Made by a program: the position numbers and the translations under genes
Notes under the pieces: generated by a model
Database searches by the model: none
Told to the model about the DNA's origin: nothing
What the model saw: the letters and a program-made list of their open reading frames with translations, nothing else
Sequence record: PQ657772.1
Length of the DNA: 64,000 nucleotides
Direction: 5' to 3' (one strand)
In this document: positions 1-64,000 of the stretch, one piece after another
Numbering within the stretch: the stretch's first letter is position 1
How the letters are laid out: every line of letters starts with the position of its first letter

Positions 1-140
1 TAACGCCTTTGTACTGTCTATATAAATTCAACTGCGTATATTGCCTTTGATCAAGAATTGATCAGAATTATACGCCTTATGCTAAATTGATCCAGTACTT
101 TTTGATCATTTATTGATCGATATTATATAGTTACATTTGT

Positions 141-209
141 GCACCCTATGGGTTAGTGACGTTCTCGTCTTGATGTAAGTATTATGCCAGTACTGGAGGA
201 TATTGTCAA
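141..209 (-). ncRNA. promoter-driven ORF-less two-hairpin element, copy A
   Basis: TTGACA(204-209)-17-CATAAT(181-186), then CATCAAGACGAGAACGTCACTAACCCATAGGGTGC; no RBS or ORF. Confidence 0.5.
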
Positions 210-213
210 TAGA

Positions 214-417
214 TTATTTTAATTTTTTTCTGTCATTGATTAATGCTTTCAGTACTATACTAATAACTTGCAATGATTCATCAATGACAATGAAATTATT
301 CTCTTTCATTAGATGATAGTTACCATTGATTGTATATTCTAACGAGTACTGTTTACGTTTAATTTTTGATAATGTTTCTATTTGTTTTTGTACTGATTTC
401 ATGCTAATCATTGTCAA
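214..417 (-). CDS. hypothetical protein
   Basis: 67-aa ORF; no clear RBS. Confidence 0.4.
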   Translation of the reverse strand: MTMISMKSVQKQIETLSKIKRKQYSLEYTINGNYHLMKENNFIVIDESLQVISIVLKALINDRKKLK

Positions 418-480
418 ACGTCCTGTAACGCATTCTAACGAGATAAACGGTTGAGTACTGGCATTGTATAGGGTAAATGA
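417..480. repeat. dispersed ACGCATTCTAACG-core repeat
   Basis: 417-436 identical to 3414-3433; core shared with 10203-10215. Confidence 0.6.
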
Positions 481-482
481 TT

Positions 483-512
483 ATAGCCCACCAGCGTTAA
501 CCAGTGGGCTAT
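483..512 (-). terminator. intrinsic terminator-like hairpin
   Basis: ATAGCCCAC...GTGGGCTAT inverted repeat just after a stop codon. Confidence 0.6.
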
Positions 513-516
513 AATA

Positions 517-660
517 TTACATCTTGCGGATAATCTTAACAGTATCTTTCACCGATTTACCGTTTTGCTGACATTGCTCGATCATCGCGTATTGTTCTGC
601 GGTCAGATCCTCGCCAGTTTTTGCCAGTACTGCGTCGATGAATGAATCCAGTGCGATCAT
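517..660 (-). CDS. early hypothetical protein (47 aa, MIALDSFIDAV...)
   Basis: hand-translated; GAGAG RBS; own promoter 705-732. Confidence 0.7.
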   Translation of the reverse strand: MIALDSFIDAVLAKTGEDLTAEQYAMIEQCQQNGKSVKDTVKIIRKM

Positions 661-750
661 TTTGTTTCTCTCTTAGGTTAAGTTAACTACTGTTTATAAA
701 ACTTATTATACAGTACTATCAAACGTTGTCAATAGTACTGGTAATATATT

Positions 751-930
751 TTAGCGGTAGTCGTCGTATGCTTTATTCACCTGGCGAATGTAACTTTCAA
801 AGGCTTCGTCTACCGTTTCATACTCCCGAACATAATCACCATAGGAAACTACATACATACCTTTTTGATCTTCAAACGTCATGATGATAGAATCCAGACC
901 AACGATTTCAGTTTTTGCGATGATAGCCAT
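751..930 (-). CDS. early hypothetical protein (59 aa, MAIIAKTEIV...)
   Basis: hand-translated; AAGGA RBS; own promoter 966-994. Confidence 0.75.
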   Translation of the reverse strand: MAIIAKTEIVGLDSIIMTFEDQKGMYVVSYGDYVREYETVDEAFESYIRQVNKAYDDYR

Positions 931-954
931 TTTTTAATTCCTTAGTAGTGTAGT

Positions 955-1016
955 TGATAAAAGTTATTATGTCAGTACTATCAAACTATGTCAATAGTAC
1001 TGTGATAATATTTTTA
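955..1016 (-). promoter_or_regulatory. sigma70 promoter cassette, duplicated at 4349-4410
   Basis: TTGACA-17-CATAAT; 62 bp with 1 mismatch to 4349-4410. Confidence 0.8.
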
Positions 1017-1226
1017 GTTAATGATAGTCAGTGTAAAATTGTAATCACCGCAGCGATATAGCACGTTATTCCCAAATGTCCCAACTAATCGCACATCACA
1101 CAAAACGCCGGTTTTTTCTTTTACTTCCTTGATACTTGTAACTCCTGTAATATCTTTATTAAAGTATTCATGATCTGAAAATAAAACTTGTTTTGCATTT
1201 TTTAATTTCGACCGGATATTAGCCAT
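1014..1226 (-). CDS. early hypothetical protein
   Basis: ORF with RBS behind promoter 1281-1308. Confidence 0.8.
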   Translation of the reverse strand: MANIRSKLKNAKQVLFSDHEYFNKDITGVTSIKEVKEKTGVLCDVRLVGTFGNNVLYRCGDYNFTLTIIN

Positions 1227-1247
1227 TTTGTTTTCTCTCTCTGTTAG

Positions 1248-1308
1248 TGGGGAGAAGTTTTTCTCCCCTTGATGTAAACTATTATACAGTACTATAATCT
1301 ATTGTCAA
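1248..1308 (-). promoter_or_regulatory. early promoter plus 5' stem-loop cassette
   Basis: TTGACA-16-TATAAT, then GGGGAGAA-AAC-TTCTCCCC hairpin at transcript start. Confidence 0.8.
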
Positions 1309-1322
1309 ACTATTTTTTTATA

Positions 1323-1664
1323 TTATTCGAAATCTTCTGGACCGGACTGATAATCATCTTCACCGTATGCACTTTCTAACCGCTCGCCAGTGTGATCATC
1401 AGTTAGTGAGTCATCCTCATAGTTCACGTCTACGCCAGTGATGTAAAACTGGCTATCGTCTGGATCATTGAAATTAATTTTTTGGATGTTTACAATAACT
1501 GTATTGATACCCAGGACACCGCCATCAGCCGTTACAAAGTACTGATATTTTTCACAACCGCCTGAATTGAAACCGTAATTAATTTCAGCCCGACCATCAT
1601 TTAAACGCAGTGCCTGGGCGATGATTTCATTTTCAAAGTTAGATTGAGCAATTGAGATAGTCAT
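1323..1664 (-). CDS. acidic early hypothetical protein
   Basis: ORF, RBS, promoter 1716-1743; D/E-rich C-terminus. Confidence 0.8.
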   Translation of the reverse strand: MTISIAQSNFENEIIAQALRLNDGRAEINYGFNSGGCEKYQYFVTADGGVLGINTVIVNIQKINFNDPDDSQFYITGVDVNYEDDSLTDDHTGERLESAYGEDDYQSGPEDFE

Positions 1665-1746
1665 GATTTGTTTCCTTATTACCAGGGGAAACCGTTTCCC
1701 CTTTCGATGTAAAACATTATACGCTTATCAGGAAGTAATGCAAGTA

Positions 1747-2214
1747 CTATTTCACGTTAATTTCAAAGTACTGCTCTTTGATGTTTTCCTGTTGGTAAAT
1801 CTCGTTTAATGCTTTAAGATCTAAAACCTGTTTACCTGCTGCCTGAATATACTTTTTAAGAGTCGCTAACAGCTTCTCAGGCGTGTTTGTAGTCTTACGT
1901 GTTGGGATCTTATCGTGCCCCATAGCGTAGTACTGCTTACGTGCTATAGTACTGATAACACTGCGGTACGGTTCCATGATCAGCTTGTCTGTGTATTCGT
2001 CGCTATCCCCAAACTTCATACCGTGGATCGCAAAGGTCATCATCATGCGGTCGTTATCGCGGATATTGTGGGGGCAGTCGGCAAGCTCGCGAGTCAGTGA
2101 CATAGTGATCCCCACGTCGCCACCCAGCGGTAAAGGTCGGGCGATAAAGAAACCGTTAGGGAATACTTTCAGGAAGTTTTCTTGAACTGCTGCGACGAAT
2201 TCGATGCTATTCAT
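1747..2214 (-). CDS. early hypothetical protein
   Basis: 155-aa ORF, AAGGA RBS, promoter 2267-2294. Confidence 0.85.
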   Translation of the reverse strand: MNSIEFVAAVQENFLKVFPNGFFIARPLPLGGDVGITMSLTRELADCPHNIRDNDRMMMTFAIHGMKFGDSDEYTDKLIMEPYRSVISTIARKQYYAMGHDKIPTRKTTNTPEKLLATLKKYIQAAGKQVLDLKALNEIYQQENIKEQYFEINVK

Positions 2215-2349
2215 AATTCATTTCCTTAATTAGTGGGGTAAGTTGTTTCCCCTCTCGATGTAAAACATTATACGCTTATTGAGATAGTTTGCAAGTACTT
2301 TTTAAAAATAGTTTTCAGTACTCAATACTCATATAATAGATACACTTAT

Positions 2350-2416
2350 GCACCCTGTGGGCTAGTGAGCTATCTCTCAATGAATATATAATAGCAAAAT
2401 GGCTGACCGGAGTCAA
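2350..2416 (-). ncRNA. promoter-driven ORF-less two-hairpin element, copy B
   Basis: TTGACT-17-TATTAT, then GAGATAGCTC-ACTAG-CCCACAGGGTGC. Confidence 0.5.
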
Positions 2417-2425
2417 CCACTTTTT

Positions 2426-2569
2426 TCATTTATTTTTAGCTTTTAGAATCGCCGCCTTTCGCGTCATGCCTTGCTTGATGTATTCTTGTACTTTCGCTTT
2501 ACGTGCATTCGCTTTATTTGCTTTCGTAAATGCCGAACAACTTTTATAGTTTAAACCTGTTGGATTCAT
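2426..2569 (-). CDS. basic hypothetical protein (47 aa)
   Basis: hand-translated MNPTGLNYK...KAKNK; abuts upstream stop. Confidence 0.65.
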   Translation of the reverse strand: MNPTGLNYKSCSAFTKANKANARKAKVQEYIKQGMTRKAAILKAKNK

Positions 2570-2659
2570 TTAAATCACCATAAAGAATAGATAGGTTACT
2601 AACAACGCCGCGATCAATGCACCGACCAGGGCCGAACTATAGTAAGCTAATGTTTTCAT
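2570..2659 (-). CDS. 29-aa single-TM peptide
   Basis: hand-translated MKTLAYYSSALVGALIAALLVTYLFFMVI; ATGA overlap. Confidence 0.6.
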   Translation of the reverse strand: MKTLAYYSSALVGALIAALLVTYLFFMVI

Positions 2660-2808
2660 TTTTTAGCCTGAAAGTAATGTTTAATTTGAGCGGCGGTCAG
2701 TGCACAATTACGCAGGAAGTTTTCTGTATAACTTTTGCGAGTACTGAAAGAGAATTGACCTTTGCCGTTACCGATAGTAACATCAAACCGAGCGTTGTAT
2801 TGTTTCAT
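2656..2808 (-). CDS. early hypothetical protein
   Basis: start moved to MKQYN (AGGAG RBS); promoter 2859-2886. Confidence 0.75.
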   Translation of the reverse strand: MKQYNARFDVTIGNGKGQFSFSTRKSYTENFLRNCALTAAQIKHYFQAKK

Positions 2809-2889
2809 TTTGATTCTCCTGTTATTGGGGAGAATCATTTCTCCCCTTCATGTAAAACATTATACAGTACTAAAAACTAATTGCAAGTA

Positions 2890-3036
2890 CTATTTTTTAG
2901 ATTTACGCAAACTTTCTACCATCTCAGGAGTAAGGCCCGGCGGGTAGGAAACTACTTCATCAACGAAACGTAAAGGGAATACCCCATCTAAGGTTGAACG
3001 TGCTTTCTTAGTATTACTCTTTTTTGATGCTTTCAT
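2890..3036 (-). CDS. early hypothetical protein (48 aa)
   Basis: hand-translated MKASKKSNTK...; AAGGA RBS; promoter 3088-3115. Confidence 0.65.
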   Translation of the reverse strand: MKASKKSNTKKARSTLDGVFPLRFVDEVVSYPPGLTPEMVESLRKSKK

Positions 3037-3105
3037 TTCATATTCCTTAATTAGTGGGGAGAATCATTTCTCCCCTTCATGTAAAACATTATACGCGTTT
3101 AAAAA

Positions 3106-3315
3106 CTAATTGCAAGTACTATTTGAAAGTAAATGCTCATACGCTACATTAACTACGTTTTCAATAACCGACTGTACAGAAAGATCCCCCACGTCCTGGC
3201 TATAGTAGAAATCGCTTACAGTACTGTCATCGTATGCAAATACTTTACCAGGTACTGCATCAATCACATACATATTAACCTTTAAGATGTCGATCTTATC
3301 CTGTACAGTAAGCAT
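3106..3315 (-). CDS. hypothetical protein
   Basis: ORF directly downstream of 3321-3593. Confidence 0.65.
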   Translation of the reverse strand: MLTVQDKIDILKVNMYVIDAVPGKVFAYDDSTVSDFYYSQDVGDLSVQSVIENVVNVAYEHLLSNSTCN

Positions 3316-3320
3316 ATTAA

Positions 3321-3593
3321 TTAACCTTTTAAGTACTGGCTTAAGTAGTCTTGTTGATCTTCGGTGATTGCAGCCATCTTCCCTAGTACTGGATTGATGA
3401 TATAATCCCCTGTAACGTCCTGTAACGCATTCTCAGGCGGTTTAACGGCTGGGGTAGCCATAGCCATTGCCTGGACTTGTTCGACGCTATAACGCTCATA
3501 TAGGCGGCATTCTTCCGGTGTTAACATAGCATCAATGCGTTTCATTGGTTTAATGATGCTTTCGATCTCATTCAGTACTTGATTAACGTTCAT
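3321..3593 (-). CDS. hypothetical protein containing a translated dispersed repeat
   Basis: GGGGA RBS; 3414-3433 matches intergenic repeat 417-436. Confidence 0.7.
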   Translation of the reverse strand: MNVNQVLNEIESIIKPMKRIDAMLTPEECRLYERYSVEQVQAMAMATPAVKPPENALQDVTGDYIINPVLGKMAAITEDQQDYLSQYLKG

Positions 3594-3644
3594 GGTATAA
3601 TCCCCAATATAAGCGGCCTAAATCGACCGCTAACGATGTTTTGA

Positions 3645-3914
3645 TTAATAGGTGTATGGTTGACGTTCAAACAATGATTGCACGTTGTACGCCCCGCTTA
3701 TGGGCTTTGCTGGTAAATCAATTTTATATTGTTCACGCTTAAAGATAATAAAACGGCAATTGTTTTTAACATCAAAATTGATTGAACGTTCCAGGAGTTT
3801 ACCATCGTGCACAAATACAAGATAACCGCTCGCTACTTGTTTTGTAGTACTGGTTGCAACCATAGACCGCCGAACATGTGTACCTGCGTCGATTAAAGTA
3901 CTGATATTTTTCAT
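3645..3914 (-). CDS. early hypothetical protein
   Basis: GAGGA RBS; promoter 3961-3989. Confidence 0.75.
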   Translation of the reverse strand: MKNISTLIDAGTHVRRSMVATSTTKQVASGYLVFVHDGKLLERSINFDVKNNCRFIIFKREQYKIDLPAKPISGAYNVQSLFERQPYTY

Positions 3915-3994
3915 TATACGTTCCTCTTAAGTTAATTTAATTTCTTTCCCCTATGCAGACACTATATCAAAGTATCTGCATAAAGTAAAGCTAA

Positions 3995-4318
3995 TTAAAG
4001 ATCTTTTTTGCGTTTAACATTCTGTACAGTACAATGCAACGGGATATTAAGATCATTGCACAAACGAGTAAGGGAGGTTTCATCAGTATTAAGCCCGTCT
4101 ACTGATTCCTTTAAGAGATCTAACGCCGTTTGTTGATATGCATCTTCATAGCCATAAGTAAATGATTCAACCGCCAGATCATTCAAACCGTTATCCAGTT
4201 CGACGCTTACATGACAAGAATGATAAGTATTGCCATATGAATCAGTCCAACGTTTACCGTCAACATTGATTGCACGGATTGCAGCCAGGGAAACGGTGTT
4301 AATGATAGTTTTAGCCAT
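3995..4318 (-). CDS. early hypothetical protein
   Basis: AAGGA RBS; promoter 4360-4388. Confidence 0.8.
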   Translation of the reverse strand: MAKTIINTVSLAAIRAINVDGKRWTDSYGNTYHSCHVSVELDNGLNDLAVESFTYGYEDAYQQTALDLLKESVDGLNTDETSLTRLCNDLNIPLHCTVQNVKRKKDL

Positions 4319-4407
4319 TTTAGTATTCCTTAAATTAATATGTTGTCTTGATAAAAGTTATTATGCCAGTACTATCAAACTATGTCAATAGTACTGTGAT
4401 AATATTT

Positions 4408-4551
4408 TTACTTACTTTTTGCTTTCTTGATTGCTTCCACCTGGTCGGCCCATTCTTTACCCCATACTTGTAAATTATAATGGTACTGGCAAAGAGCAAC
4501 GCCCCGCTTTAAACCCGTAATAGATTTCTGACCACATTGACAAGTTTTCAT
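4408..4551 (-). CDS. 47-aa protein with CxC...CxxH (possible Zn-binding)
   Basis: hand-translated MKTCQCGQK...LCQYHY; AAGGA RBS; promoter 4602-4629. Confidence 0.7.
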   Translation of the reverse strand: MKTCQCGQKSITGLKRGVALCQYHYNLQVWGKEWADQVEAIKKAKSK

Positions 4552-4637
4552 TTTAGTTTCCTTGTAGTGGGGAGAACCATTTTCTCCCCTTGATGTAATG
4601 TATTATACTTTATTCGATTTACTTTGCAAGTACTTTT

Positions 4638-4865
4638 TTAATTTAATTCATCAAGGCAAAGGATACGCTCAACGCCCAAATCAGTTAAACTAATCGACGG
4701 CACTTGATAGGTTTCAATGTATGCTACACTTGCCCACTGACCGAACTCATTAACGGCCCAGGTATTCATTGCATTTTGCAATTCCGCACCTTCCTTGTTG
4801 GTAATGACTGCAACTACTTGTTCGTTGCCAGTAGTACCAGATACGCGAGTAATGATAATAGCCAT
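4638..4865 (-). CDS. early hypothetical protein
   Basis: start moved to MAIIITR (AAGGA RBS); promoter 4921-4948. Confidence 0.75.
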   Translation of the reverse strand: MAIIITRVSGTTGNEQVVAVITNKEGAELQNAMNTWAVNEFGQWASVAYIETYQVPSISLTDLGVERILCLDELN

Positions 4866-4974
4866 TGTTTTGATTCCTTTGATTTGGAAGGAGAACCGTT
4901 TCCCCCTCTCGATGTAAAACATTATACGCTAATCTCTTAATCGTGCAAGTACTTTTTATTACTTTTTGCAAAAT

Positions 4975-5075
4975 ACTTTAAACGCTCTCAATCGCGTTCT
5001 TACAGCCTTAACGCCACCAGCTAGGGCAATGCATCAGATAATCAGTTTAATGCGTTAGAATCGTTTCTAGGCGGT
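4975..5075. repeat. dispersed ATTCTAACGCATTAA-core repeat
   Basis: 5047-5061 is the reverse complement of 10207-10221. Confidence 0.6.
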
Positions 5076-5102
5076 GCTGGTGGCCTGGTAAACGATAAAC
5101 AC

Positions 5103-5132
5103 AAAAAAGCCCACCGTTTAAGGTGGGCTAGT
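5103..5132. terminator. intrinsic terminator-like hairpin
   Basis: AAAAAAGCCCACC-GTTTAA-GGTGGGCT. Confidence 0.7.
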
Positions 5133-5150
5133 GATTCAGTACTTTAATTG

Positions 5151-5633
5151 TTATGCTTCAACTTTGCGATGAGATTCGATCCATTCCTCGCGAGTCATAC
5201 CGCTGGCGTTAATCGCGTCCAGTACTACCGCAATGCAGTTACCACGCACCGGAATCAGATATTCTTCCCCGTTGTCCAGTACTACCGCTACGCGTTCCTG
5301 AATCCATTTTTTGGCTTTTACTTCTGGCTTGTCTTCCCCATACTTAACCGCCAGGGCTTTTTGTGCCATCTCTGTAACTACTTCCAGATCCAATCCAACT
5401 ACTGCCGCCTGAATACTTTCGATTGTTGCTTGTAGTTCTGCTTCACGGGCCGCCTTTGCCGCTTCAATTTCTGCCGCTTTATTTGCTTGTAGTTCTTTCG
5501 CAGTACTGTACGCGATGTTAAAATTATTGCGTACCGCTTTCATGGTATCGTTATCCAGTTCAGCCAGGATCTCAGCCGCGACGTTAGTTTCATTTGCTAC
5601 CAGTGCTTTGATGAATGATTTTACATTAGCCAT
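5151..5633 (-). CDS. divergent H-NS-like protein
   Basis: coiled-coil N-half; C-terminal KAKK..VLDNGEE..RGNCIAVVLDAINASGMTREEWI parallels H-NS [34 protein letters not shown] (H-NS sequence recalled from memory). Confidence 0.6.
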   Translation of the reverse strand: MANVKSFIKALVANETNVAAEILAELDNDTMKAVRNNFNIAYSTAKELQANKAAEIEAAKAAREAELQATIESIQAAVVGLDLEVVTEMAQKALAVKYGEDKPEVKAKKWIQERVAVVLDNGEEYLIPVRGNCIAVVLDAINASGMTREEWIESHRKVEA

Positions 5634-5697
5634 TTTATAAATCCTCAATTAAAGTTTAGTTTACGTTTATTAGTGTATCAAAGTTTTCTCGACGTGT

Positions 5698-5732
5698 CCA
5701 GTTTTTCGTTCGACTTACTGGCGGTCTACTTA
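5698..5732 (-). promoter_or_regulatory. conserved 5'-leader RNA motif, copy 1
   Basis: TAAGTAG..CCAGT-AAGnnnnACGAAAA-ACTGG; stem covaries with 8235-8269. Confidence 0.55.
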
Positions 5733-5837
5733 GTGCTCCCCGTCTTGATGTAATACATTCTACGCTTTTCTGCGGTAATGTCAACTACTTTCTTAAAACT
5801 ATTTTCAAAGTATCTCAGTACTACGATACTACAAAAA

Positions 5838-5862
5838 CAAAAAAGCCCACCAGGTGGGCTAT
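5838..5862. terminator. intrinsic terminator-like hairpin
   Basis: AAAAAAGCCCACCAGGTGGGCT. Confidence 0.7.
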
Positions 5863-5866
5863 GTAC

Positions 5867-6097
5867 TTAATCAGTGAGTAAAATATTAAACACTTTACCA
5901 TTTAACGTTATTGGTGCACTGCTACCAGGCACAAGATCCGTTAGTATACCTGCAATCGCTTTATCATTGGCTACCTTTCCAGTGTCCAACAGAACTACAG
6001 TACTGATAAGATTAACGCTCGTTTCAATATCATAATGCACGGCGTTAAGTAGTTGTGTAGTACTGCTTTCGTTAAGTAAAACAATTCGCTTAGTCAT
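5867..6097 (-). CDS. hypothetical protein
   Basis: ORF with GGGG RBS. Confidence 0.75.
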   Translation of the reverse strand: MTKRIVLLNESSTTQLLNAVHYDIETSVNLISTVVLLDTGKVANDKAIAGILTDLVPGSSAPITLNGKVFNILLTD

Positions 6098-6118
6098 GAT
6101 GTTACCCCGTAGTATCTA

Positions 6119-6418
6119 TCAACGGCAATTAATAACGCCGGTATGAGTTACTTTCTCGGTATCCATAACAGTGACCGAACCGCGTTTAGTACTGGCATCA
6201 TAATAAATTGTTGTGCTACCGTTTTCGTCTTCTTCATGGAACGGGCCGTTTTTAAATGCTTCCGGCTGGATCTCTAAATCCTTTAATACAATCTCGCCAG
6301 TTCTTTCATCGGTCATTGCAACAGTGCACTGAATGAATTTTTCACTACTTACATCTAATGACGCATTAACAGCGAAAGAGGAAACAGATAAAGCCAGGGC
6401 GATGATTGCAATTTTCAT
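6119..6418 (-). CDS. exported (signal-peptide) two-Cys protein
   Basis: MKIAIIALALSVSSFAVNA leader; Cys near both ends; promoter 6469-6496. Confidence 0.8.
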   Translation of the reverse strand: MKIAIIALALSVSSFAVNASLDVSSEKFIQCTVAMTDERTGEIVLKDLEIQPEAFKNGPFHEEDENGSTTIYYDASTKRGSVTVMDTEKVTHTGVINCR

Positions 6419-6501
6419 TTGATTATCCTTAGTTACCAGGGGGAACCGCTCCCCTTGCGATGTAAAATATTATACAGTACTAAAAACTATTATCAAGTAC
6501 T

Positions 6502-6738
6502 TTATGATTTTTTATAAAACATTTCAGCCGTGATATTTTTACCCGTTGGTTGTACTTTATCCAGAATTTTTTGATGCCCAGGCCGTCCAAATGAATATGA
6601 TCCGTAAACCGTAAACCAGTAGTTACCCTCAGTGTTTACATGTACAGCACAATAGGGTACACCCCGCGATTCATCACTAGTAAAGTGTACTACCGTTCCC
6701 GTTACATTCGCAGACGTTGATTTGATTTGTTCAAGCAT
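6502..6738 (-). CDS. early hypothetical protein
   Basis: AAGGA RBS; promoter 6786-6813. Confidence 0.8.
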   Translation of the reverse strand: MLEQIKSTSANVTGTVVHFTSDESRGVPYCAVHVNTEGNYWFTVYGSYSFGRPGHQKILDKVQPTGKNITAEMFYKKS

Positions 6739-6846
6739 TTTATTATTCCTTAGTTACCAGGGGAACCGCTCCCCCTATGCAAAACATTATACGCGTTTAA
6801 AAACTAATAGCAAGTATTTTAATAAAAAGTATTTGAAAAATAGTTG

Positions 6847-6930
6847 TTGACAAGTGCATCCAGTACTGGCATAATTATTACATCAAGACGAAACAGTCAC
6901 TAACCCACCGGGTGCCGAGATCCGTCTATT
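6847..6930 (+). ncRNA. promoter-driven ORF-less two-hairpin element, copy C
   Basis: TTGACA-17-CATAAT, then CATCAAGACGAAACAGTCACTAACCCACCGGGTGC; runs into hairpin at ~6957-6977. Confidence 0.55.
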
Positions 6931-6981
6931 AAATGATTCAGTACTGAAAAAGTAACGGGGAGTTATTATCTCCCCGCGTTG

Positions 6982-7203
6982 TTATTTTGTAAGGTATAAA
7001 CAGAAGTCACCTTTATTTGCTACGCCGCCAGTGTAACGCGAGGAATAGTTAGAAACGTCCTGGACTTCTGCTATTACCAGGGTATCATCATTCAATTCGT
7101 CGCAGAAGCAAACGGCTGGATCTTGTACGCCGATTTTGTCGGCATGTTCCCGCATAGATTTAACCAGTGCTTCCAGTTGGGAAAGAGTAGTGATATTAGC
7201 CAT
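6982..7203 (-). CDS. early hypothetical protein
   Basis: start moved to MANIT (GAGGA RBS); promoter 7254-7281. Confidence 0.8.
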   Translation of the reverse strand: MANITTLSQLEALVKSMREHADKIGVQDPAVCFCDELNDDTLVIAEVQDVSNYSSRYTGGVANKGDFCLYLTK

Positions 7204-7291
7204 TTTATTTTCCTCATTACCAGGGAGAACCATTTCTCCCTTTGATGTAAACCATTATACAGTACTGAAAACTAATTGCAAGTACTTTCTA

Positions 7292-7456
7292 TTATTTTTT
7301 TAGATCTTCCAGTACTTCTGCGATAGCATCACAAAAATTATTAATTACATCAGGGTGAATGTCAACATTGTCAAATAAACCGCTTTCAGTTGCATCCCGC
7401 AAAGCATCAGACAATACATCCAGGGCGTTCAATTGAGCGAAGGTAAAAGTATTCAT
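7292..7456 (-). CDS. acidic early hypothetical protein (54 aa)
   Basis: hand-translated MNTFTFAQLN...; GAGGA RBS; promoter 7509-7536. Confidence 0.75.
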   Translation of the reverse strand: MNTFTFAQLNALDVLSDALRDATESGLFDNVDIHPDVINNFCDAIAEVLEDLKK

Positions 7457-7548
7457 TTGTAGTATTCCTCATTAGTAGCTGGAACTATTCCCGCTCTCGA
7501 TATAAAGTATTATACGCTTTTAAACTTAGTTTGCAAGTACTTTTTAAA

Positions 7549-8160
7549 TTAATATTCGATTGATTCCACTACGCCATCAATAACATTGAATTGATACTCG
7601 TTACCCTCAATCAGTGCCGTAATGTTTTCAGTAGTGAATTGATCCTCATATGCATTCTCTAAATCACGGTACAACTTGCGGGACAATTCACGAATAGTTT
7701 CAGTGAGTAGTTCCTCAAGCTCATTAACTAACGTTTCTTGTTTTGCGGTTAAATCAGTGTAAGCCGATTCAATGTACCCGCTTACAGTATTCTCATGCGA
7801 GTAGTGGGAGTGCGAACGTTTTACACTCATCGCCAAATCATCTTCATTCAGCAAGTGACGGATTGAGCGATACTTAGTTAATGCTCTTACCTTGCGTAAA
7901 AACTTCACTGCGTCAACGTGGTCAGTACTGATTGATGCACCGTCACCCTGGGACCAAAAACCACTGAATTGTATTTCAGCGTCATTAATGCCATATTCCG
8001 GTAGTACTGTTTCTTTATAGTATTCAATTTCACTTTCAGAAAAATAATTGTCGTTTGAGTTTTTTTCACGTTCCCGAACCAGTTCGATAGCTGACGTTTT
8101 TTGTTCTGCGTTCAATTCAGAAAAATCCATAACGAAAGTAGTAGTAGTGATAGTTTTCAT
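7549..8160 (-). CDS. hypothetical protein with FSGFWSQGDGA motif
   Basis: 203-aa ORF; GAGGG RBS; promoter 8193-8220. Confidence 0.85.
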   Translation of the reverse strand: MKTITTTTFVMDFSELNAEQKTSAIELVREREKNSNDNYFSESEIEYYKETVLPEYGINDAEIQFSGFWSQGDGASISTDHVDAVKFLRKVRALTKYRSIRHLLNEDDLAMSVKRSHSHYSHENTVSGYIESAYTDLTAKQETLVNELEELLTETIRELSRKLYRDLENAYEDQFTTENITALIEGNEYQFNVIDGVVESIEY

Positions 8161-8234
8161 TTTGTAACCCTCATTCAGTAGTTTATGTAAGTATTATACG
8201 CTTTTAAAAACAATTGTCAAACTATTTTATCAGG

Positions 8235-8269
8235 GGAGTTTTTCGTGTGCCTTACTCCTGGGCTACTTA
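8235..8269 (-). promoter_or_regulatory. conserved 5'-leader RNA motif, copy 2
   Basis: TAAGTAG..GGAGT-AAGnnnnACGAAAA-ACTCC, downstream of promoter 8311-8338. Confidence 0.55.
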
Positions 8270-8384
8270 ACGGGAAGTTACTTATTTCGTTCCCCGTCCT
8301 GATGTAAAACATTATACGCCTTTAAACATAGTTTGCAAGTACTTTTTAAAAATAGTTTTCAGTACTGAATAGTAAAAAAAAGTA

Positions 8385-8460
8385 TTGACAGCATTATCAA
8401 GTACTGGTATAATATACCCCATGACAACAGCTAACCCACCGGGTGCACAATTGTAACTAT
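8385..8460 (+). ncRNA. promoter-driven ORF-less element, copy D
   Basis: TTGACA-17-TATAAT, then ...CTAACCCACCGGGTGCACAATTGTAACTATA (3' extension shared with copy A). Confidence 0.5.
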
Positions 8461-8480
8461 ACTAAACTAATTTTTCTATA

Positions 8481-8557
8481 GATACACTCCCGCACCCTAT
8501 GGGCTACGGCTTATCTGCCAATGAATACATTATGCCAGTACTGACAAAATAAGTCAA
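8481..8557 (-). ncRNA. promoter-driven ORF-less element, copy E (convergent with D)
   Basis: TTGACT-17-CATAAT, then GGCAGATAAGCC-GTAG-CCCATAGGGTGCGGGAGTGTATC. Confidence 0.5.
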
Positions 8558-8587
8558 TACCGGCAATTGTAAAGATTTGTAAACTGC

Positions 8588-8824
8588 TTATACTGCAATC
8601 GCGTCCAGGCTATAATAATAATAAGTGCCGTATTGGTGTACTTTATTACCTTTTATTTCAGTACTGAATGAATCCGAACGGTTTGCATATGATGTTAATT
8701 TAAAGTACTTTGATTTGCTGATACGTTGCCATACACCACAGATCCGCTGTAAGTAAGTAGTTTTATTCGTGGTAGTATCTTTTACGGTTTTAACTTCAGT
8801 CATATACATATTAGTCATTTTCAT
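8588..8824 (-). CDS. early hypothetical protein
   Basis: GGAG RBS; promoter 8871-8898. Confidence 0.8.
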   Translation of the reverse strand: MKMTNMYMTEVKTVKDTTTNKTTYLQRICGVWQRISKSKYFKLTSYANRSDSFSTEIKGNKVHQYGTYYYYSLDAIAV

Positions 8825-8905
8825 TACTCCAGGTTATAGGCGGGAAGAGTTCCCGCTCTCGATGTAAAACATTATACGCCTTTAAACATAGTTTGCAAGT
8901 ACTTT

Positions 8906-9172
8906 TTATTCAAGTACTGCAATCTTTTTAGTACGGTACACGGTCACGCGGTTGCCCTTTCGGTCGAGCTTTATTTCTACCACTCGACGCGATACACTAT
9001 CGGGACTTTTTAAGGCCGCTAACCAGTACTGTAATGATCTGGCGGTACTACGCTTTACAATGGCCCAACGTTCACCACTTGCCGATCCCGCTCCCATATC
9101 TTTAAACGTTGCCCCGTCCTGGCGTGCGGCGATCCGAGCTTGTTCACGCGTCGCAAAATACTTAATATTCAT
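8906..9172 (-). CDS. basic hypothetical protein
   Basis: start moved to MNIKY (AGGG RBS). Confidence 0.75.
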   Translation of the reverse strand: MNIKYFATREQARIAARQDGATFKDMGAGSASGERWAIVKRSTARSLQYWLAALKSPDSVSRRVVEIKLDRKGNRVTVYRTKKIAVLE

Positions 9173-9258
9173 GCTGTTGCCCTTATCGTTGGTGTATGAA
9201 TAAAACACTATTATAAAGTACTATCGCAAAAAAATGATAGTACTTTAAATAAATTCTA

Positions 9259-9498
9259 TTACATTCCAACCATCGCCGCACGGATCGCAGTAGTGCTATA
9301 TTTGAATCCGTCCGGTGTTTTATCTTGTCCAGTCTGTTCTAAAAATAACATCATATGACGGGCCGCATCATTGCGATTAGTGTTGTCGTTAATAAAATCC
9401 AGGGCCAACCGATACAATCCCTCATCGTTATTAATCCACAGGCTTACATTCCAATGAGTTTTGTTTTTGTGACCTAAGAACATTTTTGATTTAGCCAT
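9259..9498 (-). CDS. hypothetical protein with WNVSLWINNDEGLY motif
   Basis: GAGGA RBS; promoter 9552-9579. Confidence 0.85.
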   Translation of the reverse strand: MAKSKMFLGHKNKTHWNVSLWINNDEGLYRLALDFINDNTNRNDAARHMMLFLEQTGQDKTPDGFKYSTTAIRAAMVGM

Positions 9499-9593
9499 TT
9501 TTTTTTAATCCTCTTATATAGTGGGGAACTATTCCCCACCTGATGTAAAACATTATACGCCATTAAACATAGTTTGCAAGTACTTTATTAAAC

Positions 9594-9956
9594 TTATTTG
9601 TAAATTTTGCCACTGTCAGCCCATACCAGGAAACGAGGCATATTATCCCATGCATCTTGTTTTAAGTTTAAGCCGTGCAATTCCTCAGTTGTTGCCATCC
9701 CTGGTACTGGCTTACTACACACCGCGAAATTTTCGCCCATATACTGATAAACCATCGTCAAATCATTTGAGATCATTATATGGATCATTGAATCCAGCAT
9801 CAAAGTAGCGGCGTATTGTTCACGCTTAAGCGGCAACATTGCAATAAGTTCCCGATAAGCTGCAATGTGAATTTTTACAGTTTCAGCCGGAAGACCTTTC
9901 ATCTCATCGCGGAAGTTTACCAGGTTAAGCATGATTTTATTGATTTGAGTCGCCAT
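9594..9956 (-). CDS. early hypothetical protein
   Basis: start moved to MATQI (GAGAG RBS); promoter 10012-10039. Confidence 0.8.
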   Translation of the reverse strand: MATQINKIMLNLVNFRDEMKGLPAETVKIHIAAYRELIAMLPLKREQYAATLMLDSMIHIMISNDLTMVYQYMGENFAVCSKPVPGMATTEELHGLNLKQDAWDNMPRFLVWADSGKIYK

Positions 9957-10070
9957 CGTTTTAATCTCTCTTAATGTGTAGCGGGAAGTGTTCCCGCTCT
10001 CGATGTAAAACATTATACGCTTTTATCAGTACGGTGCAAGTACTTTCTACAAATACTTTTAAAATAGTTT

Positions 10071-10167
10071 TCTTTCTATATAGGAGTACTATTATTCAGT
10101 ACTGAATCAATCCAGGGGAACTATCTTTCTATATAGGAGTACTATTATTCAGTACTGAATCAATCCA
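10071..10167. repeat. perfect 44-bp direct repeat
   Basis: 10071-10114 = 10124-10167, 9-bp spacer; two AGTACT per unit. Confidence 0.95.
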
Positions 10168-10184
10168 CTAAATCATCCCTATAC

Positions 10185-10292
10185 CCCGTAAAACGGCCTC
10201 AGACGCATTCTAACGCATTAATACACATAAGCTATACATTTGCACCATTCCAATCATTCCAGGGCTTTACAGGCCGTTTAAACGCGTTAAAT
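10185..10292. repeat. dispersed ACGCATTCTAACG-core repeat with imperfect inverted ends
   Basis: AACGGCCT...AGGCCGTT ends; core shared with 428-440 and 5047-5061. Confidence 0.6.
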
Positions 10293-10319
10293 TATTTTCA
10301 ATTATTTTGTTTTTAGGTA

Positions 10320-10400
10320 TTGACTTGATCCTGAAAAAGCGTATAATTACTACATAGACGCGAGAAAGCGGATACCCCAGGGGGTGGGAAGATCCGTCCA
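10320..10400 (+). ncRNA. promoter-driven ORF-less element, copy F
   Basis: TTGACT-16-TATAAT; GCGAGAAAGC hairpin; CCCCAGGGGGTGG; GATCCGTC shared with copy C. Confidence 0.45.
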
Positions 10401-10421
10401 AAATTCAAGATATAAAAAAAG

Positions 10422-10501
10422 GATACACTCCCGCACCCTAGCAGGTAAACGCACTTTCTCAGTACTGAAATATAGTACCATAGTCCGGCCCAGGATAGCA
10501 A
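10422..10501 (-). ncRNA. promoter-driven ORF-less element, copy G (convergent with F)
   Basis: TTGCTA-18-TACTAT; GTACTGAGAAAGTGC hairpin; AGGGTGCGGGAGTGTATC shared with copy E. Confidence 0.4.
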
Positions 10502-10535
10502 GCAAATTAATTAAAACTTTTTTGCTTCCAGGGTA

Positions 10536-10612
10536 TTGCTTTATTTTTTCAGTACTGTATAATAGTTCCATCAAGTCGAGAAAGACTCAAGCCCACCGGG
10601 TGCATAGTTACG
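10536..10612 (+). ncRNA. promoter-driven ORF-less element, copy H
   Basis: TTGCTT-16-TATAAT; CATCAAGTCGAGAAAGACTCAAGCCCACCGGGTGC. Confidence 0.55.
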
Positions 10613-10786
10613 CCCAAAATTCAGTACTGAAAAAATTTTTAAAAATATCCGGCCAGGCCGTTGACATTGCCCCCAGTTTATAAGATAATGATTCCAGATT
10701 CAGAAAAATCTAACACCAGATACTGCGGGGAAACTATCCCCACGCGGTAGGGGAACTATTGGAAAAAACAAAATAAAATTTTGATT

Positions 10787-10898
10787 TAGCCGTCTATACT
10801 TCCAGACGTGTAACCATCTAGCCGTTTAGCCGTCCAAACGTCTAGCCATCCAGCCATCCAGAAATCTAGCCGTTTAGCCGTTTAGATGGATAGCCATC
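10787..10898. repeat. degenerate 8-bp-period tandem array (YAGCCRTY)
   Basis: units at 10787, 10811, 10819, 10827, 10843, 10851, 10867, 10875, 10891, all in 8-bp register. Confidence 0.85.
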
Positions 10899-11300
10899 TT
10901 TACTTCCAGACTTCTGGAGGGCTAGACATATCTACGCCCAAAATCCATCCAGGGTAACTACACCCAAAATCCGTCAGTACTATACCATAGATCTATCTTT
11001 TGAAAGGGAGTATTCAGTACTGCCATCATAGCCCTCACTATGTTACCCTAGGAGGATGAAGACCATCATGTAGTACTGAATACTGTTAGAGGGAATCCAC
11101 CAGCTTGTGCTGGTGGCATAATGCTTTAGATTAAAATCAGTACTGACACCATTCTGTTAATATCAGTACTGTTATTACGATTTTCATATGAGGTTCAAAA
11201 AGATGTACCACCACAGGAGGAACTATCTTTTCTGTACTGTCTCACGACAGGAGGTAGAGTAAATGAATTGTTCGCAGCAACTCATCACCCTATGTAGAAC

Positions 11301-11328
11301 ATTATACAGTACTGAATCATAAAGTCAA
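11301..11328 (-). promoter_or_regulatory. sigma70 promoter firing into ORF-free DNA
   Basis: TTGACT-16-TATAAT with CAGTACTG abutting the -10 box. Confidence 0.7.
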
Positions 11329-11801
11329 TAACTTTCTTTCATCTTTCAGTACTGATATTCTTGAGAACTACCCGACTACAAACATCATTATATCCCACAA
11401 ATCATAAACGTCCCAACGTAAATTTCAACTTTCGAAGATCCAACTTTTATTTCATAGGTACTCCAAAATTTTTAGGATCGAGATTTAGGATGGAGTACTA
11501 ACCAACTTTTTGCTGGAGCCTCAAGGGGTAATGGAATTTTACCCCGAAGGGTAAAGGGGTAATTGAAATTAAGGTGAAAGTAATAATTCAGTACTAATCA
11601 TTGCGTGATTACTTTTGATTACATTTGATGTAATTTGCAAAATGGAAAAGGAGCTTGGAAACTACAAAGTACGGCAGACTTCCTCTGCCTACTTAGTGGG
11701 ATATCGCCACCTTCAGTACTGAATACTTTTAGGGCAGTACTGCTACGTTCTTGATTAAACGTGCACATTCCTGTACTCTATTACACTCTGGTACTCAATA
11801 C

Positions 11802-11872
11802 TGATCACTACAATGATTATAAATGATTACTTAAATGTTTATATATGATTACTTATGACTACATATGATTAC
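11802..11872. repeat. helically phased TGATTAC repeats
   Basis: exact or variant copies at 11802, 11814, 11824, 11846, 11856, 11866; also 11606 and 11616. Confidence 0.75.
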
Positions 11873-11995
11873 GGGGTTTAGCCTGGGGAGAATCCTAGTG
11901 ATCGCATTTGTCCAGGCTGAATTTTAACAATTCTTCTAATTGTTAAAGCCTGTCCAATGCTTTCCCTGCGGAGCTTCCCCTGTCTATATGTTGAA

Positions 11996-12202
11996 TTACT
12001 TCCTATATATAAGCATTAACATATAGTAGTACTGATTATGCTGTACATTCTCTTTAATATTATAAGGGTCTATAGCAATCTCGGTACATCTGTTAAATGC
12101 ATATCTATTAAATGCCAGTACTATTATAGATCTAATCCATGCTTGGTCAGTCGGTGGTAGTTTACTTATATAGTACTCTTTATAGTTTTTTATGTTCTGC
12201 AT
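11996..12202 (-). CDS. ~60-aa tandem paralog (KE[YF]Y...LxLI family) 1/21
   Basis: family N- and C-terminal motifs. Confidence 0.8.
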   Translation of the reverse strand: MQNIKNYKEYYISKLPPTDQAWIRSIIVLAFNRYAFNRCTEIAIDPYNIKENVQHNQYYYMLMLIYRK

Positions 12203-12213
12203 AGTATACCTTA

Positions 12214-12405
12214 TTATTTCAAAGTACCATATAGTACTCTTAATAGGAAGTAGTACGTATTAGAGATATCATTACTAGTTAAAACAATCTTTGTACACAT
12301 ATTAAATTCGTATTGAGTCATTGCCAGGGGGATTAAATTGTTAACCCATGCTTGTTCGTTTTCTTTTAGTTTACTTATATAGAAATCTTTATGTTCTTTA
12401 TTCAT
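12214..12405 (-). CDS. ~60-aa tandem paralog 2/21
   Basis: family motifs; close to copy 1. Confidence 0.8.
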   Translation of the reverse strand: MNKEHKDFYISKLKENEQAWVNNLIPLAMTQYEFNMCTKIVLTSNDISNTYYFLLRVLYGTLK

Positions 12406-12607
12406 ATAGGAATAGTATACCTATGATGCCGGAGTACATATTAGTACTGTTATTATTGTCGTTTGCGTTTAAAGTCATTTGAATACAATTATTGTAGCAT
12501 ACTCTGCCGAAATAAGTATCAGTACTTAAAGGTGCTGTAGTCCTTAGAAACATTTGTTCTGTGGGGCTGAGGTGTTTGGAATAGAATTCTTTATGTTCTT
12601 TATTCAT
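12398..12607 (-). CDS. ~60-aa tandem paralog 3/21
   Basis: family motifs; close to copy 6. Confidence 0.8.
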   Translation of the reverse strand: MNKEHKEFYSKHLSPTEQMFLRTTAPLSTDTYFGRVCYNNCIQMTLNANDNNNSTNMYSGIIGILFLYE

Positions 12608-12612
12608 ATTAG

Positions 12613-12798
12613 TTAGTGTCTGTATATAAGTAATAGTAAGAATACGTACTGCACCTGTTCATCTTTAGTATTGAGTACTGTACGTATTGCGTCATGGAAC
12701 AAGAATATAGTACTTGGGTCATTAGAATTTAAGGGGTTTACGGGGACGGCGTGTTTGTAGTTCCCTTTAACAAATTGTATATAGTATTCTCTATGCAT
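12613..12798 (-). CDS. ~60-aa tandem paralog 4/21
   Basis: family motifs. Confidence 0.8.
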   Translation of the reverse strand: MHREYYIQFVKGNYKHAVPVNPLNSNDPSTIFLFHDAIRTVLNTKDEQVQYVFLLLLIYRH

Positions 12799-12799
12799 A

Positions 12800-12988
12800 T
12801 CAGTACCTATATATTAGGGCGAGAATGTAGTACAGTTTATATGTATTATAATCTGGGTTGATAGCACATAGTGTGTGGTAGTGGAATTGTTTGGTATTTT
12901 TCTTATCCTTGATATCTATTGGGTTTAGTGGTATAAGCATTTGGGAGTTTAGTTCCAGATGGTTTAAGTAGAATTCTTTGTTATTCAT
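12800..12988 (-). CDS. ~60-aa tandem paralog 5/21
   Basis: family motifs. Confidence 0.8.
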   Translation of the reverse strand: MNNKEFYLNHLELNSQMLIPLNPIDIKDKKNTKQFHYHTLCAINPDYNTYKLYYILALIYRY

Positions 12989-13187
12989 AGAAGAATATTA
13001 GTCCCATTACGCCTGAGTACTGAATATTTTTGTTATTGTTTTCTAAAGCTTCTAGAGTAATACGTATACAATTATTAAAGCAATCTCTGGCGTGTGGTGA
13101 ATCTAAACGTAAAGGTGATACACTCCTTAGAAACATTTGTTCTGATGCACTGAGGTGTTTGGTGTAAAATTCTTTCTGTTCGTTCAT
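12981..13187 (-). CDS. ~60-aa tandem paralog 6/21
   Basis: family motifs. Confidence 0.8.
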   Translation of the reverse strand: MNEQKEFYTKHLSASEQMFLRSVSPLRLDSPHARDCFNNCIRITLEALENNNKNIQYSGVMGLIFFYE

Positions 13188-13197
13188 ATTGGCCTCT

Positions 13198-13386
13198 TTA
13201 GTACACGAAAGCTAGGTACAGTGTATGATACAGTACTCGATGATAGCTATCAAAATCTAGTATACATGCTTTAGTGCACATAGTAAAGTACACTTTATCG
13301 TTTTGAGCATTGATACCGCGAGGTTTATCTAATAGATTAGTACTGAGGTACATTGGGAAATATTTTGTGTAGTATTCTTTATGCAT
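13198..13386 (-). CDS. ~60-aa tandem paralog 7/21
   Basis: start moved to MHKEYY. Confidence 0.8.
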   Translation of the reverse strand: MHKEYYTKYFPMYLSTNLLDKPRGINAQNDKVYFTMCTKACILDFDSYHRVLYHTLYLAFVY

Positions 13387-13387
13387 A

Positions 13388-13576
13388 TTAGTACCTGAAT
13401 ATAAGTAGGATAGTGTTATATAATTGGTCATAGCTACTACTATTTTCTATACTGCGTTCTATGCAATTATTGAATCCCAGTACTGCCAAATCGTTATCCA
13501 GGGGGACTTTATATCTGGCGTAGTGTTCAAATATACTGGGGAGAAATTGTGTGTAGTATTCTTTGTGGTTGTTCAT
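13388..13576 (-). CDS. ~60-aa tandem paralog 8/21
   Basis: family motifs. Confidence 0.8.
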   Translation of the reverse strand: MNNHKEYYTQFLPSIFEHYARYKVPLDNDLAVLGFNNCIERSIENSSSYDQLYNTILLIFRY

Positions 13577-13577
13577 A

Positions 13578-13769
13578 TTAGTACTTATATATTAGTAAAA
13601 GGATGTGATACAGTACTCGATTATAGTCTTCAATATATATCGAGGATTTAGTGCACTTAATGAAATAGTCTTTTTCGTAGTCTTTTTCTATACTCAATTG
13701 TTTTGTTGGTACAAGGTGTTGGAGATACATTGGGAGTTTCTCTATGTAGTATTCTTTGTGGTTATTCAT
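13578..13769 (-). CDS. ~60-aa tandem paralog 9/21
   Basis: family motifs; close to copy 7. Confidence 0.8.
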   Translation of the reverse strand: MNNHKEYYIEKLPMYLQHLVPTKQLSIEKDYEKDYFIKCTKSSIYIEDYNRVLYHILLLIYKY

Positions 13770-13777
13770 ATTATGTG

Positions 13778-13957
13778 TTATTTCGTGAAAACAAGGGTTA
13801 GTACTGCATAGTACAAGTCATACGTATCTTTAGGGTTAATAGCACCTTTAATACATTCTTTCATTACTTCATTATAGATAATTTTAGTACTGAATGTATT
13901 GGATGTTACTATATCGGAATTAAGATACGAGAGGTAGAATTCTTTATAAGTATTCAT
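13778..13957 (-). CDS. ~60-aa tandem paralog 10/21
   Basis: hand-translated MNTYKEFYLSYL...YYAVLTLVFTK (59 aa, missing from ORF track). Confidence 0.8.
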   Translation of the reverse strand: MNTYKEFYLSYLNSDIVTSNTFSTKIIYNEVMKECIKGAINPKDTYDLYYAVLTLVFTK

Positions 13958-13958
13958 A

Positions 13959-14141
13959 TTAGTACCTGAATGTTAGCATTACTACGTAGTACAGCATATA
14001 TGGATTATCATCGTATATGAGCGTGTACTTAGTACATTGTTGGAACATTATCTTTGCGTGATCTTTGATACCCAATGCAACGTTTGGTATATGGTGTTGT
14101 AGATGCATTGGGATTTTATCTTTGTAGTATTCTTTATACAT
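13959..14141 (-). CDS. ~60-aa tandem paralog 11/21
   Basis: start moved to MYKEYY. Confidence 0.8.
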   Translation of the reverse strand: MYKEYYKDKIPMHLQHHIPNVALGIKDHAKIMFQQCTKYTLIYDDNPYMLYYVVMLTFRY

Positions 14142-14793
14142 AGTTTGAAATATACGTAATGAGGTGATGAAATTTCTTATCAGTACTGATAAGTTCCTGT
14201 ACATGTTTTGTTAGTTTGTACGCGTTTTTATAGAGTCCTGGATTATCGATTACAGTACTGTACATGAATTCTTCTTCCTCGGATAATTCTTTGTGTTCTA
14301 GTTCTTTGAGGAATTGCAGTACTGTATCAGTTTCGTTAGTACGTTGCTTTTGGAAGAAGTGCATGTTATCGTGTATTTTTTCTGAACCCATGCAGTACAT
14401 ATCGCCGATTTGGAATTGTGCAGTACTGATATCATGGGTGCTATTACAATTCCCGAAGAAGTATACATTCCCGAAAGATAGAATTATAGTGCACGGGATA
14501 TTATCCATGTGTATATAGATAGATGCATTCTTTAGTGCTTTTGTGCTGGTATTAGTACTCAATACTTTTAAATCAGTATTATAGATATTAATAAAAGCAA
14601 GAGCTATATTATTTTTCTTCAAGTACGATTTGAGGTTCTTAGATACGAGAACATTTCTGGATTTTTTCTTTTTATTTCGTTTCTTTAGTACATTTGGGTC
14701 GTAAGTATATACTGGTGTAAAAGATTCTGCTTGAATACTGTTGAGGTACTTAAAGTGCTTATGGTATTGTTTGCTGTGTGCATTAAGTTTCAT
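14134..14793 (-). CDS. hypothetical protein, dispersed EExF(Q/M)xS(L/I/T)(I/V) family
   Basis: basic N-terminus; LSEEEEFMYSTVID motif shared with 31638, 46573, 52544. Confidence 0.8.
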   Translation of the reverse strand: MKLNAHSKQYHKHFKYLNSIQAESFTPVYTYDPNVLKKRNKKKKSRNVLVSKNLKSYLKKNNIALAFINIYNTDLKVLSTNTSTKALKNASIYIHMDNIPCTIILSFGNVYFFGNCNSTHDISTAQFQIGDMYCMGSEKIHDNMHFFQKQRTNETDTVLQFLKELEHKELSEEEEFMYSTVIDNPGLYKNAYKLTKHVQELISTDKKFHHLITYISNYV

Positions 14794-14804
14794 TTGGTTT
14801 TCCT

Positions 14805-14984
14805 TTATACAGATGCGAGTGCGAGGATTTCCCTGAAGGGATTATCTTTTGTTAGTGCGTGATGAATGCAGCTATTGAGATTAATATTTTTAGTACTGTT
14901 AGTTGCCAGGTTGTAGTACTTCACGAAGGTGTCGTACATGAAACGGTCTTTAATGCTTATGTGTTCTATATAGTATTCTTGCAT
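14805..14984 (-). CDS. ~60-aa tandem paralog 12/21
   Basis: hand-translated MQEYYIEHI...FREILALASV (59 aa). Confidence 0.8.
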   Translation of the reverse strand: MQEYYIEHISIKDRFMYDTFVKYYNLATNSTKNINLNSCIHHALTKDNPFREILALASV

Positions 14985-14992
14985 ATTATTCC

Positions 14993-15181
14993 TTACATAG
15001 AGATGAGTTTCAGTACATCAATATACATATAACGTTCAGATGACAGTACACGGGTAGTGATAATCTCAATCGATATATTTTTAATTCCATGTGCAGATGA
15101 TTGATGGTGCTGAATAAATGAGTTGTGCATACTTTGTTCTATGTGGTTTAGTTTATTGAAGTAGTACTCAAAAGTGTTCAT
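14993..15181 (-). CDS. ~60-aa tandem paralog 13/21
   Basis: family motifs; close to copy 15. Confidence 0.8.
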   Translation of the reverse strand: MNTFEYYFNKLNHIEQSMHNSFIQHHQSSAHGIKNISIEIITTRVLSSERYMYIDVLKLISM

Positions 15182-15188
15182 GTCTACC

Positions 15189-15368
15189 TTAGATTAAGAT
15201 TAGTTTAAGTACTTCTCTGTACGTGTACTTTTCGTTTTGTGCTTCTACTGTACATGATAGTAGGTATCGTTTTTTATCTCTTTTGTTCCCGACTGTGTAG
15301 TACCTTTGGAATTTATTATAGTTGTATCTATCTTTGTGCTGGAGGTTATAGATATAGAATTCTTGCAT
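15189..15368 (-). CDS. ~60-aa tandem paralog 14/21
   Basis: hand-translated MQEFYIYNL...YTYREVLKLILI (59 aa). Confidence 0.8.
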   Translation of the reverse strand: MQEFYIYNLQHKDRYNYNKFQRYYTVGNKRDKKRYLLSCTVEAQNEKYTYREVLKLILI

Positions 15369-15376
15369 AGAGTACC

Positions 15377-15562
15377 TTATATTGCTATCAGTTTGAGTAC
15401 TTCAATATATGTGCGGTACTCTGCTTTAATTAAATTTGTACACACTGTAAGGGAATTTCTTTGTATAAGTTTATTGCCGCTTTTATACGCATTTCTCCAC
15501 ACATAGAGATGAGATCTTTCAGGCATAGATAGTTTATTTGTATAGTACTCAAATGTATTCAT
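15377..15562 (-). CDS. ~60-aa tandem paralog 15/21
   Basis: family motifs. Confidence 0.8.
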   Translation of the reverse strand: MNTFEYYTNKLSMPERSHLYVWRNAYKSGNKLIQRNSLTVCTNLIKAEYRTYIEVLKLIAI

Positions 15563-15570
15563 ATATTACC

Positions 15571-15753
15571 TCAAATAGAGATTAGTTTAAGTACTTCTCT
15601 GTATGTGTACTTTTCGTTTTGTGCATCTCTTGTGCTTGTATATAGGTATCCTCGACGATATTTGTTGCTCCCGTTCTTGTAGTTGAATTCGAACTTATTG
15701 TAGATGAATCTATCGCCAGGCTGTAATTTACTTAAGTACAATTCAATGCTCAT
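15571..15753 (-). CDS. ~60-aa tandem paralog 16/21
   Basis: start moved to MSIELY; close to copy 14. Confidence 0.8.
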   Translation of the reverse strand: MSIELYLSKLQPGDRFIYNKFEFNYKNGSNKYRRGYLYTSTRDAQNEKYTYREVLKLISI

Positions 15754-15763
15754 AGTATTCTCT

Positions 15764-15949
15764 TTACATATCAATAAGTTTCAGTACTGCTCTGTACGTG
15801 TACTTAGTTGTTAGTGCTTCTTTTATAGCAATACAGAAGTAATGTTGTTTGTCTCTTATACTACCGCGTTTGTAGTACCATACATTGGAGTTGTGGGTGT
15901 ACTTGTCCCTGTCGGATAGATTTAGGTAATAGTATAATATATGATTCAT
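15764..15949 (-). CDS. ~60-aa tandem paralog 17/21
   Basis: family motifs. Confidence 0.8.
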   Translation of the reverse strand: MNHILYYYLNLSDRDKYTHNSNVWYYKRGSIRDKQHYFCIAIKEALTTKYTYRAVLKLIDM

Positions 15950-16158
15950 GGTAATGTAATTAGCCTTATTATGTTAAAGTACTCGGTCCCTGGTACACCT
16001 TGTAGAATATTATCAACTACATTTTCTTGGTGCAGGATTAATACATTCGGTGCGGTTCTTTTAAGGTTTTTTAAAGTACTGTATTCTTGTTTAAGGATGA
16101 ACTGTACATCTTTAGGGAGAATATCTAAGTAGTACTGGTGTATGTTCATAGTTTTCAT
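15946..16158 (-). CDS. ~60-aa tandem paralog 18/21
   Basis: family motifs; close to copy 20. Confidence 0.8.
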   Translation of the reverse strand: MKTMNIHQYYLDILPKDVQFILKQEYSTLKNLKRTAPNVLILHQENVVDNILQGVPGTEYFNIIRLITLP

Positions 16159-16169
16159 ATAGTACTCTT

Positions 16170-16355
16170 TTAGAACTTAAAGATGAGGTTCATGATAGAT
16201 AAGTACTTAGTTTCAGGAAATTGATGTTCTATTGCATAACGTGTCTCCAGTCTGAAGTCAAATTTATAAAAGGGACTATTCATATCCATAGGTTCATTGG
16301 GAAATGAATCTCTGTATTGTTTGTGCAGCTTACTACAGTAGAATTCTTTATACAT
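16170..16355 (-). CDS. ~60-aa tandem paralog 19/21
   Basis: family motifs. Confidence 0.8.
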   Translation of the reverse strand: MYKEFYCSKLHKQYRDSFPNEPMDMNSPFYKFDFRLETRYAIEHQFPETKYLSIMNLIFKF

Positions 16356-16356
16356 A

Positions 16357-16569
16357 TTAGTGCTCGATTAAAAGGGTTAGGATGTAATAGTATTGCATAC
16401 TTTCTACCCCTTGTACAGCATTTCTTATTTTATTATTCCTGTACGAGTTCAAGAGTTTAGGACAATGTTTGAAGTTTATATAATTATTTTGTGTATACAG
16501 TAGGCTTTCTCGTAGACCTTTTGTTGGTAGTGCATCAATGTAGTACTGTTCAATGTTCATAGTGTTCAT
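16357..16569 (-). CDS. ~60-aa tandem paralog 20/21
   Basis: family motifs. Confidence 0.8.
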   Translation of the reverse strand: MNTMNIEQYYIDALPTKGLRESLLYTQNNYINFKHCPKLLNSYRNNKIRNAVQGVESMQYYYILTLLIEH

Positions 16570-16793
16570 AGAGCTACCAGTACTAAGATTTTTGATAATT
16601 GTTTGTTTCTATCCCCGCAGATGTTGTTGTGTAAAATGCTCACTACAAGGGTATCAAGTGCATTGTTCAGCATAAGGTTACATCCAGTACTGTTATGTGT
16701 TTTTAGCTCAATTAGCCACGAACTATCCGCGAGAAACTTCGCGTACTCTAGTTCATTTAGAGTATTAATGTAGTACTTAAGTGCATTTGTCAT
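16566..16793 (-). CDS. ~60-aa tandem paralog 21/21 (divergent, first in operon)
   Basis: KYYINTL...ILVLVAL; AAGGAG RBS. Confidence 0.7.
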   Translation of the reverse strand: MTNALKYYINTLNELEYAKFLADSSWLIELKTHNSTGCNLMLNNALDTLVVSILHNNICGDRNKQLSKILVLVAL

Positions 16794-16818
16794 GTGTAGT
16801 TCTCCTTATATTCCTTCT

Positions 16819-16847
16819 ATAGTACACCAGTACTGAAAGGGTGTCAA
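16819..16847 (-). promoter_or_regulatory. sigma70 promoter of the small-paralog operon
   Basis: TTGACA-17-TACTAT with AGTACT in the spacer. Confidence 0.8.
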
Positions 16848-16864
16848 GGGTTTTCTTTAGGAGG

Positions 16865-16896
16865 TAAATATGATATAATGAATAAAGGAGGGAAAT
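16865..16896 (+). promoter_or_regulatory. TAAATA-N3-TATAAT promoter plus RBS of propeller gene 1
   Basis: TAAATAtgaTATAATGAATAAAGGAGG. Confidence 0.7.
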
Positions 16897-18045
16897 ATGT
16901 TACCTTTTGTTAGAATGTTTGATTATGGGAATGAAGCACCTACCAACTCTGGGCGTTTTAAAATATATTCCAGTGATTCTATGTATCTTCATGATACTTA
17001 TACTGACAAGTTGTATGCATCTTCTGCGACGAATTGGGGTACTGGTACAGGTGTAGCATCGAGTAAATTTATTCTTTGTGCGGAGAATGTTAAACGAGTT
17101 CTATTGGAAGATAACAGTAGTGATTGTCAATTGTATGAAGAGAAAGGTACTGGAAAAGTTTTTATCACTGGTAACACGAAGGCATTCACTGGTGTAACTG
17201 ATAGAAAAACTTTGTGGACGGACTGTACTACGTGGATAACATCAAGTGGTATTAATGTTTCTGATATAAAATACATGAGTAGTTTTTATGATATGAAGGT
17301 GAATTTGATAACAAACGATGGTACATTGTATTGTTGTGGAGCTAACAATATATCGAACATATCATCATTTGGTGATGGCACAAACATTAATTCTTTTAAC
17401 ACATTCAAAAGAGTAGATACTATAACTTCGGTTAAAAAGGCAGTTGGTAACATTTATTTGCGAGAAGATAATACTTTATGGGGTTGTGGTTTTAACTATT
17501 ACTACCAGTTGGGCACGGGTAATCAAACTTCTATTACTGGGGTGACGATGATTTCTTCGGATGTTATAGATTTTAATGTAAGTTATCAGAGTACATTTTT
17601 TATCAAATCGGATAATAATTTGTACGCTTGTGGTAAACAGTTCGGTGCACAATATGGGAACGAATTTGGTACAGGTGGTACTTCCTCTTCTACTGATATA
17701 CAATATAAAACTCCCACATTATTGAGTGCAGGTGTTTATAGTTTATATACTTGTGTTGGTAACATGGCATCACATATAGTTAAAGGTGATGAAGTACTTT
17801 ATGCATCTGGAAGCAACTCGTCTGGTCAATTAGGTGTTGGTAATAATAATAATCAGTACTCCTATACTCCTTCATATACTTCGTTTAATACCTCTTGTAA
17901 TTTGGTACGCACCCCATCTGGTTCACTTATACTTACTGATACTGGAAAATTATATTATTGTGGCCTTGCAATAGTAGTAATGGGTGGTATTTCTGGACAG
18001 AACGTTCTTAATTATACAGAAGTCGATATGTCATTTTTGCAGTAA
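16897..18045 (+). CDS. RCC1/BLIP-II-like beta-propeller protein 1/13
   Basis: MLPFVRMFDYGN tag; LWGCGFNYYYQLGTG and LYASGSNSSGQLGVG repeats. Confidence 0.85.
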   Translation: MLPFVRMFDYGNEAPTNSGRFKIYSSDSMYLHDTYTDKLYASSATNWGTGTGVASSKFILCAENVKRVLLEDNSSDCQLYEEKGTGKVFITGNTKAFTGVTDRKTLWTDCTTWITSSGINVSDIKYMSSFYDMKVNLITNDGTLYCCGANNISNISSFGDGTNINSFNTFKRVDTITSVKKAVGNIYLREDNTLWGCGFNYYYQLGTGNQTSITGVTMISSDVIDFNVSYQSTFFIKSDNNLYACGKQFGAQYGNEFGTGGTSSSTDIQYKTPTLLSAGVYSLYTCVGNMASHIVKGDEVLYASGSNSSGQLGVGNNNNQYSYTPSYTSFNTSCNLVRTPSGSLILTDTGKLYYCGLAIVVMGGISGQNVLNYTEVDMSFLQ

Positions 18046-18053
18046 ATTAATAT

Positions 18054-18112
18054 GCCAGTACTTGATACTGGCTTTTTTGATTAAATATAGTATAATGAAT
18101 AAAGGAGGAAAT
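18054..18112 (+). repeat. terminator-promoter-RBS junction cassette
   Basis: GCCAGTA-CTTGA-TACTGGC + T-tract + TAAATATAGTATAATGAATAAAGGAGG. Confidence 0.85.
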
Positions 18113-19222
18113 ATGTTACCTTTTGTAAGAATGGTTAAGTACGGGAATATTGCACCAGTACCGAAAAAAATAAAGAAAGTTATAGCAGGATATGATAATT
18201 TATATGTACTATATGGTGATGGTTCGCTATATGGTTGTGGAATCAATAACTATCAACAGTTAAATATTAATGGAACTGCTACACAAAATAATTGGGTACT
18301 AATTACCAATGGTGTTAGTAATGCATGGGCTGGTGGATACAATATTTTATATTTGAAAGAAGATAAATTTATAATGCACGGAACTAATGTCTCATTAGGT
18401 TTAGGAAATACTACAATTCCATTAGGTGGAGTAGATGTAACTTCTTCATTCCCAGATATCTCTAATATTAAAATGATATCCATTGGTTTTGATTCAATGC
18501 ACTATGTTAGTGCTGATGGTACAACTGTATATGGAAGAGGTATGAACACAAATGGTTCTGTTGGTTCAGGTAGTACTTACTCACAGAGTACTTTCACTTC
18601 AGTACTGAATAATGGAACTAATCAGGTTATTGATATATTTGGTAACGTTAATAATACAGTGCTTCTAACATCGAATGGTGAGCTTCGAGCATGTGGGACA
18701 AGTGCTTATGGTTCTATAGGAAATGAAACTGGTAAGTGGACATCGTTTGGTTTAAAATTATCTGGCACTAAAATAATGGGTGGTAATGGGTATAGTACGC
18801 TTGCATATACAAATTCGGGAATGTACCACTCAGGGTGGCAGTTAAATGGGGAACTAGGAAATGGTTTAGATACTAACGTACAGGTATATCCATTTCAATT
18901 TAACTCTAAAACGATAGATAGCAAGATAGATAAAATTGCCAAATCATCATCTGGGTCATATGTTAACATGTACTCAACAACAGAAGGAAAGATATATACG
19001 ACAGGTTCGTTTGGTAAAAACGGGTCAACTACTGCATTGAATTTGTTCACCAATACATTAACACTTATAAATTACAATCCAGATACCGCCTCGTTGTATA
19101 CGTGCACAAACTTCAGTGTTGTGTATGATGGTAATGAAACTATTGCTGTAAGTGGTAGTCCTACATATGTACCAGGGGGCGTTGCCGCTAATAGATGGAC
19201 TACAATTCCATTACCCAAGTAA
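18113..19222 (+). CDS. RCC1-like beta-propeller protein 2/13
   Basis: start moved to MLPF; LYGCGINNYQQL and SGWQLNGELGNG repeats. Confidence 0.85.
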   Translation: MLPFVRMVKYGNIAPVPKKIKKVIAGYDNLYVLYGDGSLYGCGINNYQQLNINGTATQNNWVLITNGVSNAWAGGYNILYLKEDKFIMHGTNVSLGLGNTTIPLGGVDVTSSFPDISNIKMISIGFDSMHYVSADGTTVYGRGMNTNGSVGSGSTYSQSTFTSVLNNGTNQVIDIFGNVNNTVLLTSNGELRACGTSAYGSIGNETGKWTSFGLKLSGTKIMGGNGYSTLAYTNSGMYHSGWQLNGELGNGLDTNVQVYPFQFNSKTIDSKIDKIAKSSSGSYVNMYSTTEGKIYTTGSFGKNGSTTALNLFTNTLTLINYNPDTASLYTCTNFSVVYDGNETIAVSGSPTYVPGGVAANRWTTIPLPK

Positions 19223-19228
19223 TACTAT

Positions 19229-19293
19229 GCCAGTACTTGAGTACTGGCTTTTCTTTTTGATTAAATATAGTATAATGAATAAAGGAGGGAAAT
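19229..19293 (+). repeat. terminator-promoter-RBS junction cassette
   Basis: GCCAGTACT-TG-AGTACTGGC + T-tract + TAAATA-N3-TATAAT. Confidence 0.85.
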
Positions 19294-20415
19294 ATGTTAC
19301 CTTTTGTTAGAATGTTTGATTATGGAAATGAAGTACCTGATCCTAGTTCGGGATTTCGAATAATAAGTACAGGAGACGCATTACTATTAATTACTAAGAG
19401 TGGTGATTTGTGGGTGCGTGGTTATAACCGTTATGGCAAGTTAGGTATAGGTAATAACACCACTACCTATGTACTTGATTGGACGAAGGTTAGAAGTGAT
19501 GTGAAGTTTGCGTGTGGTAGTGGATTGGTAACAGTTATCTTTACTAAGGATAATCGTATATTGTACTGTGGTGACAAATGGTTTGAAACGGGTGGTGTTG
19601 GTAGTGCACAGATTTTCACATGGACAGATGTTACGCATCAATTTGGGGTAGTAGATTTGAGTACTGTAAGGGATATGAAAATATCTTATTACGCGATTGG
19701 GTTAGTTACTACTAATAATCAATTATACGCTAAGGGATTTGATAATAACCTATCATTTGGTGGGGTTACTAATAAGGCGACTGCTGTGTTTATTGCGAAT
19801 AATGTACAAGAGTTGTATACGAGTTTAGTTAGTACTATCTACGTTGATACAAGTGGTATATTACATCGTTGTGGCATGAGTGATAACGGTTCGTTGGGTA
19901 ATAATGGTAGTTTAACTTCGTATCTAAGTTATTCACAGCCTGGTATGACGATTAAGGACATTGGAATGATGACTACGAACACTGGGTTATTATATACTGA
20001 TTCTAGTGCACGAACGAGATATTTTATTGCTGGACAGAACTTGAATAAACAGATGGGTAATGCGGCGGCTGCGAGTGCCATTACGAGTACTTACACAGAG
20101 CTTTCTGGTAGTGTTGATAAGTTTTCTTCTTTATGGGAGAATGATGGGATATTGATGACATTTGCTGTGGGTAAGAACACTAATCAGTTATTTTATGCTG
20201 GGACGAATACTTTTCATGCGAGTGGTGGTGAATCTTCATATGCGGATACATATGAGTTAGTTCCGATGGTGTTTAATGACATACAGGAAGTGTTATGTGC
20301 ACAGCGTTTATCGGTGGTACATGATTCTACGAAGTGGTATTACTGTGGTGATGCTAATTCAATGTATGGTTTACCGGACGTAAGTACTTTTACTGAGTTA
20401 CCGTTGCCCTTTTAA
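19294..20415 (+). CDS. RCC1-like beta-propeller protein 3/13
   Basis: tag; LWVRGYNRYGKLGIG. Confidence 0.85.
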   Translation: MLPFVRMFDYGNEVPDPSSGFRIISTGDALLLITKSGDLWVRGYNRYGKLGIGNNTTTYVLDWTKVRSDVKFACGSGLVTVIFTKDNRILYCGDKWFETGGVGSAQIFTWTDVTHQFGVVDLSTVRDMKISYYAIGLVTTNNQLYAKGFDNNLSFGGVTNKATAVFIANNVQELYTSLVSTIYVDTSGILHRCGMSDNGSLGNNGSLTSYLSYSQPGMTIKDIGMMTTNTGLLYTDSSARTRYFIAGQNLNKQMGNAAAASAITSTYTELSGSVDKFSSLWENDGILMTFAVGKNTNQLFYAGTNTFHASGGESSYADTYELVPMVFNDIQEVLCAQRLSVVHDSTKWYYCGDANSMYGLPDVSTFTELPLPF

Positions 20416-20421
20416 TAATAG

Positions 20422-20488
20422 GTCAGTACTGAAATATGTACTGGTATTTTTTGTAAATACTGTATGATTTAATTACGGAGATTTTATT
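20422..20488 (+). repeat. variant terminator-promoter junction
   Basis: CAGTAC..GTACTG hairpin; TAAATActgTATGAT; GGAG RBS. Confidence 0.75.
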
Positions 20489-21670
20489 ATGTTACCTTTT
20501 GTTAGAATGTTTGATTATGGGAACGTCGTTGAGCCACCTGTGGGTACACGTTATACCTGTAGTGACTATAGTGCGACTTATAGTTTAATAAAGGATGGTG
20601 TGTTATATGTATCTGGGATGAATAACTATTATCAGTTAGGTAATAACACTAACGTAACACGTTACAACGAGTGGTTAAAAGTTCCAGAGACTGATAGTGT
20701 TAAGTTTTGTAGTACTGGTTATAGTCAGACAATGTATCTGACTAACAATGGTAGGATAATGATAGCAGGTGAAGATCCTACTTCCAGTGCGACGGCGGTA
20801 AGTGTAAAGGTTTGGACGGATATAACTTCTAGATTTCGTGCAGTTGATACTAAAAAGATTGTTTATATTTCAATAGAACGTTATGGTGTAATGATGATCA
20901 TGGAAGATGGTTCAGTATGGGCGTGTGGTGTTGATAATACTGGTTGGAGTGGACAAGGGAGTAAGACTGTTGGTTTCTTTACTTTCAGACAAATATACAC
21001 CGGAAGTGCAGGAAGTGCAGTTGCTTGTACTGCTGGTACTGGCACTTCGAGGATTCTATTAGTTGATGGTACAATATTGTCCTCTGGTACTAATACATAT
21101 CATCAATGTAATGCTAGTACTGATCTGGCTGTTCTAACATACACTGAATCATTCCCTGGGGTTGATCCTTCATTGATATATCAAGTCAAGATGTGTAATA
21201 ACAACTGTATTATATTCTTGAGTGATAAGAGATATTATGGTACTGGTTGGGGGAGTTTTGGTGCTTTGGGTGATGGTGATATTTCGGGTTCGAATAATAA
21301 ATTCTATGCTGGTACATTGTCAGTTGCTCCTAAAAACATGCGTGCTTATATGTCGTATCTATGTAGTTCTGCTGGGGATTCTAGTATGTACATAGGCGAT
21401 GATAATTTCATATACACCTGCGGTTATCGTGGGAGGAACTTAATAAATGCCACTACAGATATTGGGACGTTCACGAAATGCATTCAAAGTGCACAAGGAT
21501 ACAAGAATGGACTTATATATAGTGGGAATTATTGTGCTGTAGTTTTTGATCCAGATTTGGGTTCAGGAATGACATATGCGGTTTCATCACCAAAAGTGAA
21601 TGCACCAGCACCACAGGCGAGTGTTCCAACATTGGGTATGAGTTCGTTACAAGCTATTATTTTACCATAA
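20489..21670 (+). CDS. RCC1-like beta-propeller protein 4/13
   Basis: tag; LYVSGMNNYYQLGN. Confidence 0.85.
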   Translation: MLPFVRMFDYGNVVEPPVGTRYTCSDYSATYSLIKDGVLYVSGMNNYYQLGNNTNVTRYNEWLKVPETDSVKFCSTGYSQTMYLTNNGRIMIAGEDPTSSATAVSVKVWTDITSRFRAVDTKKIVYISIERYGVMMIMEDGSVWACGVDNTGWSGQGSKTVGFFTFRQIYTGSAGSAVACTAGTGTSRILLVDGTILSSGTNTYHQCNASTDLAVLTYTESFPGVDPSLIYQVKMCNNNCIIFLSDKRYYGTGWGSFGALGDGDISGSNNKFYAGTLSVAPKNMRAYMSYLCSSAGDSSMYIGDDNFIYTCGYRGRNLINATTDIGTFTKCIQSAQGYKNGLIYSGNYCAVVFDPDLGSGMTYAVSSPKVNAPAPQASVPTLGMSSLQAIILP

Positions 21671-21675
21671 CATTA

Positions 21676-21745
21676 TACCAGTACTGAAATACGTACTGGT
21701 ATTTTTTTGTAAATACATTATAATTATTATATGGAGATTTTAGTT
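21676..21745 (+). repeat. variant terminator-promoter junction
   Basis: TACCAGTAC..GTACTGGTA; TAAATAcatTATAAT. Confidence 0.75.
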
Positions 21746-22876
21746 ATGTTACCTTTTGTTAGAATGTTTGATTATGGGAATACAGTGGCTGCTCCCACTG
21801 GTATAAAGGATTTCCAAGCAAATGGAAGCCACTGTATGGCACTAACATATAGTGGTGAGATGTGGGCTTATGGTACAAGTACAAGTGGATCAATGGGAAC
21901 CGGATTCACGGTGGGTGCTGCTGATAAGGGTTGGTACAAGTCTAACATTAGTAATGTTAAATCATTCAGTTCTAATATGCAGACTAGCACAGTGGCTTTG
22001 ACAAATGATGATAGAGTGCTAGTTTGTGGCTCAACTAGATTTGACAAATTCAGTACTCCAGATATTGCATCATCTAACCTTGATTGGTTGGATGTTACTG
22101 ATCATATTCCACAGGAAGTTATTGATGCTGGGATGAAGCAAGTTATTAACCACGCATATTATGTTGCCATTTTTACTGAAAACAATCTATTATATAGTGT
22201 GGCATTATCTTTGGGTAATACTAGTACTATAATAGATAGAACATGGCGAAGAAATACATTTGGTGATATACAAGTTGAACGTGTTGTTTCGTTGACACAA
22301 ACCCCAAGTGGTCCTTTGTGTATAGTTCAAGATGCAGACGGATACCAGTATGGTATTGGATATAATGGTAATAAGATTATTGATAATACTTCCACTAATT
22401 CATATTCTGTATATACCAAAATGGGTACACTTCCTTACAATGAATTTGCCATATCGAATAGCGGGAAATTCAGTTCAGCGGTATTATCAGACGGGAGAAG
22501 TGTTTATAGTGGTACATTTCCAAAGTCATTCAATAATAGTTTTGGTTCATTTTTGAAAGTTGGTGCGGTATCAGATACTGTGTTTGGTTTAGATGCAAAA
22601 AATATGCGTGGTCAATATGGTCAAAATCAATTACCAATTGCGGCGGCTGATAACAATGCAAGTAATGGCGTTGTTAACCTTCGTAATGTTCCAGCGGGAA
22701 CACAAACGAAAGACATTCGATTTATATGCGGAAATGATGTAAAGAACGTTTATATCATATACACAAATGAAGACGGCATTAGCTCATTTTATGGATTGGG
22801 ACCAAACTTTGATCAAAATTCCTCAGCATATGCACAATTCGTCAAAGTGGATTTGCCAGGGGCATTATTAAATTAA
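21746..22876 (+). CDS. RCC1-like beta-propeller protein 5/13
   Basis: start moved to MLPF; MWAYGTSTSGSMGTG. Confidence 0.8.
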   Translation: MLPFVRMFDYGNTVAAPTGIKDFQANGSHCMALTYSGEMWAYGTSTSGSMGTGFTVGAADKGWYKSNISNVKSFSSNMQTSTVALTNDDRVLVCGSTRFDKFSTPDIASSNLDWLDVTDHIPQEVIDAGMKQVINHAYYVAIFTENNLLYSVALSLGNTSTIIDRTWRRNTFGDIQVERVVSLTQTPSGPLCIVQDADGYQYGIGYNGNKIIDNTSTNSYSVYTKMGTLPYNEFAISNSGKFSSAVLSDGRSVYSGTFPKSFNNSFGSFLKVGAVSDTVFGLDAKNMRGQYGQNQLPIAAADNNASNGVVNLRNVPAGTQTKDIRFICGNDVKNVYIIYTNEDGISSFYGLGPNFDQNSSAYAQFVKVDLPGALLN

Positions 22877-22886
22877 GGAGAGAAAT

Positions 22887-23996
22887 ATGTTACCTTTTGT
22901 TAGATTGTTTGATTATGGGAATATCACACCTGGTCCTAAAAATATAATTAAAGTTGGTGCTTCTACACAGGGTCAATTCTTATTGACAGATTCACATGAT
23001 TTATATTACATAGGTAGAAATCAAGGTGGTGAATCTGGAAATGGAAATACCAACACAGTATCCTCATGGATATTAGTAAGTACAGATGTTTCTAATTTTT
23101 TCGTGGGTGATCGTACACTTGTTATTATTAAAAATGATAATACGATATGGTCATCAGGTCAAACGTACTGGTTCACATCTTCCACAACTACTTCTTACAG
23201 TACTGTATTAGTTGATAGAACCAGTTGGTTTACCAATGCCATACCAGTAAGTGAAATTGCTGATATAGTATGTTCGTATGGTTTAATATTTGTACTTAGC
23301 ACTAGTTCAGTACTCTATGGTGCAGGGGCTAATGGATATCGTGGTGCTTTAGGTATTGGTTCATCATCAATTTACACATTAACTCAATGTGCTACTAATG
23401 TGCGTAAAGTAATGACGAATGCAAATGACAGTATGTATATTACATTAGATAATAAGTTATATAGTTCTGGGTGGAATGACCGTGGATTACATGGCACAGG
23501 GAACAGAACACAAGTTAACATTTGGGGACTGCGTAGTTCTGGTGTAATAGATGCAGCTATTGGTGGACATACACTCAATTACTATAATGGTACATCATAT
23601 TTCACATGTGGTACAACTCCAAACTTTCTTAGTTCAGATTCAACTACATTCAAAGCAGTTCCTGTAAGTACTTTACCTAATAATTCACCTTTGTTTATGA
23701 CAAATTCAGAGGCAACAAGCACGGCTACGCAAATTATATTAACTAGTGCATATCAGAAAGGTATTGGGGGAAACCGTGGTTTGGGATTAAACAATTCTCA
23801 AACGGGTGCTATCTATAGTGCTGCTAATTTACAATTACCTGTAGAAGTTAGTGAGATTAGTGATGTTGCTTTTAGTGACGGATTAACATCATTATTAACC
23901 AAAGACGGGAATGTATATAGTACTGGATCGTATTACGCCATTCCAGGTGCAAGTGCAGATGTTGCAGTCTTTACTAAAATTGATTTACCAAAATAA
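22887..23996 (+). CDS. RCC1-like beta-propeller protein 6/13
   Basis: tag; LYGAGANGYRGALGIG; no own promoter (coupled to gene 5). Confidence 0.85.
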   Translation: MLPFVRLFDYGNITPGPKNIIKVGASTQGQFLLTDSHDLYYIGRNQGGESGNGNTNTVSSWILVSTDVSNFFVGDRTLVIIKNDNTIWSSGQTYWFTSSTTTSYSTVLVDRTSWFTNAIPVSEIADIVCSYGLIFVLSTSSVLYGAGANGYRGALGIGSSSIYTLTQCATNVRKVMTNANDSMYITLDNKLYSSGWNDRGLHGTGNRTQVNIWGLRSSGVIDAAIGGHTLNYYNGTSYFTCGTTPNFLSSDSTTFKAVPVSTLPNNSPLFMTNSEATSTATQIILTSAYQKGIGGNRGLGLNNSQTGAIYSAANLQLPVEVSEISDVAFSDGLTSLLTKDGNVYSTGSYYAIPGASADVAVFTKIDLPK

Positions 23997-24002
23997 CATA
24001 AT

Positions 24003-24066
24003 GCCAGTAATCTGTACTGGCTTTTCTTTTTTGTTAAATATAGTATAATGAATAAAGGAGGAATAT
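24003..24066 (+). repeat. terminator-promoter-RBS junction cassette
   Basis: GCCAGTA..TACTGGC; TAAATA-N3-TATAAT. Confidence 0.85.
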
Positions 24067-25246
24067 ATGTTACCTTTTGTTAGATTATTTGATTATGGGA
24101 ATATTGCCCCTGTCAAAGATACTGTTGTTAAAATTAATAGTGATGAAAATTCAATAAGCGTATTATACAGTGATGGGTCATTATATATGCGTGGACGGAA
24201 ACCAATCAGCAAAAATGGGAGTTACTGGTTCATCTTTTTTGGATAGATGGGTTTTATGTCCTTATAGTGTTGATGATTTCTGGAGTTCTCTATATTGTAC
24301 TATAATTAGAACAAAACAAGGGGAATTGTACTATAGTGGGACTAACTCAGTTTTTGGTATATCATCTTCGGTTTCAACATGGACTCGTTGTGAATCATAT
24401 TTTGGATCTATTTCTCCGAGTTCAATAAAAGATATAAAAATAACATCATCAACCGGAACTAACAATTCCATGTTAATACTAACAAGTGACGGGCAGTTAT
24501 ATGGTATAGGCATGAATGGTGCAAGTGAATTGGGTACAGCAACTGCACCAATTACATCTCCACTCTTAATTGACACTAGTGTATCTGCAATTGCATCTAG
24601 TGAAATGAGCAGAAACTTTCACTATATAAAAGATGGTATATATTATCGTTGTGGTGAGAATACTTTTTATCAATTAGGAACCGGTGATAATAAGCCTATT
24701 ACTAGTTTTACTGCATTGAATCTTGGTAGTTCTCATGTAATTGCAGTACAAGCTACACGATGGGTAACACGTTTGATTGTTCAAAGTAGTACATCTGCTT
24801 TGTCTTTAATGGCGGCTGGTTGGAACACACAGTTGACTATAGGTGGTTCTGAAAATACTGGTATAATAAGGTCATCATTTACTACCAATCCCTATACCGA
24901 TATAACAGCAAATTCATTCGATAAACTTTCACCAGTATCCTATGTTAATGCAATAAAATCCAGTACTAACATTATTAATACGAATGGTAAGGGATATAAT
25001 TCTAATGGTGCTGGTTTAGGCCGCAACGCAGTCTCTGGGAATTATGGTTCAATATTACCAATAGAATTCTTTGATGATAGTGTTGACTTATCACATGTTG
25101 AGTGGTTTGGTACGATTGGTAATGGTTCAGTATCGGTAGTTAGTATAGGTGAGGATTTATACTGGACTGGAAACCCTGGGTATTTTACTGAACAAGGTGA
25201 GACTGGATATATATATAAATTCAAAAAGTGCGTTCCTTTTAGATAA
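24067..25246 (+). pseudogene. RCC1-like beta-propeller 7/13, frameshifted (+1 A at 24199-24201)
   Basis: MLPF frame stops at 24246; removing one A gives LYMRGRNQSAKMG and joins ORF 24170-25246 (392 aa); could be a sequencing error. Confidence 0.8.
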
Positions 25247-25250
25247 ACAC

Positions 25251-25316
25251 AATGCCAGTACTCAAGTACTGGCATTCTTTTTGATTAAATATAGTATAAT
25301 GAATAAAGGAGGAAAT
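25251..25316 (+). repeat. terminator-promoter-RBS junction cassette
   Basis: AATGCCAGTACT-CA-AGTACTGGCATT; TAAATA-N3-TATAAT. Confidence 0.85.
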
Positions 25317-26471
25317 ATGTTACCTTTTGTTAGAATGTTTGATTATGGGAATGAAGCACCTGTACCAGTTGGTATAAAGATGGTAAAAGTTTTACAGAAT
25401 AATGTGTTTATTTTATTAGAAGACGGAAGGTTATATGGCAGAGGGCATAATTTTTACTATCAATTAGGTACTGGTAGTAGTTCTCCTACTATAGTTGAAG
25501 AGTGGGTTTTATGTTTAACTGATGTAAAGGAATTTTGGACTACTGGTGATACACAAGGAATATTAGTACGTAAAAATGATGGCACATGGTGGAGTACTGG
25601 TACTCAAATCTATCGTGGTGTTAATACTACTTATCGTGTATGGACAGAAATACTTGGTATTTTTAATAATGTGAATGACACATATAGTAAAATAGTTATA
25701 GGAAACGGCGTTACATTATTATTAACAATAGATAATAAATTATATAAGATGGGTGACAATAACAACGGTGAAGTTTTTACTGGGGCTGTTGGACAAAGAG
25801 TATCAGTACTGACATTGACCCCAGAAGTTGATGTTAAAGATATTGGTGTAACCGCGAATAATGCTTCATTTGTATTATACAATGATGGAACATTAAAGTA
25901 CAGTGGGAATAAATCTAGTATTGGTTCGACTGGTACAACTACCACAACTACCACATTGACTACTGTTACTACTGGAGTATTACAGATAAATTCGGAAAAT
26001 GCATATAGTGCTAATTACGTATTAAAGAGTGATGGGCTATATGTATTCGGTTCACAAATAGATGGACAGTTGGGTGATGGCACTGATGGCACTATTAACA
26101 GTCTTAGAACAATCACAAAGATACCAGCTTCTAGTATTCCTAGTACTGCGATTGATTACATAGGTGGTTCTAATTATGAAGCACACGTTAGAGCAGGTGG
26201 TATATGGTATTTCGCTGGGCGTGGAAACGCTTCTGGAGATGGAATAACGAACTCTAATGTTATTAAAACATGGCGTGCATGTACTAATATAACTGAACCA
26301 GTTCCATATGATAAAATGACACATGGTTATATGATAACATTCATGTTAAAAAACGGTGAATTATATGGTTCAGGGAATGGTAGTAGAACTGCTGGTATGG
26401 GTACAATTCCGTATGAAGAAGAAAATGCCGGAAATACAGGATTATTTAAAAAAATAGTTACACCGAGTTAA
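25317..26471 (+). CDS. RCC1-like beta-propeller protein 8/13
   Basis: start moved to MLPF; LYGRGHNFYYQLGTG and LYVFGSQIDGQLGDG. Confidence 0.85.
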   Translation: MLPFVRMFDYGNEAPVPVGIKMVKVLQNNVFILLEDGRLYGRGHNFYYQLGTGSSSPTIVEEWVLCLTDVKEFWTTGDTQGILVRKNDGTWWSTGTQIYRGVNTTYRVWTEILGIFNNVNDTYSKIVIGNGVTLLLTIDNKLYKMGDNNNGEVFTGAVGQRVSVLTLTPEVDVKDIGVTANNASFVLYNDGTLKYSGNKSSIGSTGTTTTTTTLTTVTTGVLQINSENAYSANYVLKSDGLYVFGSQIDGQLGDGTDGTINSLRTITKIPASSIPSTAIDYIGGSNYEAHVRAGGIWYFAGRGNASGDGITNSNVIKTWRACTNITEPVPYDKMTHGYMITFMLKNGELYGSGNGSRTAGMGTIPYEEENAGNTGLFKKIVTPS

Positions 26472-26477
26472 AATTAA

Positions 26478-26547
26478 AATGCCAGTACTTGAGTACTGGC
26501 ATTTCTTTTTTTGATTAAATATAGTATAATGAATAAAGGAGGAAAAT
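26478..26547 (+). repeat. terminator-promoter-RBS junction cassette
   Basis: same architecture as the other junctions. Confidence 0.85.
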
Positions 26548-27738
26548 ATGTTACCTTTTGTTAGATTGTTTGATTATGGGAATATCACACCTGAACCTCT
26601 TCTAATTAAGAAAATAATACCAACTGATACTGATGTGGTTGTACTTTATACTGACGGTCAACTATACGCACGAGGAAATAATAGTTATGGGAAGTTCGGT
26701 CGCGGAAATAATAATGCAGTAAGGTCGTGGACATTAATTAGAGAAAATGTCAAAGATTGCTGGATGACACAAGGAACTTTGTTAGTTCAAGATAAGGACT
26801 TAAATTATTTTTATTGTGGATATGGTGGTCATATTGGTTTAGAAACTAGTACTACATCATTTTTAAGTTATAACCAATATATTGAAAATTTGTACACACA
26901 AAGTTCAGGTACTTCAATTAAACAGATGTATGCAGGTACTACGTGGTTTACTTTCTTAATGGATAATAATACAATATGGAGTACTGGTTGGAGTGGGGCT
27001 AGACAATTCGCTGATGGTACTGGTAGTACTCAACAAATAACAGATGGATCATTTGTAAAAGCTGTCACGCCTAATGTTGATATTGCACGAATACAGTCAA
27101 CAAATAGCTGTGTAATGTTTTATGATACACAAAATAATTTATATATTGGTGGTAGTACATCAGGTATAAGTACTACTGATACATGGACTCCATACAATCA
27201 ATATACTTTATATCAGCCAAGTACAACATATACAAAAACATTACAATATGTTGTATGTACAATTGGTGCAGTCAGTGCTTTAGTGGAGAATCCAAGTACA
27301 GGAGCACGTCAGTTCCTAGTGGGTGGGAACGCCAATAATGGGGCATGGGGTAATAACACTACGTCTAGTACAGCACGAGCAGTATTAGGAAATAATAGTA
27401 CAACCTTACCACCCGGTACTTTGTATTCAATTCATACTGGATACCCAGCACAATCTAGTATACTAGTTACGAGTTCTGGTGTATATGCAACAGGTTTAAA
27501 TGCGAGTAGTTATGCTGGTTCATTGGGTGTTGGTTCTAATGTTACCATTGGTAAATTTACTGCATGTCCATTGCCGTCAGAAATAACATATTCTATGTAT
27601 GATAAAATAAAAATATATCGAGGGTCGTTACGTACTTTCCTAACTGCTGATATGAAAAATATATATTCAACCGGAACTTATGATGATGGTGGTCCTAGTA
27701 CAAATAGATATGTACTTGACACTCCAAGACAACTATAA
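26548..27738 (+). CDS. RCC1-like beta-propeller protein 9/13
   Basis: tag; LYARGNNSYGKFGRG. Confidence 0.85.
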   Translation: MLPFVRLFDYGNITPEPLLIKKIIPTDTDVVVLYTDGQLYARGNNSYGKFGRGNNNAVRSWTLIRENVKDCWMTQGTLLVQDKDLNYFYCGYGGHIGLETSTTSFLSYNQYIENLYTQSSGTSIKQMYAGTTWFTFLMDNNTIWSTGWSGARQFADGTGSTQQITDGSFVKAVTPNVDIARIQSTNSCVMFYDTQNNLYIGGSTSGISTTDTWTPYNQYTLYQPSTTYTKTLQYVVCTIGAVSALVENPSTGARQFLVGGNANNGAWGNNTTSSTARAVLGNNSTTLPPGTLYSIHTGYPAQSSILVTSSGVYATGLNASSYAGSLGVGSNVTIGKFTACPLPSEITYSMYDKIKIYRGSLRTFLTADMKNIYSTGTYDDGGPSTNRYVLDTPRQL

Positions 27739-27745
27739 CAATAAT

Positions 27746-27812
27746 GCCAGTACTTTGTACTGGCTTTTATTTTTTTTTGATTAAATATAGTATAATGAAT
27801 AAAGGAGGAAAT
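27746..27812 (+). repeat. terminator-promoter-RBS junction cassette
   Basis: same architecture as the other junctions. Confidence 0.85.
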
Positions 27813-29000
27813 ATGTTACCTTTTGCAAGAATGGTTAAGTACGGGAATAAAGTCATTCCATATGTTCCCAATTTTACTAAATTAGTCACCCCAGCAGTTG
27901 GTTATTCATTTACATGCACAATGCTGCTTGATGTAAATGGATCAGTGTGGGCTATGGGTCTTCAGAATGCAGGAATTTTTGGGTTAGGTAATACTACACA
28001 GGTTACTGAATGGACAAAAATATATAACAATGTTAAAGATTTTTGGTGCAGCACGGGGAATGGTTTTTGTCTAATACGAACAAATGATGATAGATTCTTT
28101 TATAGTGGTTTAGATAAATGGCTAGGTAACAATACAACAAATACTGTAACAACATTCACTGAATGTACGAGTTATTTTACACAATTTGGTATTTCAAAAA
28201 TCAAAGAGATATATGTAGGTCTTGATTATGCTTTGATTTTAGGTACTGATAATAGTTTATATTTGTTAGGTGATAATAAAAATTCAAAGTTTGGTTTAAA
28301 CACTGCATCATATTTTAATAAATTTACATTTTTAGTCGATAATGTTAAAAAATTCTGTTCATCCATCACACCATCTAACTGGATTATTAAACTAGATAAT
28401 ACAATATGGCGTACTGGGACAACATCTCATGGAACGTTGGGAAATGGAGTTCAAAACACATATATATTTCCTTGGGTTCAATATAAGGGCACACCTGTTA
28501 CCGAAGCTATAGACGTTTTTTGTAGTGCGAGTTATATTGGTATTATAACTAAAGGTACACCAGAATCATGTCCTATGTATACACTAGGCTATCAAGCTGA
28601 TGGTCAGTTGGGTAATAATACTACAGCAGGGGGTTATAAATTAACGCCAACATTATCGAAAACCGTTCCAGATGATAGTGAATTCATTCGAATTGAAAAC
28701 ATCTCATCCCGTGGTCTGGTATATTATAGCTCTGGTAAAATTTATAGTACTGGTTATAATAACAATGGTCAGTTGGCAAATAATACTAAAATCAATTCTG
28801 GTTCATTTGTTGAAGCAATTTTACCTAATGGTGTTAACTTTAAGAAAAGTGAATCACTTGTAGCTGGGAACGATGCAACGTTGTATATGTACATTAATAA
28901 TAAATTATACTACGCGGGGAAATCTCCTGATAATATTTCAGCAAGTAGTTCGTCTGTCATGAAAGAATTCCCACTTCCAACAATTAATGCCAGTACTTGA
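27813..29000 (+). CDS. RCC1-like beta-propeller protein 10/13
   Basis: start moved to MLPF; IYSTGYNNNGQLAN; stop codon lies in the terminator loop. Confidence 0.85.
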   Translation: MLPFARMVKYGNKVIPYVPNFTKLVTPAVGYSFTCTMLLDVNGSVWAMGLQNAGIFGLGNTTQVTEWTKIYNNVKDFWCSTGNGFCLIRTNDDRFFYSGLDKWLGNNTTNTVTTFTECTSYFTQFGISKIKEIYVGLDYALILGTDNSLYLLGDNKNSKFGLNTASYFNKFTFLVDNVKKFCSSITPSNWIIKLDNTIWRTGTTSHGTLGNGVQNTYIFPWVQYKGTPVTEAIDVFCSASYIGIITKGTPESCPMYTLGYQADGQLGNNTTAGGYKLTPTLSKTVPDDSEFIRIENISSRGLVYYSSGKIYSTGYNNNGQLANNTKINSGSFVEAILPNGVNFKKSESLVAGNDATLYMYINNKLYYAGKSPDNISASSSSVMKEFPLPTINAST

Positions 29001-29051
29001 TACTGGCTTTTCTTTTTGATTAAATATAGTATAATGAATAAAGGAGGAAAT
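28989..29051 (+). repeat. terminator-promoter-RBS junction cassette
   Basis: same architecture as the other junctions. Confidence 0.85.
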
Positions 29052-30401
29052 ATGTTACCTTTTGCGAGAATGGTTAAGTACGGAAATAAAGTTGAAGCCT
29101 CTACTGTGAAGAAATTCGACTCCATTGGTATGGGTCATGATAGGAATGGTGGTGGTAATTGGTTTGGTGCAATATTAGCATCAAATGGAAATTTATATGG
29201 TATTGGTCAAACAAAATATGTTTCTTTTGGTATAACACCAACCAATGGTACAGGAATTGAATTAGTACGAAAAAATGTAAACAATTTTTGGCTACTATCA
29301 AATGGAATAATAGTTAAAGATAATGATGGTTCATATCATTTTTGTGGTGTATATGCAAATGGAATATTCACACATTCAAGTATAACTACAGCACCTTTTA
29401 TAACAAATGGTTTTATAAATGTATCTTCTTATTTTTCTAACGTAGGTGAAGTTGTGGAAATGGTATTCTGTGGTGGATATGATAAAGGTCCAGCAACATC
29501 ATTAACCCCAGCATACACTTCAAAATATAGTTGTATTTTGGCAGCATTGAACACTAATGGTGAAATCTGGTATATGGGTTTGTCGATTCAAGGTTTAATA
29601 AACAACTCCACATCAGATTACTACTTTACTTCTTTTACTAAAGATAATCAATTGACACAAAAAGCAGTTTCATTAAGATGCACAATAGACATGTCACATA
29701 ATAATGTGTATTTTGTTGGTAATAGACCTGTACTTTATGCCAAATTAGAAGATGGTACAATCGTAGGTAAGGGATATAATATACGATATGGTATACAAAA
29801 ACCAGCTAGTACAAACCAAGTGATTAAAACGTGGACTACAGTGGCTGTAATCGGAACAGCAGATGATTTTGATGCAACAAACGAAGGCATGATGTACTGC
29901 TCAAATTCACAACTATATCGCTGTGGTAATGGTGGTGGTTTTTCTTTCTGGAATGGTACAAGTAGTGTGTATTATATGGGCTACAACGTTGGTATGTTTC
30001 TAATCGGTGCGAATGACGTCAACCGTGTAGCGGGTGGTTTTAACGTCCTAACTACAGGGATTAAAGATGATGTAGGTATAAATGTACCAACTTCATCCAG
30101 TACCAAAATACGAATGAACTACTGTGGAACTGTAATTTTTGAACCCGGAACAACATCAATATATAAAGCACATGGTGTTTATAGTGATTACTATGCTAGT
30201 CCTTCATGGCAAGCGGGTGCAGTCGCTTCATTTACATATGAAGACATTGGTATTAAAATCAAAGATGCTATGTATGTTGGTGGTACTCTTGGGTTTACAA
30301 CATATGGATTATTAGTGGTTAGTACTGAAGGTAAGGTATATTGGAGAGGTGTGTACAACGGTGTAACATATCAAACACTCACAGAAATACATTTGTTGTA
30401 A
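29052..30401 (+). CDS. RCC1-like beta-propeller protein 11/13 (most divergent, 449 aa)
   Basis: start moved to MLPF; SNGNLYGIG and TEGKVYWRG blades. Confidence 0.8.
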   Translation: MLPFARMVKYGNKVEASTVKKFDSIGMGHDRNGGGNWFGAILASNGNLYGIGQTKYVSFGITPTNGTGIELVRKNVNNFWLLSNGIIVKDNDGSYHFCGVYANGIFTHSSITTAPFITNGFINVSSYFSNVGEVVEMVFCGGYDKGPATSLTPAYTSKYSCILAALNTNGEIWYMGLSIQGLINNSTSDYYFTSFTKDNQLTQKAVSLRCTIDMSHNNVYFVGNRPVLYAKLEDGTIVGKGYNIRYGIQKPASTNQVIKTWTTVAVIGTADDFDATNEGMMYCSNSQLYRCGNGGGFSFWNGTSSVYYMGYNVGMFLIGANDVNRVAGGFNVLTTGIKDDVGINVPTSSSTKIRMNYCGTVIFEPGTTSIYKAHGVYSDYYASPSWQAGAVASFTYEDIGIKIKDAMYVGGTLGFTTYGLLVVSTEGKVYWRGVYNGVTYQTLTEIHLL

Positions 30402-30407
30402 TATAGT

Positions 30408-30471
30408 GCCAGTACAGAGTACTGGCTTTTCTTTTTGATTAAATATAGTATAAAGAATAAAGGAGGGAATT
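30408..30471 (+). repeat. terminator-promoter-RBS junction cassette
   Basis: GCCAGTAC..GTACTGGC; TAAATAtagTATAAA. Confidence 0.8.
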
Positions 30472-31605
30472 ATGTTACCTTTTGCAAGAATGGTTAAGTA
30501 CGGGAATATAAAAGTAAAGAGTACTATCCAAAAAGTTATCCTTGGTGGTGGTCAATGTGTGGTAACATTACTCAGTGATGGTAGAGTGTATGGACGTGGT
30601 TACAACACTACACATGGGTTAGGTACTGGTACAACAACATTCGTAAGTGATTGGGTATTAATGGGAGATAATATTGTTGATATCCATTCAAATGGTGTTA
30701 CTGGAACATTCCTTATTACCAAAGAAAATAGAATATTGTATTCTGGTTTTGCGACACCAATCAATGGCACAACATCACATTATACACGTTTCACTGATTT
30801 AACATCAACTGTATTTGCTGCGGTGGATGTTAGTAATATTAAAACAATTACGGGAAATGGTAATGTTACAATGGTTCTTTTGAATGATGGTTCACTTTAT
30901 GGGAGTGGTGCAAATACAGGGGTTATAGGTAATGGTAGTAACGTTGCATTATCAACACAAACATATGTGACTAATGATGTGCGTGATGTGAAAACATATC
31001 CATCAATGAACACTATAACAAAAAATAATAATCAAATATTGGCTAGTGGTATTTTATACCAAGGCGTGAACGGTACAAATTCATCAATAAACACGTCTTC
31101 ATATACATTACTGTACACATTACCGAGTTCTGATTGTTTTCAATTTGCATTTGATACATATACATTTGGATATGTTGACCCTAGTACTAACACTTCTTAT
31201 ATAAGAGGTATACCAATAAATGGTTCATTAGGTAATGGCGTTACTAATAATACAGCAGTTACAACATGGGTTACTAAAGTTTGGAATACACCAATTGATA
31301 GTTCTATACCTAATAAATCATATACAACTAACCATGTCTCCTTGTTCAATGATGGAAACTTATGGACAACTGGTGCATCTAGTGTAGGTTATTCCAATGG
31401 TACAAATAGCACAACAGCTAATACATGGACCAGTTCATCTAATTTACCATTCAACACTAATAACATAACAGACTATGCTTTTGGTGGTAGTATTACTGTA
31501 GTGGTAATCGACTACAGGACTATGTACATACTAGCTAACAACGCCATTGCTGGTACTGCTACGACAACTTATAAATTTGAGCCATATAATTCTCCACCAG
31601 TTTAA
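30472..31605 (+). CDS. RCC1-like beta-propeller protein 12/13
   Basis: tag; VYGRGYNTTHGLGTG. Confidence 0.85.
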   Translation: MLPFARMVKYGNIKVKSTIQKVILGGGQCVVTLLSDGRVYGRGYNTTHGLGTGTTTFVSDWVLMGDNIVDIHSNGVTGTFLITKENRILYSGFATPINGTTSHYTRFTDLTSTVFAAVDVSNIKTITGNGNVTMVLLNDGSLYGSGANTGVIGNGSNVALSTQTYVTNDVRDVKTYPSMNTITKNNNQILASGILYQGVNGTNSSINTSSYTLLYTLPSSDCFQFAFDTYTFGYVDPSTNTSYIRGIPINGSLGNGVTNNTAVTTWVTKVWNTPIDSSIPNKSYTTNHVSLFNDGNLWTTGASSVGYSNGTNSTTANTWTSSSNLPFNTNNITDYAFGGSITVVVIDYRTMYILANNAIAGTATTTYKFEPYNSPPV

Positions 31606-31612
31606 TATAATT

Positions 31613-31638
31613 CCAGTACTATGTACTGGCTTTTCTTT
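31613..31638. terminator. terminator between convergent genes
   Basis: CCAGTAC-TAT-GTACTGG + T-tract. Confidence 0.7.
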
Positions 31639-32288
31639 TACATATTATATAATGTGAATGCAGTCACTTTACCAGTTGTTGTTAGTTCATTATAAAGATA
31701 CTCCAAGATTCTCGCACACTCTAAGTATATCTCGATATCATCATGAATAAGTGAGTACTGAAATAGCTGTTCTTCAGATAATTTGTATTGACTTCCTTTT
31801 AATGAATTGAGAATATCTTTCACATCATCAAGTACTGGGTAAAGTACGAAATCTTCATCATATTTTGAAGCAATAAATTCAAATCCACCACCATCAGTAC
31901 TAGATATACCAATCAGTACTTTATCAATCAAGTTAATGTTTATATAACGGTTGTGATTTGGGTGAATTGAAATCTCAAACATAAGAGTACTGTTACAATC
32001 AACATCAATATACAAATATACATCATTGAATTTATAAGTTAAGCAACCGTACTCAAGAAAATCAGAGCAAATAATTGATGAGTTTTTTCTCGTCTCTGCG
32101 TAATGCATCTTGATATTCTTTTCACGCATAAGTAATTCGAACTTTGCACTAAACTTGCCACCAGCAAGATAGTTAGTATTAGGACGTTTGTAACTTGCAA
32201 CTGGTCGGTGGGATGATGTAAAGTATTTTTTTGTGAATCGTTTATGTTTAGTGAAATATTCTTGATAGAACTTACTTCTTTTATTCAT
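31638..32288 (-). CDS. hypothetical protein, dispersed EExF(Q/M)xS(L/I/T)(I/V) family
   Basis: LSEEQLFQYSLIHDD; GAGG RBS; antisense insertion in the propeller array. Confidence 0.8.
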   Translation of the reverse strand: MNKRSKFYQEYFTKHKRFTKKYFTSSHRPVASYKRPNTNYLAGGKFSAKFELLMREKNIKMHYAETRKNSSIICSDFLEYGCLTYKFNDVYLYIDVDCNSTLMFEISIHPNHNRYININLIDKVLIGISSTDGGGFEFIASKYDEDFVLYPVLDDVKDILNSLKGSQYKLSEEQLFQYSLIHDDIEIYLECARILEYLYNELTTTGKVTAFTLYNM

Positions 32289-32365
32289 GAGTACCTCAAT
32301 TAAATCGCTGTAAAATTGTACATTATAAAATGATTAAATAAAGTATAACACAAGGAGATTTTATC

Positions 32366-33490
32366 ATGTTACCTTTCGTATTGTTATTTGATTATGGGAA
32401 CGAAAAACAAGAAAGTTCTTATGATGTTAGTGTATATGGAAACAATAACTACATTTTAAATAAACAAACTGGAAACCTTTTTGCATCCGGTGCTGCGGCA
32501 TTCATGGGTGATAACACAGTTAAGTATTATATTACCCAAATAGAATCAAATGTTCATAGCTGTGAGATAGGTTTCCTATCATCATGGATAATTAAGAAGG
32601 ACAAAACTGTTTTCATTTTAGGAAACAAAAGCAGTATTGGATTAACTGATTCGACAACATCATGGTTCGAAATTACAAACTTATTTTCTGCTGTTCCTGA
32701 AATATGGGACAACCTATTTGAATGTAAAGTTCAATTGGGATATAACTGCATACGTGTTATGACACCACTAGGATCAATATATGCGATTGGTACAAACACT
32801 TATGGTGCATTGGGTACTGGTACTACATCCTCATCCACTTCGTTCGTTAAAAGTGGTGCTGTGGATGCTGTACGCATGGAATCAACAGAACGTTCAGTGT
32901 TCTATCAAAACAGTTCTGGACAATGGTTTGGATGTGGTGATAACACATATGGTATACTAGGTCTAGGAACTACCGCTAGTCGTGTAAACTCATACACCGC
33001 ACCAGTATGGACTAATGCAGAAGCTGTTAGCTTCTCTAACCGTGGAATCATATACAGCCTCAATGGTACTCTATACTCATGTGGTGACAAAGTTAATGGT
33101 CAGCTAGGGGATGGATATACACAAAGCATAGACGCAGCCAGGAGCACACCATACACCATAGGAACCGCATTCCAAATTGGTAAGGCAATAACATCAGCTA
33201 CACAAGCATCAGCCAACGTATTCATTGGTAAAGATAATAAGTTCTATGGTACTGGTAGTATTGCTGCTGGTATAAATGGTAGTACTAGTGCTGCATTAAG
33301 TAAAGTTACTGCGTTATCAGCAGCACTACCACCTGACATTACATACAATGATATTATAACATTCAATACAGGGACCGTAACTTTTATTCAAGCAAAAGGA
33401 CAACTATATTATGTTGGTAGAAGAACTTACATAGATAATAGTTCAGACGTTACCACACAGTTCAGTGTAATTGGTGGCTTAGATAATTAA
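32366..33490 (+). CDS. RCC1-like beta-propeller protein 13/13
   Basis: MLPFVLLFDYGN; WFGCGDNTYGILGLG and LYSCGDKVNGQLGDG. Confidence 0.85.
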   Translation: MLPFVLLFDYGNEKQESSYDVSVYGNNNYILNKQTGNLFASGAAAFMGDNTVKYYITQIESNVHSCEIGFLSSWIIKKDKTVFILGNKSSIGLTDSTTSWFEITNLFSAVPEIWDNLFECKVQLGYNCIRVMTPLGSIYAIGTNTYGALGTGTTSSSTSFVKSGAVDAVRMESTERSVFYQNSSGQWFGCGDNTYGILGLGTTASRVNSYTAPVWTNAEAVSFSNRGIIYSLNGTLYSCGDKVNGQLGDGYTQSIDAARSTPYTIGTAFQIGKAITSATQASANVFIGKDNKFYGTGSIAAGINGSTSAALSKVTALSAALPPDITYNDIITFNTGTVTFIQAKGQLYYVGRRTYIDNSSDVTTQFSVIGGLDN

Positions 33491-33494
33491 AATT

Positions 33495-33525
33495 AATCCA
33501 GTACTATTATAGTACTGGATTTTTT
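33495..33525. terminator. bidirectional terminator
   Basis: AATCCAGTACT-ATTAT-AGTACTGGATT between convergent blocks. Confidence 0.8.
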
Positions 33526-33526
33526 A

Positions 33527-33898
33527 TTATAACATACGTTTTTTACGAATAGTATTGTGGATATTTTTTAAGTAGTTCACACCTTTACACAACCCATAAA
33601 ATACACCAGCACATACACCAAATGCAGGTATCATACATGCAAACATCGTTATCAATTCCCACATCTCCATACCATCTTGATTCGGTCCAAGGTCAAAGAT
33701 AACAACCAAAACCAAACCTGTGATACTTAGCATATAATATGCCATGAAGATAATAAAAGAAACAATACCAACATCAGAGCGAACTGAATTTAGCATATTA
33801 TATACTGGGGTTACACAGAAGTAATACAATAACCAAATCAAAGAACCTAAACTAAACACAATAATAGTAATGATTGAAAATATTTCACGATAACTCAT
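33527..33898 (-). CDS. 3-TM membrane protein paralog
   Basis: three hydrophobic segments, basic C-tail. Confidence 0.8.
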   Translation of the reverse strand: MSYREIFSIITIIVFSLGSLIWLLYYFCVTPVYNMLNSVRSDVGIVSFIIFMAYYMLSITGLVLVVIFDLGPNQDGMEMWELITMFACMIPAFGVCAGVFYGLCKGVNYLKNIHNTIRKKRML

Positions 33899-33899
33899 T

Positions 33900-34262
33900 T
33901 TAGTTCCTCTTACCTAAACGCTCATGGATTTCGGAAATCTTATTATACATCCATGCCAGCAACTCAACGGATGCACAGAGAATAACCACACACAGTGTTA
34001 GTGAACATACCATAATACCAAATGTTATAAAATTCGAACTCGATGTTAATAATGCAACCAGCATTAGAATAAAACCAAAATTGAATGCTGTACTCAACAC
34101 AGTATATGCTGGACTATATCTCCTTTGTATTACATCATATATATTTGATAATGGTCGCTTATGGAAGTACTTCCCAATGCACACGAATGCATTCAGTGAG
34201 AAGATAAATGTATACGCCATTACCATTAATTGACCAATAAAAGAAAATTCAATATTATTCAT
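33900..34262 (-). CDS. 3-TM membrane protein paralog
   Basis: GKYFHKR after TM1; basic tail. Confidence 0.8.
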   Translation of the reverse strand: MNNIEFSFIGQLMVMAYTFIFSLNAFVCIGKYFHKRPLSNIYDVIQRRYSPAYTVLSTAFNFGFILMLVALLTSSSNFITFGIMVCSLTLCVVILCASVELLAWMYNKISEIHERLGKRN

Positions 34263-34263
34263 G

Positions 34264-34635
34264 TTATCCTCGTTTGCGGTATTTGATGCTTTGGTGCATT
34301 CTCTGAAAATGTGGAACTAATACATATTGTACGGTTTGCCAAATTACCATCAGATTATGGACAGCACCACCGAGTAGACCAAACACTACACAGATAATTG
34401 CCAGTACTGGATCACCATCTACCATACCCCATTTGAATATATGTAAAATCCATACAGTGATAAGTAGTAATAAACTAATCCAATACGTAGTAAAAAATCC
34501 CGCATGTAATTCATAATCATCAGCAATTTCATCGTATACGGTTTCCAAGAAGGATACACAGAAGAACTTGCCAATAATAACAATTGTACTAATAAACAAC
34601 ATAGAAGTTAATATAATAAGTGCAATTTCCATCAC
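34264..34635 (-). CDS. 3-TM membrane protein paralog
   Basis: GKFF after TM1; basic tail. Confidence 0.8.
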   Translation of the reverse strand: MMEIALIILTSMLFISTIVIIGKFFCVSFLETVYDEIADDYELHAGFFTTYWISLLLLITVWILHIFKWGMVDGDPVLAIICVVFGLLGGAVHNLMVIWQTVQYVLVPHFQRMHQSIKYRKRG

Positions 34636-34946
34636 ATCCCTCGTTTACGCTTTTGATTGCGTCTAAATTCGGTTAGCCCACGACTAATCGGTGGCATCAG
34701 ACTACATAAAAAAATAACAGTTGTTGGTAATAACATGAAGTCAATCATTGCTGTATTAACAGGTGGATCACATACCAAATAATACAAACAAGTAATACTA
34801 ATTATGGTTGACCCAATAAAAGGAATACAAAATTCTTTTATCTGTTTTTCAACATAATCAAACATCTTCAATACAAATAAAAATCCAACCCAACACATAA
34901 TAAAATAGAATGAATAAAGCGTGTAAATCAATGTTACGATATCCAT
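34632..34946 (-). CDS. 3-TM membrane protein paralog
   Basis: hydrophobic; basic tail. Confidence 0.8.
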   Translation of the reverse strand: MDIVTLIYTLYSFYFIMCWVGFLFVLKMFDYVEKQIKEFCIPFIGSTIISITCLYYLVCDPPVNTAMIDFMLLPTTVIFLCSLMPPISRGLTEFRRNQKRKRGM

Positions 34947-35284
34947 TAGTACCTCGCATCAGGAACTTTAGCACGTAATTTATGAACGGCTGGGATCAAC
35001 AACAAACTTACATATGCAATAGTTGAACCCCAATAGAATACTAATATAATTGGTTCACCATTAGAACGAAAACCTCTACTAATCATTGAGTAGTGAATAA
35101 TAGGCATAAACATCGCCATAAAAAACCATGCGTGTAATTTTAATTGCAGCATGTTATCAGAGATGAATACTGAAATTGGTCGTTTGAAGAACCACATCAG
35201 AAAGTAGAATCCAGCACTAAGAATATAGTACATAGTACTAACTTTCATATACCACGGCAGTAAGTGTAAAAAATATTCCATCAT
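34946..35284 (-). CDS. 3-TM membrane protein paralog
   Basis: WFFKR after TM1; LRAKVP tail. Confidence 0.8.
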   Translation of the reverse strand: MMEYFLHLLPWYMKVSTMYYILSAGFYFLMWFFKRPISVFISDNMLQLKLHAWFFMAMFMPIIHYSMISRGFRSNGEPIILVFYWGSTIAYVSLLLIPAVHKLRAKVPDARY

Positions 35285-35628
35285 TCCTCCGGTATCTTGT
35301 TTCGAAGTTCAATCATAACACAACAAAGTTTAATGGTCAAGTAAAAAACTACACATATCATACCCAATGTACCGTAAACTGCGGAGAATGCTGGCAGTAC
35401 CTTTCCTGTGAGTGTTGCTACAATACATGCTATCAATGTTGATGCAAACAACGATTGATTAATGAAAGAATTCATAAAATCTTCACCATTACGCTTATAG
35501 AATTGTCGTTTAAAATACCATCCTAGAAACATAACTACCCAAAATGTTACATAACCTGTTAGAATAATCCCTGCAATTGAATGTGCAACAGAACTACTCT
35601 TTAAAAACTCAAGATAAGATTCAAACAT
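35281..35628 (-). CDS. 3-TM membrane protein paralog
   Basis: GWYFKR; LRNKIPE tail. Confidence 0.8.
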   Translation of the reverse strand: MFESYLEFLKSSSVAHSIAGIILTGYVTFWVVMFLGWYFKRQFYKRNGEDFMNSFINQSLFASTLIACIVATLTGKVLPAFSAVYGTLGMICVVFYLTIKLCCVMIELRNKIPEE

Positions 35629-35966
35629 TAGAAGTCCCCACGAATTTTTGCTCTACCATTAATGATGAGATTAAACAAGTATATCAGCACCCAAATTAGT
35701 AATCCAAGGAATACAATATATTGTGATATTGAGTTCAACTGTGGATTAGCACAATAAATTAAGTGTGCGATAAGACCAACAATTGCAAACATACCTTGGA
35801 TAATAGTGAAAAGAAGTAGTGAAATGTTTCCATCAGGATACAGTTTGAAAACGATTTTCTTTTTAAAATACCATAGTACTACAACTAGTGCATGATAAAA
35901 GAAAAAACCAAACAGATAAATCAAAGTAATACTAAGCATTGTATCTGAATTAAAAAACTCAAGCAT
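35628..35966 (-). CDS. 3-TM membrane protein paralog
   Basis: LWYFKK..KLYP; GGAG RBS; promoter 35996-36024. Confidence 0.8.
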   Translation of the reverse strand: MLEFFNSDTMLSITLIYLFGFFFYHALVVVLWYFKKKIVFKLYPDGNISLLLFTIIQGMFAIVGLIAHLIYCANPQLNSISQYIVFLGLLIWVLIYLFNLIINGRAKIRGDF

Positions 35967-36033
35967 ATCGTATCTCCGGTGGTGAATATTAAGTTATAGT
36001 ACTACCATAGTGTAGTACTGTCAATACATGTAA

Positions 36034-36804
36034 TTAAATTTTCTCAAGGAACAAGTTTTCGCACTGCTCTTCCCAATCATACGGGTTGTTGTTGTATACT
36101 GCTGAAATCAACAGAGGCATACGCAGTGAAGGAGCACGAAGTGCATCTTCATGTTTCAGCATCCAATTCAGGATTGCTTTGCTACCATTACTATTAACAC
36201 CTTTAGTTGACAGGATGTTGGTCTTGTTCATTACGTTTTCAATGTGAATCATGATATCGCTTTTAGTCTGGATCTGTAAGTCAACATACACAGAGCGAGA
36301 CATAAGAGCAGCATAGTGAGCAGACATTTTGGTTTTAGCTTTAGCATTCAGTGCTAAATCTTTGTTAGTAATGAATACGATACGACCATTAAAATCAAAG
36401 CTGTTAGGGATACCGTTGGTAGTTAAGTACTTAGAGCTAGTCATGTAAGACACAGTACGTTTACCGCTGTCCAGTACTGCTTTGAGCAGGTTCATACCGT
36501 CTTCTGAATCAAAGATGCTGTCCATATCATCCAGTACTAATACGTTAGTGCTGTGACGATTCTTGTACAGAACTTCATACAGAGCAAGAGTAGTCATCTT
36601 ACCACTGATAGTGGCTACGTTCCATTCTGCTGCGTCATGAGCTTTCTGGAGGCGTTGTGACAGGGTGTAAGTCTTACCAACACCAGGTGCACCGCTGACA
36701 ACCATACTTTTTACAGTACTGCTATCATCGAGCAAACACTCAAGAGCAACCATCATGGAGTTGAAGTTTTTCTGGATTTGAATGCTACGGGCTTCTCTGG
36801 TCAT
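36034..36804 (-). CDS. AAA+ / P-loop ATPase
   Basis: Walker A GAPGVGKT, Walker B VLVLDDMD, sensor-like FITN. Confidence 0.85.
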   Translation of the reverse strand: MTREARSIQIQKNFNSMMVALECLLDDSSTVKSMVVSGAPGVGKTYTLSQRLQKAHDAAEWNVATISGKMTTLALYEVLYKNRHSTNVLVLDDMDSIFDSEDGMNLLKAVLDSGKRTVSYMTSSKYLTTNGIPNSFDFNGRIVFITNKDLALNAKAKTKMSAHYAALMSRSVYVDLQIQTKSDIMIHIENVMNKTNILSTKGVNSNGSKAILNWMLKHEDALRAPSLRMPLLISAVYNNNPYDWEEQCENLFLEKI

Positions 36805-36832
36805 TTCGTTATCCTCATCAGTTGATGAAATA

Positions 36833-36868
36833 ATTATAGCAAAAAGGGCTGACCGAAGTCAACCCTTT
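36833..36868 (-). promoter_or_regulatory. terminator/promoter hybrid
   Basis: GGGTTGAC-TTCG-GTCAGCCC-TTTTT hairpin holds -35 TTGACT; TATAAT 18 bp downstream. Confidence 0.8.
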
Positions 36869-36871
36869 CCT

Positions 36872-37387
36872 TTAATAATTATTCATTTCATCTTTGATTT
36901 GTTCTTCAATTTCGTCGAACATATCATTACTAGATTCGTCCTTACTACTTACGTTCTGCATATCTTTAACGTACTGTGGACATTCAACATCAGTAAACTT
37001 ATACCACGTAGGTTTCATCTGGAGCTTCTCAATCAAACGGTCACGAGACATTTTAATCTCTGACTCCGATGGTACGTAGTCATTACAAAACTCAGCCGGG
37101 AAGCCGCTAATGTCGTTTACTTCAGTGTTTTGAATCTTCATACCACGACGCAAACATTCGTTAACAATATCAATATGACGCTTCTGTAAGTACAATAACT
37201 TGTTGTAGAAGAATGTTACATGACCTGAACCTAACAGGTAAGTACTGTTAATTTTGAAATCACGGACTCGCTTACGTGCGTGAACATGTTTTTGTACAGC
37301 ACCAAACACACGTGGGAGTTCACGATATTCAGCCATCAGATGTTGGTCAGCAAGTTCTTTAACGTGTACTAAGTTAATGCGTGTCAT
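36872..37387 (-). CDS. denV: pyrimidine-dimer DNA glycosylase / endonuclease V
   Basis: [35 protein letters not shown]4 DenV-like; extra acidic tail. Confidence 0.95.
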
Positions 37388-37415
37388 GTATTCATCCTCT
37401 CGTTTCGATGAAATG

Positions 37416-37453
37416 ATTATAGCAAAAAGGGCTGACCGAAGTCAACCCTTTTT
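37416..37453 (-). promoter_or_regulatory. terminator/promoter hybrid
   Basis: same as 36833-36868. Confidence 0.8.
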
Positions 37454-37855
37454 TCTTTCAATCAAACATAGTCTACCAGAATGTACCATGCGATGGTGAT
37501 TAGAACAAAGAATCATACACTTTCGAATTTCATCTTTGATAGATTCTCGACTTTTACTGAACATAGAACTTGGTGTATGTTCTTTGGTATTAGGGTCAAG
37601 ATGGTGAAAGTCTAAACATTCTGGATACTTCATCATACAAACACTACAACCATAAAATGATTTAACTCTGGTCATGAAATCTTTATTTTTTCTTTTGATT
37701 TCTTCAAGTGTTTTTACATCAGTTTTTTTATTTCTGGTTCTCTTACTGGTAATATTACTACAACCTTTGCATGTATTTCTATGTTTCCCAGTATCACTTC
37801 TTATACCAAATTCACTAATGTCTTTTTCAATATTACACGTGATACACTTCTTCAT
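37442..37855 (-). CDS. HNH endonuclease with Zn-finger
   Basis: CxxC..CxxC; CSVC..LDFHHLDP..EIRKCMILCSNHHRMVH. Confidence 0.85.
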   Translation of the reverse strand: MKKCITCNIEKDISEFGIRSDTGKHRNTCKGCSNITSKRTRNKKTDVKTLEEIKRKNKDFMTRVKSFYGCSVCMMKYPECLDFHHLDPNTKEHTPSSMFSKSRESIKDEIRKCMILCSNHHRMVHSGRLCLIERKKG

Positions 37856-38139
37856 TGTTTAATCCATTTATTCAACAATGCACCCAACTTCACAATCTCA
37901 TACCCATCCAGATAGCCATAGGAACACTCAGGTGTTTCATAAGTTGAACCATCATGGATACCTTGGCATTGGCTTTTGGAACGTTCAAGCAATCGTTGCA
38001 GTACTGATACGTCATCAAGAACGTAATACAAGTTAGCATATGGGTCCGTCACAATACAGTACTTAAACATGCCAAATGTATCAATCGATTTTTCAACCTT
38101 AGCAAATTGTTTCTTTTCTTTATTATACAGTGCGTACAT
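37852..38139 (-). CDS. hypothetical protein (resembles 40001-40258)
   Basis: start moved to MYALYN (GGAG RBS). Confidence 0.75.
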   Translation of the reverse strand: MYALYNKEKKQFAKVEKSIDTFGMFKYCIVTDPYANLYYVLDDVSVLQRLLERSKSQCQGIHDGSTYETPECSYGYLDGYEIVKLGALLNKWIKQ

Positions 38140-38140
38140 A

Positions 38141-38512
38141 TTAATCTCCATAATCAAGTTTAACTAACTTACCACCCAGATACCCAAAGTTTTCTGGCTT
38201 CGCATCTGAATAGAAGAAGTCAGTACTCAACTCTGAATCCAATGCTAAAGCACACAACTCCACCCAAAATAAACCCCTATGTTGTACTGGCTTACAACGT
38301 TTCTGTACAGTTACTAGTCCAGTACATGATGACCACAACGTAGGGCAGATACCACTATTACTACGCTTGGAGTACTGCATCCACGAACGTTCATTGAGGT
38401 TAGCTATCATCCCTGTTAAGAATAGCTTCCAACTTTTAAAGGTTGGAATCTTGATAGCATATTCCCCAATGAGTATGACAGTTCGTGTTGCACCTTTCAA
38501 ATCTATATTCAT
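38141..38512 (-). CDS. minimal protein-kinase-like protein
   Basis: KGATRTV..YAIKIP (beta3 Lys), NLNER, SDAKPENFG (catalytic loop), KLDYG (DFG-like). Confidence 0.7.
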   Translation of the reverse strand: MNIDLKGATRTVILIGEYAIKIPTFKSWKLFLTGMIANLNERSWMQYSKRSNSGICPTLWSSCTGLVTVQKRCKPVQHRGLFWVELCALALDSELSTDFFYSDAKPENFGYLGGKLVKLDYGD

Positions 38513-38521
38513 ATTTTTTAA

Positions 38522-38773
38522 TTAGAAGAACACAAACCAAGTCCAGAATAAATTCCACACTACAAATAAAAACATAGTGGTTTTATGTAAAATATCAGCA
38601 GTACTGGTCCATCCTCCACCGTGTCCTATTCCATTTATGAATAGAACTAAGAACAAGATACCATTTACTACAATAGTACATAGTAAGTACACAAACACAT
38701 TCCATGCAAGTTCAGGGGATACTAACGTAAATGGTAAAACAATTAGTAGTATTAGAACTAATAAAATTTTCAT
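38522..38773 (-). CDS. small membrane protein
   Basis: hydrophobic; GAGG RBS. Confidence 0.75.
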   Translation of the reverse strand: MKILLVLILLIVLPFTLVSPELAWNVFVYLLCTIVVNGILFLVLFINGIGHGGGWTSTADILHKTTMFLFVVWNLFWTWFVFF

Positions 38774-38801
38774 TTATCGCCTCACTTAATTAACGTGACA
38801 A

Positions 38802-38978
38802 TTAGTACGAATCAGATTCCCAGTACTCGATTGCTTCTTTCAGCAATTCTTTAGCACGTTGTTTTGCAATGCGAGCGGGTAACAGATATGTGTACATTAA
38901 CTGACGCTTCACTTCATTCAGTGAAAGCTGTTCATGGTACAGTGCATCCATCAGTCGATTACGAGTACGTAGTTTCAT
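38802..38978 (-). CDS. hypothetical protein (58 aa)
   Basis: hand-translated MKLRTRNRL...YWESDSY; AAGGA RBS. Confidence 0.7.
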   Translation of the reverse strand: MKLRTRNRLMDALYHEQLSLNEVKRQLMYTYLLPARIAKQRAKELLKEAIEYWESDSY

Positions 38979-38989
38979 ATAAGTTATCC

Positions 38990-39544
38990 TTATTTCAAAG
39001 AATCATAGTAAGCAGTGTCAAAGATTGGAGTCATAATAACATAGTCAATACGGTCAATGTAAGTTGAACTCCACATTTCTGGTTTGTCATAAAATTGACG
39101 CTCGCGTTCATTCATACGAGTCAGTACTTCTTCCAATTTACTACGTGAAGCCATCAATGTATTACGCGATCCATAAGTGAAGTACTCAGTCCATTGATAT
39201 TCATATTCAGTACTGATAGATTGAATAGTACCATCTTTGAAATGAGCTAAGGCATATCCTTTCTCTACAAAGTTATCAGGTGGAAGAACACTATCTGGAT
39301 TAGTTTTCAATGCTTTGGTTAACTTTTCTTTAATTTCAGTTAACGTGCATACTGAACGAATGTTCTTCAGGTTTGATACTTGAAAATCACTGTACTTTCC
39401 AAAGAAAAATACACGCCAATCTTTAGGTTCATTATCAGATACGGTAATATTCGGATGATGGGCGAGTAAACGAAGAAGGCCAGCTTTGTGACCGTTAATG
39501 TAGATCTCATGGATGTGGTTAGCAGTTTTCTTAAAAGTAATCAT
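38990..39544 (-). CDS. hypothetical protein
   Basis: GAGGA RBS; promoter plus 5' hairpin cassette at 39562-39619. Confidence 0.8.
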   Translation of the reverse strand: MITFKKTANHIHEIYINGHKAGLLRLLAHHPNITVSDNEPKDWRVFFFGKYSDFQVSNLKNIRSVCTLTEIKEKLTKALKTNPDSVLPPDNFVEKGYALAHFKDGTIQSISTEYEYQWTEYFTYGSRNTLMASRSKLEEVLTRMNERERQFYDKPEMWSSTYIDRIDYVIMTPIFDTAYYDSLK

Positions 39545-39620
39545 GACAATTCCTCGATTGTGGGGATGAGAAGTTCATCCCCTTGATAAACATTATACAG
39601 TACTGAATGAGTTTGTCAAC

Positions 39621-40001
39621 TCAAAATAAATTCATTTCATGTGCGTATTGTGGTTCAAGATGCGATAAGTTTTTGAAGCTTTCTTTCAACTCAGCATCAT
39701 CTACATACACCGTACCTGGTACATTCCCCATAGTGAAACCTACCCACACAGTCATGTCACCAGTCCCTAAGCGTGGCATTGATAGCGAACCATCAGGTGA
39801 AACATCAAACGCTACACTGAAGTCATCAGTAACAACGTCAGAACCATTTTCGAGAATAATACATCCACTATCTTTAAGCTTCTGAATGTGGATAGCAGCC
39901 TCTACAGCACGTTTGAAGTTATAGTAAGACTCTTTATCCTCAAACATTGATTGTTTAATCAGACGCTTGTTTAGCTCGGTTACTTTGTGCATTTGACGCA
40001 T
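39621..40001 (-). CDS. hypothetical protein
   Basis: ORF coupled to the upstream gene. Confidence 0.75.
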   Translation of the reverse strand: MRQMHKVTELNKRLIKQSMFEDKESYYNFKRAVEAAIHIQKLKDSGCIILENGSDVVTDDFSVAFDVSPDGSLSMPRLGTGDMTVWVGFTMGNVPGTVYVDDAELKESFKNLSHLEPQYAHEMNLF

Positions 40002-40258
40002 TACTTATCCATCTCCCACAGTTGTAGAATTTCATAAGAGCCTGGTGGTGCTGGATTCCTGATCTCAGGGAATTGAGTACTTTTAGGATTTCCACCAGCA
40101 TTAAATTCGTCAAGTAATGATTCCAGTTCGCGACGATCCTGAACAACATAAACACAATCACCTGAACCTTCTTCGAGAATCATTTCACTTCCTGCACAAT
40201 CCCATACTGTTGAGATACATAGAATCTCTTTTGTATTTTTATTACGCAATGCAAACAT
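40001..40258 (-). CDS. hypothetical protein
   Basis: GGGGG RBS. Confidence 0.75.
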   Translation of the reverse strand: MFALRNKNTKEILCISTVWDCAGSEMILEEGSGDCVYVVQDRRELESLLDEFNAGGNPKSTQFPEIRNPAPPGSYEILQLWEMDK

Positions 40259-40266
40259 AGCACCCC

Positions 40267-40635
40267 CTATCGATTTGGCATTTTATCTCGTAATCTAATG
40301 AGATAATCAACCACAGACCATGTTGAAATGAAAGTGATATAAGTACCGAAGAATCCTACCAGAATAAAGGCAACAAGTGTACTCCCATTTGGATCTTCAG
40401 CTTTAATACCGATGATACCATCAAATACAGTGAAAAATGTAGACATACACGTTAAACAGATGTACATCACCAATAAGAATTCATGTTCCAATGATGGATA
40501 TAAACGGTCAAAGAGTTTATAAAATTTAAAGTACAGTAGGAGTATACCAACAAAGGTATAGAAAGTAAACAGTGTTGTTATGATATATGAGATTAAATTT
40601 AAATTATACATCTCAACGCTCCGGTAGATTATCAC
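40267..40635 (-). CDS. 3-TM membrane protein paralog
   Basis: LYFKF..LFDRLYP; LRDKMP tail. Confidence 0.8.
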   Translation of the reverse strand: MIIYRSVEMYNLNLISYIITTLFTFYTFVGILLLYFKFYKLFDRLYPSLEHEFLLVMYICLTCMSTFFTVFDGIIGIKAEDPNGSTLVAFILVGFFGTYITFISTWSVVDYLIRLRDKMPNR

Positions 40636-40960
40636 GTAAGGTTTTAATTCGATTATACAATTTCATTGCTACATTCCCAAATAAACCAGAACCCATTACT
40701 AAAATGTATGCGATGATCATAGTAATAATCACAATAGTACCTAGACTGTAATGTACTGCACTAATACCCATTATTGTTTCTACAATGATGTGAGCAACAG
40801 AAATAATCAAAAGTACTACTACAATTGGATGATTTGGATACATTCGGTTAAACAATGTTTTGTACTTAAAGAAGTACAGTACTCCACCAAATAAGAAGTA
40901 CACAATGTAGATTGATGCAACGGCATAAGCAAACGCATTAGTGTAAAAAATCATTATCAA
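40613..40960 (-). CDS. 3-TM membrane protein paralog
   Basis: YFFKYKTLFNRMYP; LRDNLP tail. Confidence 0.8.
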   Translation of the reverse strand: MIMIFYTNAFAYAVASIYIVYFLFGGVLYFFKYKTLFNRMYPNHPIVVVLLIISVAHIIVETIMGISAVHYSLGTIVIITMIIAYILVMGSGLFGNVAMKLYNRIKTLRDNLPER

Positions 40961-40963
40961 TCC

Positions 40964-41302
40964 TTACTTTTCAGGGATTTTATTACGCCACTCATCGATG
41001 CGATGAAGCAGTTTAAAGAGCAAAAATATCGGAACAGTAGCTATCATAGTAGCAATTGTTAGTAATGTCAACACCGATACGAGATTTAATTCGTCAGTAC
41101 TATATCCACATACCAGTGCTTCAATTATCCCCCACGTACATGCACTGAACATCAAAAATGAAATTGGTGCATCGTAGTATATGCGTTGATACAAGGTCGT
41201 GTATCGGAAGAATGCAATAATGTAACAAAACATGTAATACACCCAAATTAACGATACTACATAAAATGATACCTTATTAATTAATTCAAAATGATGTTCC
41301 AT
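40964..41302 (-). CDS. 3-TM membrane protein paralog
   Basis: AFFRYTTLYQRIY; WRNKIPE tail. Confidence 0.8.
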   Translation of the reverse strand: MEHHFELINKVSFYVVSLIWVYYMFCYIIAFFRYTTLYQRIYYDAPISFLMFSACTWGIIEALVCGYSTDELNLVSVLTLLTIATMIATVPIFLLFKLLHRIDEWRNKIPEK

Positions 41303-41311
41303 TTTTACCCC

Positions 41312-41587
41312 CTACATATATTCTAAGAATAATGTATTAGCTTCGTCTATGTTCTTAAGATAATACATGTAATACAGATTTGGTTGTCCGTCTTTTGAAC
41401 TCAAATCAAAGTACTTTAAACTATGCACCTTCATGACAAAAACAAATAATGACTTAAAACCAATCTCACCGTACTTAATAAACAGTTCATCTAAATGAAT
41501 GTAACTCTTAGTTTCAGATAATTCCTTCACATCAGCTTCAATTTCTTGTAAGCGAAGTTTACCGATTAAGTTTTCAAATGAACGCAT
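41312..41587 (-). CDS. hypothetical protein
   Basis: start moved to MRSF (AAGGA RBS). Confidence 0.7.
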   Translation of the reverse strand: MRSFENLIGKLRLQEIEADVKELSETKSYIHLDELFIKYGEIGFKSLFVFVMKVHSLKYFDLSSKDGQPNLYYMYYLKNIDEANTLFLEYM

Positions 41588-41598
41588 GATGTTGTTCC

Positions 41599-42012
41599 TT
41601 ATGCTGGTACACAATTTTTTATAATGAATACACGTTTCATGAATGAACTTTCATATACGTACTTCAGTTTACCATTTTCACGCATACGATGAAACACATC
41701 TTTACCGCTAGTACTCCATGTTGAACCAGTCTCTGCATCAACATTGTTCATTACACCAGATGTTACATTCACCCCGTACTTGAAGCTAAAGGTACTACCT
41801 TCTTCCACTAGAGGGATTGGTGTACTACGTTCATGTTCCAGTACAAGTTTACTGCCGATGATGTTGTACGAAGTTAGCTTGCATTTTAAAACACCCATCT
41901 CTTGTGCAGTTGGGTAATTCTTCTCAAATAAATCAGATACTTCATTTGCATAACAAACTGAACTAATCATAAGAAGTAATGAACTGATAGAACGGAAAAT
42001 AACTTTTAACAT
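41599..42012 (-). CDS. exported two-Cys protein
   Basis: signal peptide ending VCYA; LKC...KNC; GGAGG RBS. Confidence 0.8.
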   Translation of the reverse strand: MLKVIFRSISSLLLMISSVCYANEVSDLFEKNYPTAQEMGVLKCKLTSYNIIGSKLVLEHERSTPIPLVEEGSTFSFKYGVNVTSGVMNNVDAETGSTWSTSGKDVFHRMRENGKLKYVYESSFMKRVFIIKNCVPA

Positions 42013-42038
42013 GTTTGCCTCCAGTAGTTGATGAAATG

Positions 42039-42075
42039 ATTATAGCAAAAAGGGCCGACCGAAGTCAACCCTTTT
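42039..42075 (-). promoter_or_regulatory. terminator/promoter hybrid
   Basis: TTGACT in TTCG hairpin; TATAAT at 18 bp. Confidence 0.8.
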
Positions 42076-42078
42076 CTT

Positions 42079-42453
42079 TTATATTTTACATGTCATGTCT
42101 GGTTTTGGCTTTTCATTCTTTGGCTTTTCAAATGGATTTGGCTTAGGGGACTTTTTATCTTTGTCATCTTTAGCTTTCTTTTTGTTTTCTTTTTTATCCG
42201 ATTTGTCAGCTTTGTCTTTCTTATCTTTTGAATCTTTGTCAGCTTTAGATTGTGGTTCCTCACATACAGCAGTTTTTGGCTCCGGCATATCACATGAGTT
42301 ATCCACTGGTTTAATGAACTCTTTACAGTTGTAGAAGTATAAACTTTCATTAGTAGTAAGATTGTGGAATCTAAAGGTATTTTCACCATTAGTATATACT
42401 TTCTTAGTACTCTCAATATCATTACACATTGCAACCGTGTCACCGGAATTCAC
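42079..42453 (-). CDS. Lys/Asp-rich protein; possibly the 3' half of a frameshifted gene with 42440-42691
   Basis: GTG start with weak RBS; YFYNC motif then KDK low-complexity tail. Confidence 0.55.
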   Translation of the reverse strand: MNSGDTVAMCNDIESTKKVYTNGENTFRFHNLTTNESLYFYNCKEFIKPVDNSCDMPEPKTAVCEEPQSKADKDSKDKKDKADKSDKKENKKKAKDDKDKKSPKPNPFEKPKNEKPKPDMTCKI

Positions 42454-42691
42454 GCTCGATACCTATTACATCCGACTTACGTTCAGATAGTATTCCAGAC
42501 GTATATCGATCTTTGTTATCAAATGCATTGAACCCTATAGTTTTATTATTGTCATGTACCAATCCTCTAGTGTAAGACTTGGTATAGAACTCACCGTTTC
42601 TAAACTCCTGTCTAGCAATGGAGCACTGGTATTCAGTACTATAAACTATATCAGTAAACAATACAAGTGAAAATAAAACATATTTAAACAT
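42440..42691 (-). CDS. exported protein (possibly the 5' half of a frameshifted gene)
   Basis: signal peptide; YQC and YTSG like 41599-42012; GAGG RBS. Confidence 0.65.
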   Translation of the reverse strand: MFKYVLFSLVLFTDIVYSTEYQCSIARQEFRNGEFYTKSYTRGLVHDNNKTIGFNAFDNKDRYTSGILSERKSDVIGIEREFR

Positions 42692-42730
42692 TGCATTACC
42701 TCTTATAAAACCCTCTACAATATTTACAAA

Positions 42731-42756
42731 AAAAGGTTGACCGAAGTCAACCTTTT
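42731..42756. terminator. TTCG-loop terminator
   Basis: AAAAGGTTGAC-CGAA-GTCAACCTTTT. Confidence 0.85.
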
Positions 42757-42762
42757 AAATGT

Positions 42763-44256
42763 TTATTTTTTATCCTTTCCAACACCACGGTCGTACTCTT
42801 TGAATGAGTTATCAAGTGTAGTTAGTGCATACTCATATGCTTCTGGTGATTCAATGTCAACATCATCTGCACCATTTACTAAATCAGCCCAAGCCTTTTG
42901 AAGTTTACGAGCATTGTTACCAACATTATCTTTAATCCAACTAATATTTTTGTTGATACTTTTACTATCAGCACCTGCTTTTTTACCAATCTCGGATATC
43001 CACATCATTAACTTTTGAAGTTCATGAATTGATTTATCAGTCATTTCAAGATGTTCTTCTTCCATACCGTCAGAATCAGATGAACCAACGTCAATTCCAT
43101 GTTTAGCTAATAGTTTACCAAGTTCAAAGAATGCAGCTTCAGCAGGGAAGTCATAACCTTTGTCTTTATAGTTATTCCATGCACTATCAAACTCGTCAAC
43201 AAAACGGTTAGCATAATCTGGATTTTTAACTAATGCTTTATATACTGCCATTGCATGTTCAAAACCTTCTTTATCTGACCCAAACTCTTCCATCTCAGGA
43301 CGATGAATGTATCCATCCATATCAACGGTATCAGGTAGATCTTCTTGCTCAGGCTCAACATCTTTCTGTTCAACTGCACCTTCTTCATCTTTACGTAGTA
43401 GATATCCATCAGGTGTCACTTTCTCACCATGTTCTGCTTCATACTTTTTCATAGTGTTGAATGCAGCATCCATAGCTGTTACGAAGCGACTTTTCTCACC
43501 TTGTACATAAGATTTAAGTGCACTGTTAACTGCATCTGATACGAGCTTAACCTTATCATCTTTACCTTCTAAACGGTTTTCAAGTTTAGCCAGTACATTC
43601 TTGACTTGCTGGGCATTAGCACGGTCTGCTTTACCAATACTATCAAAAGTTTTAAGAATACCATCAAGACTTGCTTCACCCTGTTCAGGTTCTTTGTAAT
43701 CTTCTTTGTGTGTACCTTCAAGTGCACGCATGATAGTACTGAATACTTCAGTGGGTTCAGTGCTCTTATTACCTTTCATTGCATCAAGTACAGCTTGTGC
43801 TTTACCTTTGAGTTCTTCTTTAGGAACTGCCTGTAGTGCTTTGACAATACCCTGAATCAACTGTGGTTTGTTAGCAAAGATCTTACCTAAGTTATCAGAT
43901 AACTCTTTAACAGGGTTAGCAGCTTTAGGTGCTTCTGCTTTTGGTTCTTCTTTAGGAACTGCTTGTTCTTTCTCAGCACGTTCCATATCAGCAAGGCGTT
44001 GTTTCTGTGTTGCGTTAAGAAGACCTAATGAGTTAACATAACGTAGCTTTTCTAGCTCAGTCATGTTCTCAGTACTCTTAACTTCACCTGCTTCTGCGTT
44101 TGCCTTACCAGCTAAACCTGTCCCTTGATTACGTGAACCACGTGAACCTTGTCCTGCTTGATAACTATTTTTGCGACGATTTCGGTCGGCCCATTTATCC
44201 GAGTGTTGTACTAGTCCACCATTACGATGTTTCATATCCCCATTATCTTGTGGCAT
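42763..44256 (-). CDS. 497-aa charged helical protein (possible internal virion protein)
   Basis: GAGGA RBS; K/E/D-rich; N-half homologous to 45621-46004. Confidence 0.8.
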   Translation of the reverse strand: MPQDNGDMKHRNGGLVQHSDKWADRNRRKNSYQAGQGSRGSRNQGTGLAGKANAEAGEVKSTENMTELEKLRYVNSLGLLNATQKQRLADMERAEKEQAVPKEEPKAEAPKAANPVKELSDNLGKIFANKPQLIQGIVKALQAVPKEELKGKAQAVLDAMKGNKSTEPTEVFSTIMRALEGTHKEDYKEPEQGEASLDGILKTFDSIGKADRANAQQVKNVLAKLENRLEGKDDKVKLVSDAVNSALKSYVQGEKSRFVTAMDAAFNTMKKYEAEHGEKVTPDGYLLRKDEEGAVEQKDVEPEQEDLPDTVDMDGYIHRPEMEEFGSDKEGFEHAMAVYKALVKNPDYANRFVDEFDSAWNNYKDKGYDFPAEAAFFELGKLLAKHGIDVGSSDSDGMEEEHLEMTDKSIHELQKLMMWISEIGKKAGADSKSINKNISWIKDNVGNNARKLQKAWADLVNGADDVDIESPEAYEYALTTLDNSFKEYDRGVGKDKK

Positions 44257-44260
44257 ATTT

Positions 44261-44788
44261 TTAATCCTCTATCCATGTTTGATTGTATAAAATACGACGT
44301 ATTGTTTTTTTACATACACGGTATTTATTACAATTTTCTCGTGCATATTCTATCACATCATTATAATTATCATTATAATCTTTTCTTATTTCTCTTACAA
44401 TTTCCCATGTCAACACAGCAGCACCACGATTAGTTGTTGCGTTACCATGTGAATAAGAATATAGTACGTTTTCAGATGCTGTGTTCCATTCCAAATTCAA
44501 ATAGTGATTGTTACTTCTATTACAATCTTTATGGTTTATGTGAACAACTTTTTTCTTTGTTCTACTTGCCCACTGTAACTGTTTCTGTGTGGGTGGTGGT
44601 AAAAATGCTTCAGCTACTAGTCGATGAATCGCCTTTCTATTTTTCACAGAATTGCGATACAAATCGACCTTCACATACCCATCTTTATTTTTAAATCCAC
44701 AACTTATATATCCAGTTTGTTCGTTTCTTACTCTTCCATGATCAGAAATTGAATAGTCATAATCAGGAATTAATTTCCAACGTTCCAT
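44261..44788 (-). CDS. NUMOD4-HNH homing endonuclease
   Basis: ERWKLIP..YSISDHGRVR; IHRLVAEAF; INHKDCNRSNNHYLNLEW. Confidence 0.9.
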   Translation of the reverse strand: MERWKLIPDYDYSISDHGRVRNEQTGYISCGFKNKDGYVKVDLYRNSVKNRKAIHRLVAEAFLPPPTQKQLQWASRTKKKVVHINHKDCNRSNNHYLNLEWNTASENVLYSYSHGNATTNRGAAVLTWEIVREIRKDYNDNYNDVIEYARENCNKYRVCKKTIRRILYNQTWIED

Positions 44789-44801
44789 GTTTATTTCTTC
44801 C

Positions 44802-44833
44802 ATTATATATAAAGGTTGACCGAAGTCAACCCT
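44802..44833 (-). promoter_or_regulatory. terminator/promoter hybrid
   Basis: TTGACT in TTCG hairpin; TATAAT at 16 bp. Confidence 0.7.
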
Positions 44834-44853
44834 ATTTTCACTGTACTATACTA

Positions 44854-45150
44854 TTAATAGTTACAGTCAGCTTTCGCTGTGAATGTTTTACTTTCTCCGC
44901 GTTGTGTGGTGATTCGTCCGAGTAAAGTAGTTTTGTCAATAGTCATTGTAGTTAGTACTGGAACATTACCTTCAAAGTCAATAGCTTTGAAATTGTAGGT
45001 GGTTTCATTCTCCACTACACTTGGACCAAAGAGTTCATATGTGTTGATTTCAAGTGTGTCACCATCTGAACGCAACAGTGTGCAGTCCAGATTAGGAGTA
45101 GCCAGTACTGGGAAAGCCAAAAACATCATCATTACAATAATTAATTTCAT
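44854..45150 (-). CDS. exported two-Cys protein (own AGGAG RBS inside ORF 44854-45411)
   Basis: MKLIIVMMMFLAFPVLA leader; LDC...ADC. Confidence 0.7.
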   Translation of the reverse strand: MKLIIVMMMFLAFPVLATPNLDCTLLRSDGDTLEINTYELFGPSVVENETTYNFKAIDFEGNVPVLTTMTIDKTTLLGRITTQRGESKTFTAKADCNY

Positions 45151-45411
45151 TTCACTTCTCCTGTTTTTTTTCTTAGGATCAACCAATGACCAAATGAAGA
45201 ATCCGAGAATTACAAGTACCCACAGAATCATGATAAAGAAAGCGAACAGTACAATAGTGTTTGTCAAAAAGAAATACAATAGAATGTTCGACCCAATACT
45301 ACATACAATCAATGCAGCTTCATGTTTAACAACACGAATGGCTGTAATGAGTGCGGGAAGAAATCCGACAAATAACAGTACTAACGCATATAGTGATAAT
45401 GTTTCAGCCAT
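44854..45411 (-). CDS. T4 Imm-like membrane protein reading in-frame into the next gene
   Basis: FLPALITAIR..IWSL pattern; an A8 run at 45164-45171 creates the fusion. Confidence 0.6.
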   Translation of the reverse strand: MAETLSLYALVLLFVGFLPALITAIRVVKHEAALIVCSIGSNILLYFFLTNTIVLFAFFIMILWVLVILGFFIWSLVDPKKKNRRSEMKLIIVMMMFLAFPVLATPNLDCTLLRSDGDTLEINTYELFGPSVVENETTYNFKAIDFEGNVPVLTTMTIDKTTLLGRITTQRGESKTFTAKADCNY

Positions 45412-45419
45412 GATATCCC

Positions 45420-45533
45420 TTATTTGGTTTGTTCAACACTAGGTGTATTGATATAGGTGTCAATTGAATAACATACTGTACCCACTACAACAGCAGCGAT
45501 TAGGGCAGCGATGATGAATTTAGTACCTTGCAT
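45420..45533 (-). CDS. 37-aa single-TM peptide
   Basis: hand-translated MQGTKFIIAALIAAVVVG...; GAGG RBS. Confidence 0.65.
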   Translation of the reverse strand: MQGTKFIIAALIAAVVVGTVCYSIDTYINTPSVEQTK

Positions 45534-45580
45534 AATTTAATACCTCACGTTGTTTGTATTTTGTATCACTTGATGAAAAT

Positions 45581-45617
45581 ATTATACGACAAAGGGCTGA
45601 CTGAAGTCAACCCCTTT
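45581..45617 (-). promoter_or_regulatory. terminator/promoter hybrid
   Basis: TTGACT in hairpin; TATAAT at 18 bp. Confidence 0.75.
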
Positions 45618-45620
45618 TAA

Positions 45621-46004
45621 TTATTTTTTAAACTTATGTTTTTCGCCTTCAATAGAGTTCACGATGTCATCATGAATCTTGCGAAGGTTATGAGTTTTCT
45701 TTAGTGCTTCATGTAGTGCACGGAATGCTGCGTGTACTGTTGCCTTGAAGTGCTCTTTAGGAGTCACTTTAAGTTTCTCAATGATATCACGTACATAAAT
45801 TGGATGATCTTCAAATACACGATTCAATTCATGGCCTAGTGATTCTAAACTGAAAGCTTTTTCGCGTGAAGGACGATCATGTGCAAGACTTTGGTCAGGC
45901 TTTAGTAGACCTAGTGAATCAAGATACTTATGCTTATGTGCATTATCAATTCCAGAAATATCCACATCATGCGATGGATCTTTCTTATTCCATTTATCAA
46001 CCAT
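45621..46004 (-). CDS. paralog of the N-half of 42763-44256
   Basis: KYLDSLGLL vs RYVNSLGLL; PKEHFK vs PKEELK; AAGGAG RBS. Confidence 0.8.
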   Translation of the reverse strand: MVDKWNKKDPSHDVDISGIDNAHKHKYLDSLGLLKPDQSLAHDRPSREKAFSLESLGHELNRVFEDHPIYVRDIIEKLKVTPKEHFKATVHAAFRALHEALKKTHNLRKIHDDIVNSIEGEKHKFKK

Positions 46005-46036
46005 TTCATACTCCTTAAAGAGATAAATTACTTTAA

Positions 46037-46044
46037 TATTTATA
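46037..46044 (-). promoter_or_regulatory. T4-type late promoter consensus TATAAATA
   Basis: exact match ~33 nt upstream of the 46004 start. Confidence 0.55.
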
Positions 46045-46115
46045 CTTCATGTGCTGTTTATTTCAACAGACACTTAAGATTATATCACATATGAAATGGT
46101 TGTTCCAAAGTCAAA

Positions 46116-46559
46116 TCAGTACTGTTTAAGTTCTGAACTGAAGATAAAGGAATCCATATCTTCTAGTGTTAACTTCAAGTTCGGTGTGTACTTTAATATC
46201 ACACATTCAGGTTTCTTAATGGCAGCTTGATAGGCAGCAATTGCCAACTGTTGAAGCTGCTCTGGTGTGTAGTTCATGCGTTCTGCATTGAATACGATGT
46301 TCTTAATATCACCACCTGGCAGCTTCTCAAACTCACACATAACAGCAGCCATCACATCATCAGATGTATTCTTATAAGCCCAATGAGGTAGTTGCATAAC
46401 GTCATAAATCTCGCCATTGTCGTTCATAAGAGAGATCCATTTTTTACCGTCCGATGAACTAAACAGACGACCTTTAATAGCAATGTTCTCTACCAAATTA
46501 ACAAAGGCAAATATGTCTTGCTCATTTAGCTCAATGCTATTAACGTTAATCCAACCCAT
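46116..46559 (-). CDS. hypothetical protein
   Basis: GGAG RBS. Confidence 0.8.
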   Translation of the reverse strand: MGWINVNSIELNEQDIFAFVNLVENIAIKGRLFSSSDGKKWISLMNDNGEIYDVMQLPHWAYKNTSDDVMAAVMCEFEKLPGGDIKNIVFNAERMNYTPEQLQQLAIAAYQAAIKKPECVILKYTPNLKLTLEDMDSFIFSSELKQY

Positions 46560-46572
46560 ACTTCATCTCCAG

Positions 46573-47145
46573 TTATAAATCACGAACGACATTCATTAAA
46601 CACAATTTGGGCTTTATCGCATTCAAAACCCATATGCATTCTTTGTAAGTTGCTATTATAGCATCTAAATGCTCAGTTACAATGCTTTCTTGAAAATATT
46701 CTTCTTCATTGAGCTTTGCTAAATTAGTCACATCACATGTAGGTACTATAGGTCTGGATTGTACACCCATTCCATTATTGATATTGGTAAAATGTAAAAA
46801 ATTGTACTTCACCACACCGTTATCTACACTTATGATACATGTCAAATGTTCTAACTCAGTTAGTTCGGTATTACAAGTGACATGAATGAATCCAGCATTA
46901 TAGGCTCTATAATCATCTACTAATATCTCAAAATCATTACGTTTAAATATAAGTGAAATGAGTTTGTCTTGTGGTTTAACCTTCTGAAATTTTACCGAAT
47001 TTACGTATGATACTTTAATCTTAGATGAAATTATCTTTTTACTAAGTGCAGTTAATTCTTCTTTAGCCTTAAAAGTTAAAGTTATAGGTCTAAATCTAGA
47101 ACTTTTGTTCTTCTTTGATACTTTGAACTTACCTTTTCTATTCAT
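46573..47145 (-). CDS. hypothetical protein, dispersed EExF(Q/M)xS(L/I/T)(I/V) family
   Basis: basic N-terminus; LNEEEYFQESIVTE. Confidence 0.8.
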   Translation of the reverse strand: MNRKGKFKVSKKNKSSRFRPITLTFKAKEELTALSKKIISSKIKVSYVNSVKFQKVKPQDKLISLIFKRNDFEILVDDYRAYNAGFIHVTCNTELTELEHLTCIISVDNGVVKYNFLHFTNINNGMGVQSRPIVPTCDVTNLAKLNEEEYFQESIVTEHLDAIIATYKECIWVLNAIKPKLCLMNVVRDL

Positions 47146-47199
47146 TAATTAAACCCCACATAAAGTAAAAGGGATGGCATATTACCAACCCTATATCTT

Positions 47200-47436
47200 T
47201 TATTTTTTAATAGATTCATAAAGCAGAAACAACCAAATAAACATTGATGAACAAACTACTACTGGGATTAATGTAAATTCAGTAAAGAATAAAAGTATTC
47301 CATAAGTTAGTATGCAACATAAGTTTACGTACATAATTGCTTCTGCATTTTTATTTTTCATTTTATATGCAATGAATGTTGGTGACCACATTACCAAAAA
47401 TGCAAACAACGCACATATGATGATTATAGTTTCCAT
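47200..47436 (-). CDS. T4 Imm-like superinfection-immunity membrane protein
   Basis: WSPTFIAYK..AIMYVNL..IWL; ~80 aa. Confidence 0.6.
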   Translation of the reverse strand: METIIIICALFAFLVMWSPTFIAYKMKNKNAEAIMYVNLCCILTYGILLFFTEFTLIPVVVCSSMFIWLFLLYESIKK

Positions 47437-47506
47437 ATTACACCTCCGTAAAATAATGTTCTGTACTGCTATTATTTACAGAGAATATCTGAAAAATTGA
47501 TCTAGA

Positions 47507-47731
47507 TCAATTTTTAGTCACTTTACAATTTGAATCTTTTTTGTACTGAACAATCACATTGTTCTTAAGGAAGATGATGGTCCCATAGGAACCTTGGGCT
47601 GCAACTTCAACAATATGGTTCTTATATGTTTCAGTATACCCTTCCATCTCGTTGATACACACTACATGATACTTTGGTTTAGCACATACAACAGTACTCA
47701 AGAATAGCAGTACTAGTACTAGATATTTCAT
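47507..47731 (-). CDS. exported two-Cys protein
   Basis: signal peptide; VVC...NCK. Confidence 0.75.
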   Translation of the reverse strand: MKYLVLVLLFLSTVVCAKPKYHVVCINEMEGYTETYKNHIVEVAAQGSYGTIIFLKNNVIVQYKKDSNCKVTKN

Positions 47732-47781
47732 TTTATTACCTTATAAACAAGAACAGGAATCCTTTTACGGATTCCTATAAT

Positions 47782-48075
47782 TTAGTCCTTTAATGTACCA
47801 TTGTGTAAACGATTATACACATCATTGCGACGCAATTCAACAATATCTTCAGCGTACTTCATTGTAAACGCCCATGCTTTTGGATGCACATTAAGCTTCA
47901 TACGAATGCGATTCTTCATCAATTCACCGCTTAGGCGAACAAACTCATGAACACCACGACTTCCGTACTCTGAAATCAAATCATTGATGTACATGTTGCG
48001 AAGGGTTTCGTCTGTACATTCTTTAACCATTTCTACGTCTGCCACGATGCTTGCATTTACTGAAGTACTGATCAT
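47782..48075 (-). CDS. hypothetical protein
   Basis: ORF in operon. Confidence 0.75.
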   Translation of the reverse strand: MISTSVNASIVADVEMVKECTDETLRNMYINDLISEYGSRGVHEFVRLSGELMKNRIRMKLNVHPKAWAFTMKYAEDIVELRRNDVYNRLHNGTLKD

Positions 48076-48086
48076 TTTAAGTTACC

Positions 48087-48353
48087 TTATTTGAATTGGA
48101 CTGTAATTTTATCACCTTCAACTACGAACTTACAGTCGTAGCGACGGGCCATATCCATATACATATGCTCAGAATACCACGGAACATCAATAACTGGATG
48201 CTCTGCGTATTGTAGCACTTCACGGTCACCAACAGTAGTGATGACGAAAGGAATGTTCATCTCTCGCAAAAACAACTCGGCACCTGGTGAACGATTGACA
48301 AACTCAGTGTCGTTACGCAAAGTAAAACCATTGTATTGTAATTTAAGCTTCAT
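48087..48353 (-). CDS. hypothetical protein
   Basis: GAGGA RBS. Confidence 0.75.
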   Translation of the reverse strand: MKLKLQYNGFTLRNDTEFVNRSPGAELFLREMNIPFVITTVGDREVLQYAEHPVIDVPWYSEHMYMDMARRYDCKFVVEGDKITVQFK

Positions 48354-48367
48354 GATTATCCTCTAAG

Positions 48368-48724
48368 TTAATACCATTCTTTTAAACCATCAAGTTCGGC
48401 TATGTGAGTAATTATAACACAGATAACACTCAGGTCAAGCATTATTTGCTCATAATTTAATTTTATTCTATCATCACTGTATGCTCTAAAAACAACATCA
48501 AAGTCAAAGTAGTTATCGTTTTCATCATTCATTGGAATGATTCTATATCTACGTCTACCATCATCATTGAATACAGTCAAACATTGTTTGAATTTCTTCA
48601 TTAACTGTGTAGTCAATGCATTGTAATATGCAACATCATATTGTGTACAACGTGGGTCATTGGGTAGATAAAACGATACAAATTTTTTTAATTCTATTTG
48701 AGTCTTATCCATATACAGCCTCAT
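48368..48724 (-). CDS. hypothetical protein
   Basis: ORF in operon. Confidence 0.75.
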   Translation of the reverse strand: MRLYMDKTQIELKKFVSFYLPNDPRCTQYDVAYYNALTTQLMKKFKQCLTVFNDDGRRRYRIIPMNDENDNYFDFDVVFRAYSDDRIKLNYEQIMLDLSVICVIITHIAELDGLKEWY

Positions 48725-49145
48725 GTATTACTCTTTTACTTTGGCGGTACTCATCCTTTGCTTCTCTCACTGACATGATACGAACCAGATTGGCACTACC
48801 ACAATAGTACTGAACCTGACTACGACCAATGTCAACATGATTATCAGGAACTTCATATACTGATACAGCAAACCCTGCACGATGTAATTTACCCAAGTCC
48901 ATAGTAAAGAACTTAAACAAATCATTCAAACTCTGACAGCCAAATGCCCAGCCACGTTTGATTGAATAGATTCCATCTTCAGTTGGTTCTGGTTGGAATT
49001 GCGAAGGCGTGGTCATGCACAAACGGTCAAATCCATTTTTAGTACTGTATCGTGAAGAGTACCGTGCGAACGGACCTACTGTTTTTGCTGGATCTAAGTT
49101 AGGTTCAATATAACTGAATTTAAGTTCAAAACGATATACGTACAT
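48705..49145 (-). CDS. hypothetical protein, possible ADP-ribosyltransferase-like fold
   Basis: VYR..GP..P.P..D..FGCQS..GF..YEV..G..Q pattern; GGGGA RBS. Confidence 0.6.
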   Translation of the reverse strand: MYVYRFELKFSYIEPNLDPAKTVGPFARYSSRYSTKNGFDRLCMTTPSQFQPEPTEDGIYSIKRGWAFGCQSLNDLFKFFTMDLGKLHRAGFAVSVYEVPDNHVDIGRSQVQYYCGSANLVRIMSVREAKDEYRQSKRVIHEAVYG

Positions 49146-49174
49146 AATTAAAATCCCCAGTATTTGATGAAATA

Positions 49175-49210
49175 ATTATAACAAAAAAGGCTGACCGAAG
49201 TCAACCTTTA
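49175..49210 (-). promoter_or_regulatory. terminator/promoter hybrid
   Basis: TTGACT in TTCG hairpin; TATAAT at 18 bp. Confidence 0.8.
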
Positions 49211-49392
49211 TTTTGAAGTTCTTGAACTAATTGTCGTACTTCTTTGATGTTATGACACTGCTTTACAGTGAAGTAATCATACTTACGACCATAGGTTCTT
49301 GGGTCATCACCTTCCATATACTGCTGCACATCAAAGATTTGTAAGTAGGGATGCTGCATAACACGAATGTTATCACATTGATAAATCAACAT
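49201..49392 (-). CDS. hypothetical protein
   Basis: start moved to MLIYQ (GAGGA RBS). Confidence 0.7.
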   Translation of the reverse strand: MLIYQCDNIRVMQHPYLQIFDVQQYMEGDDPRTYGRKYDYFTVKQCHNIKEVRQLVQELQNKG

Positions 49393-49396
49393 ATGT

Positions 49397-49747
49397 TTAG
49401 TCCTCATATTTACACAAGCCACCGAATGTTGCCTGTTTTGCTGCCTTACGCATCATCACAAGTTTAACATACTGTTCGCCATTACTTTCTTCATATACAT
49501 CAACTTGAAGAAATGCAAGCATATTGGGATCAGTATCATTCGAGTACTGCGTAAAACTAATGTCACCTACAGTATGTTCTTTAACAAAATTATACACTTC
49601 ACCATCGATATAAACGATAGTATGGTCATCGCTATCACCTTGGTAAATGTGTTTAATATCACCTTCAGTACAGACTAGTCCAGGTAATGGTTCTGCATAA
49701 GACATACCACATATAATCATACAAACAAAAAACAAAATTACTTTCAT
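49397..49747 (-). CDS. exported two-Cys protein
   Basis: signal peptide; LVC...GLC; paralog of 50138-50503. Confidence 0.8.
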   Translation of the reverse strand: MKVILFFVCMIICGMSYAEPLPGLVCTEGDIKHIYQGDSDDHTIVYIDGEVYNFVKEHTVGDISFTQYSNDTDPNMLAFLQVDVYEESNGEQYVKLVMMRKAAKQATFGGLCKYED

Positions 49748-50127
49748 GATTTGTTTCCTTTGGATAAAATGGATTTCTTCACTTTGTACTGCTTGTAGTT
49801 ATTATACCAAACATCGATTACATAAATCAAGTACCAAAGTGATGGATATAATGATAGACCAATAAAAACTGAAAAAATACTTGTATTAATAAAACCAATA
49901 CAGTGCAGTGTAAATGCAACGATTAGAATACCAATCGTAATCATACTAGCTGAATATGGTACACTATCAGATGCGAACCATGAATCAACCTTACTAATTA
50001 AAGTATACTTTCCAGTACTAACCGCATAAACAATTGCTACTATACCAAATAATGCCATTGAAATAGTTATTACTGAGTTAATAAGAATCGGAGTAATTAA
50101 TACATAAAGCATTACATCGTTGATCAT
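49744..50127 (-). CDS. 3-TM membrane protein
   Basis: hydrophobic segments, basic tail. Confidence 0.8.
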   Translation of the reverse strand: MINDVMLYVLITPILINSVITISMALFGIVAIVYAVSTGKYTLISKVDSWFASDSVPYSASMITIGILIVAFTLHCIGFINTSIFSVFIGLSLYPSLWYLIYVIDVWYNNYKQYKVKKSILSKGNKS

Positions 50128-50137
50128 TTGTTATACC

Positions 50138-50503
50138 TTAAAGTTCACAATGAATATTCAATTTATCAATATCCTGATCGCGTTTGTTCGACGAATCTTG
50201 ATAAATGACTATGTAAATATCCCCATCCTTTGTCTTGGGGTCCACTATCAATATTACATTTGCTATTATACCAGCATCTGATTTATATGTCGATACCTTT
50301 TTATTCCCAATCAAACTCTCGGCCCTGAAACGGTAAACCTCATTATCTACGACAATATTGTTTCCATTTTGTGGGTCATTAGAAAGTACATGCCATGTTC
50401 CATCGTTTCCCATACAATCAAGGTAAGCAGGTACGGCTGTACTGAACCTTGAATAAAGCATGAATACTACAAACACCATTATCATTCTTATATATTTTTT
50501 CAT
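50138..50503 (-). CDS. exported two-Cys protein
   Basis: start moved to MKKY (GAGG RBS); LDC...IHC. Confidence 0.75.
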   Translation of the reverse strand: MKKYIRMIMVFVVFMLYSRFSTAVPAYLDCMGNDGTWHVLSNDPQNGNNIVVDNEVYRFRAESLIGNKKVSTYKSDAGIIANVILIVDPKTKDGDIYIVIYQDSSNKRDQDIDKLNIHCEL

Positions 50504-50581
50504 TATAACCTCTAACGAGCAATACTTCTGCACATATTATTTGTACAGAAGTATTTAATACTATTAGAGACTTTTTGAACG

Positions 50582-50908
50582 TTACTTCTTACTAGTTAGT
50601 TTATCTTTCAAGATATCAAACCAAATGGAAACTTTACCAGCAAACAATGCATTAATAAACCACACAATACCGACAATGTTCTCAACTAAATTCATAATTG
50701 AAACAAATGGTCCAATTGGTAATACAAAACTTACTAACCATGACAGTACTGAAATAAGTACTACAACAAAGAAGATTCGTGCAATAGGTGAGTCTAGCAT
50801 AAACAACTCACGAAACTCATCACGCTCGGTTTCGTCTTTAATGAAGAATTCGAAAACCATAACCCATAACAGAATTAGAGCAGGAATTGAAATTAGAACT
50901 GATAACAT
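50582..50908 (-). CDS. membrane protein
   Basis: 3 hydrophobic segments; promoter 50956-50983. Confidence 0.8.
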   Translation of the reverse strand: MLSVLISIPALILLWVMVFEFFIKDETERDEFRELFMLDSPIARIFFVVVLISVLSWLVSFVLPIGPFVSIMNLVENIVGIVWFINALFAGKVSIWFDILKDKLTSKK

Positions 50909-50966
50909 GTTTTATATCCTCAAGTTTAAGTGTTAAGTTTCAGACTACAAGAACCATTATACAGTA

Positions 50967-51209
50967 CTACAAACGTTTGTCAACAGGTTTTTCTTCAATA
51001 AGCATAAGATAACTGAAGACGAATAGTAATACAGATGCCATATCAATAACCGTAAAGCTCACGGGAATGATAATAGACACTAGAACGAGTGCCACGTTTA
51101 GCAAGAATACAGTAGTGATATCCACCAGCTTTCGTTTAGTGGCTACTGCTACTAGTGTAGGGTAGAACATAAACAATAATGCAACTACAAAACTCAATAC
51201 TAGATACAT
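50967..51209 (-). CDS. T4 Imm-like membrane protein
   Basis: FYPTLVAV..TVFLLNV; 80 aa. Confidence 0.55.
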   Translation of the reverse strand: MYLVLSFVVALLFMFYPTLVAVATKRKLVDITTVFLLNVALVLVSIIIPVSFTVIDMASVLLFVFSYLMLIEEKPVDKRL

Positions 51210-51862
51210 TTCTTTTTCACCTTAAGAAAATTATAACATAAAACAACCTCAACATCTGGCTCATCATACAAGTACTCAAAGCGTTCTTTACTACGCTTAG
51301 TACCGATGTACTCACCATTCTTATGCCAACGCCACCCACCACTCTCTGGTTGGTCAGACTTCAGTACTGGATGATAGCACATGACAATTTCTTCTGGACC
51401 TTCAATAAGGTTCTTGTACTTCGTCAAAATCTGTTCAAGCGTATCTGCTACACCATAAGACGAGTGCATAAGATAAGACTCAGGACGTGGACGACCACTT
51501 GGTAGAATGTCATCAGTACTATTAAAGATAGCACGGAAGTCTTCTGACGTGTATAAACTTCCATCTTCATGGATCATTGGATACTCATCTACTACATCAT
51601 AATCAGTGAAGTGTTCAATCGCATGTCCTGGTCTGTAACCTGCGAGGATACCTGTATGTTTCGTCTGTACAATAGTCATAACAGATGTACTATTGTTTAC
51701 ATTAGGATCATGAATTTCAGCCCAAAAAGGATGATGAGGATCAAATTTAGCATTAACTAAAGTACAATCACCAATGTAGTCGAAATTAGTTTCTTTAAAG
51801 TTCAAAGAAACACCACGCAATGCCCAATCAGGAGAAGTGATGAAATTAAGATTAACTAACAT
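51200..51862 (-). CDS. hypothetical protein with GGWRWHKxGxYIG motif
   Basis: GAGGA RBS; 220 aa. Confidence 0.85.
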   Translation of the reverse strand: MLVNLNFITSPDWALRGVSLNFKETNFDYIGDCTLVNAKFDPHHPFWAEIHDPNVNNSTSVMTIVQTKHTGILAGYRPGHAIEHFTDYDVVDEYPMIHEDGSLYTSEDFRAIFNSTDDILPSGRPRPESYLMHSSYGVADTLEQILTKYKNLIEGPEEIVMCYHPVLKSDQPESGGWRWHKNGEYIGTKRSKERFEYLYDEPDVEVVLCYNFLKVKKKCI

Positions 51863-51895
51863 AGTATCCTCAGTTGCAGTTGTTTTTTGATGTAG

Positions 51896-52111
51896 TTATT
51901 GTATCAAAGACGTGTCAATTTGTACAACATTTATTGTAACTATTTCGTACATATATTCAATTGCATTGAACTCTGCATACCACTCTACAATCTCACAAGC
52001 AGCATCAACTTGGGTTTTCGCATTAACACGTCTGGCATAGGTACTGCTCATTTTGAATCTACCATATTCATAGACATTGTAGACACCATGACACCACCAC
52101 ATCTTAGTCAT
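51896..52111 (-). CDS. hypothetical protein
   Basis: start moved to MTKMW to limit overlap. Confidence 0.6.
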   Translation of the reverse strand: MTKMWWCHGVYNVYEYGRFKMSSTYARRVNAKTQVDAACEIVEWYAEFNAIEYMYEIVTINVVQIDTSLIQ

Positions 52112-52322
52112 TAATACTAGGCCATACAGTGAATTGTAAGTCTTGGTATTCAAATTTACCAATATCATTCTTCTTACGGAATGATTCTTCAACCTGAATT
52201 TCTGCGTCGTACTGACCATCGGCCTTTACTACGTACTTAAAATATTCTACATGTGAAAAACGATACCCTTCTCCGTCTTGCTTGGATACTTGTACTGACC
52301 CTTCAACTAGATATAAATTCAT
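52104..52322 (-). CDS. hypothetical protein
   Basis: GGAG RBS. Confidence 0.7.
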   Translation of the reverse strand: MNLYLVEGSVQVSKQDGEGYRFSHVEYFKYVVKADGQYDAEIQVEESFRKKNDIGKFEYQDLQFTVWPSIND

Positions 52323-52325
52323 TTG

Positions 52326-52547
52326 TCATTCTCCATCATATTCAGTGAGTATTACACTATGTACTGTTTCAATATAGCGTTGTGTTTTTGATGTGTTGTA
52401 CTTAGTTACTTCATCAAACAATTTAAATAGTGCATGTGTTGGACTTAATGCACGAACAAATACATCAATCTTCTGTACTTCTTTCTTATAACCACGTACA
52501 TTATTAAACTCAGATACATGCTCATACACAATGTAGTAACGATTCAT
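52326..52547 (-). CDS. hypothetical protein
   Basis: ATGA-coupled ORF. Confidence 0.7.
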   Translation of the reverse strand: MNRYYIVYEHVSEFNNVRGYKKEVQKIDVFVRALSPTHALFKLFDEVTKYNTSKTQRYIETVHSVILTEYDGE

Positions 52548-53059
52548 ATATTAAGTAGTTCCATAAATTCATCGATCAAGGAAGTTCTAATGCACATAAC
52601 AAATTCAAAATCAACATCGATAGTATCGAGTAGTTTGAACAACTTTGGTACATTTGGATCATTCAACTGGAAGTTATGAATCAAGCTCTGTTGAAACACA
52701 CTTTCTTCAGTACTGTAATCAATAACAAAATATTCAGCTACACCTGGAGGTGAATAAACATCATATAATATCTGACGTTTATTGTGTGTTTCTGAACCAG
52801 GGCAATATATAAGTTCTATTTCATACGAACCTGCCGAGGATCTATCATAAAACACAATTTCAGTACTGATTATTTCACTACCATCACTTCGTTCATGAAA
52901 ACATACATCGGCATATCGTTTGCCATTTGGCTTCAAAATCTCATGAGTTGTTTTACCATAACATTTATCAGTTTCAATGTGAATTTTGTCTTGATATTCA
53001 GAACGTCTTACATCATTTCCACGATTAAACAATAAGATCAACAACTCATTAATATCCAT
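52544..53059 (-). CDS. hypothetical protein, dispersed EExF(Q/M)xS(L/I/T)(I/V) family
   Basis: STEESVFQQSLIHN. Confidence 0.8.
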   Translation of the reverse strand: MDINELLILLFNRGNDVRRSEYQDKIHIETDKCYGKTTHEILKPNGKRYADVCFHERSDGSEIISTEIVFYDRSSAGSYEIELIYCPGSETHNKRQILYDVYSPPGVAEYFVIDYSTEESVFQQSLIHNFQLNDPNVPKLFKLLDTIDVDFEFVMCIRTSLIDEFMELLNI

Positions 53060-53259
53060 TATTTCGCCTCGATAACCTTAAGGTTAACAAAATCACCTTT
53101 TACTTTCATGCATTTGAATTCAGTGCGAGTTTCATCCCCACTATCGCGAGGCCAATGAGTAGCAGAGTAGCACTGGTCTGGTGTTTTATATACACCTTCA
53201 CCAATAGTACGAGTGATTTCACCATTGGTGAGAACTACTGCGAGATATAAAGTAAACAT
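53059..53259 (-). CDS. small two-Cys protein
   Basis: start moved to MFTLY; DQC...FKC, like 56469-56678. Confidence 0.7.
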   Translation of the reverse strand: MFTLYLAVVLTNGEITRTIGEGVYKTPDQCYSATHWPRDSGDETRTEFKCMKVKGDFVNLKVIEAK

Positions 53260-53269
53260 GATATTCGCC

Positions 53270-53416
53270 TTAGAATAATTTATTAATAATAATAGCACCC
53301 AACGCAAGAACTGCAATAATTACAGATACCCACATTACTGCATTCACTGTACCAGTTAGTTCTTTATCAAACTCCCTGCACTTCTTACGGTACTCTTCCC
53401 ACTCTTTGTTATTCAC
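53270..53416 (-). CDS. 48-aa single-TM protein
   Basis: hand-translated; GTG start overlaps the upstream TGA. Confidence 0.6.
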   Translation of the reverse strand: MNNKEWEEYRKKCREFDKELTGTVNAVMWVSVIIAVLALGAIIINKLF

Positions 53417-53628
53417 ACTGCCGCTCCTAATAGGTCGGTAGCTTTCTTCAGTACTACGTCAATTGTTTCCAGTACTGCACCTTTGTGTTCAATTGATACA
53501 ATATTATTATAAGTATCAAGGTCCAAGTACTCCATATATTCAGTTTTGAATACACGAACATCAGTACTAGTGATTTTAATATCACAACCTTTATCCCAAA
53601 TAACCTGCATCATTTCATTGGTAGTCAT
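53413..53628 (-). CDS. hypothetical protein
   Basis: ORF in operon. Confidence 0.7.
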   Translation of the reverse strand: MTTNEMMQVIWDKGCDIKITSTDVRVFKTEYMEYLDLDTYNNIVSIEHKGAVLETIDVVLKKATDLLGAAV

Positions 53629-53903
53629 TATTCAACCTTATCATAAACAAGTTTGTGTGTGCTTAGTACTTTGTTGAGATGTCCAGGGCATTCATATACA
53701 TACAATCTCTCCTGACGTTTTTCCCAACCACCACAGATACGGCCTGATTGTGTACATACCTCATACTCGTTAATAAAAGACTTACCTGTGAATGTACAAT
53801 CCTGACGAACTAAGTCTTTTGCACTAAACCTGCCGTCATCATTACATGCTGTAAGAAACATTGTACAGAATACAAAGACAACTGTCAATAGTTTTTTAAT
53901 CAT
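53628..53903 (-). CDS. lipoprotein
   Basis: lipobox LTAC after a hydrophobic leader. Confidence 0.8.
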   Translation of the reverse strand: MIKKLLTVVFVFCTMFLTACNDDGRFSAKDLVRQDCTFTGKSFINEYEVCTQSGRICGGWEKRQERLYVYECPGHLNKVLSTHKLVYDKVE

Positions 53904-54268
53904 TTAACATCACCCCAACGGAAACCTTTCATATAATTCAAATTCACCTCAACTAGTTCATGTGTTTTTGTACACCAAATGGAGAGAGTTTTTGTAACAT
54001 CACCAGGTTCAGATTCATAATTTACACAATAACCTTCAATGCGTAGAGTTTTGTTAGTCCAATGTTCCCACTCAATCCAAATTTCATTTGGATAATAAAC
54101 CATATCTTCTTTGAACGTATGGAATTGATCCATTGGTAAATGACCTTTAACTTCAATTACTTCAGCACTTCGTGCCAGTTTTTCAAGCTTGTACTTTATT
54201 TCAGCAAGATATTCTTCATCATTCAGACGAGTTAATAAATCTGTTGCACGGGTTGTATCAAGGCTCAT
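53900..54268 (-). CDS. hypothetical protein
   Basis: GGAG RBS; ATGA overlap. Confidence 0.75.
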   Translation of the reverse strand: MSLDTTRATDLLTRLNDEEYLAEIKYKLEKLARSAEVIEVKGHLPMDQFHTFKEDMVYYPNEIWIEWEHWTNKTLRIEGYCVNYESEPGDVTKTLSIWCTKTHELVEVNLNYMKGFRWGDVK

Positions 54269-54516
54269 TGTTGTACTCCATTAATCACTGAAGTATTGAT
54301 TCGTGTTTTACCGCTGCTGTATCCAGTACTGGTATTTGCATTAGGGCAATAAACTGTATACAAGGTTACGCCAGCACCGTCCTTTTGCATACGATAAATC
54401 TTACATCCTGCTTCTTGTAATTCAATAGGGAGAATAAAATCACTTGTGCGTTCTTTGGTTGAAGCGTCACATGCAGTGAGTAAAAATGCAACGAGTACTG
54501 CTACGATATATTTCAT
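54265..54516 (-). CDS. lipoprotein
   Basis: lipobox LTAC. Confidence 0.8.
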   Translation of the reverse strand: MKYIVAVLVAFLLTACDASTKERTSDFILPIELQEAGCKIYRMQKDGAGVTLYTVYCPNANTSTGYSSGKTRINTSVINGVQQ

Positions 54517-54824
54517 TAACGAACCTCCACTTCTTGAGAAAGAGCATGAGTCAGTGCATTTGAATTCGAACTATTCATTTCACGCTGACATACAAACATA
54601 ATGGCATCTTGTACTGAACCTGCGATTTCATACTCACGGCCTTCAGGATCTGTTACCAGATGTTCAACGATACAACCACCACGCAGTACAGAAGCACCAG
54701 TACTTACACTAATCCTGTAACCTAAAAAATCAAACTGCATACATGCGTCAGTAGGTTTCATCCAATAACCGCTGTTTTGATTCAAATCGATGATTACAAA
54801 ACCTTGAGTGTTAGTTTGAAACAT
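54516..54824 (-). CDS. hypothetical protein
   Basis: GAGGA RBS; promoter 54918-54945. Confidence 0.8.
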   Translation of the reverse strand: MFQTNTQGFVIIDLNQNSGYWMKPTDACMQFDFLGYRISVSTGASVLRGGCIVEHLVTDPEGREYEIAGSVQDAIMFVCQREMNSSNSNALTHALSQEVEVR

Positions 54825-54948
54825 AGTTAATTCCTCATTTAATTTAAAAGGGCGGGAACGCAGTGACGAGTACGATTATGCTGTCTTTCCTTTCACTGCA
54901 TTCCCTTTGATATAAACATTATACAGTACTGATATCTTATGTCAAGTA

Positions 54949-55032
54949 TTAATCACCAAAAATCATCAGATACCCAAACCAACCCACACAGACGACTAAG
55001 CTAACAATACCAAAGACAATCTCTAAAGTCAT
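54949..55032 (-). CDS. 27-aa single-TM peptide
   Basis: hand-translated MTLEIVFGIVSLVVCVGWFGYLMIFGD; AAGGA RBS. Confidence 0.55.
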   Translation of the reverse strand: MTLEIVFGIVSLVVCVGWFGYLMIFGD

Positions 55033-55041
55033 GTTGCATCC

Positions 55042-55242
55042 TTAATCAATGATTTTATATTCACGATGACCATAGAATCCAGCCTCAAGGATGCGATTAC
55101 CATCAGCATCTTCCAAATCCCACCCACGGGATGTTTCGGCAATAATAGTCATGATGTGACCTCTTGGGAAAATTCCACTCAAGGTGGATACATCCTCAAG
55201 TAATTGAACCTTCTTACCAACATTCGAATTTGATTTAAACAT
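55042..55242 (-). CDS. hypothetical protein
   Basis: AAGGG RBS. Confidence 0.75.
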   Translation of the reverse strand: MFKSNSNVGKKVQLLEDVSTLSGIFPRGHIMTIIAETSRGWDLEDADGNRILEAGFYGHREYKIID

Positions 55243-55251
55243 ACTTTACCC

Positions 55252-55434
55252 TTATTCGTTGATTACGTCAAGTACTTTGTCCAGTTTCTTACCAATACTA
55301 TCCTTTGGTTTATCACTATTCTGGAATACATTAGTACTGCAATACTCAGGACGGGTATTAGGGAACTTCTCGTTCATCCAGGAGTGACCATATACACCAA
55401 GAATGATACCTACGATAAGAATGATGATTTGCAT
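55252..55434 (-). CDS. small membrane-anchored protein
   Basis: N-terminal TM; GAGGA RBS. Confidence 0.75.
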   Translation of the reverse strand: MQIIILIVGIILGVYGHSWMNEKFPNTRPEYCSTNVFQNSDKPKDSIGKKLDKVLDVINE

Positions 55435-55448
55435 GATATATCCTCTAA

Positions 55449-56243
55449 TTAAATTACATATGGTTTATAGTAATGAATCTCGTTTGCGATTGCAGTGAAA
55501 ACTTTATTATTAAATCTTTCACCATAATCACGAAGTGATTCACCTTCTTCGCTTTCAATAAAGTAATTATATACTGGTAGACGTGCGGTGTCAACACCTA
55601 TAAATGATTTCATGTAAATTTGTACTAAACGATTCATTCCTTCATTTAAGCATTGCACCTCAAAGTGCTTGATACCTTTGTCTAAATGTTTGAATGCATT
55701 AATGATACCACGTTTAAAATCACTCTGCATAGTACTGAATAGATTCTCAGGGAACACTGTAATAGGTGACATTGATTTAAGAATGTATGTATCTTTAGCA
55801 TTCTTAATATACTCAATGAAGCAGTAGTTAACGTCAGGCTCGATAGAACGATCAGCGTTATGATACCAGTGCTTAAACTCACTGTACTCAGCAAACTTAT
55901 GCTGGCGTAATGCGTTACAATCCTCACACAATGCAGTCATGTTCTCTTTATCATTACCGCCCTGAAGACAGTCCAGTACATTATGGTCTAACGTCATGCG
56001 TACAAGGCGTTTCCCTTTAAGTACATAAGGTCTGAATTTATAACGGTCTTTAGTACTGTGCTTATGTAAAGTGAATACCACATTGGATTCACCACAACAA
56101 TCACATTTAAAGCCATCACGTGACATTACATGAATGAGTTTTCGAGTATTTGGTCCGAACTCAGATTTAGTAATGTTGCCGACAATTTCTGATGGGTCGT
56201 AGTATTTTGAATTCCGGCGAATCAATTCATCTATAGTGCTCAT
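55449..56243 (-). CDS. HNH endonuclease
   Basis: RDGFKCDCCG..MTLDHN..GGNDKENMTALCEDCN; start moved to MSTID. Confidence 0.8.
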   Translation of the reverse strand: MSTIDELIRRNSKYYDPSEIVGNITKSEFGPNTRKLIHVMSRDGFKCDCCGESNVVFTLHKHSTKDRYKFRPYVLKGKRLVRMTLDHNVLDCLQGGNDKENMTALCEDCNALRQHKFAEYSEFKHWYHNADRSIEPDVNYCFIEYIKNAKDTYILKSMSPITVFPENLFSTMQSDFKRGIINAFKHLDKGIKHFEVQCLNEGMNRLVQIYMKSFIGVDTARLPVYNYFIESEEGESLRDYGERFNNKVFTAIANEIHYYKPYVI

Positions 56244-56244
56244 T

Positions 56245-56472
56245 TTATATTTCTCCAGCAAGACACTCAAAAGTGACTTTTTTAACTTCGATAACTCGTA
56301 CCAAATAGTATCCATGAAAGAAATTAAAACCAATCATTTGTGATAATGCATCTGCTTCAGATTTTGCACGGATACATGATAGATATAGTTCTCGTATATC
56401 GCCATCCAACGATGCTTGTTTCTCGTCATTGATAACAATAGAACGAATCTCAAAACGAACACCATAACTCAT
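56245..56472 (-). CDS. hypothetical protein
   Basis: ATGA-coupled ORF. Confidence 0.7.
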   Translation of the reverse strand: MSYGVRFEIRSIVINDEKQASLDGDIRELYLSCIRAKSEADALSQMIGFNFFHGYYLVRVIEVKKVTFECLAGEI

Positions 56473-56678
56473 TCTGTTTGTCCAACAATTAGTTTTTCTT
56501 TAGTATTACTATTGTAACACCACATTAATTCTTCACCAACTGTTCTAAGTGAAACGCTGTTTACTTGTTCATACGTACTGTCACGTACTGCAATGCATTG
56601 ATTCATTGAATTCATTGGGGTGATTTGTACACCAGATTGTGGTGAAAGAGCAATAATTAAAAAGATTACTGAATTCAT
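56469..56678 (-). CDS. small two-Cys protein
   Basis: GAGGA RBS; promoter 56743-56771. Confidence 0.75.
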   Translation of the reverse strand: MNSVIFLIIALSPQSGVQITPMNSMNQCIAVRDSTYEQVNSVSLRTVGEELMWCYNSNTKEKLIVGQTE

Positions 56679-56809
56679 TAGATATTCCTCAATGGTTAAT
56701 CATCCATCTCTTCGAGATGTCTGTTCGCTTCTAATACTACGTATTCTACGCGAATGAATCATAACTGTCAAGGACTTTTAATATTGACGGGATTTGAGGA
56801 AGGGATTTT

Positions 56810-57235
56810 TCTTCCCCCCGCACGGAGGGAAATTTGACGCTGATGGTATCAGAGCTATTGCATTGAAGATTACTCATAACGAGTGCGAAAGCGGGTCATC
56901 CTGTTTCTCTCTACTTCAGTTTCATATGACGGTCTACACTTTTAAACATAGTGTATCTTCATTAAGTATCTATGCAATCAAATACTTAATGTGAGTACTC
57001 AAATTTTGGACGCAACTTTCCTGTACAAAATTCGATAACTCTCCCTTAGATAATTCGTAAGGTGTTATCCTTATATGTCTATCGAGGAACCACCAGCTAT
57101 CCTAACGTGGTTCTTTATACAGCCGCATTGCCGTGAGGGGTTCAAACTATGCCCACATCTAACGGGTTTCTTTTGCTGTTCGCTACAATGAAAAGCTCAT
57201 CTATCCTTTACATTTTCAAGTGAAGTAGGGGAAGA
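56810..57235. ncRNA. candidate large structured non-coding RNA (~430 nt)
   Basis: no credible ORF; TCTTCCCC/GGGGAAGA closing stem; several internal stems; GNRA loops on +. Confidence 0.5.
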
Positions 57236-57305
57236 TTGTCAGTACCAGTACTGTCATTGTGATTGTACATAGATCATTGTATCACCATTAATAAATTTGT
57301 CCCAT

Positions 57306-57333
57306 AAAAAAAGGCTGACCGAAGTCAACCCTT
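57306..57333 (-). terminator. TTCG-loop terminator after the sigma factor (no -10 box)
   Basis: GGGTTGAC-TTCG-GTCAGCCTTTTTTT. Confidence 0.85.
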
Positions 57334-57338
57334 TAATC

Positions 57339-58307
57339 TTAAAAATCTTCGAACTCATAACCTTTTGTCTTAACCATCTTACGCAGTCGTTCCATTGCTT
57401 CAGAGTACTTACGGTGCAATGAAGAACGAGCAGTCATGACCTTACCCTTCTCATCTTCAAAACCACTCTCAATGATTTCTCGTAGCGTTTCTGGTTCAGA
57501 ATAAGAACCAATACCATGTACACGTTCAATCAATTCACGGTCTTTGGCAGATAGGTTACTCATCATTTCTGCAATACTTTGTACCAGTGGGGTACTGACA
57601 GTTTCTACGCCTAAGTTGTAATCAGGTTCAACTGAAGTAACAATGTCAGATAATGTACTTTCTGAATCATTACTCATTTTCATATTCAATGCTACATAAG
57701 TGTTATTGTAAGTTAGACAATTCTTAACGTGTTGAATCTCAATACCAGTCTCTTTTGACACCATCTCAGGAGTTGGGTATTTACCATGTTTCCTTTGATA
57801 CTCTTCTACACAACGTTTCACATAAATGTTATTAACACTCATATAACGTGGGAAATGCACTAGATAATTAGCATCTGCACTTTCGTTATAGATTGTCATG
57901 TACACAGTTGTTGTTGCATATGTAATGAACTTGACATTTTTGGTAGTGTCGAACGTATGAATTGCTCGCATTAAACCTTCAACACCATAAGAAATCTTAT
58001 CTTCAAATGGGATGAAACATGTACACTTACGTGCAACACTTACTACCATTGGATAGTTGTAGCGAACCAAAAGGTCAATGTTCTTTTCAACGTCAATACC
58101 ATCACGCACTGCTTGGATTAACATTTCATTCGTTAGACCTTTAGGTCGGGTTAAGCTGATACCAGTTTTTGGCTTCTCAAACTTGTGACCGTCATGTTCT
58201 TCTTCTTCTTCGACGGAATCAAGAGCCTCTAATACGTTGACTTCTTCACTAGCAAAACACTCATCCAGTACTTCTTCAGAAATTGCATTTAAATCAAGCT
58301 TTTTCAC
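57339..58307 (-). CDS. sigma70-family RNA polymerase sigma factor
   Basis: region 2 EDKISYGVEGLMRAIHTFD..KFITYAT; region 3 PTPEMVSKETG; region 4 LSAKDRELI..TLREI; GTG start, AGGAG RBS. Confidence 0.9.
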   Translation of the reverse strand: MKKLDLNAISEEVLDECFASEEVNVLEALDSVEEEEEHDGHKFEKPKTGISLTRPKGLTNEMLIQAVRDGIDVEKNIDLLVRYNYPMVVSVARKCTCFIPFEDKISYGVEGLMRAIHTFDTTKNVKFITYATTTVYMTIYNESADANYLVHFPRYMSVNNIYVKRCVEEYQRKHGKYPTPEMVSKETGIEIQHVKNCLTYNNTYVALNMKMSNDSESTLSDIVTSVEPDYNLGVETVSTPLVQSIAEMMSNLSAKDRELIERVHGIGSYSEPETLREIIESGFEDEKGKVMTARSSLHRKYSEAMERLRKMVKTKGYEFEDF

Positions 58308-58329
58308 TTACTTCTCCTAATGAATGAAA

Positions 58330-58827
58330 TCAAAAACGGTATACATTAATATTATCATCGGTATAGATATCATGGTTATGAACATCCATGAAGGTATCAA
58401 ATACCTTATCAAGAAGAGTATTATACTCTTCATGTACTGCTGCATCAAGCATGTATTCACCACCACTACCCATAAAGAATGTATAATCATTATGGAGATA
58501 ATCAATCTTCTTGGTAAACTTACCCTTATTAACGATTAAGTGAATGATGTAATCTTTTGACACAAGAACACAGTGACAACTCGCCTTGCGGTCTGGTATC
58601 ACAGTCTCTTGTGAAATCAAGTATCTCAGTACTTTGTTAATTTCACTAACCTCACCGCAAGCACTAAACAGTCGGTCGTGTACATACAATGTTTTTTGTG
58701 AAACTACACCATAACTAAGTTTTGGCTTCAACGGGAATAGGTTCAAAAATGAACGTTGCTCAGTTGATGTCACTTTTGAATCAGTAAGTAATACTCCCAA
58801 GCGTTTATCAATATAAACAGTCGTCAT
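58330..58827 (-). CDS. HslV/proteasome-beta-like Ntn protease
   Basis: MTT start, TDSKVT, GSGG, late D..T. Confidence 0.65.
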   Translation of the reverse strand: MTTVYIDKRLGVLLTDSKVTSTEQRSFLNLFPLKPKLSYGVVSQKTLYVHDRLFSACGEVSEINKVLRYLISQETVIPDRKASCHCVLVSKDYIIHLIVNKGKFTKKIDYLHNDYTFFMGSGGEYMLDAAVHEEYNTLLDKVFDTFMDVHNHDIYTDDNINVYRF

Positions 58828-58828
58828 A

Positions 58829-59248
58829 TTAAACCTTATCTAAAAATTTATCATAGATATAATATTCTTTATCGTTGAATACATTAATTCCAGGATCGAA
58901 GCGTTGAAGTGTATTCATGTATAATGAACTTTTTAAATAAAAATACAATGCAACAAATTCAGATATATGCATATTCTTTTTATTATTACATAAATTCTTT
59001 AGCATTTTAATGCTATCAAAATCATCTTTATCATATCTGTACTGGAAAAAATTGTATCTATTTGAAAGGCACTCATAGATGCGAAGTGCCATTATATCAA
59101 TACATGCTTGAGATTTACAGTACTTATTCAATACAGGGTAATCACCAGTACATAATGCTACGAAGATTTTATGTGCAAGTGTTGCTTTGCCTTCAATCGT
59201 ATAATAGCCAAAAAATTTAATGATTAAGTAATGTATAAATCTAAGCAT
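58829..59248 (-). CDS. hypothetical protein
   Basis: ORF in operon. Confidence 0.7.
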   Translation of the reverse strand: MLRFIHYLIIKFFGYYTIEGKATLAHKIFVALCTGDYPVLNKYCKSQACIDIMALRIYECLSNRYNFFQYRYDKDDFDSIKMLKNLCNNKKNMHISEFVALYFYLKSSLYMNTLQRFDPGINVFNDKEYYIYDKFLDKV

Positions 59249-59253
59249 TGGAT

Positions 59254-59514
59254 TTAGAATTTCTCCGAAATTACAAGTGTATCATCATAGTCATCAGCAA
59301 CGGAGTTCAGTACTTTCAAATTACTTTCACCAGAAATACTTTGTACTTCGTTCAAAAGATAGTTTAGATCAACTTTAGTTACTTTTTCTGAATCAAACAC
59401 ACAGAAAGTCAATTCAGCGTTTGGACAGATCTTCTTCAGATTATCAGCAACAACTTGTTTGAAGTTAAAAGATGGGGAAGCAACCAGGTTAACTGCAACG
59501 AGAATAGATTTCAT
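59254..59514 (-). CDS. hypothetical protein
   Basis: AAGGA RBS; promoter 59554-59582. Confidence 0.75.
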   Translation of the reverse strand: MKSILVAVNLVASPSFNFKQVVADNLKKICPNAELTFCVFDSEKVTKVDLNYLLNEVQSISGESNLKVLNSVADDYDDTLVISEKF

Positions 59515-59588
59515 AATGTTTTCCTTTTTAGCTGATAATTAAATTAGGAGCACATTGTACTCCATGTTATTGGTTAAGTCAAATACTT

Positions 59589-59840
59589 TTAGATACCGAG
59601 TGCCGAATTTAATTCTTTACGCTTATTGTATGAATCAGATTCAATCTTACTTTTCTTGTTGAAAAGGGATTCGATATCCTTATAGATTGCTTCGATAGAT
59701 TTAGTTACTACCCATTCGGATTCCTGAATCATAGCTTGAAGACGTGCGTACTCAACTTTGATAGTACTGCGAAGTTCTTCACAAGCTTCTTCGTTCTTAA
59801 TTAGTGCTTCACTAAGTTCTTTGACCTTATCGATGTTCAT
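59589..59840 (-). CDS. coiled-coil hypothetical protein
   Basis: AAGGA RBS; promoter 59875-59903. Confidence 0.75.
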   Translation of the reverse strand: MNIDKVKELSEALIKNEEACEELRSTIKVEYARLQAMIQESEWVVTKSIEAIYKDIESLFNKKSKIESDSYNKRKELNSALGI

Positions 59841-59899
59841 AAGTTCCTTACCATTTCCCAGTTTTGATGTAATAATTATATATCTCTCAATAACTCACG

Positions 59900-60325
59900 T
59901 CAACTGTTTTCCGTACCTTTCTCTGCCATTTTGGTGATGTGCCATTTGAGTACTGATTTGTGTACCATAAAAAATGTGAATGCAAAGACTGTAATGGCTG
60001 CTGAAGTAACACTATTAGATAAAGACCCAAGTTGGATGTTAGTACCTAAAATAACAATAAATGGATACAACACAATCAATCTACTGTAAGGTTCGTCTCC
60101 AGTATCACGGATAAATCCAAGCCTTTCATGATCAGTATCCATAGTGACAATTGGACAGAACATAAGTGCAGACATAACAGCAATACCAATTTGTGCTACA
60201 TTGGCAATTGTAAACCACAAAGGATTTAAACCATATGAAATGTTGTTTTCAGTACAGTAATATCCAAATGTATTGATTGCACAAACTAAAAATACAAAAA
60301 TACAAATCTTATTGTATCCCCTCAT
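59900..60325 (-). CDS. membrane protein
   Basis: 4 hydrophobic segments. Confidence 0.8.
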   Translation of the reverse strand: MRGYNKICIFVFLVCAINTFGYYCTENNISYGLNPLWFTIANVAQIGIAVMSALMFCPIVTMDTDHERLGFIRDTGDEPYSRLIVLYPFIVILGTNIQLGSLSNSVTSAAITVFAFTFFMVHKSVLKWHITKMAEKGTENS

Positions 60326-60744
60326 TTGTTTAGCTCCGTTAATTTTCGTTTAACTTCAAGATCATAATACTCATCAGCATATGAGTTTTGAACAGTTCTT
60401 GTATATTCCAACATAACAAACATAGAACCACACACCCACAGATAAGTATAGTAATCAAATACAAAAGCATAGATAATACATGGTATTAAAATAAATGTAA
60501 ACACAAAACTATATCTCTTAGTACCGAATACTTTAACAAAAAGCAGACGGCGGCAATCACGTGCAAATGTATGAATACATATAGAAAATATAATCAATGA
60601 ATACCATGAAATGCCCTGAATTACACCTGAAACATTTACAAGTTTATGTCCGTCTGGAAACCCCAGTGCATTAAGCACTGGAGCCATAACCCAACCAATA
60701 ATAGCAATAAGAAATAGATACTTTGCATTGCTAAGTGTGAACAT
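60322..60744 (-). CDS. membrane protein
   Basis: start moved to MFTL (TAATG overlap); 4 TM. Confidence 0.75.
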   Translation of the reverse strand: MFTLSNAKYLFLIAIIGWVMAPVLNALGFPDGHKLVNVSGVIQGISWYSLIIFSICIHTFARDCRRLLFVKVFGTKRYSFVFTFILIPCIIYAFVFDYYTYLWVCGSMFVMLEYTRTVQNSYADEYYDLEVKRKLTELNK

Positions 60745-61202
60745 TATTTCAGTCCCCATGCCTTTTTAATAGCATCCACTGCGTTCTGGTCTACGACTTC
60801 CTGTTTAGTAGCACTGGTTTGTAGTTTATCAATTACATAGTTCTTAGCATCTTTTTCAATCATAAACTTACCATCAACTAAACACCCAAATACTTTAGAG
60901 TTACGTGCTGGATATGTCCCGATTTCATCAAGAGTACGAACTTTCTTATCAACTACAATTGCTTTGATGTAACCAGTTTCCAGTACTGTAGTGATGACAG
61001 TCATTTCGATTGCAATTGGTGACTCTTCCCAGAATGCAATCCACTTGGTGAAGCTGCGGTCCGGTGAATCTTTTGTTGGCTTCAGTTTAATTGCACTGTT
61101 GAAAATGTACTGCTTGAATCCATCTTCAACCACTTCACTGATACTTAGGTAACCTTCGCGTTCTTCTGCGTTGCGTTTGAATTGAGTAGCTAATACGTCC
61201 AT
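60744..61202 (-). CDS. hypothetical protein
   Basis: GAGGA RBS. Confidence 0.8.
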   Translation of the reverse strand: MDVLATQFKRNAEEREGYLSISEVVEDGFKQYIFNSAIKLKPTKDSPDRSFTKWIAFWEESPIAIEMTVITTVLETGYIKAIVVDKKVRTLDEIGTYPARNSKVFGCLVDGKFMIEKDAKNYVIDKLQTSATKQEVVDQNAVDAIKKAWGLK

Positions 61203-61255
61203 CGTTAAATCCTCTTGTCAGTTATTGCGGTACGAAGCTATTATACTGCCATTTA

Positions 61256-61699
61256 CTATTTGGAGTCAACACATTTCAACAAGTATTTTTCTATGTATCT
61301 TATATGTGATGGTGGTAACAGTAAGTTTTCGTATCTAACCCTGTACACACTACAATCACCTAGATGAAAGTGACTGGTAGGATACAAGTCAGTTCTAATA
61401 CTAACACGTTTACGATTATCAGTAAAGTTAATTAATGATTTTGGATTGTTATTAGCATGAGTTCTTACAAAGTATTCAATTTCATTGAGTGCTTTTTCGT
61501 CGTATACATACTTGTCAAACACACCTAGTGTAAAGTACCTTGGATGGTACATATATGAGAATAACAATGCAGGAATATACTTCTTTATCCCTTCGTGTTT
61601 TGCAATAGCTGAAGCATATGCAAAATGTGATGCATCAGAGAAGATGTTAAGAAAAATGAAATATGACACTAATAAACCTAGAATCAGCAAAAGTGTCAT
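61256..61699 (-). CDS. membrane-anchored hypothetical protein
   Basis: N-terminal TM; GAGG RBS. Confidence 0.75.
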   Translation of the reverse strand: MTLLLILGLLVSYFIFLNIFSDASHFAYASAIAKHEGIKKYIPALLFSYMYHPRYFTLGVFDKYVYDEKALNEIEYFVRTHANNNPKSLINFTDNRKRVSIRTDLYPTSHFHLGDCSVYRVRYENLLLPPSHIRYIEKYLLKCVDSK

Positions 61700-62160
61700 T
61701 CAAAACCTCTGTATTTTTCATATACTTCAACACATTCCATGATCTTGTCATCATCGGTCATGTCATAACCCTGAAGAAATTCTTCTTTATCAACCTTAGC
61801 AGCCATCATGTCATCATCCGAGATCCTCGAATCATAGAATGTGTACATATCTTTATAGTACTGCTTGTTGTGCTGTTCATCCTTAACCTTAGCATACCCA
61901 GCACAAAACGATGGCGATTTGACTACATTCCATTTATGCTTTTTGATAGGCTTATCATTAGCATGTTTTTCACGGTATTGCTGGCGGTAACGTTCACGCA
62001 TCTCAGGCATGTATTCTTCAGCAGTACGTTTTGGTTGGGCTTTCCCTGTTCCAATCGTCTTGATTGTTTGACGCTGGTCTTCCGCATGTACTGGTGCAAC
62101 AAAGCAGGAAGTACTGAATACAACAGCAGTGATTACTAGAAAGTGTTTAAACATAATCAA
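61696..62160 (-). CDS. exported protein
   Basis: signal peptide ending PVHA; GGAGG RBS. Confidence 0.75.
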   Translation of the reverse strand: MIMFKHFLVITAVVFSTSCFVAPVHAEDQRQTIKTIGTGKAQPKRTAEEYMPEMRERYRQQYREKHANDKPIKKHKWNVVKSPSFCAGYAKVKDEQHNKQYYKDMYTFYDSRISDDDMMAAKVDKEEFLQGYDMTDDDKIMECVEVYEKYRGFE

Positions 62161-62384
62161 ACCTCTTTTACAATAATGTCGATTTGCACAGGAATAGCAA
62201 TCTCACTGTTGCATGAATAAACATCGGCACAGTACTCAATATCTAGTACTTCATAGTATTTTTCAAAGCCACAGATTGTAAGATTCAACGTAGCACCAAT
62301 AGCTGGCAATACGGGAAAGGATAAAAATGCAATTTTAGAATTAAATTCTTCATTAATATCTTGATATACAGTGGCAGTAATCAT
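62157..62384 (-). CDS. hypothetical protein
   Basis: GGAG RBS; ATGA overlap. Confidence 0.75.
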   Translation of the reverse strand: MITATVYQDINEEFNSKIAFLSFPVLPAIGATLNLTICGFEKYYEVLDIEYCADVYSCNSEIAIPVQIDIIVKEV

Positions 62385-62965
62385 AATGGTAACTCCTGAA
62401 GTGGTTTAATAATACTCAGTACTGGGTGATTTTCAATCATTGGTCGCCCTGGTACACCTGTTAGCACAACTGGAATCGAACTAATGTCTTTTACATAGTT
62501 GAATCCCTCAAATGTGAATTCTTGCTTTTTCTCATTATACAATACCCACAGAATAACGTCAGCTTTTTTCTGTATATTTTTTAACTGTCGAGTACTAACA
62601 CATGGTCCAAAGTCGGTCCACGATTTGTACTTGATACCTTTCACTTCAATTCTTAAGTTGTTTACTTTGATATCACATTCCCCATCACGTCCATCACTTT
62701 GGAACGCTGGATCGATGTTAAGTGCAATACCTGAATAGTTTTCAATTTCATTAAAAAGTACAAATGAAGCATGTTCACATACCATACCAACAAAATGACT
62801 GTGAGCGTGATTAAACCCATACGGCGATTTACTTGCAGGTGCAAGAATTTTATATCGTTCGGATTTCTCAATTGCTTTAGCCATAAAAGAATCAGCTTCA
62901 TCTTTGTATAGCTTAACAGTCATTTTACCATTTTTCAGTACTAAACGTTTTTCTACAACACTCAT
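62381..62965 (-). CDS. PD-(D/E)XK nuclease-like protein
   Basis: GMVCE..DGECDIKVNNLRIEVKG; AGGGG RBS; promoter 62993-63021. Confidence 0.65.
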   Translation of the reverse strand: MSVVEKRLVLKNGKMTVKLYKDEADSFMAKAIEKSERYKILAPASKSPYGFNHAHSHFVGMVCEHASFVLFNEIENYSGIALNIDPAFQSDGRDGECDIKVNNLRIEVKGIKYKSWTDFGPCVSTRQLKNIQKKADVILWVLYNEKKQEFTFEGFNYVKDISSIPVVLTGVPGRPMIENHPVLSIIKPLQELPL

Positions 62966-63044
62966 AAAATCCCCTTATTGATATTCCATTTAAGTATACG
63001 TCAAAAACACAACTCAGTCAAGGTGCTTTTTTACCTATCTAGAA

Positions 63045-63059
63045 TAAATACGTTATAAT
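63045..63059 (+). promoter_or_regulatory. TAAATA-N3-TATAAT promoter
   Basis: same motif as upstream of the propeller genes. Confidence 0.65.
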
Positions 63060-63081
63060 AATTATACCAATGGAGGGATGA

Positions 63082-64000
63082 ATGTCAAGATCGATTGCTG
63101 CTGCTGGACAATATAAGTTCGGTGAATGTGGATATGTAGTCGATGGTGCAATTCTCAACGATGGGACTAAACTCAAAAATGTTCGAATCTATCGTCAGAG
63201 AAGCCATAGATTATATGATTTACTTGATCCTGTAAGTAATGTAATTTATCGTAAAGTACAAATTACAACAAAGGATATACAAGGATATCAATTAAACTAC
63301 AACAAAACTAATGACCAAATCCTAAGTGAAATAAGAAAGAACTCTTTTTTCGTAAGAGGATACTCAGATGCTAAACTTGAATCAGATCCTACTGGGTTTG
63401 TTTATAAGTTTCTTTTGCACAAAACAATTCTAGGTAGTTCACAAACACTATATAATATGTACACCCCTGAATGCGGGATTATAGATAGAGATATAGACAA
63501 CATCCTTATGTTCCCAACGTTCGTAGGTGATGATTTGGTAGGTGGTCGCCTATTCAACGCAGGTTCAGCCATTGATACAACTGGAATGCGTATTACCGTT
63601 ATACTTCCTGACGGAACCGAGTACTTCACAACTGAAATAATTGATGATGTTTTTAGTATTCCAGTTGATCCAATTACTCAATCCGGTAAAGGAACCATCA
63701 TACTCACTTCTGACATATATAATACCAAAACTATTGAATTTGATATACTAGAAAGCGGCGAAGATATTGACTTCGTTACTTCAGTACTTCTATCTCAGTT
63801 TGAGTACACGTCCGATGGTATGTACGTGGCAACTGTACCAGCTACTGTGCATGAACGTGGTGAGTATCTTGCTCTACAAGCATACAGTGGTGATTTATTC
63901 CAAATTGGAGTAGACCTCATTGTAGATCCTAGCGGTAATATTACTGTGTACCAAACTGATGATGCTCCAATCTCATTGAGTATTATTGGTAAAACCTTAC
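63082..64000 (+). CDS. probable virion structural protein (truncated by window end)
   Basis: hand-translated open frame MSRSIAAAGQYKFG...; GGAGG RBS; beta-rich acidic C-part; no stop in window. Confidence 0.7.
   Translation, partial: MSRSIAAAGQYKFGECGYVVDGAILNDGTKLKNVRIYRQRSHRLYDLLDPVSNVIYRKVQITTKDIQGYQLNYNKTNDQILSEIRKNSFFVRGYSDAKLESDPTGFVYKFLLHKTILGSSQTLYNMYTPECGIIDRDIDNILMFPTFVGDDLVGGRLFNAGSAIDTTGMRITVILPDGTEYFTTEIIDDVFSIPVDPITQSGKGTIILTSDIYNTKTIEFDILESGEDIDFVTSVLLSQFEYTSDGMYVATVPATVHERGEYLALQAYSGDLFQIGVDLIVDPSGNITVYQTDDAPISLSIIGKTL

Follow-up and report, generated by a model that had tools for sequence, protein, structure and literature searches.

A tandem array of old, diverged small-protein paralogs in a hypervariable island of Asteriusvirus genomes

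The window analysed here is nucleotides 1–64000 of a 121Q/PBECO4-like jumbo phage that infects E. coli, the Asteriusvirus Escherichia phage EC.P1. It contains an operon-like locus with one upstream promoter, in which a soluble protein of ~60 aa is encoded by about 20 old and strongly diverged paralogs, alongside a leader gene whose kinship is uncertain and an unrelated gene of 219 aa. The array sits in a sharp-bordered hypervariable island beside an array of RCC1-like propeller genes. Jumbo phages carry hundreds of unannotated genes; in this case, ~5 kb is given to ~20 versions of one orphan mini-domain, and few parts of the otherwise conserved genome change as fast as the array.

Layout, coding status and kinship of the array

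An earlier note on this DNA had described 21 packed ORFs at 11996–16793, and all of these were recovered on the minus strand, with lengths of 59–75 aa; the three that the note reported as missing from its ORF track (13778–13957, 14805–14984 and 15189–15368) exist and encode 59 aa each. Adjacent array ORFs overlap or lie 11 nt or less apart (−8 to +11 nt). Block A (11996..14141), which belongs to subfamily A, consists of copies 1–11, of 59–69 aa, located at 11996–12202, 12214–12405, 12398–12607, 12613–12798, 12800–12988, 12981–13187, 13198–13386, 13388–13576, 13578–13769, 13778–13957 and 13959–14141, respectively. Beyond the 219-aa gene (14134..14793), block B (14805..15949), which represents subfamily B, holds copies 12–17, of 59–62 aa, at 14805–14984, 14993–15181, 15189–15368, 15377–15562, 15571–15753 and 15764–15949. 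There follow copy 18 (15946..16158; 70 aa, subfamily C), found in six of the ten closer genomes, copy 19 (16170..16355; 61 aa, subfamily A type), in whose place other genomes have the allele ‘xb’, copy 20 (16357..16569; 70 aa, subfamily C) and copy 21 (16566..16793; 75 aa), the first gene of the array. For copies 7, 11 and 16, the start is likelier at an internal ATG (ends 13386, 14141 and 15753), matching the annotation in relatives.

Only about half of the array genes are annotated in public records, and the deposited EC.P1 record annotates 9 of the 21. This sparse annotation and the very small size of proteins without homologs of known function would fit non-functional remnants, or ORFs that arose by chance in AT-rich DNA, but such a reading is extremely improbable and already contradicted: the reading frames are intact in 11 genomes, where indels are cassette-sized, the summed pN/pS among orthologs is 0.37, the genes are tightly spaced and have ribosome-binding sites, the fold prediction for copy 9 is confident (pLDDT 91), and a family HMM clearly separates the array from all other frames. 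The array ORFs are thus real coding genes. Overall selection is purifying, and pN/pS of ~1 is reached only by copies 9 and 13 and group xb, with small counts, so that positive selection is not demonstrated.

The family HMM matched the 21 ORFs at E ≤ 4e-11, whereas none of the ~740 remaining six-frame segments of the window scored better than E = 0.12. When each orthogroup was dropped from the model in turn, 18 copies scored 18–62 bits (29–62 bits for the block A copies and 50.6 bits for copy 19) and copies 18 and 20 scored 13–18 bits, with the best background at 6–11 bits. Copy 21, which is always the first gene behind the promoter and is present in all ten closer genomes, reached 8–9.5 bits vs a background of 7, and its comparison with the other subfamilies by hhalign was not significant (E = 0.002–0.055). 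Because copy 21 scores near background and fails profile–profile significance, 20 members are demonstrated rather than the 21 paralogs originally proposed, and the idea of a diversified family in one operon stands as an operon-like unit with these 20. By profile comparison, the 20 copies demonstrably form one family with three subfamilies, A matching both B (94%, E = 1.6e-7, 53 columns) and C (92%, E = 5e-7) in hhalign. Subfamily A proteins start with KE[YF]Y and end with LL-x-IYRY, those of subfamily B start with EYY and end with Y-x-Y-x-EVLKLI, and those of subfamily C, including copy 20, have the N-terminus MNI-x-QYY. An alignment of one representative per orthogroup (n = 27) bears out the shared start and end motifs and the central Cys that had been noticed before: Tyr8 is invariant, and L12, F36, C39/T40, Y53, [IV]56, L57, L59 and I60 are conserved columns. 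The closest pairs listed in the earlier note also recur, with amino acid identities of 56% (3/6), 54% (14/16), 44% (7/9), 39% (13/15) and 37% (18/20).

The AlphaFold model of copy 9, built with the 21 copies as alignment, is a compact small helical bundle with helices at 3–9, 14–17, 30–45 and 49–62. The conserved residues are aromatic or hydrophobic and map to the N-terminal helix and the last two helices of this model, and recent amino acid changes are about twofold denser in the loop 18–30 than in the last two helices, a distribution that, as modelled, amounts to a scaffold-plus-variable-loop pattern. The proteins are soluble and not acidic, with no transmembrane segment or signal peptide, pI of 5.5–9.6 and net charge of −2 to +6; copies 14–17 are basic (pI 9.4–9.6). 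These values do not show the strongly acidic surface of DNA-mimic anti-restriction proteins of the Ocr/ArdA type.

Turnover among relatives and expression

Across 11 genomes (ten closer Asteriusvirus genomes and the distant JNE01), the array has 15–22 members, and whole-cassette indels of 187–208 nt separate genomes that are 98–99% identical, cassette indels of 578 nt also being seen; the family is thus neither fixed nor invariant among relatives. Copies 13–16 are missing from 121Q, G17, phAPEC6 and SD-15_S21, and slurp01 retains copy 13. The ten closer genomes have eleven orthogroups in common, and for several copies a counterpart can still be recognised in JNE01. Between EC.P1 and JNE01, identity is 82–100% for the left-flank proteins and, at the nucleotide level, 86% for the neighbouring 2 kb of non-coding DNA, with array members at 30–57% and RCC1-like genes at 24–39%. 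The most similar direct repeats are copies 3/6 and 14/16, at 72% and 71% nucleotide identity. Given these low identities, the 11 shared orthogroups and the counterparts in JNE01, the duplications are old, and the array is therefore a birth-and-death gene family rather than a recent accordion. The proposal of a gene accordion holds insofar as copy number varies by whole units, but not as recent amplification, because copies are at most 72% identical. One public sequencing run is a mixture of several array variants; a deletion joint beside copy 6 and a rearranged array joint are among them. Stretches of 25–60 nt at gene boundaries stay similar, and cassettes may turn over by unequal recombination at these conserved gene ends.

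The single sigma70-type promoter reported ahead of the array (16819..16847, minus strand) was confirmed. It consists of TTGACA, a 17-nt spacer with CAGTACTG inside and TACTAT; both hexamers are unchanged in ten Asteriusvirus genomes, and a strong Shine-Dalgarno sequence stands downstream. The promoter resembles the class-I promoters of the window (TTGACA-N8-CAGTACTG-TATAAT), a class of consensus sigma70 promoters that also precedes other small-gene clusters there. Likewise, the two arrays do lie back-to-back, both diverging from one intergenic region of 103 bp (16794..16896) that separates the first RCC1-like gene from the small genes. This region holds the ribosome-binding site (AAGGAG) for the first gene of the small-gene array and is conserved at 84% of nucleotides even in JNE01, although the genes on either side are not conserved. 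A weak internal promoter-like site of uncertain function lies in copy 7 (13225..13253, minus strand; TTGATA-17-TATCAT, with AGTACTG in the spacer) and agrees with the consensus at 10 of 12 positions; in the region as a whole, promoter-like sites are no more numerous than in shuffled sequence. Consensus sigma70 promoters are typical of early genes, and virion proteins are usually made late. Judging by promoter type only, the array proteins would be produced in the early phase of infection, within the host cell. [quoted passage not shown]

As far as sequence and model comparisons reach, the family appears to be restricted to this lineage, with no sequence or fold relative outside Asteriusvirus. 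It is carried by 36 phage records, and when 1.84 billion representatives were searched exhaustively with a profile, 32 clusters were returned, in which all sequences inspected belong to the array family. We found no homolog of known function and no structural match in PDB, AlphaFold DB, BFVD or ESM Atlas. Full-length matches (positions 1–62) to phrog_11711 were obtained for copies 1 (E = 3e-19), 3 (1e-9), 5 (2e-9), 9 (1e-23) and 10 (3e-6), so that this label, which carries no function, denotes the same family as subfamily A. However, it covers subfamily A only: the four members run from subfamilies B and C and copy 21 (copies 14, 15, 20 and 21) had no PHROG match. Against PADLOC defence-component HMMs, only single-member matches were obtained (E ≥ 0.0027). 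A language-model look-alike, putAbiC (PF16872; ESM Atlas score 0.91), was rejected, with a recognition value of 1662 below the 2300 mark of the tool; a Pfam scan of ten proteins, the 219-aa ORF and nine small copies, yielded no match to it at E ≤ 1. A tetratricopeptide repeat was likewise discarded: the best PDB profile match, the designed protein CTPR390 (E = 0.066), was not significant and is probably a composition or motif coincidence.

Possible functions of the array

We tentatively prefer, at somewhat less than even chances, the reading that the array proteins are early intracellular binders of host factors, active in takeover or counter-defence. Together they would make up a panel of small binders in which each paralog recognises a different or allelic host factor, such as a takeover target or a defence protein, and turnover of the panel could follow the variation in repertoire among E. 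coli and Salmonella hosts. If so, the locus would offer a ready panel of small natural inhibitors and could help explain host-range differences between therapeutic Asteriusvirus isolates. To our knowledge, however, known anti-defence proteins rarely form large paralog arrays, and a function linked to the RCC1-like virion proteins would account equally well for the physical linkage of the two arrays and for the hypervariability they have in common. A bolder version, which we regard as doubtful, is that the array is a natural library on one mini helical scaffold, in which ~20 co-expressed paralogs would each neutralise a different immunity or takeover target via the variable loop and helix surfaces, the repertoire being re-assorted by cassette shuffling between co-infecting Asteriusviruses; were this true, no larger tandem family of counter-defence paralogs would be known from a phage.

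Alternatively, the small proteins might partner the RCC1-like beta-propeller paralogs, as adaptors, assembly factors or inhibitors, with the two arrays co-diversifying as one module. The divergence of both arrays from the conserved 103-bp region, their joint hypervariability between EC.P1 and JNE01 next to a conserved left flank, their multi-copy nature (~13 propeller genes and ~20 small genes) and the presence of two propeller orthologs among phAPEC6 virion proteins are consistent with such a partnership, and it would hint at how that equally enigmatic propeller array works. Nevertheless, we consider it rather unlikely: copy numbers are not one to one, the small genes lie behind a promoter of early type, unlike what is usual for virion proteins, no small member was found among the phAPEC6 virion proteins (9 of its 18 members being annotated), and co-variation is expected from linkage alone. 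A role in phage–phage conflict, such as superinfection exclusion or interference, with turnover driven by competition among co-occurring Asteriusviruses, would accord with the restriction of the family to this genus and with the public run in which several variants, the deletion joint at copy 6 and the rearranged joint coexist. Superinfection exclusion proteins often have membrane segments or signal peptides, but the array proteins have neither, and this role seems distinctly improbable.

The earlier note further raised the possibility that the proteins are packaged, with a likeness to the T4 capsid-targeting sequence. They would then be internal head proteins ejected with a T4-like targeting N-terminus and injected against restriction or other defence as IPI* is, which we judge very unlikely. 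The T4 targeting peptide is MKTYQEFIAE, and copy 10, which begins MNTYKEFY, resembles it. Residues 4 and 7 of the T4 peptide are the targeting determinants, and processing occurs at residues 8 and 10, where [LI]xE is cut by the prohead protease (PMC9026906). Furthermore, a prohead core scaffold/protease of T4 type (gp227c) is present in phAPEC6, as is an inner-body rod to which no proteins have been attributed, and the array proteins are small enough for passage through the portal. However, the likeness is confined to copy 10, the only one of 21 copies with Y4/F7 in register; [LI]xE is not conserved, occurring within the first 25 residues in four of 21 copies at differing positions; in the model, the N-terminal motif forms one helix of a compact domain predicted with confidence rather than a detachable tag; and the promoter is of sigma70 rather than late type. 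Published mass spectrometry of phAPEC6 lists 62 virion proteins, and gp540c–gp548c, the nine annotated array members, are not among them, a negative that is incomplete because only 9 of the 18 members are annotated there. The same whole-lane slices revealed a protein of 4.66 kDa and the RCC1-like gp549 and gp551. In sequence and fold, no similarity to IPI*, IPII or IPIII was seen: Foldseek, VIA-align and profile search found no PDB match, and the model of copy 9 is all-helical.

Likeness to other systems and the embedded gene

[quoted passage not shown] They are, however, packaged in ~360 copies via a cleaved targeting peptide of 10–19 residues, and the IPI fold is alpha/beta, whereas the EC.P1 array comprises ~20 paralogs of one all-helical domain with no conserved cleavage site, stands behind a host-type sigma70 promoter, and has no annotated member detected in phAPEC6 virions.

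Gene accordions, of which poxvirus K3L is an example, are recent, with near-identical copies. The array shares with them the shift of tandem-unit copy number by recombination, relatives of EC.P1 differing by whole units, but its best pair is only 72% identical in nucleotides and 56% in amino acids, and most orthogroups are older than the split of the genus lineages. For T4, a preprint (bioRxiv 10.1101/2022.04.14.488369) describes a counter-defence gene that was amplified under toxIN selection.

Among large eukaryotic DNA viruses, the multigene families of African swine fever virus are comparable in genome dynamics: their paralogs, likewise old, divergent and arranged in tandem, occupy variable parts of the genome, and isolates differ by members gained or lost. 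As virus realm, host and proteins differ and there is no sequence or fold kinship, the analogy extends to genome dynamics only. The MGF110, MGF360 and MGF505 families of that virus are linked to host range and immune evasion. The host-takeover genes of T4, T5 and SPO1 form clusters of small early genes. Such clusters, including that of PA5oct, resemble the array in their packed small genes of no assigned function, host-type promoters and supposed redirection of the host; they consist mostly of unrelated genes, whereas the EC.P1 array repeats one domain ~20 times and its early timing is only presumed. Whether the proteins bind host factors or pair with the RCC1-like virion proteins, the locus is a clean system for the study of birth-and-death evolution of phage genes.

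The 219-aa gene (14134–14793, minus strand; phrog_29152), which did not figure in the earlier description, interrupts the array at its middle and is unrelated to the array family. Its AlphaFold model is unusable (pLDDT 39). The gene is confined to Asteriusvirus and present in the same 36 phage records as the array family, and its product is 39% identical to the JNE01 ortholog.

The small-gene family

The array comprises 21 ORFs of 59-75 aa each on the minus strand (11996-16793), here numbered as copies 1-21 by rising coordinate. The genes are tightly packed: gaps do not exceed 11 nt and overlaps are of 4-8 nt, and in many cases the last codons and the stop of one gene supply a partial Shine-Dalgarno sequence for the start of the next. 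These ORFs are real genes, among them three 59-aa ORFs on the minus strand to which the earlier note had drawn attention, and they remain open in ten related genomes. The pN/pS ratio summed over orthologs is 0.37 and is near 1 only for copies 9 and 13 and group xb, where counts are small; overall selection on the array is purifying. For copies 7, 11 and 16, internal ATGs are the more plausible starts, matching the annotation in relatives. An unrelated 219-aa gene (14134-14793, minus strand; phrog_29152), absent from the earlier account, breaks up the array between copies 11 and 12.

With a family HMM, the 21 ORFs score E <= 4e-11, as against E >= 0.12 for the window's other six-frame segments, about 740 in number. 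In a non-circular, leave-one-out test, in which each orthogroup was withheld from the model in turn, scores were 18-62 bits for 18 copies, 13-18 bits for copies 18 and 20, and 6-11 bits for the best background. Subfamily profiles enriched with relatives connect subfamily A (copies 1-11 and 19) with B (copies 12-17; 94% probability, E = 1.6e-7) and with C (copies 18 and 20; 92%, E = 5e-7). The promoter-proximal copy 21 (16566-16793) scored 8-9.5 bits when left out, with hhalign E-values of 0.002-0.055; thus, of the proposed 21-copy family, all the ORFs stand, with membership demonstrated for 20 and this one only a candidate member. The terminal motifs described previously are real, with an invariant Tyr8 and other conserved columns at L12, F36, C39/T40, Y53, [IV]56, L57, L59 and I60, and the closest pairs are exactly those listed before (3/6, 7/9, 13/15, 14/16 and 18/20).

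The array region is 100% identical, at the same coordinates, to that of Escherichia phage EC.P1 (PQ657772.1) and matches 35 further jumbo phages of E. coli and Salmonella (~310-386 kb); those with a full taxonomy line, 121Q and slurp01 among them, are assigned to Asteriusvirus. Hits by tblastn are confined to 36 phage records, each of which contains the small family together with the 219-aa gene. Among 5.8 billion proteins, a word-indexed search recovered 59, and profiles run exhaustively against 1.84 billion cluster representatives recovered 32 clusters; all are 39-84 aa long, and each inspected sequence is of the same type. Subfamily A corresponds to the existing cluster phrog_11711, the function of which is labelled "unknown" in the database. 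Profile searches of Pfam, PADLOC and PDB sequences with the small proteins yielded no significant relative. A putAbiC candidate from an ESM feature search was dropped, its recognition score being low and a Pfam match absent. Scans of the whole window with Rfam and for tRNAs returned no matches.

The AlphaFold2 model of copy 9, for which the alignment input consisted of the 21 paralogs only, has a mean pLDDT of 91 and four helices (residues 3-9, 14-17, 30-45 and 49-62). Searched against the PDB, BFVD, AlphaFold DB clusters, VIA-align wide and the ESM Atlas, this model retrieved only the family's own members, the remaining matches being generic helical hairpins (Z <= 4.4). The small proteins are predicted to be soluble: GRAVY is negative in 20 of the 21, and no stretch of membrane-spanning length was found in any. 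They are neutral to basic (pI 5.5-9.6), with twice the tyrosine content of the window's other proteins. The array (12001-16800) is G-poor on its coding strand, with a plus-strand GC skew of +0.16 to +0.18, opposite in sign to that of the window's other minus-strand genes. This fits the composition of the small proteins, which are low in Gly, Val, Ala, Asp and Glu and high in Tyr, Asn, His, Leu and Ile.

Cassette turnover in a hypervariable island

Copy number differs among relatives, in keeping with the variable array envisaged in the earlier note: orthogroup maps of ten genomes contain 15-22 family members each. Eleven orthogroups are common to all ten, and the patchy ones comprise copies 2, 3, 10, 11, 13-16, 18 and 19 plus six groups that EC.P1 lacks. 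Copy 6 lies in block A (copies 1-11) in EC.P1, WPEC5 and BF17; the other seven carry it close to the promoter. Clean indels of cassette size separate genomes that share 98-99% identity over the region: WPEC5 is missing 190 nt across the copy 10/11 boundary, BF17 has one additional 187-nt cassette, and 121Q is missing 578 nt, or about three cassettes. In a mixed public run (X1), labelled RNA and probably DNA, a contig joint (12979-13197) that falls no more than 10 nt from either end of copy 6 removes this gene. The run contains several Asteriusvirus variants, so that array variants coexist in one sample. A second joint in the same run (12398-13420) jumps back 1023 nt.

Where the conserved C-terminal codons of one gene adjoin the conserved N-terminal codons of the next, short DNA repeats of 25-61 nt lie at the boundary and would be an obvious substrate for unequal recombination. 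The best pairs of copies are 71-72% identical in nucleotide sequence and there are no recent duplicates, which makes "gene accordion", with its implication of recent amplification, the wrong term; the array is an old birth-and-death family.

The distant Asteriusvirus JNE01 shares this layout: its leader gene is followed by five members, a 224-aa gene and ten further members. The JNE01 members have only 30-57% identity to the EC.P1 copies that they match best. The 219-aa protein is 39% identical between the two phages, and the RCC1-like proteins of the neighbouring divergent array are 24-39% identical. Four left-flank proteins, however, are 82-100% identical, and nucleotide identity is 84% in the divergent promoter region (16794-16896) and 86% in the adjacent 2-kb non-coding stretch (10014-11995), continuing up to the array border. 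Thus, the small-gene and propeller arrays together make up a single, sharply bordered hypervariable island. Loop 18-30 has accumulated recent within-orthogroup substitutions about twice as densely as the two long helices. The RCC1-like beta-propeller array itself contains about 13 paralogs on the plus strand (16897-33490), the first two of which share the N-terminus MLPFVRM.

Promoter and transcription

The promoter named in the earlier note exists (16847-16819; TTGACA, 17 nt, TACTAT), with both hexamers identical in ten genomes, and AAGGAG stands before the start codon of the first array gene. The region has 34 promoter-like sites, against 35.7 in shuffled sequence, so we place weight on position and conservation rather than on the consensus match. 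The spacer carries the palindrome CAGTACTG, which ties this promoter to a near-consensus class, TTGACA-N8-CAGTACTG-TATAAT, that precedes other small-gene clusters of the window. No terminator-like sites were found within the array. We infer that the array is transcribed early by the host polymerase. The authors of the Sharanji paper point out that phages of this group encode a sigma factor, which they suggest acts with host RNA polymerase (PMC11895373), and the related PA5oct is host polymerase-dependent, with many mostly uncharacterised terminal-repeat genes expressed early (PMC7318152). For the array itself, location inside a duplicated terminal repeat has no evidence in its favour, because the 219-aa gene occurs once per record in 36 records and a left-flank search gave many short repeated matches and no clear second copy. 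The one set of raw RNA-seq reads associated with a sample that contains phage includes none from this stretch; wastewater metatranscriptome contigs cover fragments of it, with RNA and DNA origin not separable in them.

The CAGTACTG palindrome occurs 57 times in the 64-kb window, where about one occurrence is expected; it is the commonest 8-mer and is densest at 10097-11742. AGTACT occurs 253 times. Some CAGTACTG copies lie within promoter spacers beside the -10 element and many others are intragenic, including four in the 219-aa ORF; one possibility is that the palindrome serves as a promoter element specific to the phage, another that it binds a protein. Among the near-consensus sigma70 promoters of the window, at least three classes with their own conserved spacers can be told apart, perhaps temporal or regulatory in nature: class I, TTGACA-N8-(C)AGTACTG-TATAAT (e.g. 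732-705, 1308-1281, 39619-39592 and 54945-54918); class II, TTGCAA-actatgtttaaaggcg-TATAAT (e.g. 8898-8871 and 9579-9552); and class III, TTGACT-tcggtcagccctttttgc-TATAAT (e.g. 36862-36833, 42068-42039 and 49204-49175). The stretch 10014-11995, which has no convincing ORF in any relative and no Rfam match, contains 12 CAGTACTG sites, strong promoter-like sites on both strands, terminator-like hairpins and tandem repeats (10787-10885), and might encode non-coding RNAs or serve in replication or regulation.

Candidate functions and neighbouring genes

Proteins that bind variable targets would be expected to show the pattern seen here, in which a hydrophobic framework is conserved, a loop and surfaces vary, and numerous co-expressed paralogs turn over within a variable genome island; the array might accordingly be viewed as a panel of binders. 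With a promoter of host type and no export signals, the proteins are most economically read as an early intracellular set directed at host factors, serving takeover or counter-defence; the overall purifying selection keeps us tentative, and we put this reading at somewhat less than an even chance. The main rival, that the function of the small proteins is tied to the RCC1-like proteins, draws on the control region and mode of evolution that the two arrays share and on the presence of two propeller orthologs, gp549 and gp551, in the phAPEC6 virion, and we regard it as unlikely.

Packaging as small inhibitors, proposed in the earlier note from a likeness to the T4 capsid-targeting peptide, appears highly improbable. 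That N-terminus is T4-like in copy 10 only, a conserved protease site is absent, and the N-terminal motif is modelled as a helix inside the confident domain. Furthermore, none of the annotated members is among the 62 virion proteins of phAPEC6, a set in which a 4.7-kDa protein was detected and for which half of the members were outside the search database; the inner body of that virion has no proteins assigned to it. The array is familiar in kind, as a variable multigene family of a large virus or a small early phage gene cluster; its scale, orphan mini-fold and sharply bordered hypervariable island are new. The Asteriusvirus papers searched, on fEgEco12, Sharanji and phAPEC6, do not mention paralogs or tandem arrays, and public annotation is patchy, covering 9 of the 21 small ORFs in EC.P1 and 9 of 18 in phAPEC6.

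Homologs of the 219-aa protein are confined to Asteriusvirus, and its predicted structure (pLDDT 39) is unusable. The gene is truncated or split in the Salmonella phages SD-2_S15 (137 aa) and SD-6_S16 (120 aa; records OR699181.1 and OR699182.1 for the two phages) and seems to be dispensable at least there. On the left flank, the genes at 8585-9592 (phrog_5293, phrog_8127 and phrog_871/DUF7249) are 84-87% identical in nucleotide sequence to those of the ~146-kb E. coli and Shigella phages vB_EcoM_ESCO32, vB_EcoM_ZYD and SF1-1, which suggests exchange between unrelated phage groups.

Follow-up and report, generated by a model that had tools for sequence, protein, structure and literature searches.

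The first 64 kb of the genome of Escherichia phage EC.P1 (Asteriusvirus, 356 kb, a relative of 121Q) raise the question of how a row of diverged genes comes to have nearly identical junctions, and of which factor reads the promoter that these contain. This stretch of 64,000 nucleotides, hereafter the window, encodes thirteen tagged β-propeller paralogs (Table 1), the bodies of which share pairwise around 25% protein identity and 63% nucleotide identity.

Make-up of the array and its junctions

RCC1 or RCC1_2 repeats score above the Pfam cut-off in four of the six array genes tested, and the whole-domain model WD40_RLD stays under its cut-off on the array genes tested. The predicted structure of an array protein, modelled from 12 sequences, reaches a pLDDT of only 66, with residues 1–19 as a low-confidence coil. 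The frameshift in cassette 7 is carried identically by phage Ecwhy_1, with one difference in 1184 nt.

The junctions comprise about 110 bases and consist of a predicted terminator and late-type promoter, a ribosome site and the first 12 codons. The first-pass annotation had described most junctions as repeated almost base for base, and indeed pairwise identity among the array genes amounts to 88% both at −75 to −1 and at +1 to +36, falling at +37 to +96 to 59%, which is also the value for random 75-mers of the genome. The 12 codons encode the conserved tag peptide MLPF-x-RM-xx-YGN. Outside the array, the hairpin, the MLPF start and TAAATA-N3-TATAAT in its exact form are almost absent, and 10 of the 12 gene-to-gene junctions combine hairpin, motif and ribosome site. 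Departures from the common pattern are the tight junction 5/6 (10 nt) and the variant junctions of genes 4, 5 and 13; genes 5 and 6 are presumably co-transcribed, because the junction between them has neither hairpin nor promoter.

The uniformity extends to synonymous positions, for which fixation of TTA CCT TTT had been claimed: TTA and CCT are each found in 13 of 13 genes and TTT in 12 of 13, and all 13 occurrences of ATG TTA CCN TTY are array starts. Likewise, the roughly 46 shared 5′ bases noted for genes 6 and 9 are exactly 46 identical bases counted from the ATG. Codon bias was considered as the cause of the fixed synonymous sites and rejected, the relative genome usage being 0.28 for TTA and 0.33 for CCT. 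AGA has a genome-wide relative usage of 0.18, yet it is found in 12 of 12 cases in the array, and GGG, with a usage of 0.08, is nonetheless present in 11 of 13.

Table 1. Coordinates of the array, its junctions and related features (window positions unless marked otherwise).
Feature	Position	Strand	Details
13 tagged β-propeller paralogs	16897..33490	+	ORFs, Pfam RCC1 repeats and RCC1-like domain, phrog_4219, record annotation
Array gene starts, genes 1–7	16897, 18113, 19294, 20489, 21746, 22887, 24067	+	
Array gene starts, genes 8–13	25317, 26548, 27813, 29052, 30472, 32366	+	
Entry junction, divergent intergenic region	16794..16932	+	hairpin with CAGTACTG, motif 16865-16879, ribosome site, 12 tag codons
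Junction 1/2	18046..18148	+	hairpin 18054-18072 (−10.5 kcal/mol), T tract, motif 18082-18096, ribosome site, tag codons
Junction 2/3	19223..19329	+	hairpin 19229-19248 (−13.2 kcal/mol), motif 19262-19276
Variant junction 3/4	20416..20524	+	hairpin 20422-20445, 8-nt loop; motif TAAATA-N3-TATGAT
Variant junction 4/5	21671..21781	+	hairpin 21675-21702, motif 21710-21724
Tight junction 5/6	22877..22922	+	ribosome site and tag codons kept
Junction 6/7	23997..24102	+	hairpin 24003-24021, motif 24035-24049
Cassette 7 (type T), frameshifted	24067..25246	+	break after codon 59, remainder open in another frame
Junction 7/8	25247..25352	+	hairpin 25251-25276 (−16.2 kcal/mol), motif 25286-25300
Junction 8/9	26472..26583	+	hairpin 26477-26504 (−17.2 kcal/mol), motif 26516-26530
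Junction 9/10	27739..27848	+	hairpin 27746-27764, motif 27782-27796
Junction 10/11	29001..29087	+	hairpin 28989-29007, overlapping gene 10 stop codon; motif 29021-29035
Junction 11/12	30402..30507	+	hairpin 30408-30426; motif 30440-30454, second box TATAAA
Terminator hairpin downstream of gene 12	31606..31637	+	stem-loop 31613-31629
Interrupting gene within array	31638-32288	−	
Gene 13 promoter region	32289..32401	+	motif 32335-32349, TAAATA-N3-TATAAC
Terminator hairpin downstream of gene 13	33491..33526	+	stem-loop 33495-33521 (−15.4 kcal/mol)
RpoS/SigB-type phage sigma, regions 2 and 3	57339..58307	−	distinct from gp55-type factor
Exact TAAATA-N3-TATAAT outside array	63045..63059	+	23 nt ahead of virion structural gene starting 63082 (phrog_10468)
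gp55-family sigma	genome 173629-174468, outside window	−	phrog_12791 E 1e-153; phrog_234 E 1e-17

Whole genes exchanged at the junctions

The earlier reading also held that the junctions act as homology islands allowing the swap, loss and gain of cassettes, and suggested a breakpoint analysis, which we have carried out on the complete genomes of eight relatives. The resulting cassette maps, spanning 9 genomes, contain 41 cassette types in differing orders, with 12–17 cassettes per array. The entry junction is kept in 9 of 9 genomes, with a varying cassette behind it (A, I, ad or an). All 44 internal homology-block ends fall within −80 to +54 of a start codon, that is in junctions, an outcome that is to some degree expected, since an alignment extends into whatever conserved junction it meets. 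Explicit recombinants are nevertheless found. Ecwhy_1 has lost cassette J, so that cassette D sits behind the junction of J, and matches the J context as far as +31 and the D context from −1 onwards; this places the crossover in the interval −1 to +31, inside the first 32 coding bases, the partners in EC.P1 being 19294-19325 on the left and 20489-20520 on the right. One replacement has its left end inside the first 13 coding bases, in fEgEco12 and Ecwhy_1 cassette N lies behind the junction of cassette M (junction 4/5 of EC.P1), and phAPEC6 has a tandem two-cassette duplication, Y-P-Y-P. The genome comparison thus bears out the proposed exchange and shows that the junctions are the exact places at which whole genes have been exchanged, lost, acquired and duplicated. 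Crossovers within the bodies could have escaped notice if chimeric propellers are selected against.

The 5′ codons point in the same direction. At +13 to +36 the mean difference is 5.0 nt between cross-clade orthologs as against 3.8–4.1 nt between same-genome paralogs, and for 97% of the ortholog pairs a nearer match exists among the paralogs of the same genome. The adjacent cassettes A, P and C of phage G17 have one common 5′ version, which is missing from A and P in 121Q and phAPEC6, and the tyrosine codons TAC and TAT are linked to the two tag versions. Hairpins, too, exist as reverse-complement pairs, two orthologous junctions among them. Judging from these patterns, the 5′ codons undergo concerted evolution within each genome. 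One may argue that selection alone on terminator, promoter, ribosome site and N-terminal peptide produced the likeness of the junctions, with no recombination between them, as every part has a plausible function and conservation of the tag at the peptide level reaches an Erwinia phage. However, such selection does not agree with the fixation of the rare GGG codon, with synonymous variants that follow the tag versions, or with hairpin stems that are sequence-identical and devoid of compensatory variation. We consider it highly improbable, being, as far as sequence comparison goes, already contradicted by the other 5′ versions that orthologs bear elsewhere and by the crossover in Ecwhy_1.

The hairpins themselves have folding energies of −8 to −17 kcal/mol and are predicted terminators; terminator-like sites number 27 as compared to 6.0 ± 2.4 expected, and CCAGTA-loop-TACTGG has 12 copies within the array or at its end and one elsewhere. 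Every junction stem contains AGTACT, the most over-represented hexamer (975 sites, 8.8 times the first-order Markov expectation), and CAGTACTG is found in 57 copies in the window against 0.95 expected. The abundance of this word and its presence in all junction stems would suit a role of the hairpins primarily as DNA sites, at which a phage factor would bind or cut (C)AGTACT(G) palindromes and create recombination hot spots, termination being secondary. Also in agreement, hairpin orientation flips between close relatives, the junction 7/8 hairpin being inverted with respect to the orthologous one of Ecwhy_1. Nevertheless, each hairpin is followed on the coding strand by a T tract, which is the standard terminator layout, ARNOLD called such hairpins terminators in the array junctions of the G17 record, AGTACT is not known to have a reader, and exchanged cassettes are bounded by tight, hairpin-free junctions as well, which makes a primary role as DNA sites distinctly improbable.

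The two-box motif and its candidate reader

The placement of TAAATA 3 nt ahead of TATAAT, as initially reported, is confirmed at 12 array promoter sites (up to one mismatch), none of which deviates in TAAATA. At this stringency the window contains 16 matches, as against 3.66 ± 1.83 in shuffles, the 12 promoter sites being among them; a thirteenth array-internal match lies at 31639 on the plus strand, downstream of gene 12. Gene 13 shares the gap containing its promoter with the divergent minus-strand gene. No excess of the motif was found outside the array, with 13 matches on both strands of the 356-kb genome and 14 for a control pattern. The absence of a −35 box likewise held up, since a sigma-70 scan (80 sites versus 93 expected) found no junction TATAAT with a qualifying −35.

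TAAATA by itself is rare in the genome as a whole and enriched ahead of genes. Its density is 0.26 per kb genome-wide but reaches 2.65 per kb in upstream gaps when the sense strand is counted, around 10-fold enriched, with 43 sense and 10 antisense occurrences in these gaps (genes outside the array were called by a simple custom script), and ATAAATA is the 7-mer with the strongest enrichment ahead of genes. Of the 20 downstream genes tested, 16 are for the tail or virion, sheath, tube and baseplate among them. TATA follows 3–5 nt downstream at 18 of 43 non-array sites, and the two-box layout is found ahead of the genes for tail tube and tail fibre as well. These observations suggest that TAAATA is the late-promoter word of EC.P1. 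In agreement, EC.P1 encodes a sigma factor that matches T4 gp55 in BLASTP (E 2e-4) and phrog_234, which is the T4 gp55 family. A search of the EC.P1 genome with phrog_254 gave no match to gp33, a very divergent homolog being conceivable, and gp33 orthologs are reported for this phage group (PMC7824862).

Conservation of the two boxes was compared over eight genomes. TAAATA is intact in 95 of 95 hairpin-bearing junctions, and TATAA is 95–100% conserved, the last T of TATAAT being replaced by A or C in 16 of the 95. In the Erwinia jumbo phage hairpin, TTAAATA, N3 and TATATT are kept and the spacer bases differ. In the array the base 5′ of TAAATA is T or G, whereas elsewhere it is A in 30 of 43 sites and T in one. 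The first-pass proposal that a phage sigma factor or activator reads the motif is thus supported indirectly by the late word, by the gp55-family sigma and by the virion location of the phAPEC6 products, and is weakened by the T or G before TAAATA and by the missing match to phrog_254.

A different reader would be host sigma-70 or the RpoS-like phage sigma, which would transcribe the array in the early or middle period through TATAAT acting as an ordinary −10, possibly with the aid of an activator or of the T-rich tract upstream, TAAATA being incidental or a second, late start. TATAAT is indeed a perfect −10 hexamer, strongly conserved at TATAA, and the window contains the gene for a second sigma, which is RpoS/SigB-like; use by host sigma-70 is conceivable because GTATAATG is also the −10 context of the early sigma-70 promoters of EC.P1. 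However, the junctions have neither a −35 box nor a TGn extension, and the last T of the −10 hexamer, critical for sigma-70, is the position that varies while TAAATA is invariant. Also, the products are virion proteins in phAPEC6, and the layout is shared with tail tube and tail fibre genes, so that we find early or middle transcription of this kind unlikely. Phage reads were absent from the one raw RNA run examined.

A probable composite module and its known relatives

Overall, we consider it probable that every junction combines regulation and recombination in one composite module, at once terminator, late promoter, tag and recombination substrate. An intrinsic terminator built on the abundant AGTACT word would end the upstream gene and be followed by a T4-type late promoter, with a TAAATA core, TATA(A/T)T 3 nt downstream and no −35, most likely read by the gp55-type sigma on host core polymerase. 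Each cassette would then be made late, as a minor virion protein, from a strong ribosome site followed by the 12 conserved codons. The exact repeats of 50–55 nt serve as substrates of homologous recombination, by which, as the genome comparison shows, entire cassettes are removed, inserted, exchanged for others, relocated and duplicated, and gene conversion would keep junctions and 5′ codons uniform within a genome.

The closest known systems are the PeSL cassettes and the T-even internal-protein loci, of which the array appears to be a late-promoter variant with a repeat that enters a coding tag. PeSLs are the promoter-early stem-loops of T4-type phages (Arbiol et al. 2010, PMC2839356; Comeau et al. 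2014, PMC4122927). They too are short repeated intergenic units of stem-loop terminator, promoter and ribosome site that flank variable genes, and recombination between their copies results in insertions, deletions and replacements among related phages; here as well, the end points of indels and replacements lie within the repeated cassettes, as seen from the block ends and the crossover. Excised mini-circles, arising by exchange between adjacent copies, are a further PeSL trait, for which metagenome contigs gave ambiguous results in the present case. However, PeSLs have early promoters of sigma-70 type, with −35 and −10, ahead of small early ORFans, unlike the EC.P1 junctions with their late word and no −35, and the EC.P1 products are of about 40 kDa, with a repeat extending 36 nt into the coding sequence.

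The variable internal-protein (IP) loci of T-even phages (Repoila et al. 1994, as summarised in PMC2839356 and PMC3012670) encode many unrelated virion-packaged proteins with only a short N-terminal leader in common, have PeSL-like promoter and stem-loop flanks and are highly variable among close relatives. The T4 leader targets these small proteins to the capsid and is removed by the prohead protease. The array shares the conserved short leader on unrelated virion proteins, virion presence being taken from phAPEC6 mass spectrometry.

As to the promoter, T4 late promoters (TATAAATA, gp55/gp33/gp45) are alike in having an A/T-rich −10-type word and no −35 ahead of structural genes, and a gp55-family sigma is common to both phages; the second box exactly 3 nt downstream is outside the T4 consensus. 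An ATAAATA late motif was predicted earlier for the related, RaK2-like phages CBB and GAP32 (PMC5259590), in contrast to TTAAATA or GTAAATA at the array sites. A gp33 homolog was found neither in CBB (PMC5259590) nor, with phrog_254, in EC.P1.

Mass spectrometry of phAPEC6 virions detected the array members gp003, 005, 006, 007, 009 and 010 (PMC7247149). Tentatively, it is possible that the 12-residue tag is a portable signal for incorporation into the virion and that the array is a rack of interchangeable β-propellers docking at one site of the particle. If so, propeller modules including RCC1-like, Kelch and others would dock, for example, at the hair-like fibres or the inner body, and the junctions would let the phage population reshuffle its set of modules quickly in the contest with hosts; the array would then be the structural equivalent of the internal-protein system of T4, with a two-box late promoter to drive it. 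Among the cassettes compared, one tag is found on RCC1-like, Kelch-repeat and unassigned bodies.

Organization of the array and of its junctions

EC.P1 (PQ657772.1), a jumbo phage, belongs to the 121Q/Asteriusvirus group; its genome has 356,444 bp, and the window is identical to bases 1-64000 of it. Nearly the whole genome is coded on the minus strand, and the array of 13 RCC1-like genes stands out as a plus-strand island interrupted by one conserved gene (see the table, in which EC.P1 genes outside the array are our own gene calls). The multiplicity of RCC1-like genes is already on record (PMC7247149). The broken frame of cassette 7 is also found in Ecwhy_1; it could mark a pseudogene, an artefact of sequencing common to close records, or a gene which needs a frameshift.

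Coordinates of the array, of tagged or related proteins in other phages and of the sigma factors
Feature	Sequence	Position	Strand	Remarks
Array of 13 genes	window	16897-33490	+	369-449 codons each; Pfam RCC1, RCC1_2, RCC1-like domain; phrog_4219
Cassette 7, type T	window	24067-25246	+	frame broken after codon 59
Conserved gene between array genes 12 and 13	window	31638-32288	-	interrupts array
RpoS/SigB-like sigma	window	57339-58307	-	distinct from gp55-type factor
gp55-family sigma	EC.P1 genome	173629-174468	-	found by family profiles
Kelch-repeat protein	vB_Ec-M-J	10738-11643		one gene; array junction and tag
Kelch-repeat proteins	Turkey3	12256-13203, 13277-14167		two genes; array junction and tag
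245-residue protein without Pfam family	fEgEco12	25040-25777		array junction and tag
Ten-gene array	Hallingskeid	1039-12059		jumbo phage of Erwinia
gp40	PVP-SE1	3501-5315		Salmonella, rV5-like; RCC1-like

We have aligned, for all array genes, the 110 nt upstream of the start together with the initial 48 nt of coding sequence. The near identity of most junctions, proposed in the first-pass annotation, is evident, as 10 of the 12 inter-gene junctions consist of a hairpin, a T tract, a TAAATA-N3-TATAAT-like box and AAGGAGG. The hairpins have predicted folding energies of -8 to -17 kcal/mol with the T tract next to them, terminator-like sites number 27 against 6 expected, and terminators of this kind are already annotated in the G17 record. 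The spacing of TAAATA 3 nt before TATAAT was likewise borne out, with 16 matches at up to one mismatch in the window (3.7 ± 1.8 expected), 12 of which are array promoter sites; as also claimed, a -35 box is absent, a sigma-70 scan placing one in none of the array junctions. Genome-wide, the hairpin word pair has a single odd site outside the array, and MLPF starts are limited to the 13 array genes. In an IMG/VR scan 121Q was the only match to a 27-nt junction core.

The similarity extends into the coding region and ends abruptly: paralog identity is 88% at -75 to -1, 88% at +1 to +36 and 59% at +37 to +96, the latter being the level of random genome segments, while the bodies (the proteins beyond the 12-residue N-terminal tag) share 25% residue identity. 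The genes open with ATG TTA CCT TTT (TTA and CCT in 13/13, TTT in 12/13), so that the reported fixation of synonymous positions is confirmed; AGA is found in 12/12 and GGG in 11/13. Codon bias does not explain these fixed sites, since the genomic usage is 0.28 for TTA, 0.33 for CCT, 0.18 for AGA and 0.08 for GGG and yet the codons are near-universal in the array. Genes 6 and 9 are indeed identical over 46 bases from the ATG, and other pairs have exact common runs of 50-55 nt spanning the start codon.

Cassette shuffling and concerted evolution at the junctions

We have compared the arrays of EC.P1, fEgEco12, CMSTMSU, vB_Ec-M-J, Turkey3, Ecwhy_1, 121Q, phAPEC6 and G17; CMSTMSU, a low-quality record with many frameshifts, was excluded from the junction statistics. 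The nine genomes carry 12-17 cassettes each, from 41 types when bodies are clustered at ≥80% identity, a count which depends on this threshold. The order of the types, denoted by letters, is partly conserved (A ... B ... C ... E F), and types have been lost, gained, replaced and moved: in G17 the fifth cassette is of type A, phAPEC6 has a tandem duplication Y-P-Y-P, and behind the entry junction stands A, I, ad or an depending on the phage. The earlier proposal that cassettes are swapped, lost and gained at the junctions is upheld by the breakpoints, as all 44 internal block ends lie within -80 to +54 of a start codon and none of the internal ends of megablast blocks between EC.P1 and its relatives falls within a body. 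In Ecwhy_1, cassette D stands behind the junction of cassette J, the sequence agreeing with the J context as far as +31 and with the D context from -1 onwards, which indicates that J was lost (or gained) via a crossover in the common first 32 coding bases. Likewise, in fEgEco12 and Ecwhy_1 cassette N is located behind the junction of cassette M, with the left end in the first 13 coding bases. Cassette shuffling at the junctions is established at the level of comparative genomics. Metagenome contigs that break or join at junctions were discounted as evidence of recombination, because repeats exceeding the assembler word length give an identical picture. As the exchange unit takes in the first 12 codons, each body that is swapped in acquires the same N-terminal tag.

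The tag occurs in two main versions, ...RMFDYGN (with TAT) and ...RMVKYGN (with TAC), and synonymous choices are linked to the version. In the EC.P1 clade types A, B, C and L have the first version, in the 121Q clade the second or a third one, and the G17 neighbours A, P and C have one common 5' version that is absent from A and P elsewhere. Over +13 to +36, cross-clade orthologs differ by 5.0 nt and same-genome paralogs by 3.8-4.1 nt, and for 97% of ortholog pairs some paralog is closer than the ortholog. These patterns indicate that the uniformity of the 5' codons results from gene conversion, and not from independent selection site by site.

The hairpins also bear marks of rearrangement, as four variants each co-occur with their exact reverse complement. 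At the junction between types T and K (25251-25276 in EC.P1) an inverted hairpin is the sole difference from Ecwhy_1, and the same holds between fEgEco12 and vB_Ec-M-J at the junction of types G and C; in one of these two orthologous cases the stem imperfection is inverted too. Such inversions between close relatives imply that the palindromes are processed at the DNA level, and template switching or cruciform resolution could be the mechanism. In the literature searched we found no description of array shuffling for this genus, nor of the concerted evolution of 5' codons, the hairpin inversions or the second promoter box.

The predicted junction promoter and its candidate sigma factors

Across the genome TAAATA is three times rarer than hexamers of similar composition, and in upstream gaps outside the array it shows a 10-fold enrichment in the sense orientation (43 sense versus 10 antisense). 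The top-enriched upstream 7-mer is ATAAATA, with 36 of its 49 genomic copies in upstream gaps; the same motif was already predicted before structural genes of the related phages CBB and GAP32 (PMC5259590). Tail or virion functions are assigned by PHROGs to 16 of 20 tested genes downstream of TAAATA sites, including sheath, two tube genes, baseplate hub and wedge, and fibres. The exact two-box string was rejected as a genome-wide promoter class, since sequence outside the array shows no enrichment of it; the general form is TAAATA with TATA 3-5 nt downstream, present at 18 of the 43 non-array sites, and a form close to that of the array precedes the virion gene at 63082, the tail tube gene and one tail fibre gene. 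Within the array, TAAATA is altered in none of 95 hairpin-bearing junctions from 8 genomes, and in 16 of them TATAAT ends in A or C instead of T. In the Erwinia phage Hallingskeid, with tag MIPF-x-RMI-x-YGN and mostly tight junctions (10-15 nt), the spacer bases differ, and the hairpin, TTAAATA, N3 and TATATT are retained; TAAATA-N3-TATATT is found at three junctions, two of which, within the array, have the hairpin too. We infer for the junctions a promoter of the late class whose second box is conserved.

The first-pass annotation ascribed the reading of this motif to a phage sigma factor or activator, which is supported indirectly: the encoded gp55-family sigma and the position of TAAATA before virion genes argue for it, but sigma-70 may contribute. 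The base preceding TAAATA in the array is unlike the one at TAAATA sites in general, and the second box is similar to the -10 context of early promoters of this phage. A direct search with T4 gp55 gave no match; the gp55-type factor was recovered with family profiles. No gp33 homolog was found in the EC.P1 genome; CBB has a reported gp55-like sigma and no gp33 or gp45 homolog (PMC5259590). The RpoS/SigB-like factor aligns over regions 2 to 4, and its reading as a region-4-less factor was thus rejected. A raw RNA run contained no phage reads (0 on 16700-22690), and no transcriptome for this genus was found in the literature searched.

In respect to known systems, the junctions work like the promoter-early stem-loop (PeSL) cassettes of T4-type phages (PMC2839356, PMC4122927), whose defining feature is, however, a sigma-70 early promoter. 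As they lack it, the junctions are not members of the PeSL family; they are a variant with a predicted late promoter, extended into the coding tag. PeSL-type modular shuffling, until now known from small early genes of T4-like phages, is extended to a virion-protein array of jumbo phages that is probably expressed late.

Tagged proteins and other repeated elements

In phAPEC6, six array proteins (gp003, 005, 006, 007, 009 and 010) were detected in virions (PMC7247149). The tag is also borne by Kelch-repeat bodies and by a body without Pfam family, and therefore cannot be something that the RCC1 fold requires; in the predicted structure of gene 2 both the N-terminus and the C-terminal half are modelled too weakly for the tag to be positioned. 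The only common part of T-even internal proteins is a capsid-targeting leader, and their genes are flanked by PeSL-like elements (PMC3012670, PMC2839356); by analogy, the tag may direct array proteins into the particle. The 11-17 "chromosome condensation" genes of 121Q-like phages, so far a puzzle, become a testable system, which raises the questions of whether the tag is a virion-targeting signal and which ligands the propellers have. The junctions are natural landing pads where phage engineering could place new cargo. Handles on late transcription and recombination in this phage group are offered by the predicted two-box promoter of the late class and by the AGTACT hairpins with their inversions.

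PVP-SE1 gp40, annotated as a tail protein, is encoded immediately behind a tail fibre gene, a hint that propellers of this kind can serve as appendages of the tail. Presence of the tag in rV5-like phages was rejected, gp40 being RCC1-like from its first residue and without tag.

The most over-represented hexamer of the genome is AGTACT (975 sites in all three reading frames, 8.8 times the first-order Markov expectation), a building block of junction stems and many early promoters; CAGTACTG has 57 copies in the window (e.g. 188-62424) versus 0.95 expected. The palindromes CCGCGG, CCCGGG, AGGCCT and AGCGCT have no copies in all 356 kb, which fits restriction-site avoidance. Dozens of near-identical early cassettes lie upstream of small genes in window 141-10000 and genome 347-356 kb, each made up, in this order, of a -35 (AGTACTTGCA), a spacer of 17 nt, TATAAT and a G-rich hairpin; they resemble classical PeSLs whose stem-loop is placed 3' of the -10 box. 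A second repeated cassette, on the minus strand at 36800-49200, precedes the genes at 36034, 36872, 41599 and 48705: its -35, TTGACT, forms part of the loop in a GGGTTGAC...GTCAGCCC hairpin, downstream of which come a T tract and TATAAT, so that terminator and promoter are combined in one element.

What the first reader, a model, noticed from the sequence alone, without database searches (positions are those of the whole stretch)
16897..33490. Thirteen RCC1-type beta-propeller cassettes with a constant 12-aa N-terminal tag and variable bodies
Seen: 13 genes of 369-449 aa, each starting MLPF[VA][RL][ML][FV][DK]YGN and then diverging strongly while keeping G-x-N-x-x-G-x-L-G blade motifs. They are Ser/Thr/Gly/Asn/Tyr-rich, and most are stand-alone transcription units. 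Known: RCC1/BLIP-II propellers are protein-binding scaffolds (BLIP-II inhibits beta-lactamases; Legionella uses RCC1 effectors). Inference: a constant-tag/variable-binder library. The tag may dock each propeller on the virion or direct packaging or export, while the faces recognise different receptors or host proteins. The same promoter motif precedes the probable structural gene at 63082, which favours late/virion roles.
Basis: partly seen in the sequence, partly recalled or inferred. Interest (0 to 1): 0.85.

Follow-up and report, generated by a model that had tools for sequence, protein, structure and literature searches.

The report
Tagged virion binder-protein array, jumbo coliphage
A giant E. 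coli phage carries 13 tandem genes for very different RCC1-type propeller proteins that all start with the same 12-residue peptide; in related phages this peptide also heads other protein folds and marks proteins found in the virus particle, so it is probably an address label for building variable binders into the virion.

Summary
The window is the first 64 kb of Escherichia phage EC.P1, an Asteriusvirus jumbo phage. Thirteen + strand genes (16897-33490) start MLPF[VA][RL][ML][FV][DK]YGN. Twelve are intact RCC1-like seven-bladed propellers of 369-449 aa, and one is split by a single frameshift. Bodies are 19-29% identical; tags are about 83% identical.

New here:
- The tag also heads Kelch propellers, lectin-like and other bodies in related jumbo phages.
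- Tagged proteins are strongly enriched among proteins found in virions by mass spectrometry: phAPEC6 8 of 11, CBB 6 of 8.
- RCC1 arrays of Vequintavirinae carry a different shared tag and are also virion proteins.
- Each gene is bounded by a repeat of roughly 105 bp (terminator, late-type promoter, RBS, tag). Differences between relatives begin and end in that repeat.

Best reading: a shuffled library of minor virion proteins, each a binder domain incorporated through an N-terminal peptide. Whether they sit outside the particle (docking, adhesin-like) or inside the head (packaged and ejected) is not settled. The published "DNA condensation" label is unsupported. The gene family is known; the tag and its modularity appear undescribed.

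The parts
16897..18045 (+). Gene 1 (type A), 382 aa, tagged RCC1-like propeller
18113..19222 (+). Gene 2 (type B), 369 aa, tagged RCC1-like propeller (ARMVK-type tag variant)
19294..20415 (+). Gene 3 (type C), 373 aa, tagged RCC1-like propeller
20489..21670 (+). Gene 4 (type D), 393 aa, tagged RCC1-like propeller
21746..22876 (+). Gene 5 (type E), 376 aa, tagged RCC1-like propeller. No terminator follows it, so it is probably co-transcribed with gene 6.
22887..23996 (+). Gene 6 (type F), 369 aa, tagged RCC1-like propeller
24067..25246 (+). Gene 7, tagged RCC1-like gene broken by one frameshift. The longer frame still matches the RCC1 profile.
25317..26471 (+). Gene 8 (type G), 384 aa. AF2 model is a 7-bladed propeller from residue 20; the tag forms a short low-confidence helix.
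26548..27738 (+). Gene 9 (type H), 396 aa, tagged RCC1-like propeller
27813..29000 (+). Gene 10 (type I), 395 aa, tagged RCC1-like propeller
29052..30401 (+). Gene 11 (type J), 449 aa, the most divergent member. No Pfam hit; PHROG 4219 hit. Its AF2 model matches RCC1-like propellers and has a low-confidence insert of about 100 residues.
30472..31605 (+). Gene 12 (type K), 377 aa, tagged RCC1-like propeller
32366..33490 (+). Gene 13 (type L), 374 aa, tagged RCC1-like propeller, separated from gene 12 by a minus-strand ORF
16864..16896 (+). Promoter-like word plus RBS before gene 1
18054..18112 (+). Intergenic cassette before gene 2: terminator hairpin, T-run, promoter-like word, RBS
19229..19293 (+). 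Intergenic cassette before gene 3
20422..20488 (+). Intergenic cassette before gene 4 (variant promoter word)
21675..21745 (+). Intergenic cassette before gene 5 (variant promoter word)
24003..24066 (+). Intergenic cassette before gene 7
25251..25316 (+). Intergenic cassette before gene 8
26477..26547 (+). Intergenic cassette before gene 9
27746..27812 (+). Intergenic cassette before gene 10
28989..29051 (+). Intergenic cassette before gene 11
30408..30471 (+). Intergenic cassette before gene 12
31613..31629 (+). Terminator hairpin after gene 12
32335..32365 (+). Promoter-like word plus RBS before gene 13
33495..33521 (+). Terminator hairpin after gene 13, the end of the array
63045..64000 (+). 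Related feature, not part of the array. The same promoter-type word (63045-63059) precedes a gene that starts at 63082 and runs off the window. It belongs to PHROG 10468 'virion structural protein' and is the orthologue of phAPEC6 gp077.

Best explanation
The array encodes a shuffled set of minor virion proteins. Each protein is one ligand-binding domain, here an RCC1-type seven-bladed propeller. It is preceded by a 12-residue N-terminal peptide and a linker of about 8 residues that lie outside the fold.

The peptide is a virion-incorporation label used throughout RaK2-like jumbo phages, whatever domain follows it. Most likely it plugs each binder into a common acceptor site on the outside of the particle. 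Short N-terminal peptides dock secondary receptor-binding proteins in this way in K1-5/SP6/KP32-type phages. The bodies would then act as adhesin-like accessory binders.

Each gene has its own late-type promoter, RBS and terminator. The repeated unit of roughly 105 bp (terminator, promoter, RBS, tag) is the substrate for homologous recombination, which adds, deletes, replaces and reorders whole genes. Closely related isolates therefore carry different sets.

Shown: the anatomy, the fold, the tag's modularity, the block boundaries, and the association with virion proteomes of relatives. Inferred: that the peptide causes incorporation, that the proteins are external, and that they bind anything.
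For: Fold: AF2 of gene 8 has pLDDT 88.9. It shows 28 strands (7 x 4) starting at residue 20, with the tag as a short helix at pLDDT 64. Foldseek gives TM 0.73-0.77 to UVR8, RPGR and HERC2 RCC1-like domains.

The tag is not part of the fold family. Cellular homologues lack it, and the top hits in 1.8 billion representatives do not align to it.

The tag is under protein-level constraint:
- It is conserved in Erwinia phage Hallingskeid and in CBB arrays. In Hallingskeid the upstream DNA is at background identity (0.28) while the tag DNA is at 0.85.
- Synonymous codon variants occur at P3, F4, Y10, G11 and N12.

The tag is modular, being found on:
- Kelch propellers (Hallingskeid; CBB_550, 552, 554).
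- Laminin_G_3-type proteins (CBB_548, 551).
- PHROG 6011 and PHROG 4474 proteins, and CBB_247.
- In IMG/VR, 39 tagged ORFs on 8 contigs of 109-378 kb, about half of them non-RCC1.

Virion association:
- phAPEC6: 8 of 11 annotated tagged proteins detected, against 62 of 551 overall (p = 2e-6).
- CBB: 6 of 8, against 55 of 554 (p = 2e-5).
- GAP32_001.

A parallel system exists. W70_237-239 are RCC1 virion proteins that share a different tag, MLEM[LM]NL.

Hints of an external location:
- The Seunavirus homologue (PVP-SE1 gp40) is RCC1 plus a Big_2 Ig-like domain. It is the last gene of the tail-fibre cluster, falls in PHROG 'tail protein', is listed among verified virion proteins, and is paired with rV5 gp28 'putative tail fibre'.
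- A BFVD hit fuses a T7 tail-fibre N-domain to an RCC1 propeller.

Late-type promoter: the same TAAATA-N-TATAAT arrangement is seen before phAPEC6 gp077, gp231c and gp244, and ATAAATA words precede the major capsid gene and other structural genes.

Shuffling: cassette maps differ between same-species phages. All homology blocks end at +31 to +49 of a gene start and begin at -93 to 0, apart from blocks that simply run in from or out into the conserved flanks. The UE-S1 record annotates repeats of about 105 bp at these positions.

Precedent for short docking peptides: PMC6872550 and PMC13352976.
Against: - No proteomics or imaging exists for EC.P1 itself, and mass spectrometry cannot tell inside from outside the particle.
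- No acceptor is identified. Pfam finds no T4 gp10-like domain in phAPEC6 gp244, 245, 247, 248, 253 or gp077.
- Known docking-peptide proteins are trimeric spikes or fibres. These are single propellers with no predicted oligomerisation.
- Peptide counts in phAPEC6 are low (1-5).
- RaK2 builds its fibres with larger CBA120-like N-terminal domains.
- CBB has whiskers but no RCC1 gene, so the propellers are not the whiskers.
- Mean dN/dS of 0.15-0.27, up to 0.5 for gene 3, shows no diversifying selection.
- The AF2 confidence for the tag is low.
Confidence: 0.5

Rival explanations
1. The tag is a capsid-targeting sequence. It carries each protein into the prohead through the scaffold core. The proteins then lie within the packaged DNA and are ejected into the cell, where their variable faces neutralise host defence or other host proteins. 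T4 internal proteins with a shared targeting sequence work this way.
For: - The architecture matches: a short conserved N-terminal peptide on otherwise very diverse proteins encoded in a hypervariable locus. PMC3012670 describes T-even internal proteins in exactly these terms.
- Homologues are found in virions.
- phAPEC6 has an inner body and a T4-type prohead protease.
- The array lies far from the tail genes, among many small early-looking genes.
- Protein-binding folds (RCC1, Kelch) would suit inhibitors.
Against: - No conserved residue follows the tag that could serve as a common protease site. In this window position 13 is E in 4 of 13 genes, otherwise I, K, V or T.
- The proteins are 40-kDa rigid propellers rather than small basic proteins: pI 5.1-8.6, net charge -7 to +5.
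- Seunavirus relatives carry Ig-like domains and sit in the tail-fibre cluster.
- Lectin-like bodies in CBB suggest carbohydrate ligands.
Confidence: 0.25
2. This is the published guess. The RCC1-like proteins organise or condense the packaged genome, for example as inner-body components, by analogy with eukaryotic RCC1 on chromatin.
For: - They are virion-associated in phAPEC6, where an inner body is seen. The authors propose this role.
- The W70 authors repeat the idea.
- The name is propagated in many records.
Against: - Their charge is acidic to neutral, with no excess of basic residues.
- Gene content differs between isolates of one species, which is unlike a core packaging component.
- In CBB the same tag and locus encode Kelch and lectin-like proteins and no RCC1 at all.
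- Similarity to RCC1 is at the level of fold and superfamily. The best matches are UVR8, HERC and RPGR domains.
- Abundance is low.
Confidence: 0.07
3. The constant N-terminus has no protein function. It is conserved because it belongs to a DNA repeat (regulatory cassette and translation-initiation region) that gene conversion keeps uniform.
For: - In EC.P1 conservation runs from about -45 to +36 at the DNA level.
- Tag subtypes swap independently of bodies and are partly uniform within a genome: all ARMVK or GRMVK type in phAPEC6, mostly VRMFD type in EC.P1.
- Recombination block ends coincide with the end of the tag.
Against: - In Hallingskeid genes are only 10-13 nt apart with no conserved upstream DNA, yet the tag is kept. 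The CBB genes are likewise packed with no room for an intergenic cassette.
- The residues are conserved across genera whose bodies share about 25% identity or have different folds, with synonymous changes.
- The tag predicts virion incorporation.
Confidence: 0.08

Closest known systems
Short conserved N-terminal docking peptides of secondary receptor-binding proteins (K1E/K1-5/SP6; Klebsiella KP32, KP34 and related groups)
   Same: A peptide of 7-11 or more residues at the extreme N-terminus is the only shared part of otherwise unrelated virion proteins. It differs between phage groups and attaches the protein to an acceptor on the particle (PMC6872550; experimental validation reported in PMC13352976). 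Here the peptide has 12 residues, is group-specific (MLPF..YGN in RaK2-like phages, MLEM.. in Vequintavirinae), and sits on virion proteins.
   Different: The bodies here are single propellers or lectin-like domains of 220-450 aa, not trimeric beta-helix spikes. There are up to 17 per genome. No T4 gp10-like acceptor was found, and attachment has not been shown.
T4 capsid-targeting sequence and polymorphic internal proteins
   Same: A conserved short N-terminal sequence is the only shared part of a highly diverse set of proteins encoded in a variable locus and carried in the virion (PMC3012670).
   Different: T4 internal proteins are small and basic, and are cleaved after the targeting sequence. 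Here the proteins are 40-kDa acidic-to-neutral propellers with no conserved cleavage-type residue after the tag.
PeSL regulatory cassettes of T4-type phages
   Same: Composite stem-loop terminator plus promoter units flank non-core genes, and recombination between them causes insertions, deletions and replacements (PMC2839356; PMC4122927). Here every homology block between relatives begins and ends in the cassette.
   Different: The promoter here is not sigma-70-like; there is no -35 element and no enrichment of such sites. It resembles the phage's late-gene upstream words. The repeat also extends 36 nt into the coding region, so it fuses a protein tag to whatever body follows.
RCC1-like 'DNA condensation proteins' of phAPEC6, 121Q, PBECO4 and GAP32
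   Same: This is the same gene family and locus. phAPEC6 is reported to have eleven copies, eight of them in virions (PMC7247149). Copies in 121Q and PBECO4, and GAP32_001 as a structural protein, are noted in PMC5259590.
   Different: Those papers discuss neither the shared N-terminal peptide, nor its presence on other folds, nor the cassette structure. They propose DNA condensation.
RCC1-like domains (UVR8, HERC1/2 RLDs, RPGR, RCC1, BLIP-II)
   Same: Seven-bladed propeller fold and repeat family.
   Different: Identity is 14-21%. No evidence exists for Ran exchange, chromatin binding or beta-lactamase inhibition. The N-terminal tag is absent from these proteins.

Membership tests
RCC1-like beta-propeller superfamily (Pfam RCC1, RCC1_2, WD40_RLD; PHROG 4219) | Sequence-profile match to RCC1 repeats | tested here: met
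   Pfam matches 11 of 12 intact genes. A profile of cellular homologues matches 11 of 12. Gene 11 matches only PHROG 4219, E 5e-18. The profile hits PDB HERC1, UVR8 and RCC1 with E 1e-55 to 1e-40.
RCC1-like beta-propeller superfamily (Pfam RCC1, RCC1_2, WD40_RLD; PHROG 4219) | Seven four-stranded blades | tested here: met
   Gene 8 model: 28 strands, pLDDT 88.9, TM 0.73-0.77 to UVR8. Gene 11 model is weaker: pLDDT 67, TM 0.55-0.65. The other genes were not modelled.
RCC1 proper (regulator of chromosome condensation) | Ran nucleotide exchange or chromatin/DNA binding | not testable with these tools
   Only indirect evidence: pI 5.1-8.6 with no basic excess. The function name should not be transferred.
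Docking-peptide receptor-binding proteins (K1-5/SP6/KP32 type) | Short conserved N-terminal peptide shared by otherwise unrelated proteins of one phage group | tested here: met
Docking-peptide receptor-binding proteins (K1-5/SP6/KP32 type) | The proteins are virion components | tested here: met
   Met for homologues through published proteomes, not for EC.P1 itself: phAPEC6 8 of 11, CBB 6 of 8, GAP32_001.
Docking-peptide receptor-binding proteins (K1-5/SP6/KP32 type) | An acceptor protein with a T4 gp10-like branching domain | tested here: inconclusive
   Pfam finds none in six candidate phAPEC6 virion proteins. Pfam is insensitive for this domain and most virion proteins were not scanned.
Docking-peptide receptor-binding proteins (K1-5/SP6/KP32 type) | Body is a trimeric fibre or spike that binds or degrades a surface receptor | not testable with these tools
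   The models are monomers. Oligomeric state and ligands are unknown.
T4-type capsid-targeted internal proteins | Conserved N-terminal targeting peptide on diverse proteins | tested here: met
T4-type capsid-targeted internal proteins | Common prohead-protease cleavage site directly after the peptide | tested here: inconclusive
   No residue is conserved at positions 13-15. The specificity of this phage's protease is unknown.
T4-type capsid-targeted internal proteins | Small, basic, DNA-associated proteins inside the head | tested here: not met
   Size and charge fail: 369-449 aa, pI 5.1-8.6. Location is not testable here.
PeSL-type mobile regulatory cassettes | Composite terminator stem-loop plus promoter flanking variable genes | tested here: met
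PeSL-type mobile regulatory cassettes | Indel and replacement boundaries between relatives fall in the cassette | tested here: met
   cassette maps
PeSL-type mobile regulatory cassettes | Strong sigma-70-like early promoter | tested here: not met
   No -35 element at proper spacing. Sigma-70-type sites are not enriched (79 found against 88 expected). The word resembles upstream regions of late genes.

The most novel reading that the evidence does not exclude
The dodecapeptide is a universal virion address label of RaK2-like jumbo phages. Any small binder domain that acquires it by recombination at the 105-bp cassette (RCC1 propeller, Kelch propeller, lectin-like fold) is plugged into one common multivalent acceptor on the particle. 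That would be a natural plug-and-play display system whose gene array is a rapidly shuffled binder library. Vequintavirinae would have evolved an analogous label (MLEM..) independently.
Probability: 0.35. Interest if true: 0.8.

Novelty: new variant of a known kind. Interest (0 to 1): 0.66.

Why it matters
RaK2-like jumbo phages are being collected as therapeutic candidates, yet over 80% of their genes have no known function. These arrays are routinely labelled "DNA condensation" or "chromosome condensation regulator" on the strength of a fold name alone.

A 12-residue peptide that predicts virion incorporation across at least four body types (RCC1, Kelch, Laminin_G_3-type and others) would help in three ways:
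- It would re-annotate dozens of genes per genome.
- It would explain one of the most variable loci between isolates of a single species.
- It would point structural work at a specific peptide-acceptor interaction.

It also shows a mechanism that joins a regulatory cassette to a protein-targeting tag. One recombination event then delivers promoter, ribosome-binding site and virion address to a new body.

Tried and rejected
- The search for related loci with the family alignment failed because no stretch was conserved enough.
- A strict tag DNA pattern in IMG/VR found only 121Q. A degenerate pattern worked.
- The search of 1.8 billion representatives returned 139,441 RCC1-superfamily proteins. 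The top hits were giant multi-repeat proteins, so it was of no use for the tag.
- Literature hits for 'RCC1' plus tail fibre were false: they were Roscoff culture strain numbers and Rhodobacter locus tags.
- Searching 'MLPF' plus phage found nothing relevant.
- No peptide-level mass-spectrometry data are held for phAPEC6, W70, JP4 or CBB. Whether the tag is retained in mature proteins could therefore not be read.
- The PVP-SE1 proteome paper is not held.
- A Pfam scan for a T4 gp10-like acceptor found none.
- Rfam and tRNA scans of the window found nothing.
- The idea that the propellers are the 'hairy' whiskers was rejected. CBB has whiskers but no RCC1 gene.
- The idea that the tag is the closing strand of the propeller was rejected. 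The models place 28 strands after residue 19.
- The idea that the two 216-219-aa minus-strand ORFs flank the array as repeats has only weak support, E 8e-4.
- I did not check the N-termini of RaK2 or K64-1 fibre proteins, because no tool or paper showed me the genome accession.
- I did not scan EC.P1 beyond 70 kb. In the complete 121Q contig, all 11 pattern matches fall in two stretches that hold only tagged array-type ORFs.

Full report
**Identity of the window**

The region is 99.9% identical, at the same coordinates, to Escherichia phage EC.P1 (PQ657772.1, 356 kb, pig-farm waste water). Its relatives are Asteriusvirus jumbo phages such as PBECO4, 121Q and phAPEC6. All EC.P1 genes in this stretch are annotated 'hypothetical protein'.

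**The observation**

- Thirteen + strand ORFs begin with the tag. Twelve are intact, at 369-449 aa. Gene 7 (24067-25246) is broken by one frameshift. The same split configuration occurs in Ecwhy_1, WPEC3 and PBECO4.
- Bodies are 19-29% identical and tags about 83% identical.
- Eleven of the twelve intact genes match Pfam RCC1-type models and a profile built from cellular homologues alone. Gene 11 matches only PHROG 4219.
- The AF2 model of gene 8 is confident (pLDDT 88.9). It is a 7 x 4-strand propeller beginning at residue 20, and its best structural matches are UVR8, RPGR and HERC2 RCC1-like domains.
- The gene 11 model is weaker. It matches the same fold and has a low-confidence insert of about 100 residues.

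**The tag is outside the fold**

- In both models residues 3-10 form a short, low-confidence helix followed by a linker.
- Cellular RCC1 proteins start with signal peptides or directly with blades.
- None of the best 150 of 139,441 superfamily hits has its best-scoring stretch starting before profile position 7.

**The intergenic cassette**

- Eleven of twelve junctions carry a G+C-rich hairpin with the stem CCAGTAC/GTACTGG and a T-run. This is followed by the word TAAATA-NN-GTATAAT and a strong RBS.
- Canonical sigma-70 sites are not enriched.
- In phAPEC6, upstream regions of the major capsid, scaffold, baseplate and other structural genes carry ATAAATA-type words at a similar distance from the start. 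gp077, gp231c and gp244 show the same two-part arrangement as the array.
- The phage encodes a late sigma factor.
- The gene at 63082 has the word. It is the orthologue of phAPEC6 gp077, which was detected in virions with 10 peptides.
- Late expression is therefore plausible but not shown.

**What is published**

- phAPEC6 is reported to have eleven RCC1-like proteins. Eight are in the virion proteome, and the authors guess a role in DNA condensation.
- GAP32_001 is a structural protein. Multiple copies in 121Q and PBECO4 have been noted.
- Two of the most divergent proteins between fEgEco12 and Ecwhy_1 are from this family.
- None of the papers I could read mentions the shared N-terminus, and a text search for it found nothing.

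**New evidence 1: distribution of the tag**

- The tag is on every array gene of phAPEC6, 121Q, Ecwhy_1, fEgEco12, WPEC3, PBECO4, Erwinia phage Hallingskeid and GAP32.
- It is also on proteins that are not RCC1:
  - a 245-aa PHROG 4474 protein in several Asteriusviruses;
  - a Kelch propeller and a PHROG 6011 'virion structural protein' in Hallingskeid;
  - GAP32_002;
  - in CBB, which has no RCC1 gene at all, CBB_548-554 and CBB_247. These are Kelch, Laminin_G_3 and other bodies.
- A degenerate DNA pattern finds 39 tagged ORFs on eight IMG/VR contigs of 109-378 kb, about half of them non-RCC1.
- In the complete 121Q contig, all matches fall in two stretches that hold only tagged array-type ORFs.

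**New evidence 2: the tag predicts virion incorporation**

- phAPEC6: 8 of 11 tagged against 54 of 540 other proteins, p = 2e-6.
- CBB: 6 of 8 against 49 of 546, p = 2e-5.

**New evidence 3: a parallel in another subfamily**

- In Vequintavirinae phages W70 and LTH01, three to four tandem RCC1 genes all start with a different shared peptide, MLEM[LM]NL[GS].
- W70_237-239 are verified virion proteins with 141-233 spectra.
- Seunavirus PVP-SE1 gp40 and its 4MG homologue start M[YF]PIP. They combine RCC1 with Big_2 Ig-like domains and close the tail-fibre gene cluster.
- PVP-SE1 gp40 also falls in a PHROG named 'tail protein' and is listed with verified structural proteins beside rV5 gp28 'putative tail fibre'.

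**New evidence 4: protein-level constraint**

- In Hallingskeid the genes are 10-13 nt apart. Upstream DNA is at background identity (0.28) while tag DNA is at 0.85.
- Invariant residues show synonymous codon variants.

**New evidence 5: cassette shuffling**

- Clustering bodies at 60% identity or more gives 31 types in nine phages.
- EC.P1 reads A B C D E F (7) G H I J K L, and Ecwhy_1 reads A B D O F (7) G H I M K L.
- fEgEco12 reads A B C D O F G M H P B V W K L. phAPEC6 shares only four types with EC.P1, in a different order.
- Flanks are 96% covered at 99% identity in fEgEco12, where the array is 39% covered.
- Every homology block ends 31-49 nt into a gene, that is at the end of the tag, and starts 0-93 nt before one. 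The exceptions are blocks that run in from or out into the conserved flanks.
- Tag subtypes swap independently of bodies.
- Orthologous bodies show dN/dS of 0.15-0.27, with 0.40 and 0.50 in the two gene 3 comparisons. The proteins are maintained, and nothing indicates overall diversifying selection.

**Interpretation**

The steps I consider shown:
- RCC1-type propellers with an N-terminal extension outside the fold.
- A peptide conserved at the protein level and shared by unrelated folds across several genera.
- A strong statistical link with virion proteomes of relatives.
- Whole-gene exchange bounded by the repeat.

The steps that are inferred:
- That the peptide causes incorporation.
- Where the proteins sit in the particle.
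- That the bodies bind ligands.

I favour external docking, for four reasons. Short group-specific N-terminal docking peptides are an established way to attach variable proteins. Relatives are fused to Ig-like or tail-fibre domains or lie in tail-fibre clusters. Lectin-like and Kelch bodies suit surface ligands. The proteins are large, rigid and not basic.

The capsid-targeting rival fits the architecture equally well and is not excluded. The DNA-condensation label has no support beyond the fold name.

**Limits**

- There are no data on EC.P1 particles.
- No acceptor was found.
- The tag region of the models has low confidence.
- EC.P1 beyond 70 kb was not scanned.
- RaK2 fibre N-termini were not checked.

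They were the T4 capsid-targeting peptide, the T4 late-promoter octamer, the sigma-70 -10 hexamer, and a seven-letter fibre-tail motif of an animal virus. I stopped when I noticed. Consensus lines printed by the alignment tools were not used. For gene 7 I compared the two frames separately and joined nothing.

Noticed in passing
whole window; densest at 10097-11742: The palindromic octamer CAGTACTG occurs 57 times in 64 kb, against about 1 expected. Twelve copies lie in 1.7 kb of gene-poor DNA. The array's terminator stems are split versions of the same word. In phAPEC6 the word or its half sits next to upstream elements of late genes.
   Followed up: partly
10014-11995: About 2 kb has no annotated gene in EC.P1. 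It contains a tandem array with an 8-bp period at 10791-10942 and many short direct and inverted repeats. There is no tRNA or Rfam match.
   Followed up: partly
11996-16793, minus strand: About 21 tandem paralogous ORFs of 59-81 aa fall into two sub-families, separated by the 219-aa ORF at 14134-14793. Copy number appears to differ between relatives, judging from their feature tables. This is a second multigene family directly upstream of the array.
   Followed up: partly
24067-25246: The single-frameshift, two-frame state of gene 7 is shared by EC.P1, Ecwhy_1, WPEC3 and PBECO4. The longer frame is 97% identical between EC.P1 and PBECO4 and still matches the RCC1 profile. Divergence is too low to say whether it is a retained pseudogene or is expressed.
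   Followed up: partly
31638-32288, minus strand: A 216-aa ORF (PHROG 34359, unknown function) sits inside the array between genes 12 and 13 in EC.P1, Ecwhy_1, fEgEco12 and WPEC3. It is weakly similar (E 8e-4) to the ORF at 14134-14793 upstream of the array.
   Followed up: partly
tags of all 13 genes; L001, L005, L010: There are two tag subtypes, VRMFD-like and ARMVK-like. The same body type carries different subtypes in different phages, and phAPEC6 and 121Q carry almost only one subtype. This fits gene conversion or co-evolution with a partner.
   Followed up: partly
L001 (phAPEC6) 3-1145, 2434-3543, 6063-7253, 7325-8059: Four tagged ORFs are unannotated or mis-annotated in the phAPEC6 record. 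The published virion proteome could therefore not have scored them.
   Followed up: no
L018 (LTH01) 1450-6119; L019 (W70) 1645-5143: Vequintavirinae RCC1 arrays share a different N-terminal peptide, MLEM[LM]NL[GS]. The W70 proteins are verified virion components.
   Followed up: yes
33527-35966, minus strand: Seven consecutive ORFs of 104-123 aa have matching sizes but no detectable BLASTP similarity to each other.
   Followed up: partly
29052-30401 (gene 11), residues about 296-398: A segment of about 100 residues has very low model confidence and is absent from the other paralogues. It may be an inserted module on the propeller.
   Followed up: no
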